Source: Candidatus Yanofskybacteria bacterium RIFCSPHIGHO2_01_FULL_43_32 (GTDB lineage: Bacteria; Patescibacteriota; Minisyncoccia; 2-02-FULL-40-12; GWA2-44-9). From it: a stretch of 54,022 nucleotides of DNA. The DNA is taken from NCBI GenBank assembly GCA_001794125.1, contig MGJF01000001.1, positions 1-54,022 on the forward strand, read 5' to 3'. Below, in pieces: positions 1 to 54,022 of this stretch. Within the stretch, counting starts at the first letter, position 1; every line of letters begins with the position of its first letter. Both the position numbers and the translations under genes were made by a program. The notes beneath the pieces are model-generated. The model was not told the origin of the DNA and searched no databases. It saw only the letters and a list, made by a program, of their open reading frames with translations.

Positions 1-49
1 GAATTTTTTACCATATTCTCCTCCGCAATTGATAACCTATTGAAAAACA

Positions 50-1039
50 ATGACCGAAAAACTTAAAGCGACATCGAAACTGTTAGAGGATTTCAATGCC
101 TTCGTTGATAATCGCTCAACTATTTTTCTTGCTATTTTGCCGGAATTTTTCCCGAAACTCCTAGAATGGCACTATTTGATTTGGGAAAAAGAATACCAAC
201 TTCTGAGCAAGAAAGATCAACTCGATGAGTGGAGCACTTATAGCGAGATTTCCCGAGCCCTTGATTCCATTTTTAAGAAAGTCGAGGAAAGAACATTAAA
301 AGATGGTCATAGTTTTTCATTTTTCAATAGTTTCAAAACCCATATAGAAAAATACAAAGAAAAATTTGTTGCGGGCGAGGGCGATAAGAAATTTTATTAT
401 GTCGAATCTATGATTCCTATTTTTTACTTAACACTTGTGGAAAGTATAAAAACTTCGCCAGAGAAACATGACATCTGGGATCATTACTTTCCCCCTGCGT
501 GGAAAATTACTAAAGAGAACATTCAGAAGCAAGAAAATTATGTCTCAAGAGTATTGCTAAACAACTTTTTGGAATGGGCACGAAGCAGGTTTTGGGGTTC
601 AGCAGAGAAAGAAAAATATGATGATGTTTTGGATGAAATAGCATCTAATCTTTTCCCGTCGGTCGAGCCAATTTTGTGGGCTAAATTACTGACATTGTTA
701 ATGAGACCGTGGGGAGACGATAGCCGGATGAAGTCGCTTGTTGAGAAAGGACAAAATTTCGGTTTTGCGAGTAGGATATTTGGCGGTTTCGTTGTATCGG
801 AAGAAAAAATGATGAACGAGTGGCATGACCAAATGGGTTCACAAGAAAACGCTACGATAGAACTTGCCCTGTTTCTGTTTAGCCAACATTTAACCAAAGA
901 AAATTTGAGTAATTTTGTTGCTGACCTCAACAAACTAGAGTATGACAAAGAATCTAGGGAAGAAGCACGTCGCAAAGATTATATAACCATTTTTGAAAAA
1001 ATGATTTCTTTGTTAGAGTTAGAACCAAAGAAATCATAA
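50..1039 (+). CDS. Hypothetical helical protein, possibly 5'-truncated or frameshifted
   Basis: 329-aa AT-rich ORF with no recognisable motif. Frame 1 is open from base 1 to TAA at 64-66 and could join it with a 1-nt shift. Confidence 0.7.
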   Translation: MTEKLKATSKLLEDFNAFVDNRSTIFLAILPEFFPKLLEWHYLIWEKEYQLLSKKDQLDEWSTYSEISRALDSIFKKVEERTLKDGHSFSFFNSFKTHIEKYKEKFVAGEGDKKFYYVESMIPIFYLTLVESIKTSPEKHDIWDHYFPPAWKITKENIQKQENYVSRVLLNNFLEWARSRFWGSAEKEKYDDVLDEIASNLFPSVEPILWAKLLTLLMRPWGDDSRMKSLVEKGQNFGFASRIFGGFVVSEEKMMNEWHDQMGSQENATIELALFLFSQHLTKENLSNFVADLNKLEYDKESREEARRKDYITIFEKMISLLELEPKKS

Positions 1040-1414
1040 GCCCGCCCGAAATTCGCCAAAACAAAACAGCGGAGCAAATGGAAAATTCCTCCCCAAACCC
1101 CTCCTTTTCCATTTGCGACTTCCGAATTCAAAAAAGATTAGCCGAGTGTTTTGCGAAATCCTTTCCCCAAAAAATAGTTTTCGCAAAACCGAGTCCGCAT
1201 TAGTCCCGCCACCTGCCCGAATACTTGGAGGGCAGAACACCAAAGAAAAATGTCCTTTCCTTTTTAGAAGAAATTGGTCGCGCGCAAATCCGAAAAGCAA
1301 GGAACATTTTTCTTTGGTGTCCGCCGAGGCTCTGCGAGGCGGTGGCGGGACTGATTCATTCGTTCAGTTTCCGCTCGAAAAAGGTTCGCGCAAAGTGTAT
1401 AATTACAGCACAAC
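1040..1414. other. Structured non-coding segment with nested inverted repeats
   Basis: agtcccgccacc 1202-1213 pairs with 1341-1352; acaccaaagaaaaatgt 1237-1253 pairs perfectly with 1304-1320; gttttgcgaaa 1148-1158 pairs with 1179-1189. Confidence 0.6.
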
Positions 1415-1449
1415 AAATCAAAAATCGCCTTATTGGCGATTTTTGATTT
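1415..1449. terminator. Bidirectional intrinsic terminator
   Basis: aaatcaaaaatcgcc-ttatt-ggcgatttttgattt, a 15-bp perfect stem with A/T tails, next to the stop of the 3D-domain gene. Confidence 0.75.
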
Positions 1450-1455
1450 TAGAGA

Positions 1456-1992
1456 TTACAGTTTGGCAATAACCTCAATCTTAACTTTTTTGTTTCCGAA
1501 TTCCATCGCCTGTTCTCTTTCCGGGAACCAGACATCGATTTTATAAGTATATCTTCTGTTCATCCTGTCTTCCACGACGAACATTTTGTCGCCGTACAAT
1601 TCTGGCATTTTTACCACAGTACCGAAGGGTAAGAAGTTAGCGGCAATGATACCGTCTCTGACCTGCGTGCCCCAAGCAGTAATAAAAGGCGTGTCATCTG
1701 TCTGATCCGGAGTTGAAGAGTAAGCGCTGGCCATTACCGTATAGGTTGCAATCGGATTGGTTTTGGGAGCGGTCTTCACTGTTTTGGTTTTTTGAACCGG
1801 AGCGGGAACCGGAGTCGGTTCGGGAGTGGTTTCCGGCACACTGGTATTTGGGGTTAGACCCTTAAGATAACTCACATTATCAGAGATGTGGGAGTTGCTC
1901 GAGATGTCAAAATAATCTGCCGCATCAACAGAAGATGAGGTTAAAACAATCATTGTTAAAAGAACTACTGAAAATGTAAGGTTTTTAATCAT
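1456..1992 (-). CDS. Secreted 3D (Asp-Asp-Asp) domain protein, MltA-like peptidoglycan hydrolase fold
   Basis: Signal peptide, Pro/Thr linker, motifs AYSSTPDQTDDTPFITA, IIAANFLPFGT, VEDRM, IDVW. Confidence 0.85.
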   Translation of the reverse strand: MIKNLTFSVVLLTMIVLTSSSVDAADYFDISSNSHISDNVSYLKGLTPNTSVPETTPEPTPVPAPVQKTKTVKTAPKTNPIATYTVMASAYSSTPDQTDDTPFITAWGTQVRDGIIAANFLPFGTVVKMPELYGDKMFVVEDRMNRRYTYKIDVWFPEREQAMEFGNKKVKIEVIAKL

Positions 1993-2106
1993 TGTTTTTG
2001 GGCCTGAAAAAAGTGAGATAAAAATAGCCTTTTAGGCACAAAAAAACGGCCTATCAAGCCATCTGCTACTTATTTCAGGTTATGCTATAAGTATAGCAAA
2101 TCGGGG

Positions 2107-2586
2107 TCAAAAAGTCAACCCCCCGAATGGCCATAAAACCTTAAGCATTTTAAACCCCTTTTTGGCGGAAATAACGAAGAAAAACAGCCCCATAATTATT
2201 AAGAAACCGTCATAGCTCCAGCGGGCCGGGTCGGTATCGGTCAATTTGAGCCAAAAGGCAAATTCATCAAAAGCCAGGCCCAAACCAAAACCGTGAAGAA
2301 GTGAAATTAAATACTTTGCCCGGGGACCATTAAAAATTAAAGCGAGGTATCCCGAAACGGCTAAAACAAAAAAACCATAGACGTAATGATGGACGTGCCC
2401 CACAGCAAGGCTTACCAGGAAAAAATTAGGCGCTAAAAGACTAAAAATTCTAGCGCCTGCGAAAGTCAGAAGAAATGCAAAAGCAATCGGGAAGACCAAA
2501 TAAAAATACAGCCCAGCTTCGCTGCGCTCTATTTTTTCGCGGATTATTTTTTTCCGAGTTATTTTAGAGAATACGCTTAACATCAA
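2107..2586 (-). CDS. Integral membrane protein
   Basis: About 4 hydrophobic helices; HVHHYVYG and GLGLAFDEF motifs. Confidence 0.75.
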   Translation of the reverse strand: MMLSVFSKITRKKIIREKIERSEAGLYFYLVFPIAFAFLLTFAGARIFSLLAPNFFLVSLAVGHVHHYVYGFFVLAVSGYLALIFNGPRAKYLISLLHGFGLGLAFDEFAFWLKLTDTDPARWSYDGFLIIMGLFFFVISAKKGFKMLKVLWPFGGLTF

Positions 2587-2598
2587 TAGAAATTATTC

Positions 2599-2672
2599 TG
2601 GAGCGGGTAATGGGAGTCGGACCCATCTCTTAACCTTGGCAAGGTTACATAATACCGATATACGATACCCGC
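2599..2672 (-). tRNA. tRNA-Gly(GCC)
   Basis: Cloverleaf gcgggta...tacccgc-t-cca; anticodon arm taacc-ttGCCaa-ggtta; CCA encoded. Confidence 0.95.
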
Positions 2673-2698
2673 ATGTAAAATTTCAATTTAATATTACA

Positions 2699-3388
2699 CT
2701 AAATTTCAGGTTTTTCAAGTGATTCCTTGCCGATGAAATAATTTTGGTAAAGCTCTAACCATTTTATTATCTTCTCCTTAAGTTGGCGGCTATTTACACG
2801 TATTATGCATACTCCATAAGAATTTCTTTTTGTGGGGTGTCGCCCTTGGATGGTTGTAGATTTTCCGAATCTGGTCAAAGGTATTCTAGTAGCAATACTC
2901 CAGAGATTTTTTTGTACAGAATCAATTAAATCTGGATATATCAGGAGACCAAGACGAACCCTCTCTTCTGGAACTATCAAAGTTTTTGTCAAAAAAATAT
3001 AAAACAATCTGATAAGGTTGGGGTCACTATTTGATAGTGAAACTCGTCCATTCTCTAATTTTTTATCACCTTCTCCCCAGTAGAGCATCAATCCGGCAAG
3101 GAATAGGGGATTGTCTTTTAGGTCAGGAAATTTTATCACTGCCTCTCTCTGCCACTCCTTGTGTACCCTTCCCCACTTTTCTTTTGTGGCCTTAGCCATC
3201 AATAAAAGCTTTTCAGGATTAGCCAAAGAAGCTTTAGCCGCCAGTATGCTTTTAATTTCATAAGACCAAGGCTCCTGCTTGAACCAACCCGAAAGGGTGG
3301 CTATTGGAATACCAAGCTCTGCTACGATTTGTTTATAGCTTTTACCTGAGCGGCGTAATTCAAAAGCTTTTTCCTTATCTTTTCTCAT
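2699..3388 (-). CDS. HTH plus LAGLIDADG-like domain protein, tRNA-adjacent
   Basis: N-terminal HTH (LRRSGKSYKQIVAELGIPIATLSGW); LAGLMLYWGEGDK motif; SNSDP; YGVC. Paralogue of 4025-4717. Confidence 0.75.
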   Translation of the reverse strand: MRKDKEKAFELRRSGKSYKQIVAELGIPIATLSGWFKQEPWSYEIKSILAAKASLANPEKLLLMAKATKEKWGRVHKEWQREAVIKFPDLKDNPLFLAGLMLYWGEGDKKLENGRVSLSNSDPNLIRLFYIFLTKTLIVPEERVRLGLLIYPDLIDSVQKNLWSIATRIPLTRFGKSTTIQGRHPTKRNSYGVCIIRVNSRQLKEKIIKWLELYQNYFIGKESLEKPEI

Positions 3389-3542
3389 TTGTTGATAACA
3401 AGTTAAACCTCTAACTGCTCATCAAGCTTTATTATATCACGGGGTTCGGTTTTTGTGGGTAATTATGTTGATAACTTAAAAAAGCACCGACTAAATTTGA
3501 AAATATACCTTAGAAATGATACCATCCATAAGGTAAGTAATT

Positions 3543-3614
3543 GCCGGGCTAGCTCATCGGTAGAGCGCTGCCCTGAAGAGGCAGGCGTGCCCAGTTCGAC
3601 TCTGGGGCCCGGCA
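3543..3614 (+). tRNA. tRNA-Phe(GAA)
   Basis: gccgggc...gcccggc-a; anticodon arm ctgcc-ctGAAga-ggcag; CCA not encoded. Confidence 0.95.
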
Positions 3615-3616
3615 CA

Positions 3617-3663
3617 TGAACCAAATCAAAACACCGCCACAGGCGGTGTTTTGATTTGGTTCA
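3617..3663. terminator. Bidirectional terminator, 22-bp perfect inverted repeat
   Basis: tgaaccaaatcaaaacaccgcc-aca-ggcggtgttttgatttggttca between convergent tRNA-Phe and ORF 3680-3961. Confidence 0.8.
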
Positions 3664-3679
3664 AGATAACCTGGCATAT

Positions 3680-3961
3680 TTACCTGCGATTTCCTAAAAC
3701 AGATTTTAACATTTCCACCTCGCCCCGATAGATTGTATAGAACTCAAAATCTTTGAATTTTAGTTTAAAATATTCTATATTATTCGCGTCAAAACCAACC
3801 TCAATACTGCCAAGACCGGCGGATATAATTTGGAGGGCTTTCTCAAAAGCGACGTTTGCTTCCTGATAGACATTTTCTTTTCCGCCGGGCTCATTTAATT
3901 TTTGGCTCTCCACCTCCTCAATCGATCTTTGCGCGGACTGTTCAATTTTTTGGGATTTCAT
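3680..3961 (-). CDS. Hypothetical protein
   Basis: 93-aa ORF with protein-like composition; ATG lies 1 nt after the tRNA-Val discriminator base. Confidence 0.6.
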   Translation of the reverse strand: MKSQKIEQSAQRSIEEVESQKLNEPGGKENVYQEANVAFEKALQIISAGLGSIEVGFDANNIEYFKLKFKDFEFYTIYRGEVEMLKSVLGNRR

Positions 3962-3962
3962 G

Positions 3963-4034
3963 TGCGCGCTGTAGGATTTGAACCTACGGCCTACTCGACG
4001 TCAACGAGTCGCTCTACCCCTGAGCTAAGCGCGC
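3963..4034 (-). tRNA. tRNA-Val(GAC)
   Basis: gcgcgct...agcgcgc-a; anticodon arm actcg-ttGACgt-cgagt; CCA not encoded. Confidence 0.93.
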
Positions 4035-4717
4035 ATTTTTTCAGCAACCCTTTGGCAAAAGATTTTACTAGTATAAAGCAACTTTCTTTGTATGGCAATT
4101 GAACCCAACCTAATAACACATACTCCTTTATAATGCGGATACGTCGGGGATCCAAGTGTTCTTCGGTCGATGCTAACCCACTTAAAGTTATCGATGGGTA
4201 TACCAAGTTCTTTGGACCAATATTTTTTAATTTTTTGGGGATCCTGATCTGCTCGAAGGTGTAGTTCACAAGACAATTTATCTAAAGAGACGAGGTAGAT
4301 TTTTAAAAGTAATGATACAAATAGTTTAAGTATCATAGGGTCAGAATTACCCATCCCGAAGGTGTCTTTTTTAAATCCTTCCCCAAGATAAAGCATTGAG
4401 AGTGCGAGATTTAGAATTGACGGATTGCTTGCGTCGATGGTCTCTAATGTTTTCAGGGCCTGGTCTTCGGCTTCTTTTAGTCGGCTAATCTTTTGGTTAT
4501 TGTGCCATTCTATTGCTCGCTTTCTGGTCGCCACCAATCTTTGCCTCCATCTTTTATGAATAAGATCTTTTTGGCTTTTTCGTAGCTTTACTACTCTTAG
4601 CCATCCACTCAATGTAGAGCGAGGAATTTTAAGTCTAGTCTCGATGTCCTTAATCGAAGCGCTCTTTTTTCGCATTGCGATAGCCGCATCCTTAAGATTG
4701 AACCACCTCGATTCCAT
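4025..4717 (-). CDS. HTH plus LAGLIDADG-like domain protein, tRNA-adjacent
   Basis: HTH (SIKDIETRLKIPRSTLSGW); LALSMLYLGEGFK; GNSDP; YWSKELGIP; YKGVC. Its stop codon lies inside the 5' end of tRNA-Val. Confidence 0.75.
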   Translation of the reverse strand: MESRWFNLKDAAIAMRKKSASIKDIETRLKIPRSTLSGWLRVVKLRKSQKDLIHKRWRQRLVATRKRAIEWHNNQKISRLKEAEDQALKTLETIDASNPSILNLALSMLYLGEGFKKDTFGMGNSDPMILKLFVSLLLKIYLVSLDKLSCELHLRADQDPQKIKKYWSKELGIPIDNFKWVSIDRRTLGSPTYPHYKGVCVIRLGSIAIQRKLLYTSKIFCQRVAEKMRA

Positions 4718-4762
4718 GTATAAATTATACTCTCAAAGATACGAGTTGCAAGTTGATTTATC

Positions 4763-4792
4763 AACAAAAACACCGATATCGGTGTTTTTGTT
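4763..4792 (-). terminator. Terminator after tRNA-Leu
   Basis: Perfect 30-bp palindrome aacaaaaacaccgatatcggtgtttttgtt. Confidence 0.7.
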
Positions 4793-4796
4793 TCGG

Positions 4797-4883
4797 TGGT
4801 GCGCGGGAGAGGATTTGAACCTCCACGCCCTTGCGGGCACCACCACCTCAAGGTGGCGAGTCTGCCAGTTTCTCCACCCGCGC
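4797..4883 (-). tRNA. tRNA-Leu(GAG)
   Basis: 87 nt with long variable arm; ccacc-ttGAGgt-ggtgg; CCA encoded. Confidence 0.95.
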
Positions 4884-4923
4884 ATGATGCCAGATGATAA
4901 AATTATTTAATCCTCTGCTGGCG

Positions 4924-5310
4924 CTATTCGGTTTTTTCTGTTTTTTCGGCTTGAACAGAGGTGTCTATCTTTGTCTTTCTTCTTATTTCTTTGGCGGTTT
5001 TTTCCCTCAAGTAGTAGAGTTTTGAACGGCGGACTTTTGATTTCCTGACAACTTCAACCTTGTCTATTGTAGGCAGAAAAACAGGGAAAGTTTTTTCCAC
5101 GCCAATGCCGCCGGAAACCTTTCTGACGGTAACCGTGCCACCGGCCTCGGCGCCGTGTTTGCGGGCGATTATAAGACCTTCAAAGGCCTGGGTTCGCGTT
5201 TTGTCACCCTCTTTGATCTTTTGATAAACCTTAACAGTCCAGCCCGGTTTTAGGCCCTCAAATTTGTTCTGCCCCATGTTTTTTGATTGAAATAATTGGA
5301 TTTTGTCCAT
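4924..5310 (-). CDS. rplS: 50S ribosomal protein L19
   Basis: [45 protein letters not shown]. Confidence 0.97.
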
Positions 5311-5326
5311 GGCTGTAATTGGTAGT

Positions 5327-6028
5327 TTATTTTAGCATATTTAATACTTTTTGCAACTCATCGGGCAGGTCTGTTTCAAAGGTCAATGCTTTGCCGTCAG
5401 GCGAGGTAAATTGGAGTTTATAGGCATGAAGGAAAAGACGATCAAGACCCTCAGGCGCTTCGTCTTTTTTGCGGCCGTATAACGGGTCTCCGGCAACAGG
5501 GTTTCCGATGGATTTTAGATGGACTCGTATCTGATGGGTTCTGCCGGTGTGGGGGGAAACTTCCAAGAGGGTAAAGTCGCGGAAATTTTTTATGGTGTCA
5601 TATTCAGTAACCGCTTCTTTTTTGTCTTTTAATTTTTTATTTCCCCGCACTTGTGTGGTCCGCTTCATGCCGATCCTTCCCATTGGCGCATCAATGATTC
5701 CTTTGGATTCTTTGGGCCTTCCGGAAACCAAAGCAAGATAGAATTTTTGGATTTTTCTTTCCTGAAACAAATTTTTTAAATAAAGAAATGAATCTTGAGT
5801 TTTTGCTATAACCAAAAGTCCGGAGGTGTCTTTATCCAGGCGGTGAACCAACCCGGGTCGCAGAGGGTCTTCTCCGACAGTTTTTATTTCAGGGTATTTT
5901 TCAACTAACCAGCCGGTAACACTTTTCTGTTTGTCCTCGGAATTTTTTGGATGAGTAATAAGCCCGGAGGGTTTGTTTATGACTAAAATATTTTTGTCTT
6001 CGTAAACAGTTTCAATTTTTTCCGGCAT
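5327..6028 (-). CDS. RluA/RluD-family pseudouridine synthase
   Basis: [35 protein letters not shown] motifs; no S4 domain. Confidence 0.95.
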
Positions 6029-6030
6029 TT

Positions 6031-6107
6031 TGGTGCGCGCTGTAGGATTCGAACCTACGACCCCTGCTGTGTAAAAGCAGTGCTCTAACCAACTGAGCTA
6101 AGCGCGC
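6031..6107 (-). tRNA. tRNA-Val(TAC)
   Basis: ctgct-ttTACac-agcag; CCA encoded. Confidence 0.95.
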
Positions 6108-6120
6108 ATTACCTGAACTG

Positions 6121-6192
6121 TGCGCCCGCTTGGGATCGAGCCAAGGACCTCGTCATTATAAGTGACGCGCTCTACCACTGAGCTACGGGCGC
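6121..6192 (-). tRNA. tRNA-Ile(TAT), rare UAU anticodon
   Basis: gcgcccg...cgggcgc-a; anticodon arm cgtca-ctTATaa-tgacg; T-loop ctcgatc. Confidence 0.88.
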
Positions 6193-6490
6193 AAATATAC
6201 ATGAATATACATGATATTTTACGTTTTTTTGACCTTTGAGTCAATGTAATTTATCGCTCTCGCCTCATCATTTTTCTGGTCATAATCCTCATCTCGTCAT
6301 TCGCTTCAAGATAGCAAGTATAGATTTAAGCCAAAATAACAGGTAACCCACGCTTGCCTCCCCGTCTATCATTACGATAGGCGGGGCACTTGACCTATTA
6401 TTTTGGAATCTATATCTTGCTACTTTCAGCTCATGACTCGATTCGTCAAATAACAGAAAAACAATGAGGCTCCCGCAAGTTAAAAGCGTA

Positions 6491-6643
6491 GGAACCCAGC
6501 CACCTAAAGACATTTGAGACCCGGCCTTTTGCAGGGACGAGGCAGTATAATAGTAAGAAGGCACTGCCGAGAAAAGGCCGTGGCTCACATAGCCGAGGAC
6601 TCTCGCAGGGAGTCCGGAGGCGGGTCTGAAGGTGGCTGGTTCC
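6491..6643. repeat. Structured element with terminal inverted repeats and two inner hairpins
   Basis: ggaacccagccacct / aggtggctggttcc ends; inner cggcctttt...aaaaggccg and ggactct-cgca-gggagtcc; shares ccagccac with the 15047 element. Confidence 0.55.
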
Positions 6644-6648
6644 GAAGC

Positions 6649-8472
6649 TTATCTGACAAGAGCATAGAAGTCTTTTTGTTCCAGTGTCTCTTTGCTGATG
6701 AGTTCCTTGGCGATTTTGTGGAGGGTGTCTATTTTTTGCGTCAAGACTTTTTTGGCGGAGGTAAGACCTCTGGTTATCAGTTTTTTGATCTCTTCGTCGA
6801 TCTGGAACGCAATCGTTTCCGAATAGTTCTTATTGCTCGAAATCTCTTTTCCCAAGAATACTAATTCTTCTTTCTCGCCGAAAGTGATGGGACCGAGATT
6901 GTCGGACATTCCGTATTGGGTAATCATCCGGCGGGCGAGGTCGGATGCTACCTTCAGGTCGTTTGAAGCGCCGGTGGTAGTATCTTTGAATACGATTTTT
7001 TCGGCCGCATACCCGCTGAGCAAAACAGCCAACTCTGATTCAAACTCGGAACGGGAACGAAGATGCTTGTCTTCGGCCGGCAGTTTTAAAGTATATCCGC
7101 CGGCTCTTCCGCGCGATACTATTGAAACTTTGTGGACCGGATCAGTGAAGGGGAGCGAGCAGGCCACCAAAGCGTGGCCGGCCTCGTGGTAAGCGGTTAT
7201 TTCCTTTTCTTTCTTGGAAAATATGTGACTGCGTCTTTCCGGACCGAGGATTACTTTTTCAATGGCTTCAAAAAGATTGTCCTGGGTTATTTCTTTTTGA
7301 TTGCTTCTCGCGGCTAAGATGGCGGCTTCGTTTATTAAATTTGCCAGATCAGCCCCCGACAGTCCGGGAGTTCTTTCGGCAACCAGCTTAAGGTTGACGG
7401 TTTTTGACAAGGGTTTATCCAGGGCATGGATTTTCAGTATTTCCTCGCGGTCTTTCATTGAGGGTTCATCTAAAATTATCCGTCTGTCAAAACGGCCCGG
7501 GCGAAGCAATGCCGGATCAAGAATATCGGGCCGATTGGTCGCGGCCATGACAATTACGGCGGCATCAGTGTCAAAGCCGTCCATTTCAACTAAAATTTGG
7601 TTCAAGGTTTGCTCCCTTTCGTCGTGTCCGCCTCCGAGACCGGCTCCGCGGTGTCTGCCTACGGCATCAATCTCGTCGACGAACACGATTGCCGGCGCGG
7701 TTTTTTTAGCCAGATCAAACATGTCTCTGACCCTGTTTGCTCCGACGCCGACGAACATTTCCACGAATTCAGAGCCGGAGACGAAGTAGAAGGGGACATT
7801 GGCCTCACTTGCCACCGCTTTGGCTAAAAGCGTTTTTCCCGTTCCGGGAGAGCCGACCAATAAAATACCTCTTGGTATTCTGGCTCCGAGTTTATGGAAT
7901 TTTTTCGGGTCTTTCAAAAATTCCACAATCTCCGATATTTCTTCTTTGGCTTCGATAAGTCCGGCGACATCTCCGAAGGTTACCCGTTTCTTGCCGTTTT
8001 TCTGATTGGCCAAACGGGCCTTAGACTTGCCGAAAGAAAAGGCCTGCGTGGAACCCTTTTGGGCTTTATTAAACATGAACCAGAAAATTAATATTATCAG
8101 AAGAAATGGTAAGACTATCGGAATAATAGATGATAATACCATGCCAATTGTTCCCGTCTCATCTTTGACCTGAATATTAAAAGCCGAGAGTTTCTCTTTG
8201 TCGGTTCCTAAATTAAGAAGTGTTTCAAAAGTTGAAACCCCGGTCTCTTTTTGGGAGACAAGTTTCTTGTCTCCGTCTTTAAGGACTATGTCCAGATTAT
8301 CTCCCTTGACGGTTATTTCCTTGACTTGCCCGGCGTTTATTTTGGTCACTAACTCCGAAACAGAAACATTCTCAGCCTTATCGTATGGCGACTGAAAGAT
8401 CATAACCAATCCGGCTGCGGCAAGCAGGATCAAGAAAACCATTGAAATATATTTTGTGAACTGCTTGAACAT
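6649..8472 (-). CDS. ftsH: ATP-dependent zinc metalloprotease FtsH
   Basis: Two TM helices; Walker A GSPGTGKT; DEID; HEAGH zinc motif. Confidence 0.97.
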
Positions 8473-8520
8473 TATTTAAAATTGAGTATAACCGAAGTTT
8501 TGGGTTTTTTCAAATGAATT

Positions 8521-8543
8521 GGCGCCCCGCTTGGCGGGGCGCC
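8521..8543 (-). terminator. GC-rich hairpin terminator of the NUDIX gene
   Basis: ggcgccccgc-ttg-gcggggcgcc. Confidence 0.6.
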
Positions 8544-8550
8544 TGTATGG

Positions 8551-9252
8551 TTAATCTGAAAAGGTAACTTTTTCCAAAAGCCCTTCTTTTTCAAGGTCAA
8601 TCATCGCGGCCACGAGAGACTCGCGATTTGGCTTGAGCCATTGTTTCACGGCTTCTCCGTCAATCAAGTCTTCGGGATAGAAAACCATAGACTCAATGGC
8701 GCTGTACAGTCTTCGGAGATGGCTGAAATAAATGCCGTTGGGATTTTTATTGCCTCCGCCCCTGTTTTGAGCAAAAGGCATTTCAAACACCTGCCGGAGA
8801 GGAACCCACGGCTCGAAAGAAGCATCAATCTCATCAACCTCCCGAACCTTGCGTAGCGGTTCGGACGCTTCAACAAGAAAAACATGGATCTCGTTGGAGA
8901 CGAAGTCGCCATCTATTTTGAGACGCTTATGCATTACGAAAAGTTTTCCGACAGATCTTCTCATCTGGCAGCCCGTCTCATCTTCCAGCTCTCTTTCGGC
9001 GGCAGAAAGGGCAGCCTCCTTACTTTCAAATTGACCCGTTGGAATCCCGATTCCCGGCGGTTTGCCCTCCTTGCTTCTTTTTGGAGGCTTCTTGTTTTTT
9101 ACCAGGAGAACTTTGATTTCATCAGCTCGCGATCTTGACGGGTTCGAAGTTGTGAAATCGAAATCAAACGCGATGGCCGATACCGTAAGGATGGGCTTGT
9201 TGGCAACATTAACGCTTTCTTCAAAGAACTGGCCGGACTGCAATGTCTCCAT
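8551..9252 (-). CDS. NUDIX hydrolase domain protein
   Basis: Nudix box GQFESKEAALSAAERELEDETG; SD aaggagg upstream. Confidence 0.85.
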   Translation of the reverse strand: METLQSGQFFEESVNVANKPILTVSAIAFDFDFTTSNPSRSRADEIKVLLVKNKKPPKRSKEGKPPGIGIPTGQFESKEAALSAAERELEDETGCQMRRSVGKLFVMHKRLKIDGDFVSNEIHVFLVEASEPLRKVREVDEIDASFEPWVPLRQVFEMPFAQNRGGGNKNPNGIYFSHLRRLYSAIESMVFYPEDLIDGEAVKQWLKPNRESLVAAMIDLEKEGLLEKVTFSD

Positions 9253-9332
9253 GAGACCTCCTTGTATAAATTATTGCATAAAAATAGCCCCACGTCAATG
9301 GTCGTGGGGCCGGGGCTTTCATGGCCCCTAAA

Positions 9333-10835
9333 TTACAATTCAAACAAGTGGAGATGACGCGCCCAACTGATTGGAGGGCATTTCTCTCCCAGCTCATTAT
9401 GCAGGGCTGATTCCAATCCGTGGAACCCCTCTTCCGTGCAGTGTTTTACGAACACTACGTCAGGGTTGAGGCTGGTTGCAAGTGTTACCAATTCCCTGCA
9501 ATAGGGGTGGGCCGAGTAATCAAAATGGTATCCGCCGCACCTGACGTTGACCACCTTTTTTTCTAAACGAAAGTTTCTGTCCATCCTGTTCAGCACAATC
9601 GTGTGACCCGGTCCGAGGGGTTTGTTTTTTATCTCAAAAAATTCCTTCATGGCCGAACCGTCAAACCGGTGGCCGGTCGAGATCAGCGCATTCTCCGGAA
9701 CCGGCAGCATCTGGATTGCGAAATCAACTCCGGCTCCCTGATCCAGCGTTGCCGACGAGGTAACAATGGGCCGGAACCCATATTCGCCATGAGCGGCGGC
9801 GCGAAGCTGTTCTTCGTAATCTTTGCCGTTCTGGATAAGCATGACTGTTCCGTCGGCCAGCCATTTATCAAGAAGTGCCGGTTCAATCTCGGCCTTAATC
9901 GTCTTCCTCACTCCTCCGGCTACGAAAACCTTGAAGCCGAGCCGGACAAGTTTCATAACGATATTGGGTCCGCGATTGACCATAAATACGGGGAAGAGGG
10001 CGTTGCCGCCCCGGCGTTCGGTCTCATCCAGAACAGCCTTTAACCGGGTGTCCATTTCCTCTTGGCTTTCTTCCCGGTCGCGGTTGCCGTTCGTGGCTTC
10101 CGTGATGAGAATGATACGCCGGCACTCTCTGAAATTGCCCATTTCCAGGAAATTTTCACGGAGCGTCGGTACGCCTTCGGTAGTTTCCTGGTCATGACCG
10201 CAAAAGTCGCCGGTAGCGACTATCCCGTCGCCGTCGGGAGTTTTGATAAATGAAATGAATGAGCCCGGAGTGTGGCCCGAGAACGTAAAACCGAAATCCC
10301 AGTCCGGCCAATCTTCAAAAGAAAACCACTCGTCTTCTTCGTCTGTGTTCACAATCTCATAGAAACCGCCTTCGGCCCGGGCTAAGAATGTGTCAACGTA
10401 TTCCTCGCTGAACATGGCCGCCGGCGCCGGCAATCCGGAAAAATAAGCTTTCTTGGCTTCCTTTTTTTGGATAGTCAACGAGTCAGCCAAAACGATTTTC
10501 AGCTCTTCTAACGTCTTCCTCGAAAAGATGACCCGTGACTCGTCGTGAGCCAGAATAGTGGGGACGATCAGTCCCGTATGATCCGCATGGACATGCGTGA
10601 AAATCATGAGGTCAATATGAATGTCTTTGAGGTCGGCGCCGACCGGATAAGTTGTAAGTTTTTCCGCCCCGGCTCCTTCAAAAGCGAGGCCCCGGTCTAC
10701 CAGAATCGTTTTTCCGCATTTTCGGATAATGAGACTACTGGACCCGATGCCCTTCTGTTCGCCCAACTCCACAATGAAATCACAATCCGCGGCCAGATAA
10801 TCGGCCAATTCATCAAAACGGATTACCACCTGCAT
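9333..10835 (-). CDS. MBL-fold beta-CASP metallo-hydrolase (RNA-processing nuclease family), divergent
   Basis: THVHADHTG, SGHTPG, TGDF, EATNG, PVF, YSAH motifs. Start placed at ATG 10835 with aaggaagggg upstream; the ORF extends to 10925. Confidence 0.85.
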   Translation of the reverse strand: MQVVIRFDELADYLAADCDFIVELGEQKGIGSSSLIIRKCGKTILVDRGLAFEGAGAEKLTTYPVGADLKDIHIDLMIFTHVHADHTGLIVPTILAHDESRVIFSRKTLEELKIVLADSLTIQKKEAKKAYFSGLPAPAAMFSEEYVDTFLARAEGGFYEIVNTDEEDEWFSFEDWPDWDFGFTFSGHTPGSFISFIKTPDGDGIVATGDFCGHDQETTEGVPTLRENFLEMGNFRECRRIILITEATNGNRDREESQEEMDTRLKAVLDETERRGGNALFPVFMVNRGPNIVMKLVRLGFKVFVAGGVRKTIKAEIEPALLDKWLADGTVMLIQNGKDYEEQLRAAAHGEYGFRPIVTSSATLDQGAGVDFAIQMLPVPENALISTGHRFDGSAMKEFFEIKNKPLGPGHTIVLNRMDRNFRLEKKVVNVRCGGYHFDYSAHPYCRELVTLATSLNPDVVFVKHCTEEGFHGLESALHNELGEKCPPISWARHLHLFEL

Positions 10836-11140
10836 GACTCTTACCCCTTCCTTTCTTCGTCGTTTGTTAAATTGTTGAAGAACTCGCCCAGCACCACTTT
10901 CTATTCTAAGTTCATTATTCGTCATCAGGGGTCTGGCTGTTTCCCTGGTGATATCTTAGAAATTAAGATGGAAAGTGGTGCGGGGTGAATTCTCCACGAA
11001 CTTGGCACTGGCCATATGATACACCAAAACCCTGTTTAAGTCAATGTTTTGCTCGGATGATTTTTCGCTCCGCGGTGGCGAAACAGAGAAGGCGGGATGG
11101 GGCGTGAACTTGCTATTTTTAGGTAACAAAAAACACCCCG

Positions 11141-11174
11141 GGGGAGGAAAGAGACATGCGTCTCTTTCCTCCCC
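11141..11174 (-). terminator. Hairpin terminator of the GC-rich gene
   Basis: ggggaggaaagagac-atgc-gtctctttcctcccc, with a T-tract nearby on the minus strand. Confidence 0.65.
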
Positions 11175-11200
11175 AAGGATGTGTGTGCGCCGACGATTAC

Positions 11201-12052
11201 TTACTCGTCGGTCTGGGCCCACCGCTGCTTGCGGCTCTGGCCCCGCGGGGTCTTCGGGGTGAACTGCGTACCCCGATCGAACCCGTCGTGACGGACGGCG
11301 TCGCCGACCTTGAAGCCGAGCCGCGACTTCATGGCCGCTTCCTGGTTCGTGCGCTCGTCGCGCTTGGCCAGGATGCTGGCTTTCACGCCCGCGGCACGGG
11401 CGTTGGCCTGGTCGAACGACTGGCTGGGCAGAAGCGCGGGCTTCGACCGCTGGTTGCCCCGCGAGTCCGTGTACTGCTCGTACACGACCTCGCCATTCCG
11501 GTCGCGCTTCAGACGCAGCCGGAACAGGCACTCGCCGGAATGGGCGCCGTGAACCGTGAGGTTCAGAGCGTCGGGTCCCACGGCCACGAACTGGCCGCGG
11601 TACACGATGTTGCCGCTCTGCTTGTCCCGCATGAGGTCGCCAGTTTCCCGGTCGACCAACGCGGTCCGGACGAAGCCCGTCACGAGCTCCGAGCAGATGG
11701 GGCAGTTCACCCCGTCCATCGGCGCCGTTTCGTCGGCGCCGTGGATTGCTTCCAGTTCCGCCGGACCCATCGGGGTGCCGCGGAACTGCGCGTGCCGCTG
11801 AAGTTCCTCGTAGCGGAGCGCGTAGCGGTCTTTCTTCCCGTAGAGTCCGGCCCGCTTCAGGCCGTACGGGTCCCGGTTCAGCCAGTCCGCCCCTTCGGGG
11901 GTGACCGTCTTGACCTTCGGCGGTGCGGATTCCGCCGCGACCGCCGCGTCCTTGTCGGACGAACCGGACAGCTCCGGAAGAACCGACGGGGTCTCCGCCG
12001 CCATCGCCGCGATATCCCTGTCCGTGACCGAGCGAATCTTCTGTCTCGCCAT
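11201..12052 (-). CDS. GC-rich hypothetical protein (CPIC and HxxxC motifs)
   Basis: 283 aa; SD aaaggag; mostly G/C-ending codons in this frame; terminator downstream. Confidence 0.75.
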   Translation of the reverse strand: MARQKIRSVTDRDIAAMAAETPSVLPELSGSSDKDAAVAAESAPPKVKTVTPEGADWLNRDPYGLKRAGLYGKKDRYALRYEELQRHAQFRGTPMGPAELEAIHGADETAPMDGVNCPICSELVTGFVRTALVDRETGDLMRDKQSGNIVYRGQFVAVGPDALNLTVHGAHSGECLFRLRLKRDRNGEVVYEQYTDSRGNQRSKPALLPSQSFDQANARAAGVKASILAKRDERTNQEAAMKSRLGFKVGDAVRHDGFDRGTQFTPKTPRGQSRKQRWAQTDE

Positions 12053-12265
12053 GGCAACACTCCTTTGGCCAGTTCACTGGCCGAGAGCTCTTCCGGGGTG
12101 AATCCCCATTACATTCCGCGAAAGCGCGGTCAGTTAGGAAAGAGCGTTTTGAGGGCCAATTTGTTTGTGTTGATCAGCCCGCTAAATGCTCTTTCCTAAA
12201 TAAGTTATTAAAGTAACTAAATCTTTACTATATTCTCATTATACTCCTTTCGGATAAAAAGTCAA

Positions 12266-12567
12266 CCCCTCACCTTTTGAGCATCAGAAGGCTATTTTTA
12301 ATTCTTCCTTTTAATTGGCCATAGGCCTTACCGAATACTTTTAGATTTGTTTCTCTTTTTAGTGCATCTTCTTTTGAAAAATAGCCTTCAAAATACACAC
12401 AAACCCATGGCATGTATCTTTTTGTTGATATGTTATCGCCAGTATTGTGTTCTTCTATCCTCCTAATAATATTTGTCGTAATGCCAATATACAAAGAATC
12501 ATTCTTTTTACTTTTTAGGACGTAAACATAATGCATGGGATAATCTTAATGCTCGAAAGGTGAGGGG
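12266..12567 (-). mobile_element. GIY-YIG mini-element with 19-bp TIRs and TCAA direct repeats
   Basis: cccctcaccttttgagcat 12266-12284 / atgctcgaaaggtgagggg 12549-12567 (1 mismatch); tcaa at 12262-12265 and 12568-12571. Confidence 0.7.
12270..12536 (-). CDS. GIY-YIG nuclease (small standalone type)
   Basis: YVYVLKS, LYIGIT, RRIEEHN, STKRY, ALKRETNLK. Confidence 0.92.
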   Translation of the reverse strand: MHYVYVLKSKKNDSLYIGITTNIIRRIEEHNTGDNISTKRYMPWVCVYFEGYFSKEDALKRETNLKVFGKAYGQLKGRIKNSLLMLKR

Positions 12568-12595
12568 TCAAGGCCATTTTTTAATTATAAAAAAT

Positions 12596-12616
12596 GCCCG
12601 CACTTTTCGTGCGGGC
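12596..12616 (-). terminator. Intrinsic terminator
   Basis: gcccgcac-ttttc-gtgcgggc followed by a T-run on the minus strand. Confidence 0.6.
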
Positions 12617-12641
12617 CGGGGAGATTAATCCCCTTGAAAAT

Positions 12642-13289
12642 CTACGCAACCGGAGCAGAAGCCATTTCCGGAATCGGCGCCGGCGCGGAAAGGACGATTC
12701 CGGCATCGTCTGTCAGGTTAAGCTTCGAAGCTCGTGTAGACAGAAGGACTTTCGGTCCGATGCCGCGGTTGTTTTCGTCACGGCCGCCGCTGAAGACCCA
12801 GTCATTTGGAATACGGCCGGCACAGCCGAGCATCAGAACCCGGTGGCCGGTAGCGGCGCCGTCTTTTTCAAGGTAAGGGTTTAGATGCCCTTGAGTTGCC
12901 CAAAGGTTGTTGCTGGTCATTTCAACAAAAATTCTTTCCAATCCTTTCTTTTGGGCGACGAAGTCAGGGAAAAGCTCATCTTTCTTTACGTATTCATTGC
13001 GACAGAATACGAATCGGACGAAGGACATTCCCCAGTTTCTTTCATGCGGTTTTTGCCACACGTCTACGAGCTCGTAATCACCGCTGAAAGTGAAAGCAAC
13101 TTTGTTTGCCAGAGCGGCGAGATCCACTTTTGGTGTGGATTCAAGAACTTCCACGCCGGGTACCGGCGGCAAAGGAGGTTCATCAGAAGCGCGTTTGTGT
13201 GGAATTTCTGTCGGAACAAGGTTGTTCCGCATCAAAAACTGAAACACGACGAGCCGAACTGACAGACCGAGCGTTGCGATTGTCTTCAC
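12642..13289 (-). CDS. Hypothetical protein
   Basis: 215 aa; GTG start with aaggag SD; terminator downstream. Confidence 0.7.
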   Translation of the reverse strand: MKTIATLGLSVRLVVFQFLMRNNLVPTEIPHKRASDEPPLPPVPGVEVLESTPKVDLAALANKVAFTFSGDYELVDVWQKPHERNWGMSFVRFVFCRNEYVKKDELFPDFVAQKKGLERIFVEMTSNNLWATQGHLNPYLEKDGAATGHRVLMLGCAGRIPNDWVFSGGRDENNRGIGPKVLLSTRASKLNLTDDAGIVLSAPAPIPEMASAPVA

Positions 13290-13443
13290 TCACCGCTCCT
13301 TTTTGATTGGAAACGAACGTGGCAATATTATATCACGCAAGTTATATTATTGCAAGAGTCGCTTCCACCTTCCCATTTACGACCTATTGCCTGCGCCTTC
13401 GGTCTCAAATGGGAAGGGATTTCGCTTGATTTAAAAACTGCGA

Positions 13444-13565
13444 AGGCCACATGCCTTCAGAGAACGACCCGCAGGCGCTTGGGCTTGGTTCTGCCAAGCG
13501 CCGAGGGAGAAGAAAGATTTGCCGCTGGAGCAAATCTATTCTGGTTCGATGAAGGCATGTGGCCT
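13444..13565. repeat. MITE-like structured repeat, family A copy 1
   Basis: Perfect 16-bp TIR aggccacatgccttca; inner hairpins around ggcttggttctg and ccgctggagc; homologous to 36815-36933. Confidence 0.8.
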
Positions 13566-13576
13566 GGAGGGGTGGG

Positions 13577-13732
13577 CTAACTTATTTCTTTTATCCCTTC
13601 TTTGATTTCTTTTTGAGAGCGTCTTCTAATTTTTGCCCTTGAGACGGGCTTAACTTTGCTTTCATGGACCTGCGAAGGTGGAACGGGGATATGCCTTATT
13701 TTAGGAAACGGGGGTTTCTTCTGGTTTCTCAT
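13577..13732 (-). CDS. Small basic protein (51 aa), absent from the ORF track
   Basis: MRNQKKPPFPKIRHIPVPPSQVHESKVKPVSRAKIRRRSQKEIKEGIKEIS; overlaps the end of rpsA. Confidence 0.45.
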   Translation of the reverse strand: MRNQKKPPFPKIRHIPVPPSQVHESKVKPVSRAKIRRRSQKEIKEGIKEIS

Positions 13733-14843
13733 TAGTTTCTTCCGCGGGTTTATTTCCGGGAAGCGTTAACACCAACTTATGTTCTTTTGAATCTAAACTG
13801 ACGATTGCGAATTCATATTCTTTATTTACTTCAAAAACGTCGCTTAAATTTTTTTCTCCCAATTCCGCCACCGGCAGAAATGCGATTATATCTCCAGGTA
13901 ACTCTACAAAAGCGCCGTTGTTCCGGATCTTAATGACTCGGCCGTTAACTTTTTGGCCGGGTTGGTATTTTTCTTCCGCTTTGAGCCAGGGATCGTCTTT
14001 GAGGGCTTTTAAGGAAAGAGAGACCCGTCCGCCGTCCAGACTGATTATTTTTGCGGTTATGTCATCGCCCGAATGAAGGACCTCTCTCGGGTCTTCAATA
14101 AATTTCCAGTCGATTTCGGATGAGTGTATCAAACCGTCCAAAGTGTCGCTTAATTTGACGAAAGCTCCGAAATCGGTGACTTCGGTTATCTTGCCTTCAA
14201 TTAAATCGCCGACTTTTAATTTTGCTAATTCTTCTTTGACGGCCTCTTCTTTTATCGCTTTTTCGGAAACGATTAATTTATTTTCCGCTTCATTAAAATC
14301 AAGAATTTTTACTTGGAATTCCATTCCCTTGAATTTTTGCAGGGCCTGAACGATCTTGGTGGTGTCGCCTCCGTCTATCTTGGGATAATGTTCGGATGAT
14401 AGTTGCGAGAGGGGAAGGAAGCCCTGGATACCGCTGACCTCAACGATAAGGCCGCCTTTGTTGATGTTAACGATCTTGGTTGTTATTACTTCGCCCAAAT
14501 CTTTCTTCTCTTTGATATCCTGCCAGGCGGTAGTCATCTGAGCTGACCGCAAAGACAGTTCCCGGTAGCCGTCGTCGTTCTCAAGCTCAATTAACATTGC
14601 CGAGACTTTGTCTCCGGCTTTTAATCCCTTCATTCTGTCGGGGTTATCGTAAAATTCACCGGGATAAATGATCCCGATTCCTATCGGACCTAAGTCCAAA
14701 ACCACGCTTCCCTTTGAAACGCTGATTATCTGACCGTTCACTATATTACCCGGCTTAGGCAAGAAAAACTCCTCCTTGGAAAGGAGGTCCTTCATTGATT
14801 TGATTTCCGAATTATTGATTTGCATTACTATATTATTGAGCAT
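13701..14843 (-). CDS. rpsA: 30S ribosomal protein S1 (4 S1 domains)
   Basis: Repeated S1 motifs NKGGLIV, TDFGAFV, GLIHSSEIDW, VSLSLK. Confidence 0.9.
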   Translation of the reverse strand: MLNNIVMQINNSEIKSMKDLLSKEEFFLPKPGNIVNGQIISVSKGSVVLDLGPIGIGIIYPGEFYDNPDRMKGLKAGDKVSAMLIELENDDGYRELSLRSAQMTTAWQDIKEKKDLGEVITTKIVNINKGGLIVEVSGIQGFLPLSQLSSEHYPKIDGGDTTKIVQALQKFKGMEFQVKILDFNEAENKLIVSEKAIKEEAVKEELAKLKVGDLIEGKITEVTDFGAFVKLSDTLDGLIHSSEIDWKFIEDPREVLHSGDDITAKIISLDGGRVSLSLKALKDDPWLKAEEKYQPGQKVNGRVIKIRNNGAFVELPGDIIAFLPVAELGEKNLSDVFEVNKEYEFAIVSLDSKEHKLVLTLPGNKPAEETNEKPEETPVS

Positions 14844-14959
14844 TCGTTCGTAGCAATGGCCCTTGAACCAAGACCATCTGGCGAATCCCCAAAATTAAAG
14901 ATTTCTTTTGTAGTAGGACTATATATTATTTATCCAAATTTTGCAACCTCTTGCACCTG

Positions 14960-14991
14960 AATCAACGGCTCACATGTGTGAGCCGTTGATT
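14960..14991. repeat. REP-like palindrome, family B copy 1
   Basis: aatcaacggctcaca-tg-tgtgagccgttgatt; recurs at 26532 and 35834. Confidence 0.8.
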
Positions 14992-15046
14992 ATTAAGCGC
15001 AGCCCTATTATTTTTCTGTCATTTGACGAGTCAAAATATTTTTAGA

Positions 15047-15183
15047 GCCCCCAGCCACATACCCACAGGGAGAACTTGCGCAAACGTTTCGGCTTGGTTC
15101 TTCGAAACGTTGAGCATGTAGATAGCGCCGAGCCGCTGGAGCGAGGCGACTATCGGTCGAGTCGGGGGTATGTGGCTGGGGGC
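15047..15183. repeat. MITE-like structured repeat, family A copy 2 (divergent)
   Basis: Perfect 18-bp TIR gcccccagccacataccc; inner ggcttggttct and ccgctggagc motifs. Confidence 0.7.
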
Positions 15184-15229
15184 GATTATAAGTCTTGTTT
15201 TTTACGCAATTTTTTGTTAATATTTACGT

Positions 15230-15889
15230 ATGACGATTAACTGGTTCGGGCAGAGCTGTTTCAGAATAGAGACCAAAGAGGCCCATTCGACTGGCTCAGG
15301 GCAAGTCAGTATTTTGATAGACCCGTTTTCAAAGGATATCGGGTTGAAACCGCCCAAAATCAAAGACGATATTGTCATGGTAACTCACCAACATTTTGAC
15401 CATGACAGCCTTGAGGAGATGCCTCCCGAGTCATTTCTTATAGAAAACCCCGGCGAATACGAGAAAAAAGGAATCGCCATCAGGGGCATTTCTTCGTACC
15501 ATGACAAGGTTGAGGGTAAGGAGCGGGGACTCAATACTATATATATAATGAAAGCGGAGGAGATGACCATCTGCCATTTGGGAGACTTAGGCCAGGAGAA
15601 ACTGACCGAGAATCAGGTGGATGAGATAGGGGATGTAGATATACTCTTGGTTCCTGTCGGCGGAAATTATACAATTAATGCTAAGGAAGCCGTCGGGGTC
15701 ATCGGCCAGATAGAACCGAAGATAATTATTCCGATGCATTATAAGATTAAGGATTTGAAGATTGAACTGGACGGTCCGGAAAAATTCGTGAAAGAACTGG
15801 GCCTGACGCCGGAAAAGGCAGATAAGTACAAAATATCAAAAAAACTTCTTCCGTTGGAAGAAATGAAGTTGGTAATGTTAGAAATTTAA
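15230..15889 (+). CDS. MBL-fold Zn-dependent hydrolase
   Basis: WFGQSCF, IDPF, THQHFDH, HLGDLG, PVGG, IPMHY. Confidence 0.9.
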   Translation: MTINWFGQSCFRIETKEAHSTGSGQVSILIDPFSKDIGLKPPKIKDDIVMVTHQHFDHDSLEEMPPESFLIENPGEYEKKGIAIRGISSYHDKVEGKERGLNTIYIMKAEEMTICHLGDLGQEKLTENQVDEIGDVDILLVPVGGNYTINAKEAVGVIGQIEPKIIIPMHYKIKDLKIELDGPEKFVKELGLTPEKADKYKISKKLLPLEEMKLVMLEI

Positions 15890-15890
15890 T

Positions 15891-16241
15891 ATGAGTTTTT
15901 TAGACGAAATCCGCAAACAACCCCAGCACCACCGAGAAATAATGTTCGGTCTTTGCGTTGTCACAGCTATTTCATTGGTGGGAATGGTCTGGTATAACTC
16001 GTTTGAGAAGAATTTGTACGTATTGTTGAACCCCGGAGAAAGCACAGACCAGAGATATTTAGCCGAAAACAAAACCGCGCCTTCGTTGCTGGGAGATATC
16101 GGCAAGACAGGACAGGATCTGAAGGCGGCGTTTTACAATATTTTCAGTTTGACCGGCAGTGACAAAAAGGACGTTATCGAAAATACGAAAGCCGGCGAAC
16201 CCGTAAGAGTGTATACACTGCCCTTATCGGAGACGAAGTAA
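15891..16241 (+). CDS. Hypothetical single-TM protein
   Basis: 116 aa with one N-terminal TM helix; abuts the MBL gene. Confidence 0.7.
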   Translation: MSFLDEIRKQPQHHREIMFGLCVVTAISLVGMVWYNSFEKNLYVLLNPGESTDQRYLAENKTAPSLLGDIGKTGQDLKAAFYNIFSLTGSDKKDVIENTKAGEPVRVYTLPLSETK

Positions 16242-16394
16242 ACCCCGCCCTTGAAAAGAATTATTATAACTTATGTTACGTTCTAAAATTTAATTATTAC
16301 GATTCTTTTTAAGAGCGGAGTAAATATTTTTCAAATGATTTAAAAATGTTTGGAGGGCGGATGTCTTCCAGACATTTTCTGTTTAATTGTACGT

Positions 16395-19300
16395 ATGGCG
16401 ACAGAAATAAAACAACGGGAAATAGTCCAGGAAATGCAGCAGGCCTATCTGGAATACGCGATGAGCGTTATTGTCGCGCGCGCTTTGCCTGATGTCAGAG
16501 ACGGATTAAAACCGGTTCACCGGAGGATTTTGTATTCCATGCATGAGATGGGATTGAGGCCGACCGCGAAAACCCAGAAATCAGCCAAGGTTGTCGGATA
16601 TGTTCTCGGTAATTATCACCCCCACGGCGACACGGCAGCCTATGATTCCATGGTTCGCATGGCCCAGGATTTTTCTCTGCGTTATCCGTTGGTGAACGGG
16701 CAGGGCAACTTTGGATGTTTTACCAAAGACACAAAGGTAAAACTTACGGACGGGAGAGACTTAAACTTTAGGGAACTCATAGAAGAACACAAACAGGGAA
16801 AGAAAAACTACACCTATACAGTTAATTCTTTAGAGCTAATTTCCATAGCGGAAATTAAAAACCCAAGATTGACCAGAAAAAACTCTGAAATAATAAAAGT
16901 GTTATTAGATAATGGAGAAGAAATTAAATGTACCCCAGATCATTTGTTTATGCTCAGGAACGGCTCATATAAGAAGGCCAAAGATTTACAACCCAAGGAA
17001 TCTTTAATGCCTAATTATCAGAAAATTTCTGAAAAAACAGACAGTTTAAATCGAGACGGCTATGCCTTGGTTTACCAGAATAAAAATGGCGAATGGATCC
17101 CAGTTCACCATTTGGCGGACAATTACAATCTTACCCGAGGTATTTATGCCAAGAGCGTCGGAAGGGTAAGGCACCACAAAGATTTTAATAAACTCAACAA
17201 TAACCCCGATAACATAACTCGTATGAGTTGGGGCGAGCATTGGAAAATTCATTATACCCAGGCCTCAAATCAGCATAAAAATCCTGAATATCGCAAGAAA
17301 ATAGCAGAAGGAAGGAATGGTTATTGGGCCAATCCTTTGAATAAAGCTAAAAAAGCCGAAGAAATTTCTGTTAGAAATATAGAAAATTGGAAAAACGACG
17401 CCTATAGAGAAAAAATGGTTAAATTTTTGAGCGATGTAAATAAAAAATATATTGAAGATCATCCGGAAAAAATAAAGGAGCTTAGCACAAGAGCCACGGA
17501 AACTCTTAAAAGATTGTGGCAGGACCCAAAATACAGAGTATTGTTTCACGAGAAAATTGTTAAAGGAAATAAGAATCACACAACAAATCGAACGGGAAAA
17601 TTGAAGTTTCTCAATATTTGCCGGGAAGTTTTAAATAGACAGATTAATTTAAGCGAGAAACATTATGAGCAATTAAGAAAAGAATTATATCCTTATGGCA
17701 AGGCCACACAATGGGAGACGGGCTTAAATAAATATTTTAATGGTGATTCTAATTTAGTTTTTCACGAAATAAATAAAAACCATAAAGTAGTAAGAGTAGA
17801 AGCTATATCACACAAAGAAGATGTATATGACCTTACAATAGAAGGAAGTCATAACTTTGCATTAGCGGCTGGTGTTTTTGTCCACAACTCAATCGACGGT
17901 GATTCCGCTGCGGCTTACAGATATACCGAAGCCCGTTTGGCTCCTATATCCGAACAGCTTCTTGCGGATATAGACAAGCAGACGGTTAATTTTACCGACA
18001 ATTTTGACGGCACAATGCAAGAGCCGACGGTTTTGCCGACTCGCGTTCCGAATTTGTTGATTAACGGCTCCATGGGTATCGCCGTGGGTATGGCGACCAA
18101 TATTCCCCCGCACAATCTAACCGAGGTCTTGGATGCAATGGCGTATCTTATAGACAACAAAGAAGCGGATTTAAAAGACCTTACCCAATTTATAAAAGGA
18201 CCGGATTTCCCGACCGGTGGAGTCATATACAACGAAAAAGACATTGTCAGCGCTTATGCCACTGGCCGCGGTCCCATAATAATGAGAGGCCAGGCCGATA
18301 TTACGGAAAACAAAAAGGGCTACCAAATAATTGTTTCCGAGATTCCTTATCAGGTGAATAAATCGGAACTGATAATAAAAATTGCCGATCTTGTGAAAGA
18401 AAAGAAAATAGAAGGCATCAAAGACATCCGCGATGAATCCGATAAAGACGGATTAAGAATCGCAATTGACTTGAAGCAGGATGCTTTTCCCAAGAAAGTA
18501 CTTAACCAGATTTTCAAATACACGGAGCTTCAAAAGGCCTTTCATTTCAATATGTTAGCTTTAGTTGACGGAGGCACTCAACCCCAGATTTTGGGCTTGA
18601 AGGGATTGCTCGAGAAATTCATTGACCATCGGCACGAAGTCGTGACTCGGCGGACAAAATTTGAACTTCAGAAAGCCAAAGACAGAGCCCACATTTTGGA
18701 AGGACTTAAGAAAGCCCTTGACCACATTGACGAGATAATCAAAATAATCAGGGCCTCCGATTCAAAAGAAGACGCTTTTAATAATCTGATAAAGAAATTT
18801 AAATTCTCCGACAAACAGGCAACGGCTATTTTGGATATGAGGCTTCAGGCATTGGCCGGTCTGGAAAGAAAAAAGATAAACGACGAATTAAAAGAAAAGA
18901 AAGACCTGATTGCGTATTTTGAGGATTTGCTGGCGAGTCCGAAGAAAGTTATGGGTGTAATCAAAGAAGAATTCAAAGAAATCAGGGAAAAATATGGAGA
19001 TGAAAGACGAACAAAAGTGGTTAAGTCGGCTTTAAGAGAAATAGGGGAAGATGAGTTGATGCCCGAAGAAGATTCGCTGTTCATGATTACTCACAGCGGA
19101 TATATAAAAAGAATGCAGCCTGAAGTATTAAAATCTCAAAAAAGAGGCGGTAAAGGATTAATCGGTATGGCAACCAAGGAAGAAGATGTTGTTTCCCAAT
19201 TTTTCATGGCCAATACCCACGACAGTTTACTGTTCTTCACTAATTCCGGAAAAGTATTCCAGACAAAAGGTTATGAGGTGCCGGAGTCGTCCCGCCAGTC

Positions 19301-19994
19301 AAAAGGAAAGGCAATTGTTAATTTTTTGAACACATCTCCAAATGAAACGATTACGGCAGTAGTCCCGATTCCAAAAGAACAGAAAGGTGGATATTTGTTT
19401 ATGGCCACTGCCAACGGAGTAATTAAGAAGGTGGATGCTGATGCGTTTTCACAAGTGAGAAGCAACGGAATGATTGCAATTAAATTAAAAGGCAATGATG
19501 AGTTGGGGTGGGTCCTGTCTACTTCGGGTAATGACCAAGTAATGCTGGTTACTTCAGGAGGAAACGCTATCCGCTTTAAAGAAAAAGATGTCAGACCGAT
19601 GGGTAGAGGTGCTTCGGGTGTTATCGGTGTCCGTATGGATAAAGACGAAAAAGTTGTCGGAGCTGATGTTGTGCCATCAGGTGTTGAAAAAGGTTTGAAG
19701 ATATTGGCGGTAATGGGAAATGGTTATGGCAAAAGAACGGACCTTAAATTCTATAAGATTCAGGGCAGGGGCGGACGAGGAATTATGACCGCAAAGGTTA
19801 CGCCGAAAACAGGCAAGTTGGTCTCGGCTCACATCACCTCGGAAGAAAATAAGGAATTGATTGCTGTTTCCCGCAAAGGAGTTGTAATAAGAACTTCAAT
19901 TGAAAGCGTTTCCGTTCTCGGCCGAGCCACTCAAGGCGTCAGAATCATGCGAGTCGAATCCGGCGACGGCCTGGCCTCGGTGGTGGTGGTCTAG
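16395..19994 (+). CDS. gyrA: DNA gyrase subunit A, intein-containing
   Basis: RALPDVRDGLKPVHRR, YHPHGD, catalytic AAYRYTE, GyrA box QKRGGKG, beta-pinwheel repeats; start ATG 16395. Confidence 0.97.
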   Translation: MATEIKQREIVQEMQQAYLEYAMSVIVARALPDVRDGLKPVHRRILYSMHEMGLRPTAKTQKSAKVVGYVLGNYHPHGDTAAYDSMVRMAQDFSLRYPLVNGQGNFGCFTKDTKVKLTDGRDLNFRELIEEHKQGKKNYTYTVNSLELISIAEIKNPRLTRKNSEIIKVLLDNGEEIKCTPDHLFMLRNGSYKKAKDLQPKESLMPNYQKISEKTDSLNRDGYALVYQNKNGEWIPVHHLADNYNLTRGIYAKSVGRVRHHKDFNKLNNNPDNITRMSWGEHWKIHYTQASNQHKNPEYRKKIAEGRNGYWANPLNKAKKAEEISVRNIENWKNDAYREKMVKFLSDVNKKYIEDHPEKIKELSTRATETLKRLWQDPKYRVLFHEKIVKGNKNHTTNRTGKLKFLNICREVLNRQINLSEKHYEQLRKELYPYGKATQWETGLNKYFNGDSNLVFHEINKNHKVVRVEAISHKEDVYDLTIEGSHNFALAAGVFVHNSIDGDSAAAYRYTEARLAPISEQLLADIDKQTVNFTDNFDGTMQEPTVLPTRVPNLLINGSMGIAVGMATNIPPHNLTEVLDAMAYLIDNKEADLKDLTQFIKGPDFPTGGVIYNEKDIVSAYATGRGPIIMRGQADITENKKGYQIIVSEIPYQVNKSELIIKIADLVKEKKIEGIKDIRDESDKDGLRIAIDLKQDAFPKKVLNQIFKYTELQKAFHFNMLALVDGGTQPQILGLKGLLEKFIDHRHEVVTRRTKFELQKAKDRAHILEGLKKALDHIDEIIKIIRASDSKEDAFNNLIKKFKFSDKQATAILDMRLQALAGLERKKINDELKEKKDLIAYFEDLLASPKKVMGVIKEEFKEIREKYGDERRTKVVKSALREIGEDELMPEEDSLFMITHSGYIKRMQPEVLKSQKRGGKGLIGMATKEEDVVSQFFMANTHDSLLFFTNSGKVFQTKGYEVPESSRQSKGKAIVNFLNTSPNETITAVVPIPKEQKGGYLFMATANGVIKKVDADAFSQVRSNGMIAIKLKGNDELGWVLSTSGNDQVMLVTSGGNAIRFKEKDVRPMGRGASGVIGVRMDKDEKVVGADVVPSGVEKGLKILAVMGNGYGKRTDLKFYKIQGRGGRGIMTAKVTPKTGKLVSAHITSEENKELIAVSRKGVVIRTSIESVSVLGRATQGVRIMRVESGDGLASVVVV
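16716..17888 (+). mobile_element. Intein (391 aa) with HNH endonuclease domain
   Basis: GNFG|CFTKDTKV ... CTPDH ... VYDLTIEGSHNFALAAGVFVHN|SIDG; internal HHKDFNKLNNNPDNI HNH motif. Confidence 0.95.
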
Positions 19995-19997
19995 TTT

Positions 19998-20577
19998 TCG
20001 CTCAAACCAACCCATCTTTCCGCCTTTTCTCCCGCTTCCATCGCAACCTCTCTTCTATCACAACTCCGCAATGCGAACAAAATGGGGTCTCATTTCATAA
20101 ATATGCGAGAGCGCTCTGCTAATTCGCATATTTACTCATTCGACCCCTATTTTGTTTACCCCATTGCTGCGTGGAGTGCTATCAGAGAGATTGACGATGG
20201 GAGCTTAAATTATATCCCGGCCAAATCCCCGTCTGAATCACTCCTCGGAGCGATACGGTAACACAAAGAAGCTGACGGATGGAAAAATTGTCATTATAGC
20301 GAAGCGCTCATTCAGGTACCACACCAAGGAGCGAGACCCCGTTCCCATTTGAGGCCGTTTGGTTTCGCCAGGTAACACAAGACTAAAATTAACCGATAAT
20401 TTGCTTATTCAATAAATTTTAGCCGGAAAACCCCGCTCTTTCTTGAAGATTAGAAAGAACGGGGGCAAACGGTTGCTGAAATTTATTAAGCAAATTGAAA
20501 GTTAATTTTAGTATTTGTCTGGCGAAGATCCGGAGGACGTAACCAATAGGCCGACAAATGGGGATGGGGTTGAGCGA
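19998..20577 (+). ncRNA. Candidate large structured RNA with two long imperfect hairpins
   Basis: Stems 20034-20204 and 20336-20570 with repeated G.U pairs on the + strand; no convincing ORF. Confidence 0.5.
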
Positions 20578-20623
20578 CACTTTGTTTATAACTCCCTACC
20601 TCTTGTGTGCTAAAATATTAAAT

Positions 20624-21211
20624 ATGCAGGCAATGAATATGCCCGGTTCGGCTTTGCCGGACACAAAGGGAACAGGCGGTTTTATGAATCCCGACAAAAT
20701 AGCCGGCGGGTTTGGAATTAAAGAAGGAATGTCGATTGCCGACTTCGGTTCAGGAGCGGGTTATTTTACCATTTTACTGGGTCAGAAAGTCGGACTCAGC
20801 GGAAAAGTTTATGCGTTAGATATTCAGGAATCAGCTCTGGATAACGTCAGGGTCAAAGCAAAAGCGGCCGGATTGGATAACGTTGAAATGATCAGAAGCA
20901 ATCTTGAAGTTTTGGGCAGTTCCGGTTTGACGGACAACTCGCAGGACATGGTCCTTCTTGCCAATATTCTTTTTCAGTCAGACAAGAAAGGAGAAATAAT
21001 CAAAGAAGCCGTCAGGGTTTTAAAGAGCGGGGGAACTTTGGTTGTGATTGACTGGAAAAAAGCGGCCGGCCAAGGCGGATTCGGACCGCCAGATGATTTA
21101 AGAACAGATGAGACAGTAATGCGTTCTTTGGCGCTTAGAGAGGGATTGGTTTTTGAGAACGAAATTGACGCCGGACAGTTTCACTACGGCATGAAATTCA
21201 AGAAGGGATGA
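20624..21211 (+). CDS. Class I SAM-dependent methyltransferase
   Basis: IADFGSGAGYF, VYALDI, LKSGGTLVVIDW; start ATG 20624 lies 7 nt after TGcTAAAAT. Confidence 0.9.
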   Translation: MQAMNMPGSALPDTKGTGGFMNPDKIAGGFGIKEGMSIADFGSGAGYFTILLGQKVGLSGKVYALDIQESALDNVRVKAKAAGLDNVEMIRSNLEVLGSSGLTDNSQDMVLLANILFQSDKKGEIIKEAVRVLKSGGTLVVIDWKKAAGQGGFGPPDDLRTDETVMRSLALREGLVFENEIDAGQFHYGMKFKKG

Positions 21212-22518
21212 ACACAAACAAAATTTATTATATTTTAGTCGGCTCGATAGCTATTGCCGTTTTTCTGACGGTCATCTTGATTTTAAGAGGCATCGGAGGA
21301 GGCACGACTCAATCCGCGGCTCTTCAGTTTTGGGGGGTTTTCGATGACAGGAGCGCTTTTGATAAAGTTATTAATGATTTTCAGGCGCAGAATCCGGGAA
21401 TCAAAGTTTTGTACCAGATGTTTTCCTACGAAGAATATGAGAAGAGGCTGATTGACGCTTTGGCGGCAGGAGCGGGACCTGATATTGTCATGGTTCATAA
21501 TACCTGGCTGCCCAAGCACGGCGACAAGCTGAAAGCTCTTCCCGCTACGATTCCCGGACTCAAACAGCCCTTGTTGACCGTTCAGGACTACAGGGCCAAT
21601 TTTGTTGATGTGGCTTTTAACGATTTTGTTTTTAATAATCAGATTTACGCTCTTCCGTTATATGTGGATACGCTGGCCCTGTTTTACAATAAAGATATTT
21701 TAAACAGCGCCGGCATCAGCCGTCCGCCGCAGAATTGGGAAGAATTTAATTCCGATGTGGAGACGATAACCCGGCTGGATGGCAGCGGTCAGATCGTTCA
21801 ATCCGGGGCGGCTATCGGCACGGCCAGAAATATAAACCGCTCAACGGATCTTTTATCGGCGTTTATGATCCAGACGGGAACGCAGATGACCGATGCCGAT
21901 AACAGGAGCGCCTCATTTGCCGGCCGGGTCAATAATATTCCGGTTGGAGAAACTGCCTTGAAATATTACACCGATTTCGCGAATCCTTCGGTAAGGACTT
22001 ACACCTGGAATGATATTCAACACTATTCCGTGGATGCTTTTACGGGAGGTAAAACCGCGATGATGTTTAATTATTCTCATAAGGTGGGGGAACTTAAAAA
22101 CAAATCACCGCGCCTTAACTTTGCCGTGGCATCCATGCCTCAAGTGTCAAGTATTGATATTAAGAACTACGCAAATTATTGGGGCGCCGGTGTTACTGCA
22201 AATTCTAAATTTCCGAATGAGGCCTGGAAGTTTGTCGCTTATCTTGCTTCCAAGGAAGGTGCTCAAAGTTATTTAAGCGCGACTCTCCGTCCTTCGGCCC
22301 GCAGGGATTTGATTGAACTTCAGAGAAATGATTTGGACCTCGGAGTTTTTGCGGTGCAGGCCCTCTCCGCCCGTTCCTGGTATCAGATAGATAATACCGC
22401 CATAGAAAGTATTTTTGCCGACATGATAGACGATGTTAATTTTCACAGGTCTTCGGTCAAAGATTCCATAGAAAATGCCGAATCGCGGATAAGCGTTTTA
22501 ATGTCCCGCAGACGATGA
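21208..22518 (+). CDS. Membrane-anchored extracellular solute-binding protein (sugar ABC type)
   Basis: N-terminal TM; AAGAGPDI, YALPLYVDTLALFYNKD, PQNWEEF, AWKFVAYL. Confidence 0.9.
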   Translation: MNTNKIYYILVGSIAIAVFLTVILILRGIGGGTTQSAALQFWGVFDDRSAFDKVINDFQAQNPGIKVLYQMFSYEEYEKRLIDALAAGAGPDIVMVHNTWLPKHGDKLKALPATIPGLKQPLLTVQDYRANFVDVAFNDFVFNNQIYALPLYVDTLALFYNKDILNSAGISRPPQNWEEFNSDVETITRLDGSGQIVQSGAAIGTARNINRSTDLLSAFMIQTGTQMTDADNRSASFAGRVNNIPVGETALKYYTDFANPSVRTYTWNDIQHYSVDAFTGGKTAMMFNYSHKVGELKNKSPRLNFAVASMPQVSSIDIKNYANYWGAGVTANSKFPNEAWKFVAYLASKEGAQSYLSATLRPSARRDLIELQRNDLDLGVFAVQALSARSWYQIDNTAIESIFADMIDDVNFHRSSVKDSIENAESRISVLMSRRR

Positions 22519-23423
22519 GAAAAAAAATTCTGATCGGAATTTTATCTGTTATTTTATTTGTGACATTAAGTCAGACGGTTTTAGCCGTTTCATGGTTGCC
22601 GTTAGTTCCATGCGGGATGACTAATGATAATCCGGATACTCCCCAAGATGAAAGAAAACCTTGTAACCGATGCGACCTTTTTCGTCTCGCAAAAAATATA
22701 ATTGATTTTGTTTTAATTGTAATAATGCCTGCTACTGCATTTTTATTTTTTATTTATGCCGGATTTTTGATTTTATCCAGCGCCGGAAACCCTGGGCGGG
22801 TTTCTCAAGGCAGAACCATTTTTTTCAATACGGCCATCGGAGTTGCCATCATTTCAGCTTCATGGCTGATAACAAATACGATAATAAGGAGCGTGGCCGC
22901 CGATAATGTCGCCCCCGAATGGTGGAAATTTGAGTGCCGGGTGACAACAGCCGGGCCGTCGGCGCCGGTGCCTCCAGTGCCAGCGCCAATTTTGTGTTCA
23001 CAGCCCGCCCAATTGGCCGCAAGCAATAATGAGCCGTATCCGAGAAAAAATGCGCCGGAACTTGATAGCTTGATAAGTTGTATCCAGTCGAAGTTGCCCG
23101 GCCAGAATCTTGGCAGTCAGTACACTTTTGATAACAGTTTTGAATTATGCAATTATACAAGAGGCCAGAAGACCTGCACTTCATCTTGTTCTCACGCGGT
23201 AAATTCTTGCCATTATGGAGGCAGAACGGGCGGTCAGGGAGCGTTGGCGGTGGATTTCGGAAATGAACTTATCGGCGCTAATATTATCCAAGCGGCCGTT
23301 GCGTGCGGAACGCCGAGCGGAAAAGCCCGCTGTGAAAATGCCGCCGGAGCGAATGTTGGTTGCGCGCCGGGTTCCGGAGCAACCCATGTTCACGTAAGCG
23401 CGGCAAGCTGTGATGCAAACTAA
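22515..23423 (+). CDS. VirB2/TrbC-like pilin with Cys-rich C-terminal putative Zn-peptidase domain
   Basis: LVPCG...PCNRCDLF, IYAGFLILSSAGNP pilin core; SCHYGG...AVDFG...HVHVS. Confidence 0.75.
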   Translation: MRKKILIGILSVILFVTLSQTVLAVSWLPLVPCGMTNDNPDTPQDERKPCNRCDLFRLAKNIIDFVLIVIMPATAFLFFIYAGFLILSSAGNPGRVSQGRTIFFNTAIGVAIISASWLITNTIIRSVAADNVAPEWWKFECRVTTAGPSAPVPPVPAPILCSQPAQLAASNNEPYPRKNAPELDSLISCIQSKLPGQNLGSQYTFDNSFELCNYTRGQKTCTSSCSHAVNSCHYGGRTGGQGALAVDFGNELIGANIIQAAVACGTPSGKARCENAAGANVGCAPGSGATHVHVSAASCDAN

Positions 23424-24084
23424 ATTCATAAAAATTTCAGCGATAATTATCACCCTTTCTTTTTTCTTGGCCGGTCTTGTTTTTGCCCAAGAAGACAGGA
23501 GTCCGTTGGACAGCAGTTATCTTTTTCACCTATATTACGATAACGGCCAGCTGGTTGCCGACAGGGAAGTCCAGTTCAAATATGATGTAGTTCCGGAAAT
23601 TTTTGTTCCCGAAACTCTAAATACCCAATTTCCGTATAAAGGCGAGGTTATAAATTTAAAGGATGAAATTGCCAAGACATTCCAGTTTGACCCCCGAAAG
23701 GGCGACCCCAAATTTTTGAAAGGAAAACTTTCTGTAAAAGCGCCGTATGTTCCGGACGGCCAAAAAGTTAATTTCTATGACGGGCAGGGAAATCAGCTCC
23801 TTTCAATTTTTGTCAGCGAGAGTTCTTTCTGCAATGATGACGGTATCTGCAATCCTGATGTCGGAGAAGATACTAAAACCTGCCCGAGTGACTGCAAACA
23901 GGCTTTGCCTGTTCCGGCAGCATCTCCCGACGTTCCGTCCGCCGGCGGGGTATCGGGGATGGTAAAAGGCGTTATTTATCTTATAATTGGAGTGGTCGTT
24001 ATCGGAGGGTTTTGGTACTGGTTAAAGAAAAGGAACCGGTCAACTTTTCCGATGCCGCCCTTGCCACCCGATACCCATGTATAA
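23413..24084 (+). CDS. Surface protein with signal peptide, Cys motif and C-terminal TM anchor
   Basis: CNDDGICNPDVGEDTKTCPSDC; TM helix followed by KKRNR. Confidence 0.75.
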   Translation: MQTKFIKISAIIITLSFFLAGLVFAQEDRSPLDSSYLFHLYYDNGQLVADREVQFKYDVVPEIFVPETLNTQFPYKGEVINLKDEIAKTFQFDPRKGDPKFLKGKLSVKAPYVPDGQKVNFYDGQGNQLLSIFVSESSFCNDDGICNPDVGEDTKTCPSDCKQALPVPAASPDVPSAGGVSGMVKGVIYLIIGVVVIGGFWYWLKKRNRSTFPMPPLPPDTHV

Positions 24085-25099
24085 AATGTATAAAAAATTA
24101 TTTTTGTCGGTATTTTTGATCACGGGGATTTTCTTGATTGGCAAAAATATTTTTGCCGCGGGCGAGATTAACATAGACAGCTTTGATCTTAATCCAAAGA
24201 CCGTAGTCAACAATACCGGCGGCACCCAGTTCCAGATGACATTCAGGGCAACCGTGGATGTTGCCAAATTTAACGCGCGGTGCGGGAGCGATGCCGATAG
24301 CTTTTACTGGTATGTATATCGGGATGTTACGGGCGTGGATCTTAAAAGAGGTTCCGGCGAGGTGGCTGTCAGTCGCACTGCAGCGTTTTTAAATTTAAAC
24401 TTTGATCAAACAATCAGTATTGATACGACGGATCCGGATTTGATTAATGGGGGCACTGCCCGGTATTACGGACAAGTGAACTGTCCGAGTATGGTCTCGA
24501 TTCAAATTGCCAGATCTGCCGGTGTTCCGATAACTTTTGGCTCTGTAACCAATAAAAGTTATGCTTGTGTGGCCAATAACAATAAATATGCCTGCAGTCC
24601 GGCTAATCTGACTAATTGTTCCGATGTGTCAGCCTGCTCCGGCAGGCCCTGTGTTCAGATAGGGACAAGTCTTTGCGGCCAAGATGCCGGAGCCGCCGCC
24701 GCGCCGAAATATGGTTGCAACTCATCTAATCAGTGTGTAGCGGATGTGAATGGCATATATAGCACTTCTAATTGTGACAATAAATGCGGCGGCTCAGGCG
24801 GCACAACTCAACGGTATTCTTTTGAAATCCCCAATCCGTTAAAGGGCGGGGCGAGCGACTTTACCAGTTTGGTCAAAATCATCGCCCAGTGGATATTTAA
24901 CTTAGCAATTCCCATTGCAGTTGCTATGATTGTCTATGCCGGAATATTATTTTTGACCGCCCAAGGAGAACCGGCAAAAGTCGCCAAGGCAAAAGAGGTT
25001 TTGAAATATGCCATAATCGGCCTTGCGATAATTCTGATAGGAAGCGGATTCATCACTTTGATACAAAGTATTCTGGAACTGGGTTCCGGCAGCCAATAA
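24077..25099 (+). CDS. Pilin-like protein with Cys-rich N-terminal passenger and C-terminal VirB2-like core
   Basis: IPNPL...IVYAGILFLTAQGEPAKVAKAKEVLKYAIIGLAIIL. Confidence 0.8.
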   Translation: MYKMYKKLFLSVFLITGIFLIGKNIFAAGEINIDSFDLNPKTVVNNTGGTQFQMTFRATVDVAKFNARCGSDADSFYWYVYRDVTGVDLKRGSGEVAVSRTAAFLNLNFDQTISIDTTDPDLINGGTARYYGQVNCPSMVSIQIARSAGVPITFGSVTNKSYACVANNNKYACSPANLTNCSDVSACSGRPCVQIGTSLCGQDAGAAAAPKYGCNSSNQCVADVNGIYSTSNCDNKCGGSGGTTQRYSFEIPNPLKGGASDFTSLVKIIAQWIFNLAIPIAVAMIVYAGILFLTAQGEPAKVAKAKEVLKYAIIGLAIILIGSGFITLIQSILELGSGSQ

Positions 25100-25101
25100 T
25101 T

Positions 25102-25464
25102 ATGACAAATAAATTAAAAAATTTGGGATTTGGCATGTTTATTAATATAGCTAAAGCCGCCGACGGCGGATACCAAGGTGTCAATTTAACTATCCAGAGC
25201 GTTTTTGGCATAATTACCGGATTGGCCTGCTGGTTTACTAGATTTGCCCTTATTCTCATGGTCGTCTATATAGTATTTTATGGAATTAAATTCATGATGG
25301 CCCAAGGGAATGAGACTAAGTTCGGCGAAGCTAAAAAATCGTTTACGTGGGGGTTGGTCGGGGTCTTGGTAATACTCGGCACTTATACTATTATTGCCAC
25401 CGTCGCCAACGGACTGGGAGCGGACTATACTTTAATTGTTCCGTTGCGCTGCGGTTCTTACTAA
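25102..25464 (+). CDS. VirB2/TrbC-like pilin
   Basis: IVFYGIKFMMAQGNETKFGEAKKSFTWGLVGVLVIL. Confidence 0.8.
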   Translation: MTNKLKNLGFGMFINIAKAADGGYQGVNLTIQSVFGIITGLACWFTRFALILMVVYIVFYGIKFMMAQGNETKFGEAKKSFTWGLVGVLVILGTYTIIATVANGLGADYTLIVPLRCGSY

Positions 25465-25465
25465 C

Positions 25466-25852
25466 ATGAAAACTATTTCAAAAATTTTATTTATAGCACT
25501 TCTTTTATTAGCCATAGCTCATACGGGCTGGGCCAGTCAACTGGCCGACTTGCCACCGGGCCAGCCGATCACGTTACCAGAGGTTGATAGTTTAATCAGC
25601 CAAGTAGCCCAATTTCTGCTGGTGGTAAGCGTTTTAATTGCGGTAATTATGATTGTCTGGAGCGGCATTACTTACATGTATGCCGGAGCTGATGCCACTA
25701 AAGTTACCGCAGCCCAGGGAAGATTTAAAAGCGCGGTAATCGGAGCGGCGATAGTTTTGGGTGTCGGAGTGATTATTCAGACAATAGCGGGGATAGTAAC
25801 CAGAGATTTTTTCTGCCAGTTCCAGCTTTTGGGGGTCTGTATTATTAGATAG
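25466..25852 (+). CDS. VirB2/TrbC-like pilin
   Basis: Start MKTISK at 25466; IVWSGITYMYAGADATKVTAAQGRFKSAVIGAAIVL. Confidence 0.8.
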   Translation: MKTISKILFIALLLLAIAHTGWASQLADLPPGQPITLPEVDSLISQVAQFLLVVSVLIAVIMIVWSGITYMYAGADATKVTAAQGRFKSAVIGAAIVLGVGVIIQTIAGIVTRDFFCQFQLLGVCIIR

Positions 25853-25926
25853 AGATTAGGTATAATTAAATGATTAATATTCGCCGTCGCTAAAAGCCAT
25901 GGCGGACAATGAATGGAGGTGGATTT

Positions 25927-26295
25927 ATGAATAAAATACAAAAGATAGGATATATTTCCATGACTGCGCTGGTTTTGTTGGTGCCGGTTTTAGCTTTAGC
26001 GGCATTGCCGAATCCGGATGTCCCGTTGCAGGGAGGAGCAGTTACCCTTGCTGAAATACAAGACAGAATAACCCAGATAGCAAGATTCTTGATTCTTGTC
26101 GGAGTTGTCTTAGCTGTCATATTCATTATTTGGGGAGGCATCGCTTATATGTTTGCGGGCGGAGCGGAAGAGAAAACCACGGCCGCAAAAGACAGGATCA
26201 AGAACGGAATAATCGGCGCCGCGGTAGTTTTGGCAGTCGGAGTTATTTTACAGACGGTTGCCGGTTTGATCGCAAGGTCATTCTTCAACGTGTAG
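25927..26295 (+). CDS. VirB2/TrbC-like pilin, probable major subunit
   Basis: SD ggaggt; TATAAT at 25861; IIWGGIAYMFAGGAEEKTTAAKDRIKNGIIGAAVVL. Confidence 0.82.
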   Translation: MNKIQKIGYISMTALVLLVPVLALAALPNPDVPLQGGAVTLAEIQDRITQIARFLILVGVVLAVIFIIWGGIAYMFAGGAEEKTTAAKDRIKNGIIGAAVVLAVGVILQTVAGLIARSFFNV

Positions 26296-26320
26296 TATTA
26301 TCAAGAATTTAGACATGTCT

Positions 26321-26350
26321 GAAAAACCAACCCGAACGGGTTGGTTTTTC
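26321..26350 (+). terminator. Terminator of the pilin array
   Basis: gaaaaaccaacccg-aa-cgggttggtttttc. Confidence 0.75.
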
Positions 26351-26435
26351 GTTCTCGGATAAGTTTCTAACAGTGCTTTAGCCCGTTAAGAATTTCTATT
26401 GAAAAAAGATGAAAAAATGGTAAAATAATAACTAT

Positions 26436-26522
26436 GCCGAGGTGGAGAAACTGGCAGACTCATCAGCCTTAGGAGCTGATGCTCGCAAGGGCGTGTGGGT
26501 TCAAATCCCACCCTCGGCACCA
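26436..26522 (+). tRNA. tRNA-Leu(TAG)
   Basis: tcagc-ctTAGga-gctga; long variable arm; CCA encoded. Confidence 0.95.
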
Positions 26523-26531
26523 ATACAGAAT

Positions 26532-26559
26532 TCAACGGCTCACACATGTGAGCCGTTGA
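26532..26559. repeat. REP-like palindrome, family B copy 2 (terminator position)
   Basis: tcaacggctcaca-ca-tgtgagccgttga between convergent tRNA-Leu and vanW-like gene. Confidence 0.8.
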
Positions 26560-27738
26560 TTATTCCAACGGATTTCTGGCTTGAGCGAAAGGCGGCTGGT
26601 AGTTGGAATCAAAACGTTCGTCTTTTTTCTCGCCGTTGGCATATGTGACGGTCCTGACGAAGTAAGCTTTCATGGACCCGTTGTCCTTTTGATCATATTG
26701 ATGAGGACCGTCTATCACTGCCTGTCTTTCATCGCTGGAACCGTAGAGTTCAACGATTAATTTGGTGCCTTCTTTCCTGATTTGCAGCAGGATGTGTCCT
26801 TTCGTGTCGTTAATGAATTTTAAATCAGAAACCCCGGGATAAATAGTAGCGTCAAATCCTTGCGGACTATAATATTTTACGGGAAAGGAATGCGGCCGCC
26901 TTTCTGTAATAGAAAGCCCGGCTAAAACAGCGGCCCTGAAAACGGTTGTTGAAATCTGACAGAGACCGCCCCCGTATTCCGGTATGGTTTGTCCGCCTTT
27001 TATTACCATTTCCGGTTGATATCCCGTCTTTTCATCCACACTTCCCAGAATATTGTTGAAAGAAAACTCTTCTCCGGGCTTTATGATGGTACCATTGAAT
27101 TTAGAAGCGCCGGTCTTAATGTTGTGGATTCTTGCGTCGCTTGAGCCGTGAAAGTCGGATTCGCCTTTTGCCAGCAGGGTTTTTATGCCAAGATTATTTG
27201 CCTTTTCCAGAGTAATCTCCGGTTCTATGATATCTACGGTCAGCTGGGCCGAAGTCTTGTTTTCACGAAGAGCGTTAATTATAGCCGTAGCGGACTTGGC
27301 AATATTGAATTTTTTGCCCTGGACCGATTGGCTGAACACAGCCGCTTTATTATCGCCTCCGAATTCAAATTTAGCGTCAACCGGTTCGATGTTGGTGGCC
27401 GCAGCCAGCCGAATCAGATAATCGCTAAACTTGGAAGAGACCCGCAAATCTTGTTTGCCCGAGTAAGCTCTTGTATATGATTCTATCCAGCCTTTCAACT
27501 CATCGCTTCTTACCGTTATTTTGCCGCCGGCGGTATCCAGTTCCAGATCCTTTTGGGCGGAAGCGTTAAGAATCGACGCAAAATTTTTCAACGGAACCTT
27601 GGGACTGAACGCCGAAACGGTATATAGATAGAACCGGAATCCAAAATTAAATCCGATCAGGACAATAACGCCGATTATGGTCAGTCGGTAAATTAAAACC
27701 CTGAATTCTTTAGGGCCTATATAAACTAACTTGAACAT
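26560..27738 (-). CDS. VanW-family protein
   Basis: RIHNI, IKPGEEFSFN, GGGLCQISTTVF, ERRPHS, GFDATIY, DLKFINDT. Confidence 0.9.
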   Translation of the reverse strand: MFKLVYIGPKEFRVLIYRLTIIGVIVLIGFNFGFRFYLYTVSAFSPKVPLKNFASILNASAQKDLELDTAGGKITVRSDELKGWIESYTRAYSGKQDLRVSSKFSDYLIRLAAATNIEPVDAKFEFGGDNKAAVFSQSVQGKKFNIAKSATAIINALRENKTSAQLTVDIIEPEITLEKANNLGIKTLLAKGESDFHGSSDARIHNIKTGASKFNGTIIKPGEEFSFNNILGSVDEKTGYQPEMVIKGGQTIPEYGGGLCQISTTVFRAAVLAGLSITERRPHSFPVKYYSPQGFDATIYPGVSDLKFINDTKGHILLQIRKEGTKLIVELYGSSDERQAVIDGPHQYDQKDNGSMKAYFVRTVTYANGEKKDERFDSNYQPPFAQARNPLE

Positions 27739-27759
27739 TGATTAAACGATTAGATAATC

Positions 27760-28161
27760 CTACGAGACTTTTATCTTTTTTGTCCTGATCCTGTCAAGTT
27801 TTGGAAGACGGATGGTGAGAATCCCATTCTTTATAGATGCTTTTGCGTTATCAGCATCAACGTCAACCGGCAGTATGATGGATCTTGAGAATGGTCCCCA
27901 GTATAATTCTTGATAATAATAATTCGAAGGCCCGATCTTCTGTTCGGGCGCGCGCGCGCCTTTTATGGTTACCATGTCGTTGGTAACGGAGATGTCCAAA
28001 TCCTTGTCGCTGACCCCGGCGATAGTGGACTGAATAACCACATCATCTTCGGTCTGAAAGACGTCAATCGTAAGCTGGCCCTCGCTTTCTTGTCTGGGCT
28101 CTTTTTTGGCCGAAGTCAGTTTAACTTCCAAATTGTCGTTGTCGTCGAAGTAGTCTTCCAT
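27760..28161 (-). CDS. Hsp20/alpha-crystallin small heat-shock protein
   Basis: IDVFQT, FSRSIILP, ASIKNGILTIRLPK. Confidence 0.93.
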   Translation of the reverse strand: MEDYFDDNDNLEVKLTSAKKEPRQESEGQLTIDVFQTEDDVVIQSTIAGVSDKDLDISVTNDMVTIKGARAPEQKIGPSNYYYQELYWGPFSRSIILPVDVDADNAKASIKNGILTIRLPKLDRIRTKKIKVS

Positions 28162-28169
28162 AGATGACT

Positions 28170-28964
28170 TTATCCTAACAAATTTATCGATTTGTTGCTA
28201 ACCCCGTACTTAAGGAAGGCCGGTGATGTTATTGCCGGTCCGGCGGCGGTTTTTCCGCGCCTCTCTTTTATTTTATCAAATAATATTGAAACAAGAAAAG
28301 CCATGATCAGCAAAAGTGATGTCGAATAAATCAAACTTGTTACGCGATCCTCGAAAGCCGAGAGAAAGGTGTTAAAAGTAAAATGAAAAATAGTGGCCAT
28401 TATAAGTCCGACAACTATCAGTTTCTTTTTATGATCTTGGAAGAACCACGACATGGCAAGGAAGTAACCCATAAGTCCGGAAGATAGGGCATGAAGCAAA
28501 GTCGCCCCGGTAAATCGAAGAGCCCACGTGGCTAAAGTAGTTTGGGCTCCGTCGGGGAAAACTCTGAACATGACTAAAATATTCTCCATTGCGGCGAATC
28601 CCAATCCGGCGGTTATCATATAGATCATGGCATCGATCGGCTCATCGAATTCCGGATTTCTCATGATAAGCACTCTCACGGCGTAAAATTTAATGGCCTC
28701 TTCCACGACAGCGGCCCATAGAAAAAAATAAGAAGTGTTCTGGGTCAAGGCCTGGTCTATTCCGGTGATTGTCGATGCAAGCTGGGCGAAGCTGAACTGT
28801 AAAAGAATGGCAATGGGAGAAATAATAATGCCCATGAGGAAGGTTTGGGCGAGGAGGTTTTTGGGTTCGGGATGACAATCTTTTTTGGCGAAAAAATAAA
28901 GCCAGACCAAACTGGGAGTTAGTCCCAGGGATATCAGGACGACATTAATCAATGTTGGCGACAT
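28170..28964 (-). CDS. PrsW-family intramembrane metalloprotease
   Basis: HPEPK, AVVEEAIK, LGFAAMEN, LLHA, IFHFTFN. Confidence 0.92.
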   Translation of the reverse strand: MSPTLINVVLISLGLTPSLVWLYFFAKKDCHPEPKNLLAQTFLMGIIISPIAILLQFSFAQLASTITGIDQALTQNTSYFFLWAAVVEEAIKFYAVRVLIMRNPEFDEPIDAMIYMITAGLGFAAMENILVMFRVFPDGAQTTLATWALRFTGATLLHALSSGLMGYFLAMSWFFQDHKKKLIVVGLIMATIFHFTFNTFLSAFEDRVTSLIYSTSLLLIMAFLVSILFDKIKERRGKTAAGPAITSPAFLKYGVSNKSINLLG

Positions 28965-28982
28965 GCTCTAAGTATAGCATGC

Positions 28983-31058
28983 CTAGCTGGGCCATTTCTC
29001 AACAATAAGAAGTCCCTTGTCTTTAATGGGTAACTTTGAGTATACTTCTTCGGTTATGAACGGCATGAATGGGTGAAGAAGTTTGAGACAGGTTAGAAGC
29101 AAATAAGCGAGAGCGTTTTTTGTTTCTTGGTCATCTTTGTCTTTTGTTTCTTCAATATATTTGTCCGCAAATTCGTGCCAGATGAAATCATATAGTTCAT
29201 GGGCCGCTTCTCCGAATTTGTATTTTTCGATATTTTTTGTCACCGATTCCGCCGCCGAGTCCATCTTGGAAATTATTTCCGAGCCGAGAGGCCTTGTCCC
29301 TGTTATTTCGTAGTCATCTCCTAATTTCATCAAAACATATCGGGCGATATTCCAGAATTTATTGGCAAATTTTTTACCCATTATGATTGTGTCTTCTCCG
29401 AACCTCATATCCTGCAGTTCGGTTGTTTGATAAGCCAAGCCGAATCTTAGAGCGTCTGCGCCGTATTTTTCGATAACTGCCAGAGGATCAATGCCAGTAC
29501 CAAGAGATTTTGACATTCTTTTCCCGTTTTTAGTGAGCACGGTTGCGTGAATGTAAATATCTTTAAACGGAGCGGAACCTGTAAAGAATTTTCCGGAAAA
29601 TATCATGCGGGCTTGCCAGAGGTAGCGGATGCCTCTGTCTGAAGTAATAAAATCAGTCGGGTAGTATTCGGTTAAGTCTTTTGTTTTTTCCGGCCAACCC
29701 ATAGCGGCAAATGGCCATAAAGCAGAAGAAAACCATGTATCAAGCACGTCTTCCTCGCCGTCAATAGGTATTTTGTGACCCCACCATAATTGGCGGGAAA
29801 TATTCCAGTCGCGGACATTGGTAAGCCAGTTTTTCATATCTTGTCCCCATTTTTCTGAATGCACTACAACTTCGCCATTACCAAGAGCTTCTATCGCCAA
29901 TTTTGCCAACTCTTCCATTTTCAGGAACCATTGTTTTGAAGGCAGAGGTTCTATTACAGAATCACATCGGTCGCAGTGGCCGACATTGTGGTCGTAGTCT
30001 TCAATTTTTTCAATCAGGCCAAGTGTTTCAAGGTCCTTGGCTATTTGTTCTCTGGCTTGAGCAACCTTCAGGCCCTGATAACGGATGCCGGCGTTCTCAT
30101 TCATCTTGCCGCGTTCGTCAATAATTTTTACAAGCGGCAAATTGTGGCGCAGAGATATTTCATAATCGGTAAGGTCGTGGGCGGGTGTGACCTTGATAAT
30201 GCCTGTGCCAAATTCTTTGTCTACAGAAATATCGTCCACAACTTTGAGGGAAATTTTTTTGATTTGCGGTGGTTGTTCGGCCGGAAGCGTATTGTCTACC
30301 GAATCTATTTCTATTTCTTGTCCGATATATTTTTTATAGCGCTCATCGCTTGGGTGAACCGCAAGGGCGGTATCGCCGAGCTTGGTTTCGGGCCGGGTCG
30401 TTGCCAATACGAACGGTCCGTATTTTATGAAATATAATCTTCCTTTTTCGGGAACATGATTTACCTCAAGGTCGGATATGGAGGTGGCACAGCGGGGACA
30501 CCAACTAATAACCCGTTCGCCCCGGTAAATCCAACCTTTCTCCTGGTATTTTTTGAAAGCAGTTTCAACGGCTTTTTGATAGCCGGGATTCATGGTGAAT
30601 TGAGTACGTGTCCAGTCAACCGAAAGCCCGAGTTTTTTGAATTGGTCAAGAATGATATTTCCATACTTCTCACGCCACTCCCACATTCGTTCAAGAAATT
30701 TTTCGCGGCCAATCTTGTGTCGGGTCAGACCTTCTTTGGCGAGCTGTTTCTCCACCTTGTTTTGGGCGGCGATACCGGCATGATCGGTGCCCGGGAGCCA
30801 AAGAGTTTTATAGCCCTGCATGCGCCGCATTCGGATGACGATATCTTCAAGGGTATTTTCTAAAGCATGACCAATGTGGAGTTCGCCGGTAATATTGGGC
30901 GGAGCGATGGCGGCTACGAATTTACGAGAAGTAAATCTATCCTCCTTCGCCGAGGCTACGGAGGACAGTCCTTCTGGACTGAAAAATCCGCTCTCCTCCC
31001 AGAGTTTGTAAATTTTGTCTTCAACTTCTTTGGGGCTGTATGCTTTCGGAAGTTCCAT
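28983..31058 (-). CDS. valS: Valine--tRNA ligase (compact)
   Basis: PPNITGELHIGH, PGTDHAGIA, ATTRPET, DWNISRQLWWGH, DTWFSS, RMSKS. Confidence 0.97.
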   Translation of the reverse strand: MELPKAYSPKEVEDKIYKLWEESGFFSPEGLSSVASAKEDRFTSRKFVAAIAPPNITGELHIGHALENTLEDIVIRMRRMQGYKTLWLPGTDHAGIAAQNKVEKQLAKEGLTRHKIGREKFLERMWEWREKYGNIILDQFKKLGLSVDWTRTQFTMNPGYQKAVETAFKKYQEKGWIYRGERVISWCPRCATSISDLEVNHVPEKGRLYFIKYGPFVLATTRPETKLGDTALAVHPSDERYKKYIGQEIEIDSVDNTLPAEQPPQIKKISLKVVDDISVDKEFGTGIIKVTPAHDLTDYEISLRHNLPLVKIIDERGKMNENAGIRYQGLKVAQAREQIAKDLETLGLIEKIEDYDHNVGHCDRCDSVIEPLPSKQWFLKMEELAKLAIEALGNGEVVVHSEKWGQDMKNWLTNVRDWNISRQLWWGHKIPIDGEEDVLDTWFSSALWPFAAMGWPEKTKDLTEYYPTDFITSDRGIRYLWQARMIFSGKFFTGSAPFKDIYIHATVLTKNGKRMSKSLGTGIDPLAVIEKYGADALRFGLAYQTTELQDMRFGEDTIIMGKKFANKFWNIARYVLMKLGDDYEITGTRPLGSEIISKMDSAAESVTKNIEKYKFGEAAHELYDFIWHEFADKYIEETKDKDDQETKNALAYLLLTCLKLLHPFMPFITEEVYSKLPIKDKGLLIVEKWPS

Positions 31059-31129
31059 ATGTTGTTTGACAATCGGGTATTTAGTGATAATCTTTCAAAA
31101 ATTGTAGCTTAAAAACGAGGTTTTTACAA

Positions 31130-31649
31130 ATGGTTCATGAGTGTTCCGATTGCACATTTGTGGCCGATGCGGGTAATCTTTTGACCTATTTTGTACCCAG
31201 GGAAAAGCGCGACTCTGCCGGGAATAAACCGGTCTTTGTTGGAAAGTTTACGATGACAGACTGGGCAGGTCATTCCGGTTTTTATCTCTTCAAGTGTCCC
31301 GATTGCGGCGATGTCTGTGTCGACTATCCCCACGGGTACCGCGATAATGGCTGTCTGTATATCCGGTGCGGCCGGTGCCGGTTCGAGATTATTCTTTCCC
31401 CCGGAAAGTACAAGGATATTTACCGGCGGGAACAAGTTGTTTCTCCGCCGACAGTTTTGCAGGAGCTGAGAGGTCTTTGGAAAGCAAGAAAGCAAATCAA
31501 AGACTTAAGGAGAACCGCCGGCGAGATTGAGGACAAGCATGGGGTCAAAGTTCTTGTCAGCGGAGAGGACATCCGGAACGTCAGCAATCCGGTCGGGAAT
31601 GTCCAGGCTGTCGGTCTTTTTCTTCTTTTTGTCGTAACAGCTTTAATCT

Positions 31650-31666
<17 letters not shown>
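31130..31666 (+). CDS. Hypothetical Zn-ribbon protein with C-terminal TM
   Basis: CSDC, CPDC and CGRC pairs; hydrophobic C-terminus. Confidence 0.65.
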
Positions 31667-32759
<1,093 letters not shown>

Positions 32760-32871
32760 GATTGTAAGATTTTATCATTTTTATTGCCCATTCAACAAGT
32801 TCAGGGCAATCCTGAGCATGCCGAATGGATTGATTTTTTTCAATTTTTGTGGCAAAATACTTTAGTTACAT

Positions 32872-32946
32872 GGCCCTATCGTCTATCGGTTAGGACATTT
32901 GCTTTTCAAGCAAAGAAGGCGAGTTCGACTCTCGCTAGGGCTGCCA
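32872..32946 (+). tRNA. tRNA-Glu(TTC)
   Basis: tttgc-ttTTCaa-gcaaa; CCA encoded. Confidence 0.95.
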
Positions 32947-33075
32947 GGCACAATTCTGCGCCTGGCTTCGCCGAAGACAGATACAGAATTGTATCTGTCG
33001 AAGGTGAAGTCAGAAGTAGAATTGGGACGCAGGCGGGTATAGTATTGTACCCGCCCGTGTTTTAAAATATTATAT

Positions 33076-33336
33076 ATGAGATTCTATTATGTTTACGTTT
33101 TATACAACCAAAGCGAGAATTTTATTTACATAGGTTATTCCGAAGATTTAAAACAAAGAGTCACAGAACACAATAAAGGCCGTGTTAAATCAACAAAATC
33201 TTTCTTGCCCTTGGAGTTGATCCATTATGAAGCGTATAAAAACAAGAAAGACGCAAAACGCAGAGAATTATATTTGAAGACCAACAGAGGCAGAACAACA
33301 CTTCTGACAATGCTTAAAGAGTATTTTACAGAATAG
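33076..33336 (+). CDS. GIY-YIG nuclease (small standalone type)
   Basis: YVYVL, IYIGYSEDLKQRVTEHN, STK, AKRRELYLK. Confidence 0.92.
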   Translation: MRFYYVYVLYNQSENFIYIGYSEDLKQRVTEHNKGRVKSTKSFLPLELIHYEAYKNKKDAKRRELYLKTNRGRTTLLTMLKEYFTE

Positions 33337-33483
33337 GGTTTTCCCAAAATGCCTTTTTCGGAGGGGCCAAGGGGAGTGGAAAACTTTTCTCACAAAAGAT
33401 ACCAAAAACGGTGTTTTTTTGTTGTTTACAATCAGAGCATCTTTTGATACGGTAATTTCCAGTTACTTAAAAGTGGGTGAAAA

Positions 33484-33843
33484 ATGGCCATAAAGCATAC
33501 TGGCAAGACTTATCCGAAAGTGGATGCAAAGACATTAGCTAAAGCCCTTGGAGCTGATTCCATAACCGGTCCCCTAACTACCGATGATCAAGGAAGAGAA
33601 TTTTTCGAATTCGAAGTTATTACAAGAGACAAAGATTCCGGTACCAAACGTATTTATAAGCTTTCTGATGAAGAACTTGAAAAACATAAGCTTATTGGCG
33701 AAGCTGAAGGCCAAAACTTCTTTCTATGCCTTTTTATGGGTAGGCATGCAGACAACTTCCATAATCGTGTTTGTGGTTATAGAACATCGGAACCAACCCA
33801 GCCAGGAATGGCATTGAGAGTCGCATTTTACGAAAAAGCATAA
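33484..33843 (+). CDS. Hypothetical protein
   Basis: 119 aa; gggtga SD-like site; ccgcc-taat-ggcgg terminator downstream. Confidence 0.6.
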   Translation: MAIKHTGKTYPKVDAKTLAKALGADSITGPLTTDDQGREFFEFEVITRDKDSGTKRIYKLSDEELEKHKLIGEAEGQNFFLCLFMGRHADNFHNRVCGYRTSEPTQPGMALRVAFYEKA

Positions 33844-34035
33844 TTCCGCCTAATGGCGGTTTTATTTTTCGGTAGATAATATTAAAAAATCTAGTATTAA
33901 TGTGGGATTTTGTATAAAATATGTATAGATATCGAAGAACAAAGTTTCCCAGTGTTCTGGTTCGGCAAGCTCACCATCAAGATCTATTGGCCCTGCTATT
34001 GATTTTTAAGAAGGCGGGGAATATAATTTATTCAT

Positions 34036-34245
34036 ATGGCAAATGTGTTTGAAAAATTTAATGATTCTTTAAGCGGGATTAAGGAGGCCGAACAAACAGA
34101 GAGAACCAAAGAGGAAAAATTAGCCGGGCTTAAGAAACGGAAAGATGAGGTTCTGCAAGGGATAGAAATGAACGGCGGAAGGACGGTTTTCGATGACCGT
34201 GAACTCTTAGATCGGTTGGACAGGCAAATTAAAGAATTGGAATAA
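34036..34245 (+). CDS. Hypothetical coiled-coil protein
   Basis: 69 aa; TTGATT-N17-TATAAT promoter just upstream. Confidence 0.6.
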   Translation: MANVFEKFNDSLSGIKEAEQTERTKEEKLAGLKKRKDEVLQGIEMNGGRTVFDDRELLDRLDRQIKELE

Positions 34246-34278
34246 TTATAAAAACCGCCCTATGGGCGGTTTTTATAA
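34246..34278. terminator. Bidirectional terminator
   Basis: ttataaaaaccgccc-tat-gggcggtttttataa between convergent genes. Confidence 0.8.
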
Positions 34279-34614
34279 TGAGGAGACAATTTTTTTGAAT
34301 ACTTCCGGGTCGTGTTCGGCGAGGTCGGCGAGGATTTTGCGGTCGAGCGCTACATTGGCTTTCAGGAATTTGTTAATTAGTTTTGAATAGGTCGTGCCGT
34401 TTTCTCTGGCGGCGGCATTTATTTTGACGGTCCAGAGATTGCGCATCGTTCTTTTTTTCTTTTTTCTGTCGGCAAACTGAAACGACCAAGCATGAAGAAG
34501 GCCTTCTTTGGCTTGGCGGTATTTGGTATTTCGGGTCCACATAAAACCCTTCGCGTGTTTCAGCAATCTTTTTCTTCGGGCATTTGCAATTGTTCCTCTT
34601 TTTACTCTCGGCAT
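34273..34614 (-). CDS. rplT: 50S ribosomal protein L20
   Basis: MPRVKRG, DRKKKKR, LW.VKINAAAR, LDRKILADLA. Confidence 0.97.
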   Translation of the reverse strand: MPRVKRGTIANARRKRLLKHAKGFMWTRNTKYRQAKEGLLHAWSFQFADRKKKKRTMRNLWTVKINAAARENGTTYSKLINKFLKANVALDRKILADLAEHDPEVFKKIVSSL

Positions 34615-34649
34615 TTTTAGAAATTAGGAATTAATAATTAGAAATTTAA

Positions 34650-34859
34650 TTAAATATTGCTTTGCAACAATGCTTTGGCGCTTCTCATCAATGATTTCGG
34701 GGCCATTATACGGCCCTTCTTGTTTCTTGCGGCACTGCCGGATTCTTTGGCGTTGAAATGGTCCTGATGAGGCGGGCGCTTCATCATCTTGCCTCTCCCG
34801 GTAATCTTAACCCTCTTTAAAAATGATTTATTTGTTTTTCCCGTATGTGTCATATTCAT
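34650..34859 (-). CDS. rpmI: 50S ribosomal protein L35
   Basis: KTNKSFLKRVKITGRGK; located between infC and rplT. Confidence 0.9.
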   Translation of the reverse strand: MNMTHTGKTNKSFLKRVKITGRGKMMKRPPHQDHFNAKESGSAARNKKGRIMAPKSLMRSAKALLQSNI

Positions 34860-34866
34860 GGTTTAA

Positions 34867-35370
34867 TTATTTCTTGATTGTGATTGTCCATCCGAAAGGC
34901 GATCTTTTGACGTTGTCCTGAACGGTAAATTCCTCCGTAATAAATTTGATAAAAGTGTTCAGTCGTTCTTTGCCCAAGTGGGCAAGGGCTTTTTCGCGCC
35001 CGCGCAGAGTCAGTTCTATTTTGACAATATGGCCTTCTTTTAAAAATCCTCCGACTTGTTTGGCCTTGAACTCCAAATCATGGGTTCCCGTCTTAAATCC
35101 TACCCTGACAGTCTTTCTTTCCTGTTCCTTCTGTTTAGGGCCGGATTTCTTGTCCTGACGCTCCTTGCGGTATATATATTTACCATAATCCATGATTTTG
35201 GCAATAGGGGGCTGGGCATTCGGGCCCACCTCTGCCAAATCAAGCTCTTTCTCGCGGGCAAGCTTAAGCGCGTCAAAGGTCTTCATTGTTCCAAGCTGTT
35301 TTCCGGCTTCGTCTATAACTTGGACCTCAACCGCCTTTATTTGATTGTTTATTCTTAAGCGCTTTAGCAT
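34867..35370 (-). CDS. infC: Translation initiation factor IF-3
   Basis: RINNQI, PPIAKIMDYGKY, HDLEFK, LRGRE. Confidence 0.96.
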   Translation of the reverse strand: MLKRLRINNQIKAVEVQVIDEAGKQLGTMKTFDALKLAREKELDLAEVGPNAQPPIAKIMDYGKYIYRKERQDKKSGPKQKEQERKTVRVGFKTGTHDLEFKAKQVGGFLKEGHIVKIELTLRGREKALAHLGKERLNTFIKFITEEFTVQDNVKRSPFGWTITIKK

Positions 35371-35467
35371 GTTAACAACTTGCTTATTTTAGCATGTTTA
35401 TACTAAAAAGAAAAGCCACCGGAACTTTTTGACTTTTAGTGTTTTTTATGCTAAAATTCAAGTTATT

Positions 35468-35824
35468 GGGGGTGAAAGGCTTCGACGAAATTTATGAACC
35501 AATCGGATGCTTAGAGTGGATGGCCGTTAACCACTATAAAACCTCGACCAACTTAATAGGTGCAAATACGCAACCTAATTACGCTTTCGCCTAACATCGT
35601 TTAGGTAAGCCATCCTGCCTTGATGCTAAATAAAGGATTACGGGGTGTTATATCTTTAGCTGGACAGCGGTTCATTGTTTTCCTGTTTCGCTGTTAAGAA
35701 TATGGAAAAATAGTCTGAAGTTATTTTGTTGGTTTTTTAGCTTCAAATGAAATACCAAACCGACCATCTAAGTAGAAATTCATCGGACCAAATTTCGGAC
35801 GGGGTTTCAATACCCCCACCTCCA
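35468..35824 (+). ncRNA. ssrA: tmRNA; tag reading frame 35562-35594 encodes ANTQPNYAFA*
   Basis: 5' gggggtgaaaggcttcgac, 3' T-arm and cacctcc-a with G3.U70; resume codon gca after taataggt; smpB adjacent. Confidence 0.93.
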
Positions 35825-35833
35825 CAGAATAAC

Positions 35834-35863
35834 TAAACGGCTCACATGTGTGTGAGCCGTTTA
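35834..35863. repeat. REP-like palindrome, family B copy 3 (terminator position)
   Basis: taaacggctcaca-tgtg-tgtgagccgttta between convergent ssrA and smpB. Confidence 0.8.
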
Positions 35864-35864
35864 A

Positions 35865-36308
35865 TTATTCCTCCAACCCTCTCTGCTTGGCGCGGGCAAC
35901 ATCTTTTTTCTTGATGGTTTCGCGTTTATCGTATTTCTTTTTGCCTCGGGCAATTCCGACAAGAAGTTTTATCCGCCCCTTTTTGTCGTAGAGTTTCAGG
36001 GGGACAAGGGTTAATCCGTGGGCTTGGGATGTCCCGACCAAAACGGATATTTGTTTTTTAGAAAGCAAAAGTTTGCGGGAACTTTGGGGATCATAATCGG
36101 CAGGAATGTTGCCGACTTGATAAGGTGATATAGTGGCGCCAATCAAAAAAGGTTCTCCGTTTAGTATCTTCACATAAGAACCTTTTATTGAAACCTTTCC
36201 TGTTTTGATTGATTTAACCTCGTATCCTCTCAATACAATTCCCGCCTCAAGAGTTTCAAGGATTTCATAATCAAACCCCGCTTTTGGATTATTCGCGTAT
36301 TCTGCCAT
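35865..36308 (-). CDS. smpB: SsrA-binding protein SmpB
   Basis: N.KA.FDYEILE, EAGIVL.G.EVKS, RKLLL, ARGKKKYDKRE. Confidence 0.97.
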   Translation of the reverse strand: MAEYANNPKAGFDYEILETLEAGIVLRGYEVKSIKTGKVSIKGSYVKILNGEPFLIGATISPYQVGNIPADYDPQSSRKLLLSKKQISVLVGTSQAHGLTLVPLKLYDKKGRIKLLVGIARGKKKYDKRETIKKKDVARAKQRGLEE

Positions 36309-36353
36309 ATCTCAATCTTATCGTGTTTTTTTCACTAAATCTATATATCCTGA

Positions 36354-36462
36354 ATAGTTCACACAACCTCTACTCGTACGGAGGGAGACGTCTTTTTAAA
36401 AATTGTACTAATTTTGTAAAAAGTGTCTCCCTCCGCTGGTTGCTTCGGTGGTAGGGGGCGAT
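36354..36462 (-). repeat. Structured repeat, family C copy 1
   Basis: atagttcacacaacctcta is the exact reverse complement of 46636-46654; shared hairpin and ccctccgcYggttg. Confidence 0.75.
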
Positions 36463-36526
36463 TAGCAATAAAAGTTCAAACCTTATTAAAAATAAAAAAG
36501 CCCGAGAACAAAATTCTGGGCTAGGG

Positions 36527-36730
36527 CTACTTTCGTTCGACGAGATTCCCTTCGGCATTGATGTGGAGACTCGCGAGAGCTTTTTCAATTTGATCAAGCT
36601 CGTATTGAATTGCTTCTTCGTAAGTCTTAAACTTACCCGAATGAACATCGTTCAATAAGTCTTCATAACAACTTTGAATAAAGGCAAGGGAGCCTTTTAC
36701 AGCTTTTCGACTGAATCCACTTGGTGGCAT
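36527..36730 (-). CDS. Hypothetical small protein
   Basis: MPPSGFSRKAVKGSLAFIQSCYEDLL..., 67 aa. Confidence 0.6.
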   Translation of the reverse strand: MPPSGFSRKAVKGSLAFIQSCYEDLLNDVHSGKFKTYEEAIQYELDQIEKALASLHINAEGNLVERK

Positions 36731-36814
36731 TATTTTCTCCAAAAAATGAAGTGAACCAAAAAAAATATACCATATTTCAAATCATTTTGTAGAGACGAGG
36801 GATTTAAGCGAAAT

Positions 36815-36933
36815 GACACATGCCTTCAGAGAAGGACTCGGAGGCATTTCGGCTTGGTTCTGCGAAATGCCGAGAGACAAGAAAGATTTGCCGCCGGAGC
36901 AAATCTATTCTGGTTCGGATGAAGGAATGTGTC
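36815..36933. repeat. MITE-like structured repeat, family A copy 3
   Basis: gacacatgccttca / tgaaggaatgtgtc TIR; nearly colinear with 13444-13565. Confidence 0.8.
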
Positions 36934-36942
36934 TTGAGCGCT

Positions 36943-38001
36943 TTATTTTCTTTCTTCCAGTTTAACTTTCACCTTAACTTGCCGGTCTTTTCTCAAAACA
37001 GTCAGTTCTACTTCTGATTCAACTTTAAATTTTTGGAGCATATCCTGAAGCTCTTCGGATATTTTTTCCCCGTTTAATTCCAGAATTATGTCGTTCTCTC
37101 TGATTCCGGCTTTTTCCGCGGGAGAGTCGGGGACAATGGCCACGGAATCCGGTCGGTGGTCTCGAACGACTAAAGCTCCGTAATCAACCGGCAAAGAATA
37201 TTGCTTCTGCAGTTTTTTGTCTAATTTTACGTATTGAAGACCTAAATACGGCTTAACGATCCTTCCGTATTTTATAATGTCTTCAAGGTCTTGCTTTGCC
37301 CAGTTTATCGGAATTGAGAACCCTATGTTCTGGGCGCCGAAAATAATAGCGGTGTTGATGGCGACCACCTCTCCGTCGATGTTTATCAGCGGACCGCCTG
37401 AATTGCCCTGATTAATGGCTACATCTGTCTGAAGAACGCCCCGCAGATGTTCCATTTCTCCCCCGGTGCCCAGAGCGGCGGAAATACTTCTTGATAATCC
37501 GGAAATTATTCCTTTTGAAACGGTATTGGAAAACATGCCCAAGGCATTTCCGATGGCGAGTACGGTTTGTCCCAGTTCAAGCTTTGACGAATTTCCCAGA
37601 CGAACGGCTGGCAACCCTTTTCCGCCAGCTGGCGGATTAATTTTCAAAACGGCAATGTCATTTATCGGGTCTCGGGAGAGGACTTTTGCCGGATATTCCT
37701 GAAGGTCGGTCGTAATGACGGTGTATTCGGCATCCTGATCAAAAACGACATGTTTGTTGGTGAGTATAAGACCGTCGGGATGAACGATAAATCCGGAGCC
37801 GCCGCCCACGCTTATTTTTTCTTTTTGGCCGTCCTCAACTTCTCCGAACAGGAATGGGTTTGAAAAAGGAGTACCGGGCATGCCGTAAACCCCCTTAATT
37901 TTTGGAAGGAATTTTGATATAACGACACTAACCACCGAAGGAGCGACTTTTCTCACTGCTTCAATGGGAAGCTTGTCGTATTCATTAGATAATGTAGTCA
38001 T
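36943..38001 (-). CDS. HtrA/DegP-like trypsin serine protease with PDZ domain
   Basis: GSGFIV, TNKHVV, DIAVLK, TDVAINQGNSGGPL; C-terminal PDZ; no signal peptide or TM. Confidence 0.93.
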   Translation of the reverse strand: MTTLSNEYDKLPIEAVRKVAPSVVSVVISKFLPKIKGVYGMPGTPFSNPFLFGEVEDGQKEKISVGGGSGFIVHPDGLILTNKHVVFDQDAEYTVITTDLQEYPAKVLSRDPINDIAVLKINPPAGGKGLPAVRLGNSSKLELGQTVLAIGNALGMFSNTVSKGIISGLSRSISAALGTGGEMEHLRGVLQTDVAINQGNSGGPLINIDGEVVAINTAIIFGAQNIGFSIPINWAKQDLEDIIKYGRIVKPYLGLQYVKLDKKLQKQYSLPVDYGALVVRDHRPDSVAIVPDSPAEKAGIRENDIILELNGEKISEELQDMLQKFKVESEVELTVLRKDRQVKVKVKLEERK

Positions 38002-38010
38002 ACCATAAGT

Positions 38011-38523
38011 ATGAGGCTAAAAAAGAAATTTTTCAATAGAAATACCGTTGTTGTTGCCAGAGAATTGCTTGGCAAGTTTTTGGTCAGACGCATCGGCAAT
38101 AAATTAATCCGAGCCGGAATAACCGAAACCGAGGCCTATTGCGGAATACGGGACCTTGCCTGCCACGCTTCAAAAGGTTTAACCAAGCGGACAAAAGTCA
38201 TGTTCGGTCCGGCCGGATTTTCTTATGTTTATATGATTTACGGAATGTATCATTGCTTGAATATCGTTACCGAGAAAGAAGGAAATCCATCGGCGGTATT
38301 GATAAGGGCTGTTGGTTATGAAAATTGCGATGGGCCGGGGAAACTTTGCCGGGAATTAAGAATAGACAAAAAGCTTAATGAAATAGATATAACAAAAAGC
38401 GGTTTATTGTGGATTTAAAACAATAAAATTAAAACCCCAAAATCTCAAATCAAAAAAGGCAAACGCATCGGCGTAGATTATGCCGGAAAGTGGAAGGATA
38501 AATTGTGGCGGTTCTATTTGTAA
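38011..38523 (+). pseudogene. mpg: DNA-3-methyladenine glycosylase (Mpg/AAG) with internal TAA at 38416-38418
   Basis: ITETEAY, YMIYGMYHCLNIVT, GPGKLC; the conserved RIGVDYAG.W...WRF continues in-frame after the stop. Confidence 0.8.
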
Positions 38524-38589
38524 TTGTTGTTGACTTCAGGCGTGGGGGTGGTATTCTGCGGGCAACTGAACATTAAAAAGGAAACTAAA

Positions 38590-39204
38590 GTGGAACAGTC
38601 GGTGTGTCGTTCAGTGAGGCTCGACTCTGTCGATGAGAAGCTTGAGCTTTTGGCCGATAGAGGTATTTTTATTATCGGCGGTGAAATTGATGCCGGTACC
38701 GTAGGAGGATTGTTTGCCAACCTGTTTACAAAATTAACACCTGAAACGAAGAAGCCGCTTTGGATAATGCTGGACTCTCCCGGCGGAAGCATCTATCAAG
38801 GATTGGCCGTCTATGATTTTTTGAGAGCCGTTGCTCTTCAGGGTTGGGAGGTAAACATCATATCTGTCGGCGATGTTGCTTCAATGGCAGTATGTATTCT
38901 TCAGGCCGGAACAAAGCGCTATTCTTTTCCAAATACCCAATTTACCGTTCATCAGGCCAGTATGAGCGGTGAGGGTGAACACCAGGAAGTAAATAAACTT
39001 TTAGAAAGCGCCGAAGAGTTAAAACGGTTGAACAAGGTTGTTTTTAAGATTGTTGCCGAACGGTCGGGCATGGATATGAAAGAGCTGTTGAATCTTTCCA
39101 GAAAAACCGACTATTCCATCAGCGCCGATAAGGCCAAAGGATTCGGTCCGCATGGGCTGATTGATGAAGTGGTCGCCACGTTTCCCTTCCAAATAAACGG
39201 CTAA
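38590..39204 (+). CDS. clpP: ClpP-family protease proteolytic subunit (divergent)
   Basis: DSPGGS, ASMA (Ser), VHQ (His), GLIDEV; GTG start with aaggaa SD. Confidence 0.85.
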   Translation: MEQSVCRSVRLDSVDEKLELLADRGIFIIGGEIDAGTVGGLFANLFTKLTPETKKPLWIMLDSPGGSIYQGLAVYDFLRAVALQGWEVNIISVGDVASMAVCILQAGTKRYSFPNTQFTVHQASMSGEGEHQEVNKLLESAEELKRLNKVVFKIVAERSGMDMKELLNLSRKTDYSISADKAKGFGPHGLIDEVVATFPFQING

Positions 39205-39248
39205 GTTAAGCCGTTTTTTTATTTGAGAAATTAAGGTAAGATGTGTGT

Positions 39249-40856
39249 ATGGTAAAAGAGTGGTTAAGAAAAAAAATTTCAAGCAAATTTCCGGATATAG
39301 AATTCGATATTTTAACGCCCCCCTCCTTCGCTAAAGCTTCGGAGGGCAAGCCGGATTTGGGGGATTATTCCGTTAATCTTGCCTTTATTGTTGCCAAAAG
39401 GGATGGGATAAGTCCAATGGAAGCGGGTAAGAATTTAATAGGAGAATTTTCGGGCGACAAAGAATTCAGCAAAAAATTCAGCAAGATTCAGTTTGTTCCA
39501 CCGGGGTTTATTAATTTTTATTTAAGCGAAGAATTCTTAAGGTTATCTCTCGAAACAATTATAAAAGAAGGAGACAAATTTGGGGATTCTGAAGCGGGCA
39601 AGGGGACCAAGATAAACCTTGAATTTGTTTCAGCCAATCCGACGGGTCCGTTAACGGTCGGCAATGCCCGCTCTGCGTCTTTTGGCGATACGCTTGGAAA
39701 TATTTTTAAAAAAACCGGATACGAAGTGAGAAAAGAATATTACATTAATGATGTCGGGAATCAGGTGAACAAGCTTGCCGAATCGGTAAAATTAAGAATG
39801 CTTGAATTGAAAGGCGAGAAAGTGGAATTTGGCCCTGACTTGTATCAAGGCGAATACGTGAAAGAAATAGCCAAAGAATTTTTGGACAAAGTCGTTTCAG
39901 AAAAAGATATTCCCGGCCAAGTGATAAAAGCCATGACAGACGGGGCCAAGAGCTCTGCAAAAAAAATGGGCGTCGAGTTCGATGAATGGTTTCCTGAATC
40001 GCGGCTTCATGAAAGCGGAGAAGTTAAGGAAGTTCTTGCCGAACTGGAGTTAAGGGGATTTATTGTTGAGGAAGACGGAGCCAAGTGGTTAAAGATAAAT
40101 GACGACCAGAAAGCTGTTCTGGTCAAAAGTGATGGCTCAACTACATATTTATTGAACGATATCGCTTATACCAAAAATAAATTTGAGAGAGGATTTACGA
40201 GTGCCCTAAATATCTGGGGCGCGGACCATCACGGCGATATCATAAGACTGAAAACGGGTGTTGCCGCTTTGGGCTATGATCCGGACCGTCTGGAAATACT
40301 TCTTCACCAGTTTGTCTCCATTAAAGAAAAAGGCGAACTTCAAAAAATGTCCAAAAGAGCCGGGCGATTCGTACTTTTTGATGAACTGCTGGCCGAGGTC
40401 GGCAAAGACGCTGTCAGGTTTTTCTTTCTGACAAGGGACTTAAATACTCACATGGAGTTTGATATTGACCTGGCTAAAAAACAATCAAAAGAAAATCCGG
40501 TTTTCTATATTCAATACGCGTTTGCGCGCTTAAACAGTGTTTTTGCGAAAGCGGAGGGAACCCGGACCGGTAATGCGGATAGAATTAAAGAAGAGGAGGA
40601 ATTCCGGTTATTAAAGGACCTTATTAAGCTTCCGGAAATTATCGAAGATATTTCTCAAAATTATCAGGTTCATCATTTGGCCCGGTATGCTTTGAATCTT
40701 GCCGGTGATTTTCATAAATTTTATGAGAAGCATCATATCATTCAAGAGAATGACACGGAACTGCAGTCGGCGCGCCTTTTGCTTGCCCGGGGAGTGCACA
40801 TGGTTTTGAGGATTTGTTTAGACCTTATGGGTCTTTCGGCTCCGGAGAGAATGTAG
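39249..40856 (+). CDS. argS: Arginine--tRNA ligase
   Basis: EFVSANPTGPL, EYYINDVGNQ, GADHHG, KMSKRAG, YIQYAFAR. Confidence 0.97.
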   Translation: MVKEWLRKKISSKFPDIEFDILTPPSFAKASEGKPDLGDYSVNLAFIVAKRDGISPMEAGKNLIGEFSGDKEFSKKFSKIQFVPPGFINFYLSEEFLRLSLETIIKEGDKFGDSEAGKGTKINLEFVSANPTGPLTVGNARSASFGDTLGNIFKKTGYEVRKEYYINDVGNQVNKLAESVKLRMLELKGEKVEFGPDLYQGEYVKEIAKEFLDKVVSEKDIPGQVIKAMTDGAKSSAKKMGVEFDEWFPESRLHESGEVKEVLAELELRGFIVEEDGAKWLKINDDQKAVLVKSDGSTTYLLNDIAYTKNKFERGFTSALNIWGADHHGDIIRLKTGVAALGYDPDRLEILLHQFVSIKEKGELQKMSKRAGRFVLFDELLAEVGKDAVRFFFLTRDLNTHMEFDIDLAKKQSKENPVFYIQYAFARLNSVFAKAEGTRTGNADRIKEEEEFRLLKDLIKLPEIIEDISQNYQVHHLARYALNLAGDFHKFYEKHHIIQENDTELQSARLLLARGVHMVLRICLDLMGLSAPERM

Positions 40857-41276
40857 TATGAAAGAAAATAATCCCGCTCCAAGTATATCCATCAGGAGAT
40901 CGTTTATCGTGTCGTCCATGTCGCCCATAAAATAAGCCCTAACGCCGAAATTTTTATAGATCGGCTCGATTAACGTTTGGTTGGCCAAGTATTCGGCGAA
41001 TTCCCAAGTTACTCCTATAAACGAGACTGCGCCCAAAATGATCAGGGTGTTTTTTAATTTTGAATCAGCGGGGAGATGGTCTTTCAGGTACGCTGAAAAA
41101 AACATGGCCACGAAAAATCCTCCCGAAAAATGTAAAACCTGGTCAGACCAGGAATAGTCAAGATACCACCCGTAACAGAGGCTTATGATGTTAATAAAAA
41201 ATATCGCAATCAGGAATAAAAAAGCTTTTTTCATCTTCTGTTGATTAAATTTAACATCTAAGATAAAATTATTCAA
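40818..41276 (-). CDS. Membrane protein
   Basis: About 4 TM helices; D..LHFSGG, WEFAEY, DTINDLLMDILGA motifs. Confidence 0.75.
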   Translation of the reverse strand: MNNFILDVKFNQQKMKKAFLFLIAIFFINIISLCYGWYLDYSWSDQVLHFSGGFFVAMFFSAYLKDHLPADSKLKNTLIILGAVSFIGVTWEFAEYLANQTLIEPIYKNFGVRAYFMGDMDDTINDLLMDILGAGLFSFILHSLRSRKTHKV

Positions 41277-41300
41277 TCAGTTTTTCAATAAGGAAGATAA

Positions 41301-41762
41301 ATGACCGCACCGGCTCACTACGCCATCGGCGCTGCGAGCGCATTGCTCATTCAAAATTATCTTCCGGCCGAATCCGGTGACAAGACAAGAATAGCATGGG
41401 CTTTGGGGATTGCTGTTGCATCGCATGTCGCCGCAGACGCTATTCCCCACGCTGAGCATTTTCTTAAGGGGTGGCATCTTTTCTTGGAACTTATTGTTGA
41501 GACGACAGCGATGCTTGCCGTTCTTGTCGGCGCTTCACGTTCCCCGTTTGCGGCCGCGATAATTTTGTCGGGTATGGCGGGAGCGGCCATACCCGACGGG
41601 CTTGGCATGCTAAGCCACTGTGTTAATTGGCCGGCTCTTTCATGGGTAGACGATAAAACGCATTTGTTTCACGGCAAATTGAATTTATTCTATGCCACTT
41701 TCTTTGTGCAAGTAGTGATAACTATCCTGTGCAGTATTTACGTCCGCATCAAAACCGCTTGA
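41301..41762 (+). CDS. Membrane protein, possible metal-dependent hydrolase
   Basis: HYAIG, SHVAADAIPH, IPD, HLFH motifs with TM helices. Confidence 0.7.
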   Translation: MTAPAHYAIGAASALLIQNYLPAESGDKTRIAWALGIAVASHVAADAIPHAEHFLKGWHLFLELIVETTAMLAVLVGASRSPFAAAIILSGMAGAAIPDGLGMLSHCVNWPALSWVDDKTHLFHGKLNLFYATFFVQVVITILCSIYVRIKTA

Positions 41763-41787
41763 AAAGCGGTCCTTTTTTATCTATAAT
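41759..41787 (+). promoter_or_regulatory. Sigma70-type promoter of ileS (near-leaderless)
   Basis: TTGAAA-N17-TATAAT, 9 nt before the ATG. Confidence 0.75.
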
Positions 41788-41796
41788 CAAGTCAGA

Positions 41797-44700
41797 ATGA
41801 GCGACTTTAATTTTGCCGATAAAGAAAAAAGGATACTGGATTTTTGGAGAGATAATAAAATTTTCGAAAAATCTCTGGCCCTCCGACAATCTCAGGGCAA
41901 GTGTTTTGTTTTTTTTGAAGGTCCGCCGACGGCAAACGGACTGCCTCACATCGGGCATTTTCTGACCAGGATTTATAAAGATGTCTATGGCCGTTACAAG
42001 ACAATGCGCGGATTTTATGTCCAAAGAAAAGCCGGCTGGGACACCCACGGTCTGCCGGTGGAAATAGAAGTTGAAAAGGAGCTGGGTTTTAAAAACAAAA
42101 AAGACATCGAGATATACGGGATAGACAAATTCAACAAGAAAGCCAAAGAGAATGCCGGAAAATATATTAAGGAATGGGAAGAGATGACCAAAAAAATGGG
42201 ATTTTGGGTTGATTTGAAAAATCCCTACTTTACTTATAAAAATCAGTATATTGAATCGCTTTGGTCAATCATCAAAAAGATTTGGGACAGGAAATTATTA
42301 TATTTAGCGCATCGGGTCGTGCCTTTTTGTACAAGATGCGGGACAGGATTGTCTTCACATGAGGTAGCACAAGGATATAAAAGTGTAAAAGACAAATCGG
42401 TTTACATAATGTTCAAAATGAAGGGTGGCACCAACTCAAATTCTTATGTTCTTTCGTGGACGACCACGCCTTGGACACTTCCGGGTAATGTGGCTTTAGC
42501 TATTAATCAAAATTTATCTTACATTCGTGCGAGGATAAAGATTAATGGAGCAGAGCAGTGGGTAATAACCGCGGAAAGTACGTGGCCAAAAATTAGACAA
42601 TTTTTAGTTGAAAAAGGATTCCATCCTCATGAACAAGGGAGCCAAATACCAGTAAGGGAATTAATTGGCGAATCATATGAACCACTTTTTGATATTCCGA
42701 AATTAAAATCTCAATCGTCCTATAAAATTTATCCAGCGGATTTTGTAAACGCTGATGACGGAACAGGCGTAGTTCATACCGCGGTAATGTACGGTGAGGA
42801 CGATTACAATTTAGGAACCAGGATTGGCTTACCGAAATTTCATACCGTTGATGAGCGGGGCAGGTTTATTCATGTCGGACAGGGCCTGGACGGAATGTAT
42901 GTGAAGGATAAAGAAACAGATAATTTGATAATCGAAATTCTTGAAAAGAAAGGCAACCTTCTAAAGACGGAAGAATATGAACATGATTATCCTTTCTGCT
43001 GGAGATGCGATACGCCGCTTTTGTATTACGCCAAAGAATCCTGGTTCATAAAAATGTCGGCGGTGAATAAGGAGTTGCTGAAGAGTAATCAGAAAATAAA
43101 CTGGTTCCCCGGACACATTAAAGAAGGCCGATTCGGCCAATGGCTCAAAGAAGGGAAGGACTGGGCATTTTCTCGCGAGAGATATTGGGGAACGCCTCTG
43201 CCGATATGGAAATGCAGCGACTGCGGCGAGTTTGTGACAATCGGTTCGTTAGATGAATTGGAAAAAAACAGATACAAGCCAAAAAATGAATTCTATGTTC
43301 TGCGCCACGGACACAGCGAGAAAAACGGAAGACCCGGAGAGCCGGCGACGATAAGCTCCCGTTTGGAACACGACAAATACCATTTGACCGAAGATGGCAT
43401 AGAGCAGGTAAAAAACGTCGCAAAGAAATTAAAAAAACTTGGCGGAGTGGACACGATAATTTCTTCGCCGTTTTTGAGAACCAAAGAAACTGCCCGGATA
43501 ATTGCCGATGAATTGGGCTTGAAGGTTCACTTGGAACCGGAGATAAGAGAGTATGACCATGGTTCCGCGTGTGAAGGAAAAACCGAACATGTCTGCTTGG
43601 TTGCCCATGCTGACCAAAGATGGGAAACCAAAACTCCTGACGGTGAGAGTTGGATGGAACTGCGAAGGAGAATGTCCGGATTCTTGAGAGATCTTGACGC
43701 TAAACATGAAGGAAAGCGTATCCTGCTTGTCAGCCATGGCGACCCGATATTTCTTTTGGAGACATTTACTTTGGGGCTTGCCAAAGACGAAGCCCCGGCT
43801 TCAAGAGAAAAGATATATCCCAAAGAGGCCGAACTTAAGAAATTGAATCTGAAGAACTGGCCGCATGACGATGACGGAGAATTGGATTTACACAGACCTT
43901 ATATCGACCGGATAGTTTTAAAATGCAAAAAGTGCGGCGGAAAGATGGCAAAAATACCTGACCTGATTGATGTCTGGTTTGATTCCGGCGCCATGCCCTA
44001 TGCCCAACAGCATTGGCCGTTTGAAAACGGGAAGATGTTCAAGGAACAATTTCCTGCCGACTTTATCGTTGAAGCAATAGACCAGACCAGAGGATGGTTC
44101 TTCACGCTTCTTGCCATATCGACCTTGCTTGAAAAGGGCGCGCCGTATAAGAACGTAATGGTGCTTGGCCATGCGCTTGATGAAAAAGGCCAGAAGATGT
44201 CCAAATCCAAAGGCAACTATGCGCCGGTGATGGAATTTATGAATAAATACGGCGTTGATGTTTTGAGATGGTATTTTTTGTCGTCAATGACGATAGGCGA
44301 GAGCAAAAGCGTAATCCCGAGAGAAATAGAAGATAAGCAGAAAGGATTTTTCGGCACGCTCGGAAATTGTATAAAATTTTATGAATTATATGCTACTGAA
44401 CCAACGACCAACGACCAACGACCAACGACTTTATTAGACAAGTGGATATTGTCAAAATTAAATGAACTGATTGTAGAAGTATCGGATTGCTTGGATAAAT
44501 ACGATCCAACCTCGGCGGCTAAAGCGGTAGAGAAATTTGTTGCGGAGGATTTTTCCAATTGGTGGTTAAGGCGTTCCCGAAGAAGAAAAGAAGCCCTCGG
44601 CTTGTTAAGGTTTTTGCTTTTGGAGGTTGCCAAAATAATCGCCCCGTTCATTCCTTTTACTGCGGAAGATATTCATATGCGTATGCACGCCGGCCAAAAT

Positions 44701-45270
44701 GCCGGAACTCAAAGCATTCATCTTCACGACTGGCCGAAGGCAGATAAAAAATTGATAGATAAAAAACTGGAGAAACAAATGGAGGAAGTCCAGAATATTG
44801 TCACAATCGGCTTGGCTCAAAGAAAAGAAAAACAGATAAAAGTCCGTCAGCCGTTGAGGTCGGTATATTTGGGGCTTTCAAACGAATTTCCGAAAGATTT
44901 GGAAATTTTGATGAAAGGGGAGCTCAATGTTAAAGAAATTGTTTACGACAAGAGCCAAAAGGAATTGGTTGTCTTGAATACTGAAATTGATGAGGCCTTA
45001 ATTCACGAGGGCTACGCCCGAGAACTGATGCGTCAAATACAGGACATGAGAAAAGAAGCTAAATATAGAGTTGATGATGAAGTGTTTGGGCAATGGCATT
45101 CGGATAATCCTGACTTGTCAGCGGCAATAAACAAGTGGAGCGACGAAATAAAGAAAGATGTCCTGCTCAATAATTTTGAAAACTCCCAGCACGACGATAA
45201 GGCCTACGACGTAGAAAAAGAATTTGAGTTAGTGGCTGGCAAAAAAATCTGGATAGGGATTAAAAAATAA
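41797..45270 (+). CDS. ileS: Isoleucine--tRNA ligase (IleRS2 type) with inserted histidine-phosphatase domain
   Basis: EGPPTANGLPHIGH, GWDTHGLP, WTTTPWT, DQTRGWF, KMSKS; insert carries RHG...SSPFLRT...SHGD. Confidence 0.96.
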   Translation: MSDFNFADKEKRILDFWRDNKIFEKSLALRQSQGKCFVFFEGPPTANGLPHIGHFLTRIYKDVYGRYKTMRGFYVQRKAGWDTHGLPVEIEVEKELGFKNKKDIEIYGIDKFNKKAKENAGKYIKEWEEMTKKMGFWVDLKNPYFTYKNQYIESLWSIIKKIWDRKLLYLAHRVVPFCTRCGTGLSSHEVAQGYKSVKDKSVYIMFKMKGGTNSNSYVLSWTTTPWTLPGNVALAINQNLSYIRARIKINGAEQWVITAESTWPKIRQFLVEKGFHPHEQGSQIPVRELIGESYEPLFDIPKLKSQSSYKIYPADFVNADDGTGVVHTAVMYGEDDYNLGTRIGLPKFHTVDERGRFIHVGQGLDGMYVKDKETDNLIIEILEKKGNLLKTEEYEHDYPFCWRCDTPLLYYAKESWFIKMSAVNKELLKSNQKINWFPGHIKEGRFGQWLKEGKDWAFSRERYWGTPLPIWKCSDCGEFVTIGSLDELEKNRYKPKNEFYVLRHGHSEKNGRPGEPATISSRLEHDKYHLTEDGIEQVKNVAKKLKKLGGVDTIISSPFLRTKETARIIADELGLKVHLEPEIREYDHGSACEGKTEHVCLVAHADQRWETKTPDGESWMELRRRMSGFLRDLDAKHEGKRILLVSHGDPIFLLETFTLGLAKDEAPASREKIYPKEAELKKLNLKNWPHDDDGELDLHRPYIDRIVLKCKKCGGKMAKIPDLIDVWFDSGAMPYAQQHWPFENGKMFKEQFPADFIVEAIDQTRGWFFTLLAISTLLEKGAPYKNVMVLGHALDEKGQKMSKSKGNYAPVMEFMNKYGVDVLRWYFLSSMTIGESKSVIPREIEDKQKGFFGTLGNCIKFYELYATEPTTNDQRPTTLLDKWILSKLNELIVEVSDCLDKYDPTSAAKAVEKFVAEDFSNWWLRRSRRRKEALGLLRFLLLEVAKIIAPFIPFTAEDIHMRMHAGQNAGTQSIHLHDWPKADKKLIDKKLEKQMEEVQNIVTIGLAQRKEKQIKVRQPLRSVYLGLSNEFPKDLEILMKGELNVKEIVYDKSQKELVVLNTEIDEALIHEGYARELMRQIQDMRKEAKYRVDDEVFGQWHSDNPDLSAAINKWSDEIKKDVLLNNFENSQHDDKAYDVEKEFELVAGKKIWIGIKK

Positions 45271-45274
45271 CATT

Positions 45275-45934
45275 ATGAAACTACTACTTACATCCGGTGG
45301 TCTAACTAATAAATCAATTGCCAAAGCCCTGTTTGAGTTAGTTGATAAAAAACCGGAAGATACTTCTTTGGTTTTTATTCCGACTGCTTCTAATATAGAA
45401 CAAGGAGATAAGGATTGGCTAATTAACGACCTCATCAATCTCAAAAAGCAAAATTTTAAATCAATAAGTATTACCGATATTTCGGCTGTTCCAGGGAATA
45501 TTTGGCGACCCCAGATGGAAGAAGCCGATGTTTTGTTTTTTGAAGGAGGCAACAGCTATCATTTAATGGGGTGGATGAATAAATCCGGGCTTGCTAAAAT
45601 CTTACCCGAGTTGCTTAAAACAAAGATCTATGTCGGATTAAGTGCTGGAAGTATGGTAACTGGCAAAGATTTGGCATTAATACAGTCGCAGATTCTTTAT
45701 GGAGAAGACTGGGAACGAAAAGAAGATATGGCTGGGCTTAATTTTGTAGATTTTTATTTTTTCCCGCATCTCAATTCTCCCTATTTTAATCTCCGAAAAG
45801 AAGAAATTATAAAAGAGGCAGTAAAGGATATCCATGGAAAAGTTTACGCGATGGATGATAATTCTGCCTTGAAAATAGTGGACGGGAAAGTAGAAATAAT
45901 AAGCGAGGGTAAATATCTCATTTTTAACGAATAA
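45275..45934 (+). CDS. Peptidase S51 (peptidase E)-like type 1 glutamine amidotransferase fold protein
   Basis: LLLTSGG, FIPTAS, EGGN, GLSAGS, PHLN. Confidence 0.88.
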   Translation: MKLLLTSGGLTNKSIAKALFELVDKKPEDTSLVFIPTASNIEQGDKDWLINDLINLKKQNFKSISITDISAVPGNIWRPQMEEADVLFFEGGNSYHLMGWMNKSGLAKILPELLKTKIYVGLSAGSMVTGKDLALIQSQILYGEDWERKEDMAGLNFVDFYFFPHLNSPYFNLRKEEIIKEAVKDIHGKVYAMDDNSALKIVDGKVEIISEGKYLIFNE

Positions 45935-45942
45935 ATTTAATC

Positions 45943-46521
45943 ATGAAACGAGTATTTATTATTCATGGCTGGGAAGGATATCCTGAAGAAAACTGGTTTC
46001 CTTGGCTTAAGCACGAATTAGAAACGAGAGGATTTGAGGTTCATGTGCCACAAATGCCAGAAGCTGATAGTCCAAGAATAGAAAATTGGGTGCCGAAGAT
46101 AAATGAAGTAGTCGGTGTCCCAGATGAAGAAACTTATTTTGTTGGGCATAGTATGGGTTGTCAGGCAGTTGTTCGTTATTTAGAAACCTTGCCCGAAGAA
46201 GTAAAGATTGGTGGAGCGGTTTTTGTGGCGGGATTCTTCAAGAGGCTTACCGGACTTGGAGAAGAGCCTAATTTTGAAGAGATAGAAAAACATTGGCTTG
46301 GTGTGCCACCCGATCTTAAAAAAGTAAAAAATCATTTGAACAAAAGTGTTGCTATTTTTTCTGATGACGATCCATATGTACCATCGGATAATCAAGATGA
46401 TTTTAGAGACAAGCTTGGGTCAAAAATAATTATCCAACATAAAATGAATCATTTCAGCAGTAACTGGGGCGTTACCGAACTACCAGTTGTTTTGGAAGAA
46501 TTATTAAAAATGATGAAGTAA
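45943..46521 (+). CDS. RBBP9/YdeN-family alpha/beta hydrolase
   Basis: IIHGW, NWFPWL, GHSMG, SDDDPYV, HF. Confidence 0.92.
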   Translation: MKRVFIIHGWEGYPEENWFPWLKHELETRGFEVHVPQMPEADSPRIENWVPKINEVVGVPDEETYFVGHSMGCQAVVRYLETLPEEVKIGGAVFVAGFFKRLTGLGEEPNFEEIEKHWLGVPPDLKKVKNHLNKSVAIFSDDDPYVPSDNQDDFRDKLGSKIIIQHKMNHFSSNWGVTELPVVLEELLKMMK

Positions 46522-46546
46522 TAAGTTTGATTTTTTATTGCCAAAT

Positions 46547-46654
46547 ATCACCCGCCACCCAAACAACCGGCGGAGGGCGTGTGCCTTTTTAAAATTTAGT
46601 AAATATTTTAAAAAGGTACACCCCGCAGTCATGCATAGAGGTTGTGTGAACTAT
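46547..46654 (+). repeat. Structured repeat, family C copy 2
   Basis: Inverted homologue of 36354-36462; ends 7 nt before the recO ATG. Confidence 0.75.
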
Positions 46655-46661
46655 AAAATTT

Positions 46662-47222
46662 ATGAGAACTAGAGCAATAATTATAAAAAAGCAGAATACC
46701 AACGAATATGACCAGTTTGTGACTTGTTATACGCAGGAATTCGGGAAACTTACGGCTATCGCGAAAAGTGTTTTAAAATCCACCTCTATTCAGGCTATGC
46801 ATCTGGACGTTTTGAATCTTGTGGAGTTTGAACTAATCAACGGAAAGGCGATGCCGATTATTGCCGGAGCCCAGTCGGAGAATTCTTATCGCGATTTGAA
46901 GAATTCAATTCCGTCTTTGGCGGTAGCGCATTTTTTTTCAGAAATAATTGACAAGATGGTTCCCGAACTTGAGAAAGACGAAAAACTTTGGGAATTTATG
47001 ACTGACCTTTTGGATAAATTAAATCGATTTGAGCCGAGTTTAACTTTTTTAAGGCAAAAACAGTTTACTTTGCTGGGATTGCTCGGATATTCTCCGGAAG
47101 TCGCCGTTTCGGCGTCCTTTGAGCCGAATCGGCCCGGATTTACGATGCTGGATGACGCTTTTGAATACAATGCCGGATTTCGGCTTAAGTCATTAAATTT
47201 TCTCCATTCTGTGTTAAGATAA
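46662..47222 (+). CDS. recO: DNA repair protein RecO (short)
   Basis: AIIIKK..TNEYD, YTQEFGKLTAIAK, LLGLLGYSPE. Confidence 0.85.
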   Translation: MRTRAIIIKKQNTNEYDQFVTCYTQEFGKLTAIAKSVLKSTSIQAMHLDVLNLVEFELINGKAMPIIAGAQSENSYRDLKNSIPSLAVAHFFSEIIDKMVPELEKDEKLWEFMTDLLDKLNRFEPSLTFLRQKQFTLLGLLGYSPEVAVSASFEPNRPGFTMLDDAFEYNAGFRLKSLNFLHSVLR

Positions 47223-47257
47223 TAGAGTAATCGGGAGCCTGCCCCTCCTTCACCTTT

Positions 47258-48991
47258 ATGCAATTTCTATACAACTACAATCAACTTCTGAAATGGCTGG
47301 TTTTTCTGGCTCTTTTGCTGGCTATCGTCAGCTTTCTTTCGTTCTGGTTTGGAAGTCCGTCTTTTTCCGAGTCAGGAGTAAAATTAATCATAGAAGGGCC
47401 GACCCAGGTATTGGTTGGCGATGAGGTTATTTATAAACTCAAATATTCAAATGATACCAAATTAGATTTAAATAATATGAGCTTCAAGTTCACTTATCCC
47501 GATGATTCGGTTGTTTTGAAAGACGGGACAGCGGTTACGAACCTTTCGGAAATATTCACGGTGGACCGGTTGTCTCCCGGACAGTCGGCGGAAAAAGAGT
47601 TCACGGCTTTTCTTGTCGGCGACAGAGGAAACATCAAGACAGCCAAAGCGGAGCTTTCTTATTGGGCCGGAGATTTAAGGACAGCTTTTCAGAAAACAAC
47701 TTCAATTTCTTCGACGATAATCGGTCTGCCGGTATCGCTTACCTTATCCGCGCCGCCGAATTCCGTTCCCGGTCAGGCGATCAACTATGTTTTGGATTAC
47801 AGAAACGAATCCAGCGACGATATCTATGATTTAAGATTTGAATTTGATTATCCCGACGGATTTAACGTCCAAAAATCCGCTCCCTCGCCGAACGCGGGGA
47901 ATTATATCTGGATCATTCCCGTTCTAAAAAAGAACAACGGCGGAAGGATAAGCATTACCGGAACTTTGAGCGGAAAAGAAGGGGAAACAAAGAATGTTTT
48001 AGTGGCGCTGAAAAGAAAAATAGGCGGCCAGTATGTTAATTACGAAAAAGCCGAAACTTCTTCGGTTATCGCCAATCCCTTGCTCGGCGCGGATGTGCTG
48101 GTTAACGACTCTTCCGATTATTCCGCTTTTGCCGGCGATGATTTAAATTATGCGGTCAAATATTCCAACAATTCCAACTACAATCTTGTCGGAGTAAATC
48201 TGACGATAAAACTGGAAGGCGAGATGTATGATATCTCAAGCTTGGACACGAAAGGCGGCTATTATGACAGCTCAAACGGCACAATTCTTTGGAATGCGAG
48301 CACTGTGCCGGATTTTGCCAACTTGGCTCCCAACAAAAAGGGACTGGTATCTTTCAGGATTAAACTCAAAAGCAGTATTCCTTCCGGTTCAACCGGTTCC
48401 AAGAATCTTTTTGTCAGAGCTTCAGCGAGATTAAACACCCCCAATGTTCCGTCCGATGTCGGCGGAGACGAGATTTTCGCGGAATCAAGTTTGGTAACCA
48501 AAATATCCACCCAGCCGACATTAAAACAAATTGCTTACTATAGCGATCCGGCCTTTGGTTCAGCCGGACCCTTACCTCCCGAAGTCGGAAAAGACACGAC
48601 CCTTACTATTCATTGGCAGATTTCCAATCCCGGAAATGATATGAGCGGGGTTAAAATAACCGGCACATTGCCGGCAGGGGTGATCTGGAAGAGTGTCGTC
48701 AGCGTCGGTGCGGGCCAGCCGGAACCGGCTTTCAACGCAAACACTTCCGAAGTGACATGGAATTTAGGCGTTCTGCCGCAGGGAATCGGCGTGACCGGAG
48801 CCAAGTATGAGGCAAGTTTTCAGGTGAGCGTAAAACCGTCAATCAATCAAAAAGGGAATCCGATACTCCTGATAAAGGATTCTAAACTTTCAGGGACAGA
48901 CACCTTCACAAAGCAAAACATAATCGTTCCTGATAGGGATATTACAACTAACGATCTTGTAGACCGTCCAGGAGAAGGAACGGTAAAATAA
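47258..48991 (+). CDS. Membrane-anchored beta-rich surface protein with Ig-like repeats
   Basis: N-terminal TM; repeated G..I.Y...Y.N modules. Confidence 0.8.
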   Translation: MQFLYNYNQLLKWLVFLALLLAIVSFLSFWFGSPSFSESGVKLIIEGPTQVLVGDEVIYKLKYSNDTKLDLNNMSFKFTYPDDSVVLKDGTAVTNLSEIFTVDRLSPGQSAEKEFTAFLVGDRGNIKTAKAELSYWAGDLRTAFQKTTSISSTIIGLPVSLTLSAPPNSVPGQAINYVLDYRNESSDDIYDLRFEFDYPDGFNVQKSAPSPNAGNYIWIIPVLKKNNGGRISITGTLSGKEGETKNVLVALKRKIGGQYVNYEKAETSSVIANPLLGADVLVNDSSDYSAFAGDDLNYAVKYSNNSNYNLVGVNLTIKLEGEMYDISSLDTKGGYYDSSNGTILWNASTVPDFANLAPNKKGLVSFRIKLKSSIPSGSTGSKNLFVRASARLNTPNVPSDVGGDEIFAESSLVTKISTQPTLKQIAYYSDPAFGSAGPLPPEVGKDTTLTIHWQISNPGNDMSGVKITGTLPAGVIWKSVVSVGAGQPEPAFNANTSEVTWNLGVLPQGIGVTGAKYEASFQVSVKPSINQKGNPILLIKDSKLSGTDTFTKQNIIVPDRDITTNDLVDRPGEGTVK

Positions 48992-48999
48992 GTTAAATA

Positions 49000-49038
49000 A
49001 ACAACAAAACACGGGATTCTGTCCTGTGTTTTGTTGTT
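49000..49038. terminator. Bidirectional terminator
   Basis: aacaacaaaacacggga-ttctg-tcctgtgttttgttgtt between convergent genes. Confidence 0.75.
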
Positions 49039-49051
49039 AACTATATTATTT

Positions 49052-50293
49052 TTATTTACTAAAATCCTCTGGTCCGATAGCGGTAATGACTGCCTTTTCT
49101 GGAACCAGATAAGTATCTATAACCCTCACAATTTCATCGTATGAGATACTATTAATTTCAGAAATATATTCTTCTGGGGTGAAAAGTTTGGCTTGGGCAA
49201 TAAATCCAGCCGATAAAAAACCTGTTTGATTATAAGGGTTTGCGATACGAAGTTTGAATGCGCCAATAAGTCGCAACTTTATTCCGCTCAAGAGGTCTTC
49301 AGTGAATGAGCTTTTCAAATTATGAAAAATATCTTTAATCGCTTCAATGGTTTCCTTGGGCTTGCTTGTGGAAGTTTGAATTCTAAATAACCCGGCATCG
49401 TTAAAGGTCGTGTTGATTAAACCGACTGCATATACGAGGCCACGCTTGTGCCGAAGTTCTTCTGCAAGAACAGAGGATCCTCCAAAATTTAGAAAATTTT
49501 GTAATATATCTAATGCCGCCAATTCTTTAATTTTTTCGGCTGATATTGTCAAAAAATTGTAGGCTACGAGGGTTTGTTTTGTGTCTTTGGCGTAAAAATA
49601 AGGTCCTTGGTTAACAGAATTGAAGACCACGGACTGTACGATATCTGATTTTTCAGACGACCATTCATTAAAATATTTCTTAGCCAATACAATTGCCCTA
49701 TCGTGGTCCATGTTACCGGATATTACCAAAGCGGCGCGGCTGGGAAGAAGAAATTTTTCTTTATAGGTCCTAAGTTTGTCGCTACTTGCGCTCTTAATAG
49801 ATTCCACATCGCCCAGGATATTGGTTGCCAAAGGGTGGCCGCTAAATAGCTTTTCAAAGGTAAACCGTCCAAAAAAAGATTCGGTATTATCATCTGCTCT
49901 TTTCAATTCTTCAATAATAACTTTTTTCTCATTCTCAAGAGTTACGGAGTCTATTAAAGAGTTCAGGAACATATCGGATAATAATTCCAAAAGTTCTTCG
50001 GCGTAATTATCAGCGGCCTGTAATATCATTACAAGTGACTCTCTTGATGTGTACGCATTTTTATATCCTCCCTTGCTATCAATCTCTTGGGCAAGAAGAA
50101 CAGGGCTAGGACGTTTCGTTGTCCCTTTTAATAGCATGTGCTCAAGAATATGGGCATATCCTTTCTGGTGCTCTTCTTCATAACGAGAACCTGCCTTAAA
50201 AACTAACTGAATATCAACAATCGGGACTGATTTGTCCTCGTGGGTTATTATTCTAAGACCGTTGTCTAGAACAGATTCTTTGTATTTGCTCAT
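49052..50293 (-). CDS. M16 (pitrilysin/insulinase) family zinc peptidase
   Basis: LDNGLRII, AGSRYE, GYAHILEHMLLKGT (HxxEH), NAYTS, LRHKRGLVY. Confidence 0.95.
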   Translation of the reverse strand: MSKYKESVLDNGLRIITHEDKSVPIVDIQLVFKAGSRYEEEHQKGYAHILEHMLLKGTTKRPSPVLLAQEIDSKGGYKNAYTSRESLVMILQAADNYAEELLELLSDMFLNSLIDSVTLENEKKVIIEELKRADDNTESFFGRFTFEKLFSGHPLATNILGDVESIKSASSDKLRTYKEKFLLPSRAALVISGNMDHDRAIVLAKKYFNEWSSEKSDIVQSVVFNSVNQGPYFYAKDTKQTLVAYNFLTISAEKIKELAALDILQNFLNFGGSSVLAEELRHKRGLVYAVGLINTTFNDAGLFRIQTSTSKPKETIEAIKDIFHNLKSSFTEDLLSGIKLRLIGAFKLRIANPYNQTGFLSAGFIAQAKLFTPEEYISEINSISYDEIVRVIDTYLVPEKAVITAIGPEDFSK

Positions 50294-50314
50294 GTCGTAA
50301 TGTTATTAAAAAAA

Positions 50315-50339
50315 GAGGGTGTCCGCAAGGAACACCCTC
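50315..50339 (-). terminator. Terminator between the small peptide ORFs and the M16 peptidase
   Basis: gagggtgt(t)cc-ttgc-ggacaccctc followed by T7 on the minus strand. Confidence 0.7.
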
Positions 50340-50351
50340 GGCAGTACGGAG

Positions 50352-50429
50352 TTAGTTGGCCGCCTGCCCGTCGCCACCCGGCAGGTTTTCCTGCTCGGTG
50401 GCCGCTTCGTCGTCCCACCAGCGCCTCAT
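50352..50429 (-). CDS. Small peptide (25 aa) MRRWWDDEAATEQENLPGGDGQAAN
   Basis: SD GGAGGTGA 5 nt before the ATG; terminator follows the TAA. Confidence 0.6.
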   Translation of the reverse strand: MRRWWDDEAATEQENLPGGDGQAAN

Positions 50430-50496
50430 TGATATCACCTCCTCTCAAAGTGTCTTGATGAGATTGGGGACTGAGGGAAAAGGTGCGTGGCTCTGC

Positions 50497-50586
50497 CTAT
50501 TTGCAGGCCTCGACGCCCCCATCCGGTCTCCCGTCTTCCGGGAACGTGATGTCTCCGACTTCGCTGTGCTTGTGAAACAACCGCAT
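50497..50586 (-). CDS. Small peptide (29 aa) MRLFHKHSEVGDITFPEDGRPDGGVEACK
   Basis: SD GAGGTGA 4 nt before the ATG; lies downstream of a consensus-like promoter. Confidence 0.58.
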   Translation of the reverse strand: MRLFHKHSEVGDITFPEDGRPDGGVEACK

Positions 50587-50711
50587 GGTATCACCTCAAT
50601 CCTTTCTGCTCGATTTGCTCTATTCCGGAATACCGACGACTCGAGTCGGCATATTAAGCCCCATGCTCCGGCTTAGAGAAGGGGGTCAAGGCAGACCCAC
50701 CTCTGGTCTTA

Positions 50712-50740
50712 AATTTAACATGATTTATAGATTATGTCAA
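50712..50740 (-). promoter_or_regulatory. Sigma70-type promoter of the peptide/M16 unit
   Basis: TTGACA-N17-TAAATT with extended TG, on the minus strand. Confidence 0.65.
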
Positions 50741-50780
50741 GTATCGACTCTCGGGCGATTTTTGTGTATTATTTCATTAA

Positions 50781-52106
50781 ATGAATAAAGATAATTCAAA
50801 TTTACTGGAAAAAATAGTTTCGTTATGTAAACGCAGAGGTTTTATATTTCCGGGCTCGGAGATTTACGGAGGACTAAGGGGTACTTGGGATTATGGGCCT
50901 CTTGGTTCTGAATTAAAATTCAATCTCAAGCAATCTTGGTGGGATTACATGGTTCGCGAGCGCGACAATGTTTTTCCTATGAATGCGTCCATCATGATGA
51001 ATCCGCGAGTGTGGGAAGCATCGGGTCACGTGGCTTCATTCACTGATCCGCTTATAGAATGCAAAACCTGCCATGAACGTTTTCGCGCCGACAAACAAGA
51101 AGATATAAAAGAACACGAAGAAAGGCATGCTAAAAATAAAGAAAAAGTTGAATGGACTGAACCGAAACAGTTTAACATTCTCGTAGAAGCAAAGTTGGGT
51201 GTGATTGAGGGAGAAAAAACTACAGTATATTTGCGTGGAGAGATTACGCAAGGTGTACATGTTAATTTTAAAAACATTGTTGATTCCATGCACCCAAAAA
51301 TTCCTTTTGGTGTTGCCCAGATTGGAAAGGCCTTCCGCAACGAGATTACGCCTCGCAACTTTATATTTCGTTCGCGAGAATTTGAACAGATGGAAATGCA
51401 AACATATGTGAAGCCGGACGAAAAAGAAGCAATGGAAATGTTTGAAGCCATGAAGAATTTTAGAATGAAGTGGTATCTTGACCTCGGCATGAATAAAAAG
51501 AAACTTCGTTTTCGTGAGCATGCCCCGGATGAGCGGGCACATTATGCCAGAGCTGCTTGGGATATTGAATACGAGACCCCTTGGGGCTGGGATGAGGCAG
51601 AGGGAATTCATCATCGAGGCGATTGGGACCTCTCTCGACACTCGCAATTCAGCGGGCAGGACTTATCTTATTTTGACCAAGAAGCTAAGGAGAGGTTTAT
51701 TCCATGGGTTATCGAAACATCAGCCGGTGTTGAACGGCCACTGTTATATTTTTTGTTGGATGCATACACAGAAGAAGGTGATCGCGTGGTTCTTAAATTG
51801 CATCCAAAATTAGCCCCCTATAAAGCGGCGGTGTTTCCGTTGTTGAAAAACAAACCTGAATTGGTAGCTAAAGCCCAGGGAATATACAAAGAACTAAAAA
51901 ATAATTTCACAGTTGCTTGGGATGAGAGGGGAAATATAGGTAAGCGCTATTTTGCCCAAGACGAGATAGGAACCCCGTGCTGTATTACAATTGATTTCCA
52001 AACTCTTGAAGACGATACTGTCACCATCCGCGACAGAGATACGATGAAGCAGGAGAGGGTGAGGGCAGATGAACTAAATGAAATTTTAAAGAAAATGGCC
52101 GATTGA
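50781..52106 (+). CDS. glyS: Glycine--tRNA ligase (alpha2, eukaryote/archaea-type)
   Basis: CKRRGFIF..SEIYGG, WEASGH, QIGKAFRNEITP, REFEQME, IGKRY..QDEIGTP. Confidence 0.96.
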   Translation: MNKDNSNLLEKIVSLCKRRGFIFPGSEIYGGLRGTWDYGPLGSELKFNLKQSWWDYMVRERDNVFPMNASIMMNPRVWEASGHVASFTDPLIECKTCHERFRADKQEDIKEHEERHAKNKEKVEWTEPKQFNILVEAKLGVIEGEKTTVYLRGEITQGVHVNFKNIVDSMHPKIPFGVAQIGKAFRNEITPRNFIFRSREFEQMEMQTYVKPDEKEAMEMFEAMKNFRMKWYLDLGMNKKKLRFREHAPDERAHYARAAWDIEYETPWGWDEAEGIHHRGDWDLSRHSQFSGQDLSYFDQEAKERFIPWVIETSAGVERPLLYFLLDAYTEEGDRVVLKLHPKLAPYKAAVFPLLKNKPELVAKAQGIYKELKNNFTVAWDERGNIGKRYFAQDEIGTPCCITIDFQTLEDDTVTIRDRDTMKQERVRADELNEILKKMAD

Positions 52107-52280
52107 CCCGCTCAAGCTTTGCTTCACAAAATTTAGGCTGGTTGACAAGGTGGCCTTTTTAATAGTATAATATTAACTCAATCGTAGCTGTATTACCGTG
52201 GATTTCCAGACCCTTGACTAATTCGTATAAATAAGTTATAAAAAGCAGTAAGTTTTGTTGCTTGAAAACAAGGAGCTAAA

Positions 52281-53219
52281 TTGAATATCCGGAGAATTTT
52301 TGTCGTTTTGTTCGCGGCCGTTTTGACGGCGGCTTGCGGCAGAGATTCCAATTTCTCCATTCCGACCGCGCCCGGCGCGATTCCGGGAGAAAACAGCTGG
52401 CAGGGCAGAATTCCGTGGTCGCCTTACATGGTCATCCATAACGATGCCGGGGCATTATCCGGATACCAGACAGCTGTCAGAGAGCTGATGGCCCATGACG
52501 CGATACGCGGAGCAAGGGTCGGGATGTCCGAGTCCGAAGTTATGAATAACAGTCCGAACATCATCAACCAGTGGCTGGCCGCGCAGGGCCTGGAATTGTT
52601 GGTCATCGTGGACAATTACCTTTTGTTCCACGACAATCTCGAAGAGATAATGGACAGGGTTATCGCTTTGCATCCCGGAGCCACCACTTTTCAAATAGGG
52701 AATGAGATTACGACTATTCTTCCGAAGACCGGCCGGACCACCACCATTGAAGAATATATGAAAGCGTTCCGCCGCATTTACGACCATGTTTCGGTTAAAT
52801 ATCCGAACATTACGCTTGTAAGCCAGTCGACCATCAGCGCCGAAACATACGGCTCGCAAGAGCTTGAAAAAATGGTAGGCCTGGGATTGATCCGGATGTC
52901 TCCCCAACGGGTGATTATCGGGATGAACGTTTACGGCGGACCGACTGTCGCCGGCAACGCTTCGGTCATCAACTCGCAGCTTCGTTCGTACCGCGTTTGG
53001 GTGACGGAGAGCGGCTCGCTTGATCCCGACCGGCAGGTCGGCCATGTCGCGAACTCTTACCCGGCGCTTCGCAATCAGCTCCGCGCGGAGCGTATCTACT
53101 GGTACGCTCTTTGGGCGGGGGATACGGGACAGGATAACGGTTTCGGCCTCATCAAAAATCCTTACAACCCTCCGTTGTGGGAAAGCCCGCTTTACCAAAT
53201 TCTTACGGGAAAGAGATAG
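52281..53219 (+). CDS. Putative lipoprotein with clan GH-A-like TIM-barrel hydrolase domain
   Basis: Lipobox LTAA-C; FQIGNE and VWVTESG candidate catalytic glutamates; FGL motif; TTG start with aaggag SD. Confidence 0.7.
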   Translation: MNIRRIFVVLFAAVLTAACGRDSNFSIPTAPGAIPGENSWQGRIPWSPYMVIHNDAGALSGYQTAVRELMAHDAIRGARVGMSESEVMNNSPNIINQWLAAQGLELLVIVDNYLLFHDNLEEIMDRVIALHPGATTFQIGNEITTILPKTGRTTTIEEYMKAFRRIYDHVSVKYPNITLVSQSTISAETYGSQELEKMVGLGLIRMSPQRVIIGMNVYGGPTVAGNASVINSQLRSYRVWVTESGSLDPDRQVGHVANSYPALRNQLRAERIYWYALWAGDTGQDNGFGLIKNPYNPPLWESPLYQILTGKR

Positions 53220-53223
53220 GACA

Positions 53224-53910
53224 ATGAAAAAGTGTCTGCCGTTCATTACCGCGGGAATCTTGTTTTTTGCGCCCGGAGTTCACGCCCAGGACGCGCAGAA
53301 GAAACAAACCGAAGATATTGTGAATAAATCGGGAGGTTTGTATCTGGAATTTCGCCTCATTCACGATGAAGGAAGCGCCGGAAAGGCGGCGTTCGTCGCC
53401 AATTCAGCAGGCGTGGAAATGATGAACTATTTCGACAGGAACCGTCTCGGCATATCGGGCTACGCCGTCGCATATAAGAAATACCTGAACCATGACGGAG
53501 CCACCGGCCACTTCTTGGGAGGCAAGGCGTTCCGGGAATTCAAAACCGGCCCCGTCGGACTGAAGCTCGCCACGGGTTTTGAATGGGGAAATCCTTCCGG
53601 AAAGTTCGACAAGACGGGCTATTCATACGGCCCGGAAGGCAAACTCCTTTCGTACAGGCACGTTTTTGAAAAAAGAAATTCCGGTATTCCCGGAGTTAAA
53701 CCGTCGCATGACGCCGTTTGGCGCCCGGTCGCGGACTTCAGCGTGGTCAAACGCAGAAAAGCCGTTATCATAGAAGCGGGGATACGCGCGAACATTATGC
53801 GTTTCGGCGTGGACGACTACGATCTGGCGGGGAATGGATTCGCTTTCTCGTCCCGGGACAGGTTGACGGTAGTTCCGTCCGTATTCATAGGTCTCGGATT
53901 TAAGATATAA
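53224..53910 (+). CDS. Secreted beta-strand-rich protein, outer-membrane-barrel-like
   Basis: Signal peptide MKKCLPF...VHA; alternating hydrophobic strands; C-terminus SVFIGLGFKI. Confidence 0.65.
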   Translation: MKKCLPFITAGILFFAPGVHAQDAQKKQTEDIVNKSGGLYLEFRLIHDEGSAGKAAFVANSAGVEMMNYFDRNRLGISGYAVAYKKYLNHDGATGHFLGGKAFREFKTGPVGLKLATGFEWGNPSGKFDKTGYSYGPEGKLLSYRHVFEKRNSGIPGVKPSHDAVWRPVADFSVVKRRKAVIIEAGIRANIMRFGVDDYDLAGNGFAFSSRDRLTVVPSVFIGLGFKI

Positions 53911-53938
53911 CGGCCCCCAAAGGCCGTTTTTTGATGTC

Positions 53939-53967
53939 TTGACTTTTCCCACGAAAAAGAGTATAAT
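53939..53967 (+). promoter_or_regulatory. Sigma70-type promoter for a gene beyond the window
   Basis: TTGACT-N17-TATAAT. Confidence 0.65.
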
Positions 53968-54022
53968 TAAAGCATAGTCAGGGTACGGCAAGACATTCAG
54001 CTTTGCCCAACCCCCAAACAAC

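Follow-up and report, generated by a model that had tools for sequence, protein, structure and literature searches.

The closest published counterparts of the element described here are the Ssn systems with their NTS/SRM repeats (cd10448), in which single-domain GIY-YIG nucleases bind the hairpin repeats that flank their own genes and cut single-stranded DNA beside them (Chenal et al. 2025, Nat Commun, PMC11893778). The layout is called identical to that of an IS in the main text of that report, which proposes domestication and presents no demonstration of transposition; the terms “target site”, “duplication” and “Patescibacteria” are absent from the same main text (PMC11893778). SsnA repeats are mentioned as a benchmark set in a 2026 preprint (10.64898/2026.09.22.753630). 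Stand-alone prokaryotic Slx1-like domains have been described as the minimal, ancestral form of GIY-YIG (Dunin-Horkawicz et al. 2006, PMC1564403), and a GIY-YIG protein is listed among the genes transferred from Patescibacteria (PMC12455944). Our literature search retrieved no description of a bacterial GIY-YIG-encoding element with inverted ends and target duplications.

The window, by which we mean the whole 54,022-nt stretch of DNA analysed, belongs to a genome of 762 kb in 13 contigs that is 100% complete (G000). At positions 12266-12567 it carries a 302-bp unit whose sole ORF, a GIY-YIG nuclease gene, is enclosed by inverted ends, so that the element combines two known kinds of system, namely TIR/TSD transposons and Ssn-type nuclease-hairpin systems. 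As in Ssn, so far as the main text of the Ssn report describes it, the protein is a single-domain GIY-YIG nuclease of ~90 aa (88 aa and one domain here, in line with an Ssn size of 90-100 aa), and copies of a hairpin-forming repeat, which is found elsewhere in the genome too and co-varies with the protein lineage, stand on both sides of the gene. The flanking repeats take a modified form, being the two arms of one hairpin with 13 further copies in G000: the window gene lies inside a single hairpin, between its arms, whereas the Ssn gene of the published text lies between two complete hairpins. The published SRM consensus HGTCWYN(0-2)YYVSBRHN(0-5)WNVSBRGN(0-2)RNCYNB, searched as a regular expression, has no match in C1:11800-13000 and three genome-wide. 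In addition, the copy number in G000 is low (14, compared to the hundreds described for Ssn), and the nearest solved relatives of the window protein are UPF0213 and SLX1. For the window element it could be shown that the target is duplicated, that empty sites exist and that there is a defined target, TTGA in −35 boxes, which sets it apart from Ssn as covered in that main text.

The features of the locus, including comparisons with a congeneric species (G003), are as follows.

12568..12571, minus strand: target duplication, upstream copy, reading TTGA on the gene strand; the empty site of G003 has it once
12549..12567, minus strand: promoter-side inverted end, CCCCTCACCTTTCGAGCAT on the gene strand
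12543..12548, minus strand: predicted −10 box TAAGAT, from the promoter scan
12270..12536, minus strand: gene for the 88-aa single-domain GIY-YIG nuclease, from the ORF and its Pfam match
12266..12284, minus strand: distal inverted end, ATGCTCAAAAGGTGAGGGG on the gene strand, which encodes the last residues and the stop codon
12262..12265, minus strand: downstream copy of the target duplication, which restores the predicted host −35 box TTGACT
12238..12265, minus strand: predicted host promoter TTGACT-16-TATAAT, the insertion target (promoter scan, 11/12), uninterrupted in G003
11201..12052, minus strand: GC-rich gene that follows the predicted host promoter
12596..12616, minus strand: intrinsic terminator of the upstream gene (12642..13289, minus strand), conserved in G003, which forms the upstream edge of the intergenic target region

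In reading order the window has ...AAAAAG TCAA CCCCTCACCTTTTGAGCAT ... ATGCTCGAAAGGTGAGGGG TCAA GGCC.... The initial annotation had described 19-bp TIRs with one mismatch, flanking TCAA repeats, a stop codon inside the left TIR and the absence of a transposase, and each of these was seen on inspection. The ends CCCCTCACCTTTTGAGCAT (12266-12284) and ATGCTCGAAAGGTGAGGGG (12549-12567) are complementary at 18 of 19 positions; the TCAA direct repeat lies at 12262-12265 and 12568-12571; and the TGA stop of the nuclease (12272..12270, minus strand) falls within the arm 12266-12284. A repeat search extends the arm pair to 20 nt (12265-12284 / 12549-12568, 95%), because the flanking A and T also pair. 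The arm 19-mer, written with Y and allowing up to three mismatches, occurs exactly twice in the 54-kb window, against a mean of 0.00 in 100 shuffles. Ends of 19 nt with one mismatch are those of a TIR/TSD transposon; no transposase gene lies between the two arms, the only ORF being GIY-YIG where such a transposon has a recognised transposase. Rfam at gathering thresholds returned no family over the element or its ends.

Comparison with the whole genome of G003 revealed the empty counterpart of the locus, with the single TCAA that the initial annotation had proposed to look for. Where the window has TCAA[302 bp]TCAA, the syntenic site of G003 reads ...AAAAAG TCAA GGGCCCGCAC..., in full ...TACTCCTTTCGTATAAAAAG TCAA GGGCCCGCACTTTTGTGCGGGCC..., with a predicted promoter TTGACT-N17-TATAAT intact and the terminator directly next to it. 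Fifteen elements of G000 were compared in this way; six of the 15 sites could not be aligned, and all nine readable ones are empty in G003, each with one copy of the flanking 4 nt (TTGA six times, TTTA, CAAA and TTTT once each) and none with a hairpin remnant. The nine sites, all empty in G003, are the following.

Window element: TCAA/TTGA
C4:56594-56893, second GIY-YIG element, with different ends: TTGA
C2:6716, gene-less copy: TTGA
C2:147879, gene-less copy: TTGA
C2:275959, gene-less copy: TTGA
C3:47658, gene-less copy: TTGA
C9:7979, gene-less copy: TTTA
C3:62315, 26-nt mini hairpin: CAAA
C2:210301, 29-nt mini hairpin: TTTT

For C3:47658 and C9:7979, the pair of BLAST segments shares exactly 4 nt of G003 sequence; for the other readable sites, BLAST anchored one flank and the junction was identified by eye. 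The distinction between insertion and precise deletion is polarised by a single outgroup genome. A search of G003 for paired copies of the end family (up to one mismatch) gave solitary matches only, and the exact 12-mer once. A metagenome contig from a 93%-identical relative follows the left flank through 12265 and continues into GGGCCAGCACC..., which is again the empty configuration. Joints 12283->12550 in Logan contigs were considered as excisions and rejected, since 29-31 other letters are present and the contigs represent gene-less copies at other loci; a duplication of 6 nt (GTTGAC) fits four elements and not that of the window, so 4 nt was kept. The target duplications expected of a TIR/TSD transposon are thus seen against empty sites at nine of nine readable positions, and it is nearly certain that the 302-bp unit is a real mobile element, shown here to have inserted at TTGA within a predicted promoter −35 box, duplicating 4 bp.

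The ends belong to a family within G000. The 11-nt end core, allowing one mismatch, has 31 matches in the genome. The coding element accounts for part of them, as do five gene-less elements of 63-132 bp and eight mini hairpins of 26-29 nt (typified by CCCCTCACCTTTCGGAAAGGTGAGGGG), and the others are single matches. The search for further TIR copies called for at the outset thus found 13 gene-less copies with the ends of the window element in G000 (26-132 bp), and more in other genomes. The second element, at C4:56594-56893, has the ends CCCCGCCGTTGGGAAGCCC, sits in the predicted −35 box before a gene starting MVKITPLSDH, and has two gene-less relatives in G000, one of them flanked TTAT/TTAT. 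A third small GIY-YIG gene (C6:12344) has AT-rich inverted ends, and no ends were detectable at three more in G000, all of which lie beside tRNA genes. These comparisons show that gene-less derivatives of 26-132 bp were inserted elsewhere in the genome in the same way, and the best explanation of the 302-bp unit is a protein-coding member of a hairpin-ended transposable element family.

To define the stem formed by the paired ends, 12 members with the CCCCTCACCTTT end from six genomes were compared. Pairs 1-12 are identical in sequence among the 12 members, with two single changes as the exceptions. At position 13 a Watson-Crick pair is present in just 5 of 12, T·G or C·A being most common there; 10-11 of 12 members are paired at positions 14-19, with 1-4 pair types per position, and at position 20 pairing ends abruptly (1/12); the loop sequences are unrelated among the members. 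The stem therefore consists of 12 sequence-specific bp, one mismatch and 6 bp in which only pairing is kept. In the single-stranded DNA fold of the whole element the ends pair in both the MFE and the centroid structures (z = −4.88). Such a 12+1+6 pattern fits ends that are recognised folded together and does not fit two separate duplex binding sites, which suggests from covariation that the stem is recognised in its folded form.

Insertion at −35 boxes, as proposed in the initial annotation, gained statistical support. Among 18 insertions with a TTGA duplication from G000 and other genomes, 13 lie in a promoter-like −35 context by the criteria of the promoter scan, many of them matching at 11-12 of 12 positions. 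As background, all TTGA sites of G000 give 550 of 10307 (5.3%), and those outside ORFs of at least 120 aa give 183 of 1357 (13.5%); the difference from the latter has a P of 2e-8, which overstates independence in that the 18 sites come from related genomes. Junctions tallied by eye continue with C (TTGAC) in 14 of 16 cases. Other duplications comprise TTTA, TAAA, CAAA, TTTT, TCCA, TGGA, TGAA, TTAT, CGGG and CACG, most of which are one step away from TTGA or TCAA. Altogether, TTGA in promoter-like −35 boxes is shown to be the preferred target.

The promoter scan of 11900-12800 found two sites on the minus strand and no further ones, and both correspond to what had been described from the letters: TTGACC-17-TAAGAT (12571..12543, 9/12 matches), with the nuclease ATG at 12536, 6 nt past TAAGAT, and TTGACT-16-TATAAT (12265..12238, 11/12 matches), which contains the left TCAA. 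The predicted −35 box TTGACC (12571..12566) is composed of the duplicated TTGA and the first two C of the inverted end, and the distance to the ATG predicts a leaderless nuclease mRNA. The composite promoter, as predicted from sequence, recurs in related copies: a left junction TTGACC followed by 16-18 nt, a −10-like hexamer, 6-8 nt and the ATG is present in 6 of 9 coding elements with a TTGA duplication. This suggests that the duplication supplies the predicted −35 box of the nuclease, while the other TTGA copy, together with the host's own C, would restore the predicted −35 box of the host. TTGA, not TCAA, stands on the sense strand in all nine of these coding elements. Two gene-less TTGA-flanked copies show the opposite polarity of the position-13 asymmetry, so orientation is seemingly not set by the mechanism; the 9/9 orientation of coding copies probably reflects selection for expression.

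The nuclease matches Pfam GIY-YIG (PF01541) with an E of 8.1e-18 and 64.9 bits against a cut-off of 22.6, and it shows the profile, the catalytic residues and the beta-beta-alpha-beta-alpha fold of the GIY-YIG superfamily; NCBIfam offered no specific or informative family. Residues Y5, Y16, G18, R26, H30, T38, E50, A58, R61, E62 and K66 are invariant in 17 relatives. The AF2 model has a pLDDT of 87.6 and the order E-E-H-E-H-H, and structural similarity search by Foldseek matched it to UPF0213, SLX1, I-TevI and UvrC. By this model, the closest folds are UPF0213 BH0048 and the SLX1 nuclease domain, with TM of 0.62-0.66 and 31-38% identity; the E values are 1.6e-3 to 3e-4 for UPF0213/SLX1 compared to 5.8e-2 for I-TevI, with I-TevI and UvrC further off and UPF0213 and SLX1 as the only PDB relatives. 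In a variant contig of 86% identity, 27 of the 34 differences among those listed inside the ORF fall on third codon positions. The invariant residues and this third-position bias point to a nuclease under purifying selection.

Homologues of the nuclease (E<=1e-15) occur in 39 of 105 genomes of the order, up to four per genome, and in none of the five other species of the genus. Thirty loci of the order were analysed (29 from the homologue search and the C4 element; inverted-repeat score of at least 13). An inverted repeat surrounds the ORF at 27 of them, or at 26 without L061, which was rejected as an end-bounded element because its repeat is a self-palindrome and not a pair of ends. The left arm stops 0-14 nt before the ATG, the right arm contains or adjoins the stop codon, and the whole unit spans 274-320 bp. 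The arm sequences vary by lineage (CCCCGCACCTTT, TCCCACACATAA, CCCCCACCTAAC, CCAGGTAGTGAA and CCCCGCTCTTGA), and two of the order relatives (L043 and L052) are pseudogenised. In a collection of species genomes, searched with the single window protein as query, which does not reach the characterised SsnA proteins, the same architecture was found at 42 of 79 analysable loci, with a median of 292 bp; these include Omnitrophota, Planctomycetales, Bdellovibrionales, Bacillota and deltaproteobacterial MAGs. Units of ~300 bp with a gene inside a hairpin are widespread in Patescibacteria and occur in other phyla.

Direct repeats of at least 4 nt flank 13 of the 27 end-bounded coding elements of the order, compared to 39 of 702 mismatched pairs (5.6%, P 5e-10), and 7 of the 42 in the wider set, compared to 22 of 1722 mismatched pairs (1.3%). 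With boundaries set automatically, no direct repeat is seen at 14 of 27 coding elements in the order and at 35 of 42 in the wider set. For gene-less copies in other genomes, an exact 4-nt repeat lies at the predicted boundary in 7 of 16, and the nine without one are mostly of 27-36 nt. Some sub-lineages have other sites. Five relatives lie directly against a tRNA gene at its 5′ end, oriented as the tRNA is and with repeats of 5-9 nt; three have (T)ATG flanks; and the site of one, probably of three, is at the P3 hairpin of RNase P RNA, where no direct repeat is seen (L056, read in detail, matches with 91.9 bits, and L050 and L058 are weak matches of 56 bits against a gathering score of 100, with the RNA placed inconsistently). 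Whether other GIY-YIG genes share the TIR and a 4-bp TSD had been raised at the outset. Inverted ends are indeed common (26/30 loci in the order, 42/79 in the wider set) and repeats of at least 4 nt accompany part of them, whereas the arm sequence itself is lineage-specific. A lack of other copies, of an empty allele or of ends around homologous genes, any of which would have spoken against a mobile element, is therefore ruled out.

In architecture the family resembles MITEs and their parent IS (Correia/NEMIS, IS5-/IS630-derived): it has TIRs and a 4-bp duplication at every site readable in G003, its gene-less derivatives outnumber the coding copy, and it shares the intergenic location and the effects on promoters, which are predicted here. 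It differs in that the sole encoded protein is GIY-YIG and not a DDE, HUH, serine, tyrosine or DEDD transposase, and in that its ends show compensatory changes keeping the 19-bp stem. The smallest IS known to us is more than twice as long as the ~300-bp coding element.

We propose that the 88-aa GIY-YIG nuclease is itself the mobility enzyme, which is the best explanation and one that we hold to be moderately probable. The nuclease, being SLX1/Ssn-like, would recognise both ends folded into the 19-bp stem, either as single-stranded DNA or as an extruded cruciform, through 12 sequence-specific outer pairs, one mismatch and 6 structure-only pairs. It would then cut at the base of the stem beside the 4-nt flank and make a 4-nt staggered cut at TTGA-like targets, with joining completed by host polymerase and ligase and the gene-less hairpins moved in trans. 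One possible joining route, which is speculation, would be a cohesive-end cycle of restriction and ligation, with staggered 4-nt cuts at the donor junctions and the target followed by host ligation; such a cycle would explain why the target is duplicated, why the empty sites are precise and why TTGA persists. What speaks most strongly for the nuclease is the preservation, across phyla, of gene and ends as one unit whose end sequences co-vary, in agreement with the published biochemistry of Ssn nucleases. Several points count against it. The protein has no separate DNA-binding domain; many elements show no direct repeat under automatic boundaries; two assemblies, G002 and G055, contain copies of the end 12-mer, with no small GIY-YIG gene found in either; and GIY-YIG enzymes are hydrolytic nucleases, for which we know of no strand-transfer activity, so that the joining step is left without a demonstrated catalyst.

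This gap in the chemistry lends some weight to an unlikely alternative, in which MITE-type ends are moved by an unlinked enzyme, such as a Y1 IS200/RAYT-like protein or host repair, and the GIY-YIG gene is a passenger, for example a selfish nuclease or an addiction/maintenance factor. The end 12-mer, with 13 copies in G000, also has 10 in G002 (92% complete) and 6 in G055 (95% complete), and no small GIY-YIG gene was found in the G002 and G055 assemblies, whose matches lie only in UvrC-sized frames of 531 and 479 aa; copies have thus been maintained, or have moved, in assemblies that show no small nuclease gene. Moreover, G000 encodes two Y1_Tnp proteins (C12 and C5). The window family resembles REP/REPIN repeats with their RAYT (Y1, IS200-like) in that a single-copy nuclease gene stands between inverted copies of the short palindromic repeat that its product would spread, with a hairpin as the recognised form. 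However, each Y1_Tnp gene of G000 is bracketed by its own, different hairpin and not by the repeats of the window family, whose enzyme is of another family and which has target duplications; elements of the IS200/IS605 type are not known to make any. The transposase Pfams PF01609, PF00665, PF07282, PF13359, PF13586 and PF13358, DDE families among them, have no match in the 100%-complete G000. Finally, the ends lie at a fixed distance around the gene at 27/30 and 42/79 homologous loci and change in sequence with the protein lineage across phyla, and a passenger would not be kept so.

Less probable still is that the nuclease and its hairpins form a domesticated Ssn-type system serving the host, by cutting incoming or replicating single-stranded DNA or as terminator/promoter insulators, with old insertions that have lost self-movement. 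Purifying selection on the protein and the terminator-like look of the short hairpins, several of which are followed by T runs, are in keeping with it, and domestication is what Chenal et al. propose for NTS-ssnA-NTS in the main text, together with an effect on transformation (PMC11893778). Against such settled service stand the nine of nine readable sites that differ between two species of one genus, the absence of the coding element from five of five congeners (E<=1e-15), the patchy distribution (a homologue in 39 of 105 genomes) and the pseudogenised copies L043 and L052, all of which are marks of a selfish element in flux.

GIY-YIG homing endonucleases are the classic mobile nucleases, and the free-standing ones (I-TevI, T4 Seg) share with the window element a GIY-YIG core in a selfish mobile context. 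It is nevertheless highly improbable that the element spreads by cleavage of short hairpins already present, or of a specific site, with the nuclease gene then copied in from a filled copy by break repair and the 4-bp repeats arising as a by-product. Homing requires homologous flanks and is not known to give a target duplication, whereas the window element has inverted ends and target duplications at many unrelated, non-homologous loci with varied repeats (TTGA, TTTA, CAAA, TCCA, TGGA). In addition, the empty sites of G003 hold one 4-nt copy and no hairpin remnant, and the protein, at 88 aa, consists of the nuclease domain only, lacks a DNA-binding domain of the I-TevI type and is nearer in fold to SLX1 and UPF0213. 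The three relatives at the P3 position of RNase P RNA without a direct repeat (L050 and L058 being weak matches) would suit homing. An integron attC cassette was dropped, as there is no integrase and the inverted ends lie on both sides.

Returning to the nuclease as transposase, its fuller form, which we credit and doubt in equal measure, would make the ~300-bp units smaller than any other autonomous transposable element known, and the first to have a GIY-YIG mobility enzyme, moving through a folded-hairpin intermediate and a 4-nt staggered cut, with sub-lineages that have distinct safe-harbour targets. For the lineage of the window element the target would be the −35 box; relatives would use the 5′ end of tRNAs, the start codon or the P3 hairpin of RNase P RNA. 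Such units may, in addition, supply the enzyme that is missing for further families of hairpin repeats scattered through Patescibacteria genomes.

If the nuclease drives movement, this would be a new transposition chemistry, with GIY-YIG joining DDE, HUH, serine, tyrosine, DEDD and Cas1 as a catalytic class, and one carried by an element short enough for synthesis as a single member of an oligonucleotide pool. The 12-bp recognition stem and the 4-nt target would then be of interest as a minimal DNA-insertion tool, and the question of the Ssn paper, whether nuclease-plus-hairpin-repeat systems are, or descend from, transposons, would be settled. Hairpin repeats and small GIY-YIG genes that lack an explanation are frequent in annotations of Patescibacteria, and the family accounts for some of these. 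The host is an ultra-small groundwater bacterium, and the element shows a strategy of parasites in 0.7-Mb genomes with almost no spare DNA: it lands in a −35 box, would rebuild that box for the host from the target duplication, and would use the other copy for its own expression.

The GIY-YIG hairpin element at L056 (16-660), a locus on contig C2 of genome G041 that carries a homologue of the element's nuclease, occupies exactly the position of the P3 hairpin in RNase P RNA. Its right arm ends in ...CTCACGGGG and is followed immediately by AGGAAAGTCCGA, and the GTAGTC directly 5' of its left arm can pair with the 3' strand of P2. The RNase P RNA at this locus scored 91.9 bits against the Rfam model, which is under the gathering score of 100. 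Two other loci, L050 and L058, probably also represent GIY-YIG elements at the P3 position of RNase P RNA. None of the three copies has a flanking direct repeat.

Other relatives of the element, namely L049, L051, L054, L062 and L067, and also L123, L125, L126, L138 and L173, directly adjoin a tRNA gene at its 5' end and point in the direction of that gene. In these tRNA-linked relatives, a direct repeat of 5-9 nt, together with the G's that end the right arm, restores the tRNA's first bases. The window itself contains a second small GIY-YIG gene, which lies 3' of a tRNA gene (32872-32943):

33085-33294, + strand, second small GIY-YIG gene

No inverted ends were detected around this gene. It shares the 3' motif GAGGGGCCAAGGGGAGTGGAAAAC with a tRNA-linked copy in the same genome (G000 C2:288732), which looks vertically inherited, as it is conserved in the congeneric species G003 at 87% amino acid identity.

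The nuclease ORF of the 302-bp element encloses a perfect inverted repeat of 13 nt:

12287-12299 / 12377-12389, inverted repeat, GAAGGCTATTTTT / AAAAATAGCCTTC

The G032 copy, which is 70% identical, has the two arms as well, and their pairing is contained in the predicted centroid fold of the single-stranded DNA. Beside the element, from the insertion site to the terminator stem, the window has ~21 AT-rich bases (CATTTTTTAATTATAAAAAAT, 12572-12595) more than G003, and these extra bases supply the terminator T-tract in G000.

The outer, invariant 12-mer of the element ends occurs in 10 copies in G002 and 6 in G055, some of them with TTGA or TCCA duplications, and neither assembly contains a small GIY-YIG gene.

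The gene downstream of the targeted promoter (11201-12052, - strand) has a G+C content of 65%, compared to 44% for the genome. Neither this gene nor the one upstream of the element (12642..13289) has a match in Pfam. Within its 190-nt leader, the GC-rich gene has a further repeat:

12134-12199, inverted repeat, 23 nt, 87%, TTAGGAAAGAGCG.../...CGCTCTTTCCTAA

Both arms are kept in G003, where the loop is ~90 nt compared to 20 in the window; the repeat could be either a leader structure or a further hairpin insert.

Elsewhere, G000 encodes two IS200/RAYT-like proteins of ~220-235 aa:

C12:4559-4795, - strand, Y1_Tnp gene
C5:4039-4365, + strand, Y1_Tnp gene

Each gene is flanked by its own hairpin (CGACACGGCGTGTCG and CTTTCCATAAGCCTTGCTTATGGAAAG, respectively), and the two proteins are candidate enzymes for other hairpin repeat families of G000.

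Follow-up and report, generated by a model that had tools for sequence, protein, structure and literature searches.

Three families of short in-frame repeats in essential genes of an ultra-small bacterium, one of which recurs exactly across bacterial phyla

Introduction

Rickettsia palindromic elements (RPEs) are selfish-looking sequences that sit in frame within the housekeeping genes of a reduced genome, where they are tolerated as extra protein segments; they are roughly 100-150 bp in length, and the classical RPE-1 is several times longer than the units that we describe below. In fungal mitochondria, GC clusters, which are very short GC-rich palindromes, spread in an AT-rich compact genome, sometimes within coding sequence, and some of these clusters are bypassed in translation. 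DNA uptake signal sequences consist of a single motif at very high density, roughly one copy in every kb.

REPs include some copies inside known genes, where they are read through, and the recB genes of two Xanthomonas species carry different REPs at nearly the same position (PMC3733652); the same paper presents a CGTC class of REPs with no dedicated transposase, comprising 8-9-bp stems and 4-5-base loops. A separate process, SPDIR, yields microindels of 3 to ~100 bp that vary in size and are bounded by microhomology, and it becomes more frequent when RecJ and ExoX are lost or when foreign DNA enters through the competence pore (10.1101/2023.11.22.568220).

The organism studied here is an ultra-small groundwater bacterium. 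We report on three repeat families in its genome, F1, F2 and F3, with units of 16-30 bases that are located in frame within essential genes.

Results

The genome (G000) comprises 761,941 bases (~0.76 Mb) in 13 contigs, and the window, meaning the whole stretch of 54,022 nucleotides that was analysed, is its entire contig C1; G001-G005 denote genomes of the same genus, with other G and L numbers assigned to further relatives. All the repeat sites that the initial annotation had quoted for the window proved to be real (Table 1), with an excess over chance both in the window (100 shuffles for each motif) and genome-wide. Within the window, the 15-mer core of F1 gave 7 matches at ≤3 mismatches vs. 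1.36 expected, with 0 of 100 shuffles reaching 7, while the F3 16-mer gave 2 exact matches vs. 0.02 expected and the degenerate F2 22-mer 2 exact matches vs. 0.00 expected. Across the genome, we counted 20 sites for F1 (core, ≤2 mismatches), 9 for F2 (core, ≤3 mismatches) plus the copy in valS, and 22 exact loci for F3 (16-mer, C or T allowed at one loop position), the reversed-pattern control for the F3 16-mer being 0 in all 41 genomes searched. A crude ORF call (91% coding density) puts 18 of the 20 F1 sites and 23 of the 27 F3 sites within ORFs, and most copies are found inside ORFs in stop-free frames. Pfam assigned the six host genes in the window to an MBL-fold protein, TsaD, IleS, ValS, ArgS and an HtrA-type protease; the genes outside the window (recR-like, murF-like, L10-like, LeuS and trmD) were named by eye from alignments, with no family search.

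Table 1. Copies of the three repeat families in the window, with the extent of the host gene in brackets.
Feature	Position	Strand	Remarks
F1 in MBL-fold gene (15230-15889)	15281..15305	+	sense, ~codon 18; 2 mismatches in 15-mer core
F2 in valS (28983-31058, minus strand)	30940..30968	+	antisense to gene, ~codon 30
F3 in tsaD, perfect 16-bp palindrome, read PPAGG	31989..32004	.	exact match
F1 in tsaD (31650-32759, minus strand)	32677..32698	-	sense, ~codon 21
Intergenic F1 inverted pair, units separated by 5 nt	32786..32829	.	between tsaD and tRNA-Glu
F1-like intergenic copy, weak	33958..33976	+	membership doubtful; 3 mismatches in 15
F3 in HtrA-type protease gene (36943-38001, minus strand), perfect 16-bp palindrome, read PPAGG	37621..37636	.	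exact match
F2 in argS (39243-40856)	39324..39350	+	sense, ~codon 28
F1 in ileS (41797-45270)	41878..41901	+	sense, ~codon 28

Two of the intergenic assignments fared less well. The single copy listed as F1 beyond the tRNA-Glu gene (32872-32946) is present as sequence but is a weak member of the family. The inverted pair had been thought to overlap the -35 element of tsaD, which we do not count as evidence, the consensus match being 9/12 with 3 such matches in the region vs. 1.5 expected; promoter overlap was dropped because a single weak match lay behind it.

F1 is a 24-base unit comprising a covarying stem of 3-4 bp, a conserved 13-base loop and then a short conserved tail, whereas F3 closes a loop of 4 bases with a 6-bp stem; F2, a relative of F1 with better pairing, shares with it the short tail after the stem. 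The description of all three as short palindromic repeats is right for F3, a perfect palindrome, but not for F1, which is no palindrome and, taken alone, folds no better than its shuffles (-0.8 vs. -1.0 kcal/mol, as compared with -6.3 vs. -1.3 for F3 and -4.3 vs. -2.5 for F2). Nonetheless, the F1 stem covaries, with pairs 10:28 and 11:27 showing changes from CG to UA/AU, and its covariation score of 0.338 exceeded that of shuffles (0.158, with 0 of 500 reaching the observed value) as well as that of the stem when slid (≤0.164). Among 130 cross-genome copies, the conserved block of F1 consisted of the 21-mer, the 2 preceding bases (95% and 98%) and 1 following base (75%), with unrelated flanks outside this block. 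F1 also forms tandem arrays with a 24-nt period in G035, G021 and records from Flavobacteriales and Anaerolineales. The curated Acido-Lenti-1 hairpin (39 bits; gathering score 37) has a single loop base in its model, but two of its copies in an acidobacterial record have 25 at that place, a gain of exactly 24. This host hairpin was the only meaningful match in Rfam, others falling far below their gathering scores, and Rfam holds no family for the repeats themselves. Inverted repeats of ≥7 nt were found in the flanks at 13 of 120 loci vs. 3% in the control, and the flank analysis revealed no constant target duplication at the insertion loci.

Alignment to orthologues sustained the earlier proposal that the repeats are insertions for most copies within genes, which are length gains, but not for the F1 copies in ileS and trmD, where a change of ~1 residue shows that sequence was replaced. 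The net gain of F1 varies (+8, +5, +4 and ~+1 residues, or +24, +15, +12 and +3 nt), and in alignments with same-genus genomes F3 adds 2-5 residues at seven sites (+6 to +15 nt), mostly +4. Clean gains of 8 residues occur in the MBL gene, argS and valS, in valS of G004, L081, L082 and L141 and in rsmA of G002. The MBL copy adds its 8 residues at a strand turn that is empty in 25 of 29 relatives, including G001 and G003; the argS copy adds 24 nt relative to 4/4 same-genus sequences recovered; and the valS copy, which we now place antisense to its gene in correction of the earlier description, was compared within the genus after leaving out the G002 row, a spurious match to IleS. In tsaD, F1 adds 12 nt (4 residues) relative to all five same-genus genomes, and F3 adds 12 nt relative to three relatives and 6 nt relative to four others of the eight compared. 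The htrA copy adds 12 nt vs. G002-G005, with a decayed copy at the same site in G001.

Different families occupy equivalent loops in sister lineages, making these loops hot spots. The ileS site, with its net gain of just 1 residue vs. G001, G003 and G004, holds an F1-like copy in G002 and an F3-like palindrome in G005, and the valS loop, which has ≥3 extra residues in 35 of 81 sequences, carries F1 instead of F2 in G004 and three metagenome relatives. A structural model of TsaD agreed with the expectation that inserts would map to loops, placing F1 in the turn that joins strands 12-23 and 27-39 and F3 in the loop linking helices 238-251 and 262-290.

Conservation at the DNA level, as first proposed, was corroborated by the reading of units in different frames and orientations and by the codons shared among all 16 F3 copies that read PPAGG; convergence at the peptide level was ruled out by these shared codons together with the occurrence of copies in three frames and both orientations. 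The orthologous copy in the recR-like gene is exact in both G000 and G005 despite flanking DNA that is ~81% identical. F1 in its sense orientation, F3 and a further palindrome family, P2, are stop-free in every frame; P3, a 28-bp palindrome family with stops in 2/3 frames, appears purely intergenic from the flanks displayed. Frame usage of F3 is skewed (16:6:1, p=0.0005), F1 is in sense orientation in 13/15 copies (p=0.027) and 7/15 F1 copies fall no further in than codon 50 vs. 2.6 expected (p=0.006).

Copy numbers are patchy among relatives, which fits something that spreads: exact F3 was found at ~19 loci in G016, a member of another genus, while the 16-mer search yielded none in the same-genus genomes G001 and G002. 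We found the exact 21-mer of F1 in at least 125 stretches, which represent ~16 phylum-level groups and some of which come from cultured isolates or complete chromosomes, and also in 12 viral contigs. This exact recurrence across phyla points to what may be a very small kind of spreading DNA.

The stretch was found in 20 public DNA runs, all available as contigs, and in no RNA run. Among the contigs of the four runs examined, none spans an element-free allele and no filled/empty polymorphism was seen, so that the activity which the initial annotation ascribed to repeat dispersal is putative. Contigs break at the F2 copy in argS, with ends at 39303 or 39319 and starts at 39322 or 39323, while positions 39320 and 39352 are where many loose contig ends with unrelated flanks start; these loose ends show that other members of the community have the repeat and are neutral on mobility. 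A literature search with the 15-mer and 14-mers of F1, both strands, returned no paper, the peptide readings of the motifs matched only unrelated things, with two F1 readings matching nothing, and none of the matches listed describes palindromic in-frame repeat elements in Patescibacteria. PARCELs, presented in PMC2996958 as 25-residue tandem protein repeats, are different from these elements.

Discussion

The analogy with RPEs, drawn in the initial annotation, captures the behaviour of the repeats but not their size, given units of 16-30 bases that add 2-8 residues; as with RPEs, an in-frame segment absent from orthologues was found, except for the F1 copies in ileS and trmD, but the phylum is different and one family is not restricted to a lineage. 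Fungal mitochondrial GC clusters differ in being organellar with other sequences, whereas units of F1-F3 are stop-free and whole-codon. In contrast to DNA uptake signals, each family has 20-30 copies in 762 kb, with no F3 in G001 or G002. REP/REPIN-RAYT systems, as described in PMC3733652, are likewise short GC-rich hairpin repeats, dispersed and patchy between related strains, with some copies read through within genes and inverted dimers between genes. There are, however, several differences: 1) aligned copies of F1-F3 lack GTAG or CGTC at either end, and the short stem and 13-base loop of F1 depart from those of CGTC REPs, both as given in PMC3733652; 2) REPs are mostly extragenic, while 85-90% of F1 and F3 copies are in ORFs; 3) a search of the genome turned up no cognate RAYT with F1-F3 at its flanks; 4) F1 is identical letter for letter across ~16 phylum-level groups. 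With respect to the stable 20-40 bp palindromic stem-loop of a REP the picture is mixed: F3 and F2 fold, F1 alone does not, even though its stem covaries, and F3 is just 16 bp.

We favour, with a confidence that stops a little short of even, a tiny non-autonomous element moved in trans. F1-F3 would be miniature repeat modules, REP-like but smaller, copied into new places through single-stranded DNA by a putative sequence-specific activity that is not encoded beside the copies. Because the genome is 91% coding and the units are whole-codon multiples or net gains, stop-free in most frames, copies landing in tolerant turns or loops would survive and be translated as 2-8 extra residues, with selection removing the rest. 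Consistent with this proposal are the dispersal and excess over chance, the discrete 24-base unit, the covarying stem and the exactness across phyla and at the orthologous recR-like site; the inverted repeats in the flanks, which we take as a sign of insertion into single-stranded loops; and the signs of a selection filter, namely stop-free units, frame and sense bias and the loop positions in the TsaD model. There is a precedent in the same genome, where a hairpin flanking a Y1 transposase gene is also found in frame in the neighbouring rsmA. Against it, we note that the hairpins on either side of the two Y1 genes are not F1-F3 and that F1-rich G035, G038 and G039 have no Y1_Tnp match; that net gains vary within a family, unlike a fixed-length cut-and-paste element unless deletions followed, F3 mostly adding 4 residues though its palindrome is 16 nt long; and that neither constant target duplication nor filled/empty polymorphism was found at the loci and in the public contigs, respectively.

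If the favoured reading is true, a process at the DNA level, rather than selection on the protein, keeps adding short loops to the essential enzymes (aminoacyl-tRNA synthetases, TsaD, HtrA, RecR-like, TrmD-like) of ultra-small bacteria, which would affect orthologue alignment, structure prediction, low-complexity annotation and metagenome assembly. The cross-phylum unit also makes it a testable question what keeps the sequence identical and what moves it, and since cultured isolates carry F1, experiments are possible outside the uncultured group. We can further speculate, as a possibility on the unlikely side, that F1 is a 24-base, frame-neutral, stop-free insertion module, among the smallest mobile DNAs known, and that it stays exact across phyla through recognition of its single-stranded form, with the 13-base loop held on a short stem, by some host or phage function of wide conservation; its landing sites would be genes and the exposed loops of other hairpins, steadily adding eight-residue loops to proteins across bacteria, with F2 and F3 as relatives or analogues of that process.

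Templated microindels arising without a dedicated enzyme are, in our estimate, a rather unlikely source of the repeats, even though several observations speak for them. Single strands bearing an existing copy, from the same genome or from taken-up DNA, would anneal at replication forks via the GC-rich ends of the unit and be incorporated like Okazaki fragments, and with more copies serving as more donors the motif would drive itself. SPDIR, described for Acinetobacter baylyi (10.1101/2023.11.22.568220), fits in its ectopic-template patches of a few to ~100 bases, variable net size and possible external donor DNA, in the effects of RecJ, ExoX and uptake and, tentatively, in junction microhomology; the same paper puts its rates in Acinetobacter as very low. 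Variable net size together with replaced recipient bases was indeed seen for F1 and F3, the copies in ileS and trmD having replaced sequence of nearly equal length. Apparent microhomology at junctions was read by eye at valS, MBL and tsaD: the empty valS site of L092 has the 5' trinucleotide and 3' octamer of F1 adjoining, L099 differing by a 15-nt fill, and the empty MBL site of G001 has both F1 ends 5 nt apart. Such empty sites fit templated repair better than transposition, but the likeness to element ends comes from inspection of 3-4 sites by eye. The genome encodes ComEC and DprA. Marker genes put its completeness at 100%, and the one RecJ model applied, TIGR00644, had no match in it, which is a lead only. 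What a passive process leaves unexplained is the exact 13-base loop across ~16 phylum-level groups, the sharp 24-base edges and the exact gain of 24 in a curated hairpin loop, and it explains the compensatory stem changes weakly; here, unlike in SPDIR, one unit recurs dozens of times with sharp edges, a covarying stem and cross-phylum conservation.

It is improbable that F1-F3 are REP sequences moved by the Y1 (IS200/RAYT-type) transposases that the genome itself encodes. Both of its Y1_Tnp genes are flanked by hairpins, one of which is the hairpin in frame in rsmA, but these belong to other families (4 and 5 loci), and while 7/7 genomes with ≥6 F3 loci have at least one Y1 match, 11 of 23 genomes free of F3 carry Y1 genes as well, the compared genomes being kin and the counts not independent. 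Moreover, G035, G038 and G039 have 15, 5 and 10 F1 matches with no Y1 match, and the repeats bear no GTAG or CGTC tag as defined in PMC3733652.

Very doubtful, too, is the notion that the motifs are functional sites (a protein-binding site, uptake signal or RNA hairpin) amassed by selection or biased uptake in place of insertion. The exact sequence retained at orthologous sites of diverged genomes, the excess of F1 in the first 50 codons, the presence of ComEC and intergenic inverted pairs that could be terminators beside tRNA genes would suit such sites; most copies, however, are length gains of 12-24 nt and not substitutions, copies amount to just 20-30 per 0.76 Mb and are missing from some genomes of the genus, several families with no relation to one another show the same behaviour, and the equivalent loop bears different families in sister lineages.

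We find it highly unlikely that the repeats spread through cleavage in or beside them by small GIY-YIG nucleases, a link to which the initial annotation had suggested. In favour of such a role, F1 inverted pairs lie ≤300 nt from two of the six small genes here (84-101 aa) and from the syntenic gene in G003 (2/6 cases here, 1/6 in relatives). Within the genus, however, the counts of small genes in G000-G005 (6, 1, 0, 3, 1 and 1) and of F1 matches (9, 1, 5, 9, 4 and 14) do not run in parallel, G005 having 14 F1 with one gene and G002 5 F1 with none; 5/6 small loci in relatives lack any of the three families in the surrounding 1.5 kb; and the neighbourhood may reflect a shared position after tRNA genes. 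In the genome and relatives compared, we found no link of F1-F3 to either GIY-YIG nucleases or Y1 transposases. One reverse transcriptase gene is present in the genome.

Abundance of the repeat families

The subject genome (G000; 761,941 bases in 13 contigs, G+C about 43%, 100% complete by marker genes), of which the window is the entire contig C1, harbors three short repeat families: F1, a 24-base unit; F2, a related version; and F3, a 16-bp palindrome. All repeat sites quoted in the initial annotation were present in the sequence, and Pfam assigned the six host genes to an MBL-fold protein, TsaD, IleS, ValS, ArgS and an HtrA-type protease. Within the window, the F1 core matched 7 times when up to 3 mismatches were allowed (1.36 expected), exact F3 twice (0.02 expected) and F2 twice (0.00 expected), counts reached by no shuffle. 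Genome-wide, there were 20 sites for the F1 core (up to 2 mismatches), 9 for the F2 core (up to 3 mismatches) and 22 exact F3 loci, of which 10 are perfectly palindromic and the other 12 are one-sided variants, with either pyrimidine allowed at one loop position of the 16-mer pattern. In an unbiased k-mer count of the genome, F1-F3 were among the 12- and 14-mers with the highest repetition; the count also yielded a 20-bp palindrome (P2), a 28-bp palindrome (P3) and longer intergenic elements.

Position and frame within genes

Based on a crude longest-ORF call (809 ORFs, 91% coding density), the repeats were found inside ORFs at 18 of 20 sites for F1, 5 of 9 for F2 and 23 of 27 for F3 (up to 1 mismatch). 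Within ORFs of at least 100 aa, F1 was read in the sense orientation in 13 of 15 copies (p=0.027, with 60% expected from stop-free frames), and 7 of 15 copies fell within the first 50 codons vs. 2.6 expected (p=0.006). The five in-ORF copies of F2 had a single orientation and frame; the valS copy, which is additional to the nine sites, is antisense to its gene. F3 used the three frames 16:6:1 (p=0.0005), with PPAGG as the preferred reading. All frames of F1 (sense), F3 and P2 are free of stop codons, whereas P3 has stops in 2 of 3 frames and, from inspection of its flanks, looks purely intergenic; the families residing in genes are thus those that genes can carry.

Insertion or replacement

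Comparison of G000 with five same-genus genomes (G001-G005; 75-86% protein identity) and more distant relatives bore out the proposal that the in-gene repeats are insertions for most sites but not for all. In tsaD, F1 added 12 nt, and F3 added 12 nt vs. three relatives and 6 nt vs. four others; F3 in htrA added 12 nt vs. G002-G005, with G001 holding a decayed copy at that site. F2 added 24 nt in argS (vs. 4 of 4 sequences) and 24 nt in valS, F1 added 8 residues in the MBL gene, where the site was empty in 25 of 29 relatives, and five more F3 sites in genes beyond the window showed gains of 4, 4, 5, 3 and 4 residues. On the other hand, the F1 copies in ileS (1 extra residue) and in a trmD-like gene (about 1) had replaced sequence of nearly equal length, and at these two sites alone the claim of insertion does not hold. 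One of the five F3 copies beyond the window sits inside a Cys-x-x-Cys pair of a LeuS-like gene (named by eye), enlarging the knuckle by 4 residues vs. 5 of 5 relatives.

Recurrently struck loops

Orthologue comparisons revealed that identical loops had been struck repeatedly, by different families or inserts. The valS loop contains F2 in G000 and F1 in G004, each adding 8 residues; among 81 ValS N-termini (G000 plus 80 metagenome loci), this loop had at least 3 extra residues in 35, with gains derived from at least 10 different inserts and peaking at +5 and +8. A single ileS site holds F1-type copies in G000 and G002 and an F3-type palindrome in G005; tsaD of a more distant relative (G021) has two tandem F1 units at the F3 position of G000; and the MBL turn contains an insert of 5 to 11 extra residues in G000, G002, G005, G011 and G022. 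The initial annotation had anticipated that inserts would map to loops, and a TsaD model (pLDDT 90.3) agreed, with strands 12-23 and 27-39 joined by a turn that holds the F1 insert, and helices 238-251 and 262-290 flanking the F3 insert. Loop 79-90 of the model accommodates a third insert, a run of four heptamer repeats in frame (+6 residues) that G000 shares with G002 alone.

In six metagenome relatives (loci L091, L096, L097, L108, L137 and L146), the ValS loop has a Cys-rich insert of 23-31 residues, which could represent either a distinct and larger element or a small module that binds metal. IleS, 1157 aa in length, has a His_Phos_1 domain (residues 500-662, E=3e-30) beginning where the first, N-terminal of two tRNA-synt_1 stretches stops (residue 497; Pfam), and this arrangement of IleS with a histidine phosphatase is an unusual fusion or insertion.

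Anatomy of the units

F1 alone gave no hairpin by fold energy. Across 20 aligned copies, the three pairs closing its 13-base loop displayed compensatory changes, with a covariation score of 0.338 vs. 0.158 for shuffled alignments (0 of 500 reached 0.338) and at most 0.164 for slid controls. In 130 copies drawn from other genomes, conservation extended over the 21-mer plus two bases 5' and one 3', i.e. 24 bases, with unrelated flanks, and F1 arrays of 24-nt period were found in several lineages. An acidobacterial record contains two copies of the curated Acido-Lenti-1 hairpin, both above the gathering score, with 25 bases at the model's 1-base loop, an extra length of exactly 24; two more records showed this pattern at lower score. 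F2 has the 5' part, middle and tail in common with F1 and pairs better, while F3 consists of a 6-bp stem and a 4-base loop that varies at its first and last bases.

Distribution across genomes and phyla

The exact F3 16-mer occurred in 18 of 41 genomes of the order, with 22 loci in G000 and about 19 in G016, a member of a different genus, but none in same-genus G001 or G002. The exact F1 15-mer was present in 28 of these 41 genomes, and reversed-pattern controls gave 0 matches in every one. Among one-genome-per-species contigs, the exact F1 21-mer was found in at least 125 stretches; the 80 matches listed span about 16 phylum-level groups and include cultured alphaproteobacteria, a cyanobacterium and complete chromosomes. 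Sphingopyxis and Citromicrobium isolates are among the cultured carriers. Viral contigs carried the F1 21-mer in 12 cases and an F2 21-mer in 4. Of 120 F1 loci, 13 had flanks forming inverted repeats of at least 7 nt, vs. 3% in the control. Flanking direct repeats occurred at 22 of the 120, vs. 3.9%, and several of these are nested F1 copies or tandem repeats.

Possible mechanism and candidate enzymes

That the unit is dispersed, discrete, structure-constrained and identical across phyla speaks for a protein, a putative enzyme, that would recognize it and for copying through single-stranded DNA, our favored reading, to which we give slightly less than an even chance. The varying net gains, the replacements of nearly equal length and the empty sites that already look like element ends speak for templated integration bounded by microhomology, akin to the SPDIR microindels of Acinetobacter baylyi, which we judge the less likely of the two, with a chance well below even. 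Under either reading, selection for whole codons, stop-free units and tolerant loops would explain the in-gene pattern. REPs located inside genes, like small repeats of the RPE type, have been described before (PMC3733652); compared with those, F1-F3 are smaller, lie mostly within genes and are without the defining tags or a cognate transposase. A literature search of limited coverage found no description of such elements in Patescibacteria and the F1 motif in no publication.

With respect to the enzyme postulated in the protein-recognition reading, G000 has two Y1_Tnp genes, each flanked by its own hairpin family, neither of which is F1, F2 or F3. One such hairpin lies in frame in the adjoining rsmA, adding 7-8 residues in a loop that holds other inserts in G004 and G002. 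Y1 genes were found in 23 of 41 genomes, including 7 of 7 with at least 6 F3 loci, yet also in 11 of 23 without F3, and three F1-rich genomes had no Y1 match. The link to small GIY-YIG nucleases suggested in the initial annotation was not sustained, as gene counts do not follow repeat numbers across relatives. G000 also encodes a single reverse transcriptase (RVT_1 91.9 bits, open frame 352 aa), DprA and ComEC; RecJ had no match with its NCBIfam model.

Possible cassettes and other repeats

Three of the six small GIY-YIG genes sit just downstream of tRNA genes, with hairpins between tRNA-Glu and the nuclease gene in the window. Another is bracketed by a 13-base motif as an inverted pair, and the same inverted pairs recur gene-free, about 50 nt apart, at three other places; the set resembles cassette sites in occupied and vacant states. 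The 32 arm matches of P3 genome-wide correspond to about 16 paired loci and a few solitary arms. Its fold energy as DNA is -15.9 kcal/mol, one copy directly follows tRNA-Leu, and P3 probably represents a hairpin of terminator-like or REP-like type. Public contigs accumulate on some of the long intergenic repeat regions.

Coordinates of repeats, RNA genes and candidate genes (C numbers, contigs of G000)
Feature	Location	Remark
P3 copies	window 14957-14994; 26527-26564	
tRNA-Leu	window 26436-26522	
Longer intergenic repeat families	window 46564-46649; 36359-36370 and ~13510-15180; 36848-36892	~100-130 nt, 10-18 copies each
tRNA-Ile	window 6120-6192	anticodon TAT; ARAGORN
Y1_Tnp (IS200/RAYT-type) genes	C5:3886-4930 (locus L367); C12:4264-5003	222 and 231 aa
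Regions with a small GIY-YIG gene after a tRNA gene	window 32872-33294; C2:288732-289100; C2:220100-220451	
tRNA-Glu	window 32872-32946	
Small GIY-YIG gene after tRNA-Glu	window 33085-33294	
13-base inverted pair with GIY-YIG gene	window 12265-12568	gene at 12339-12536
Gene-free 13-base inverted pairs	C2:6715/6768; C2:275958/276015; C9:7978/8033	
Reverse transcriptase gene	C3:22272-22877	
Heptamer repeats in tsaD	window ~32503-32530	minus strand
ileS	window 41797-45270	
F3 in Cys-x-x-Cys pair	C11:25150-25165
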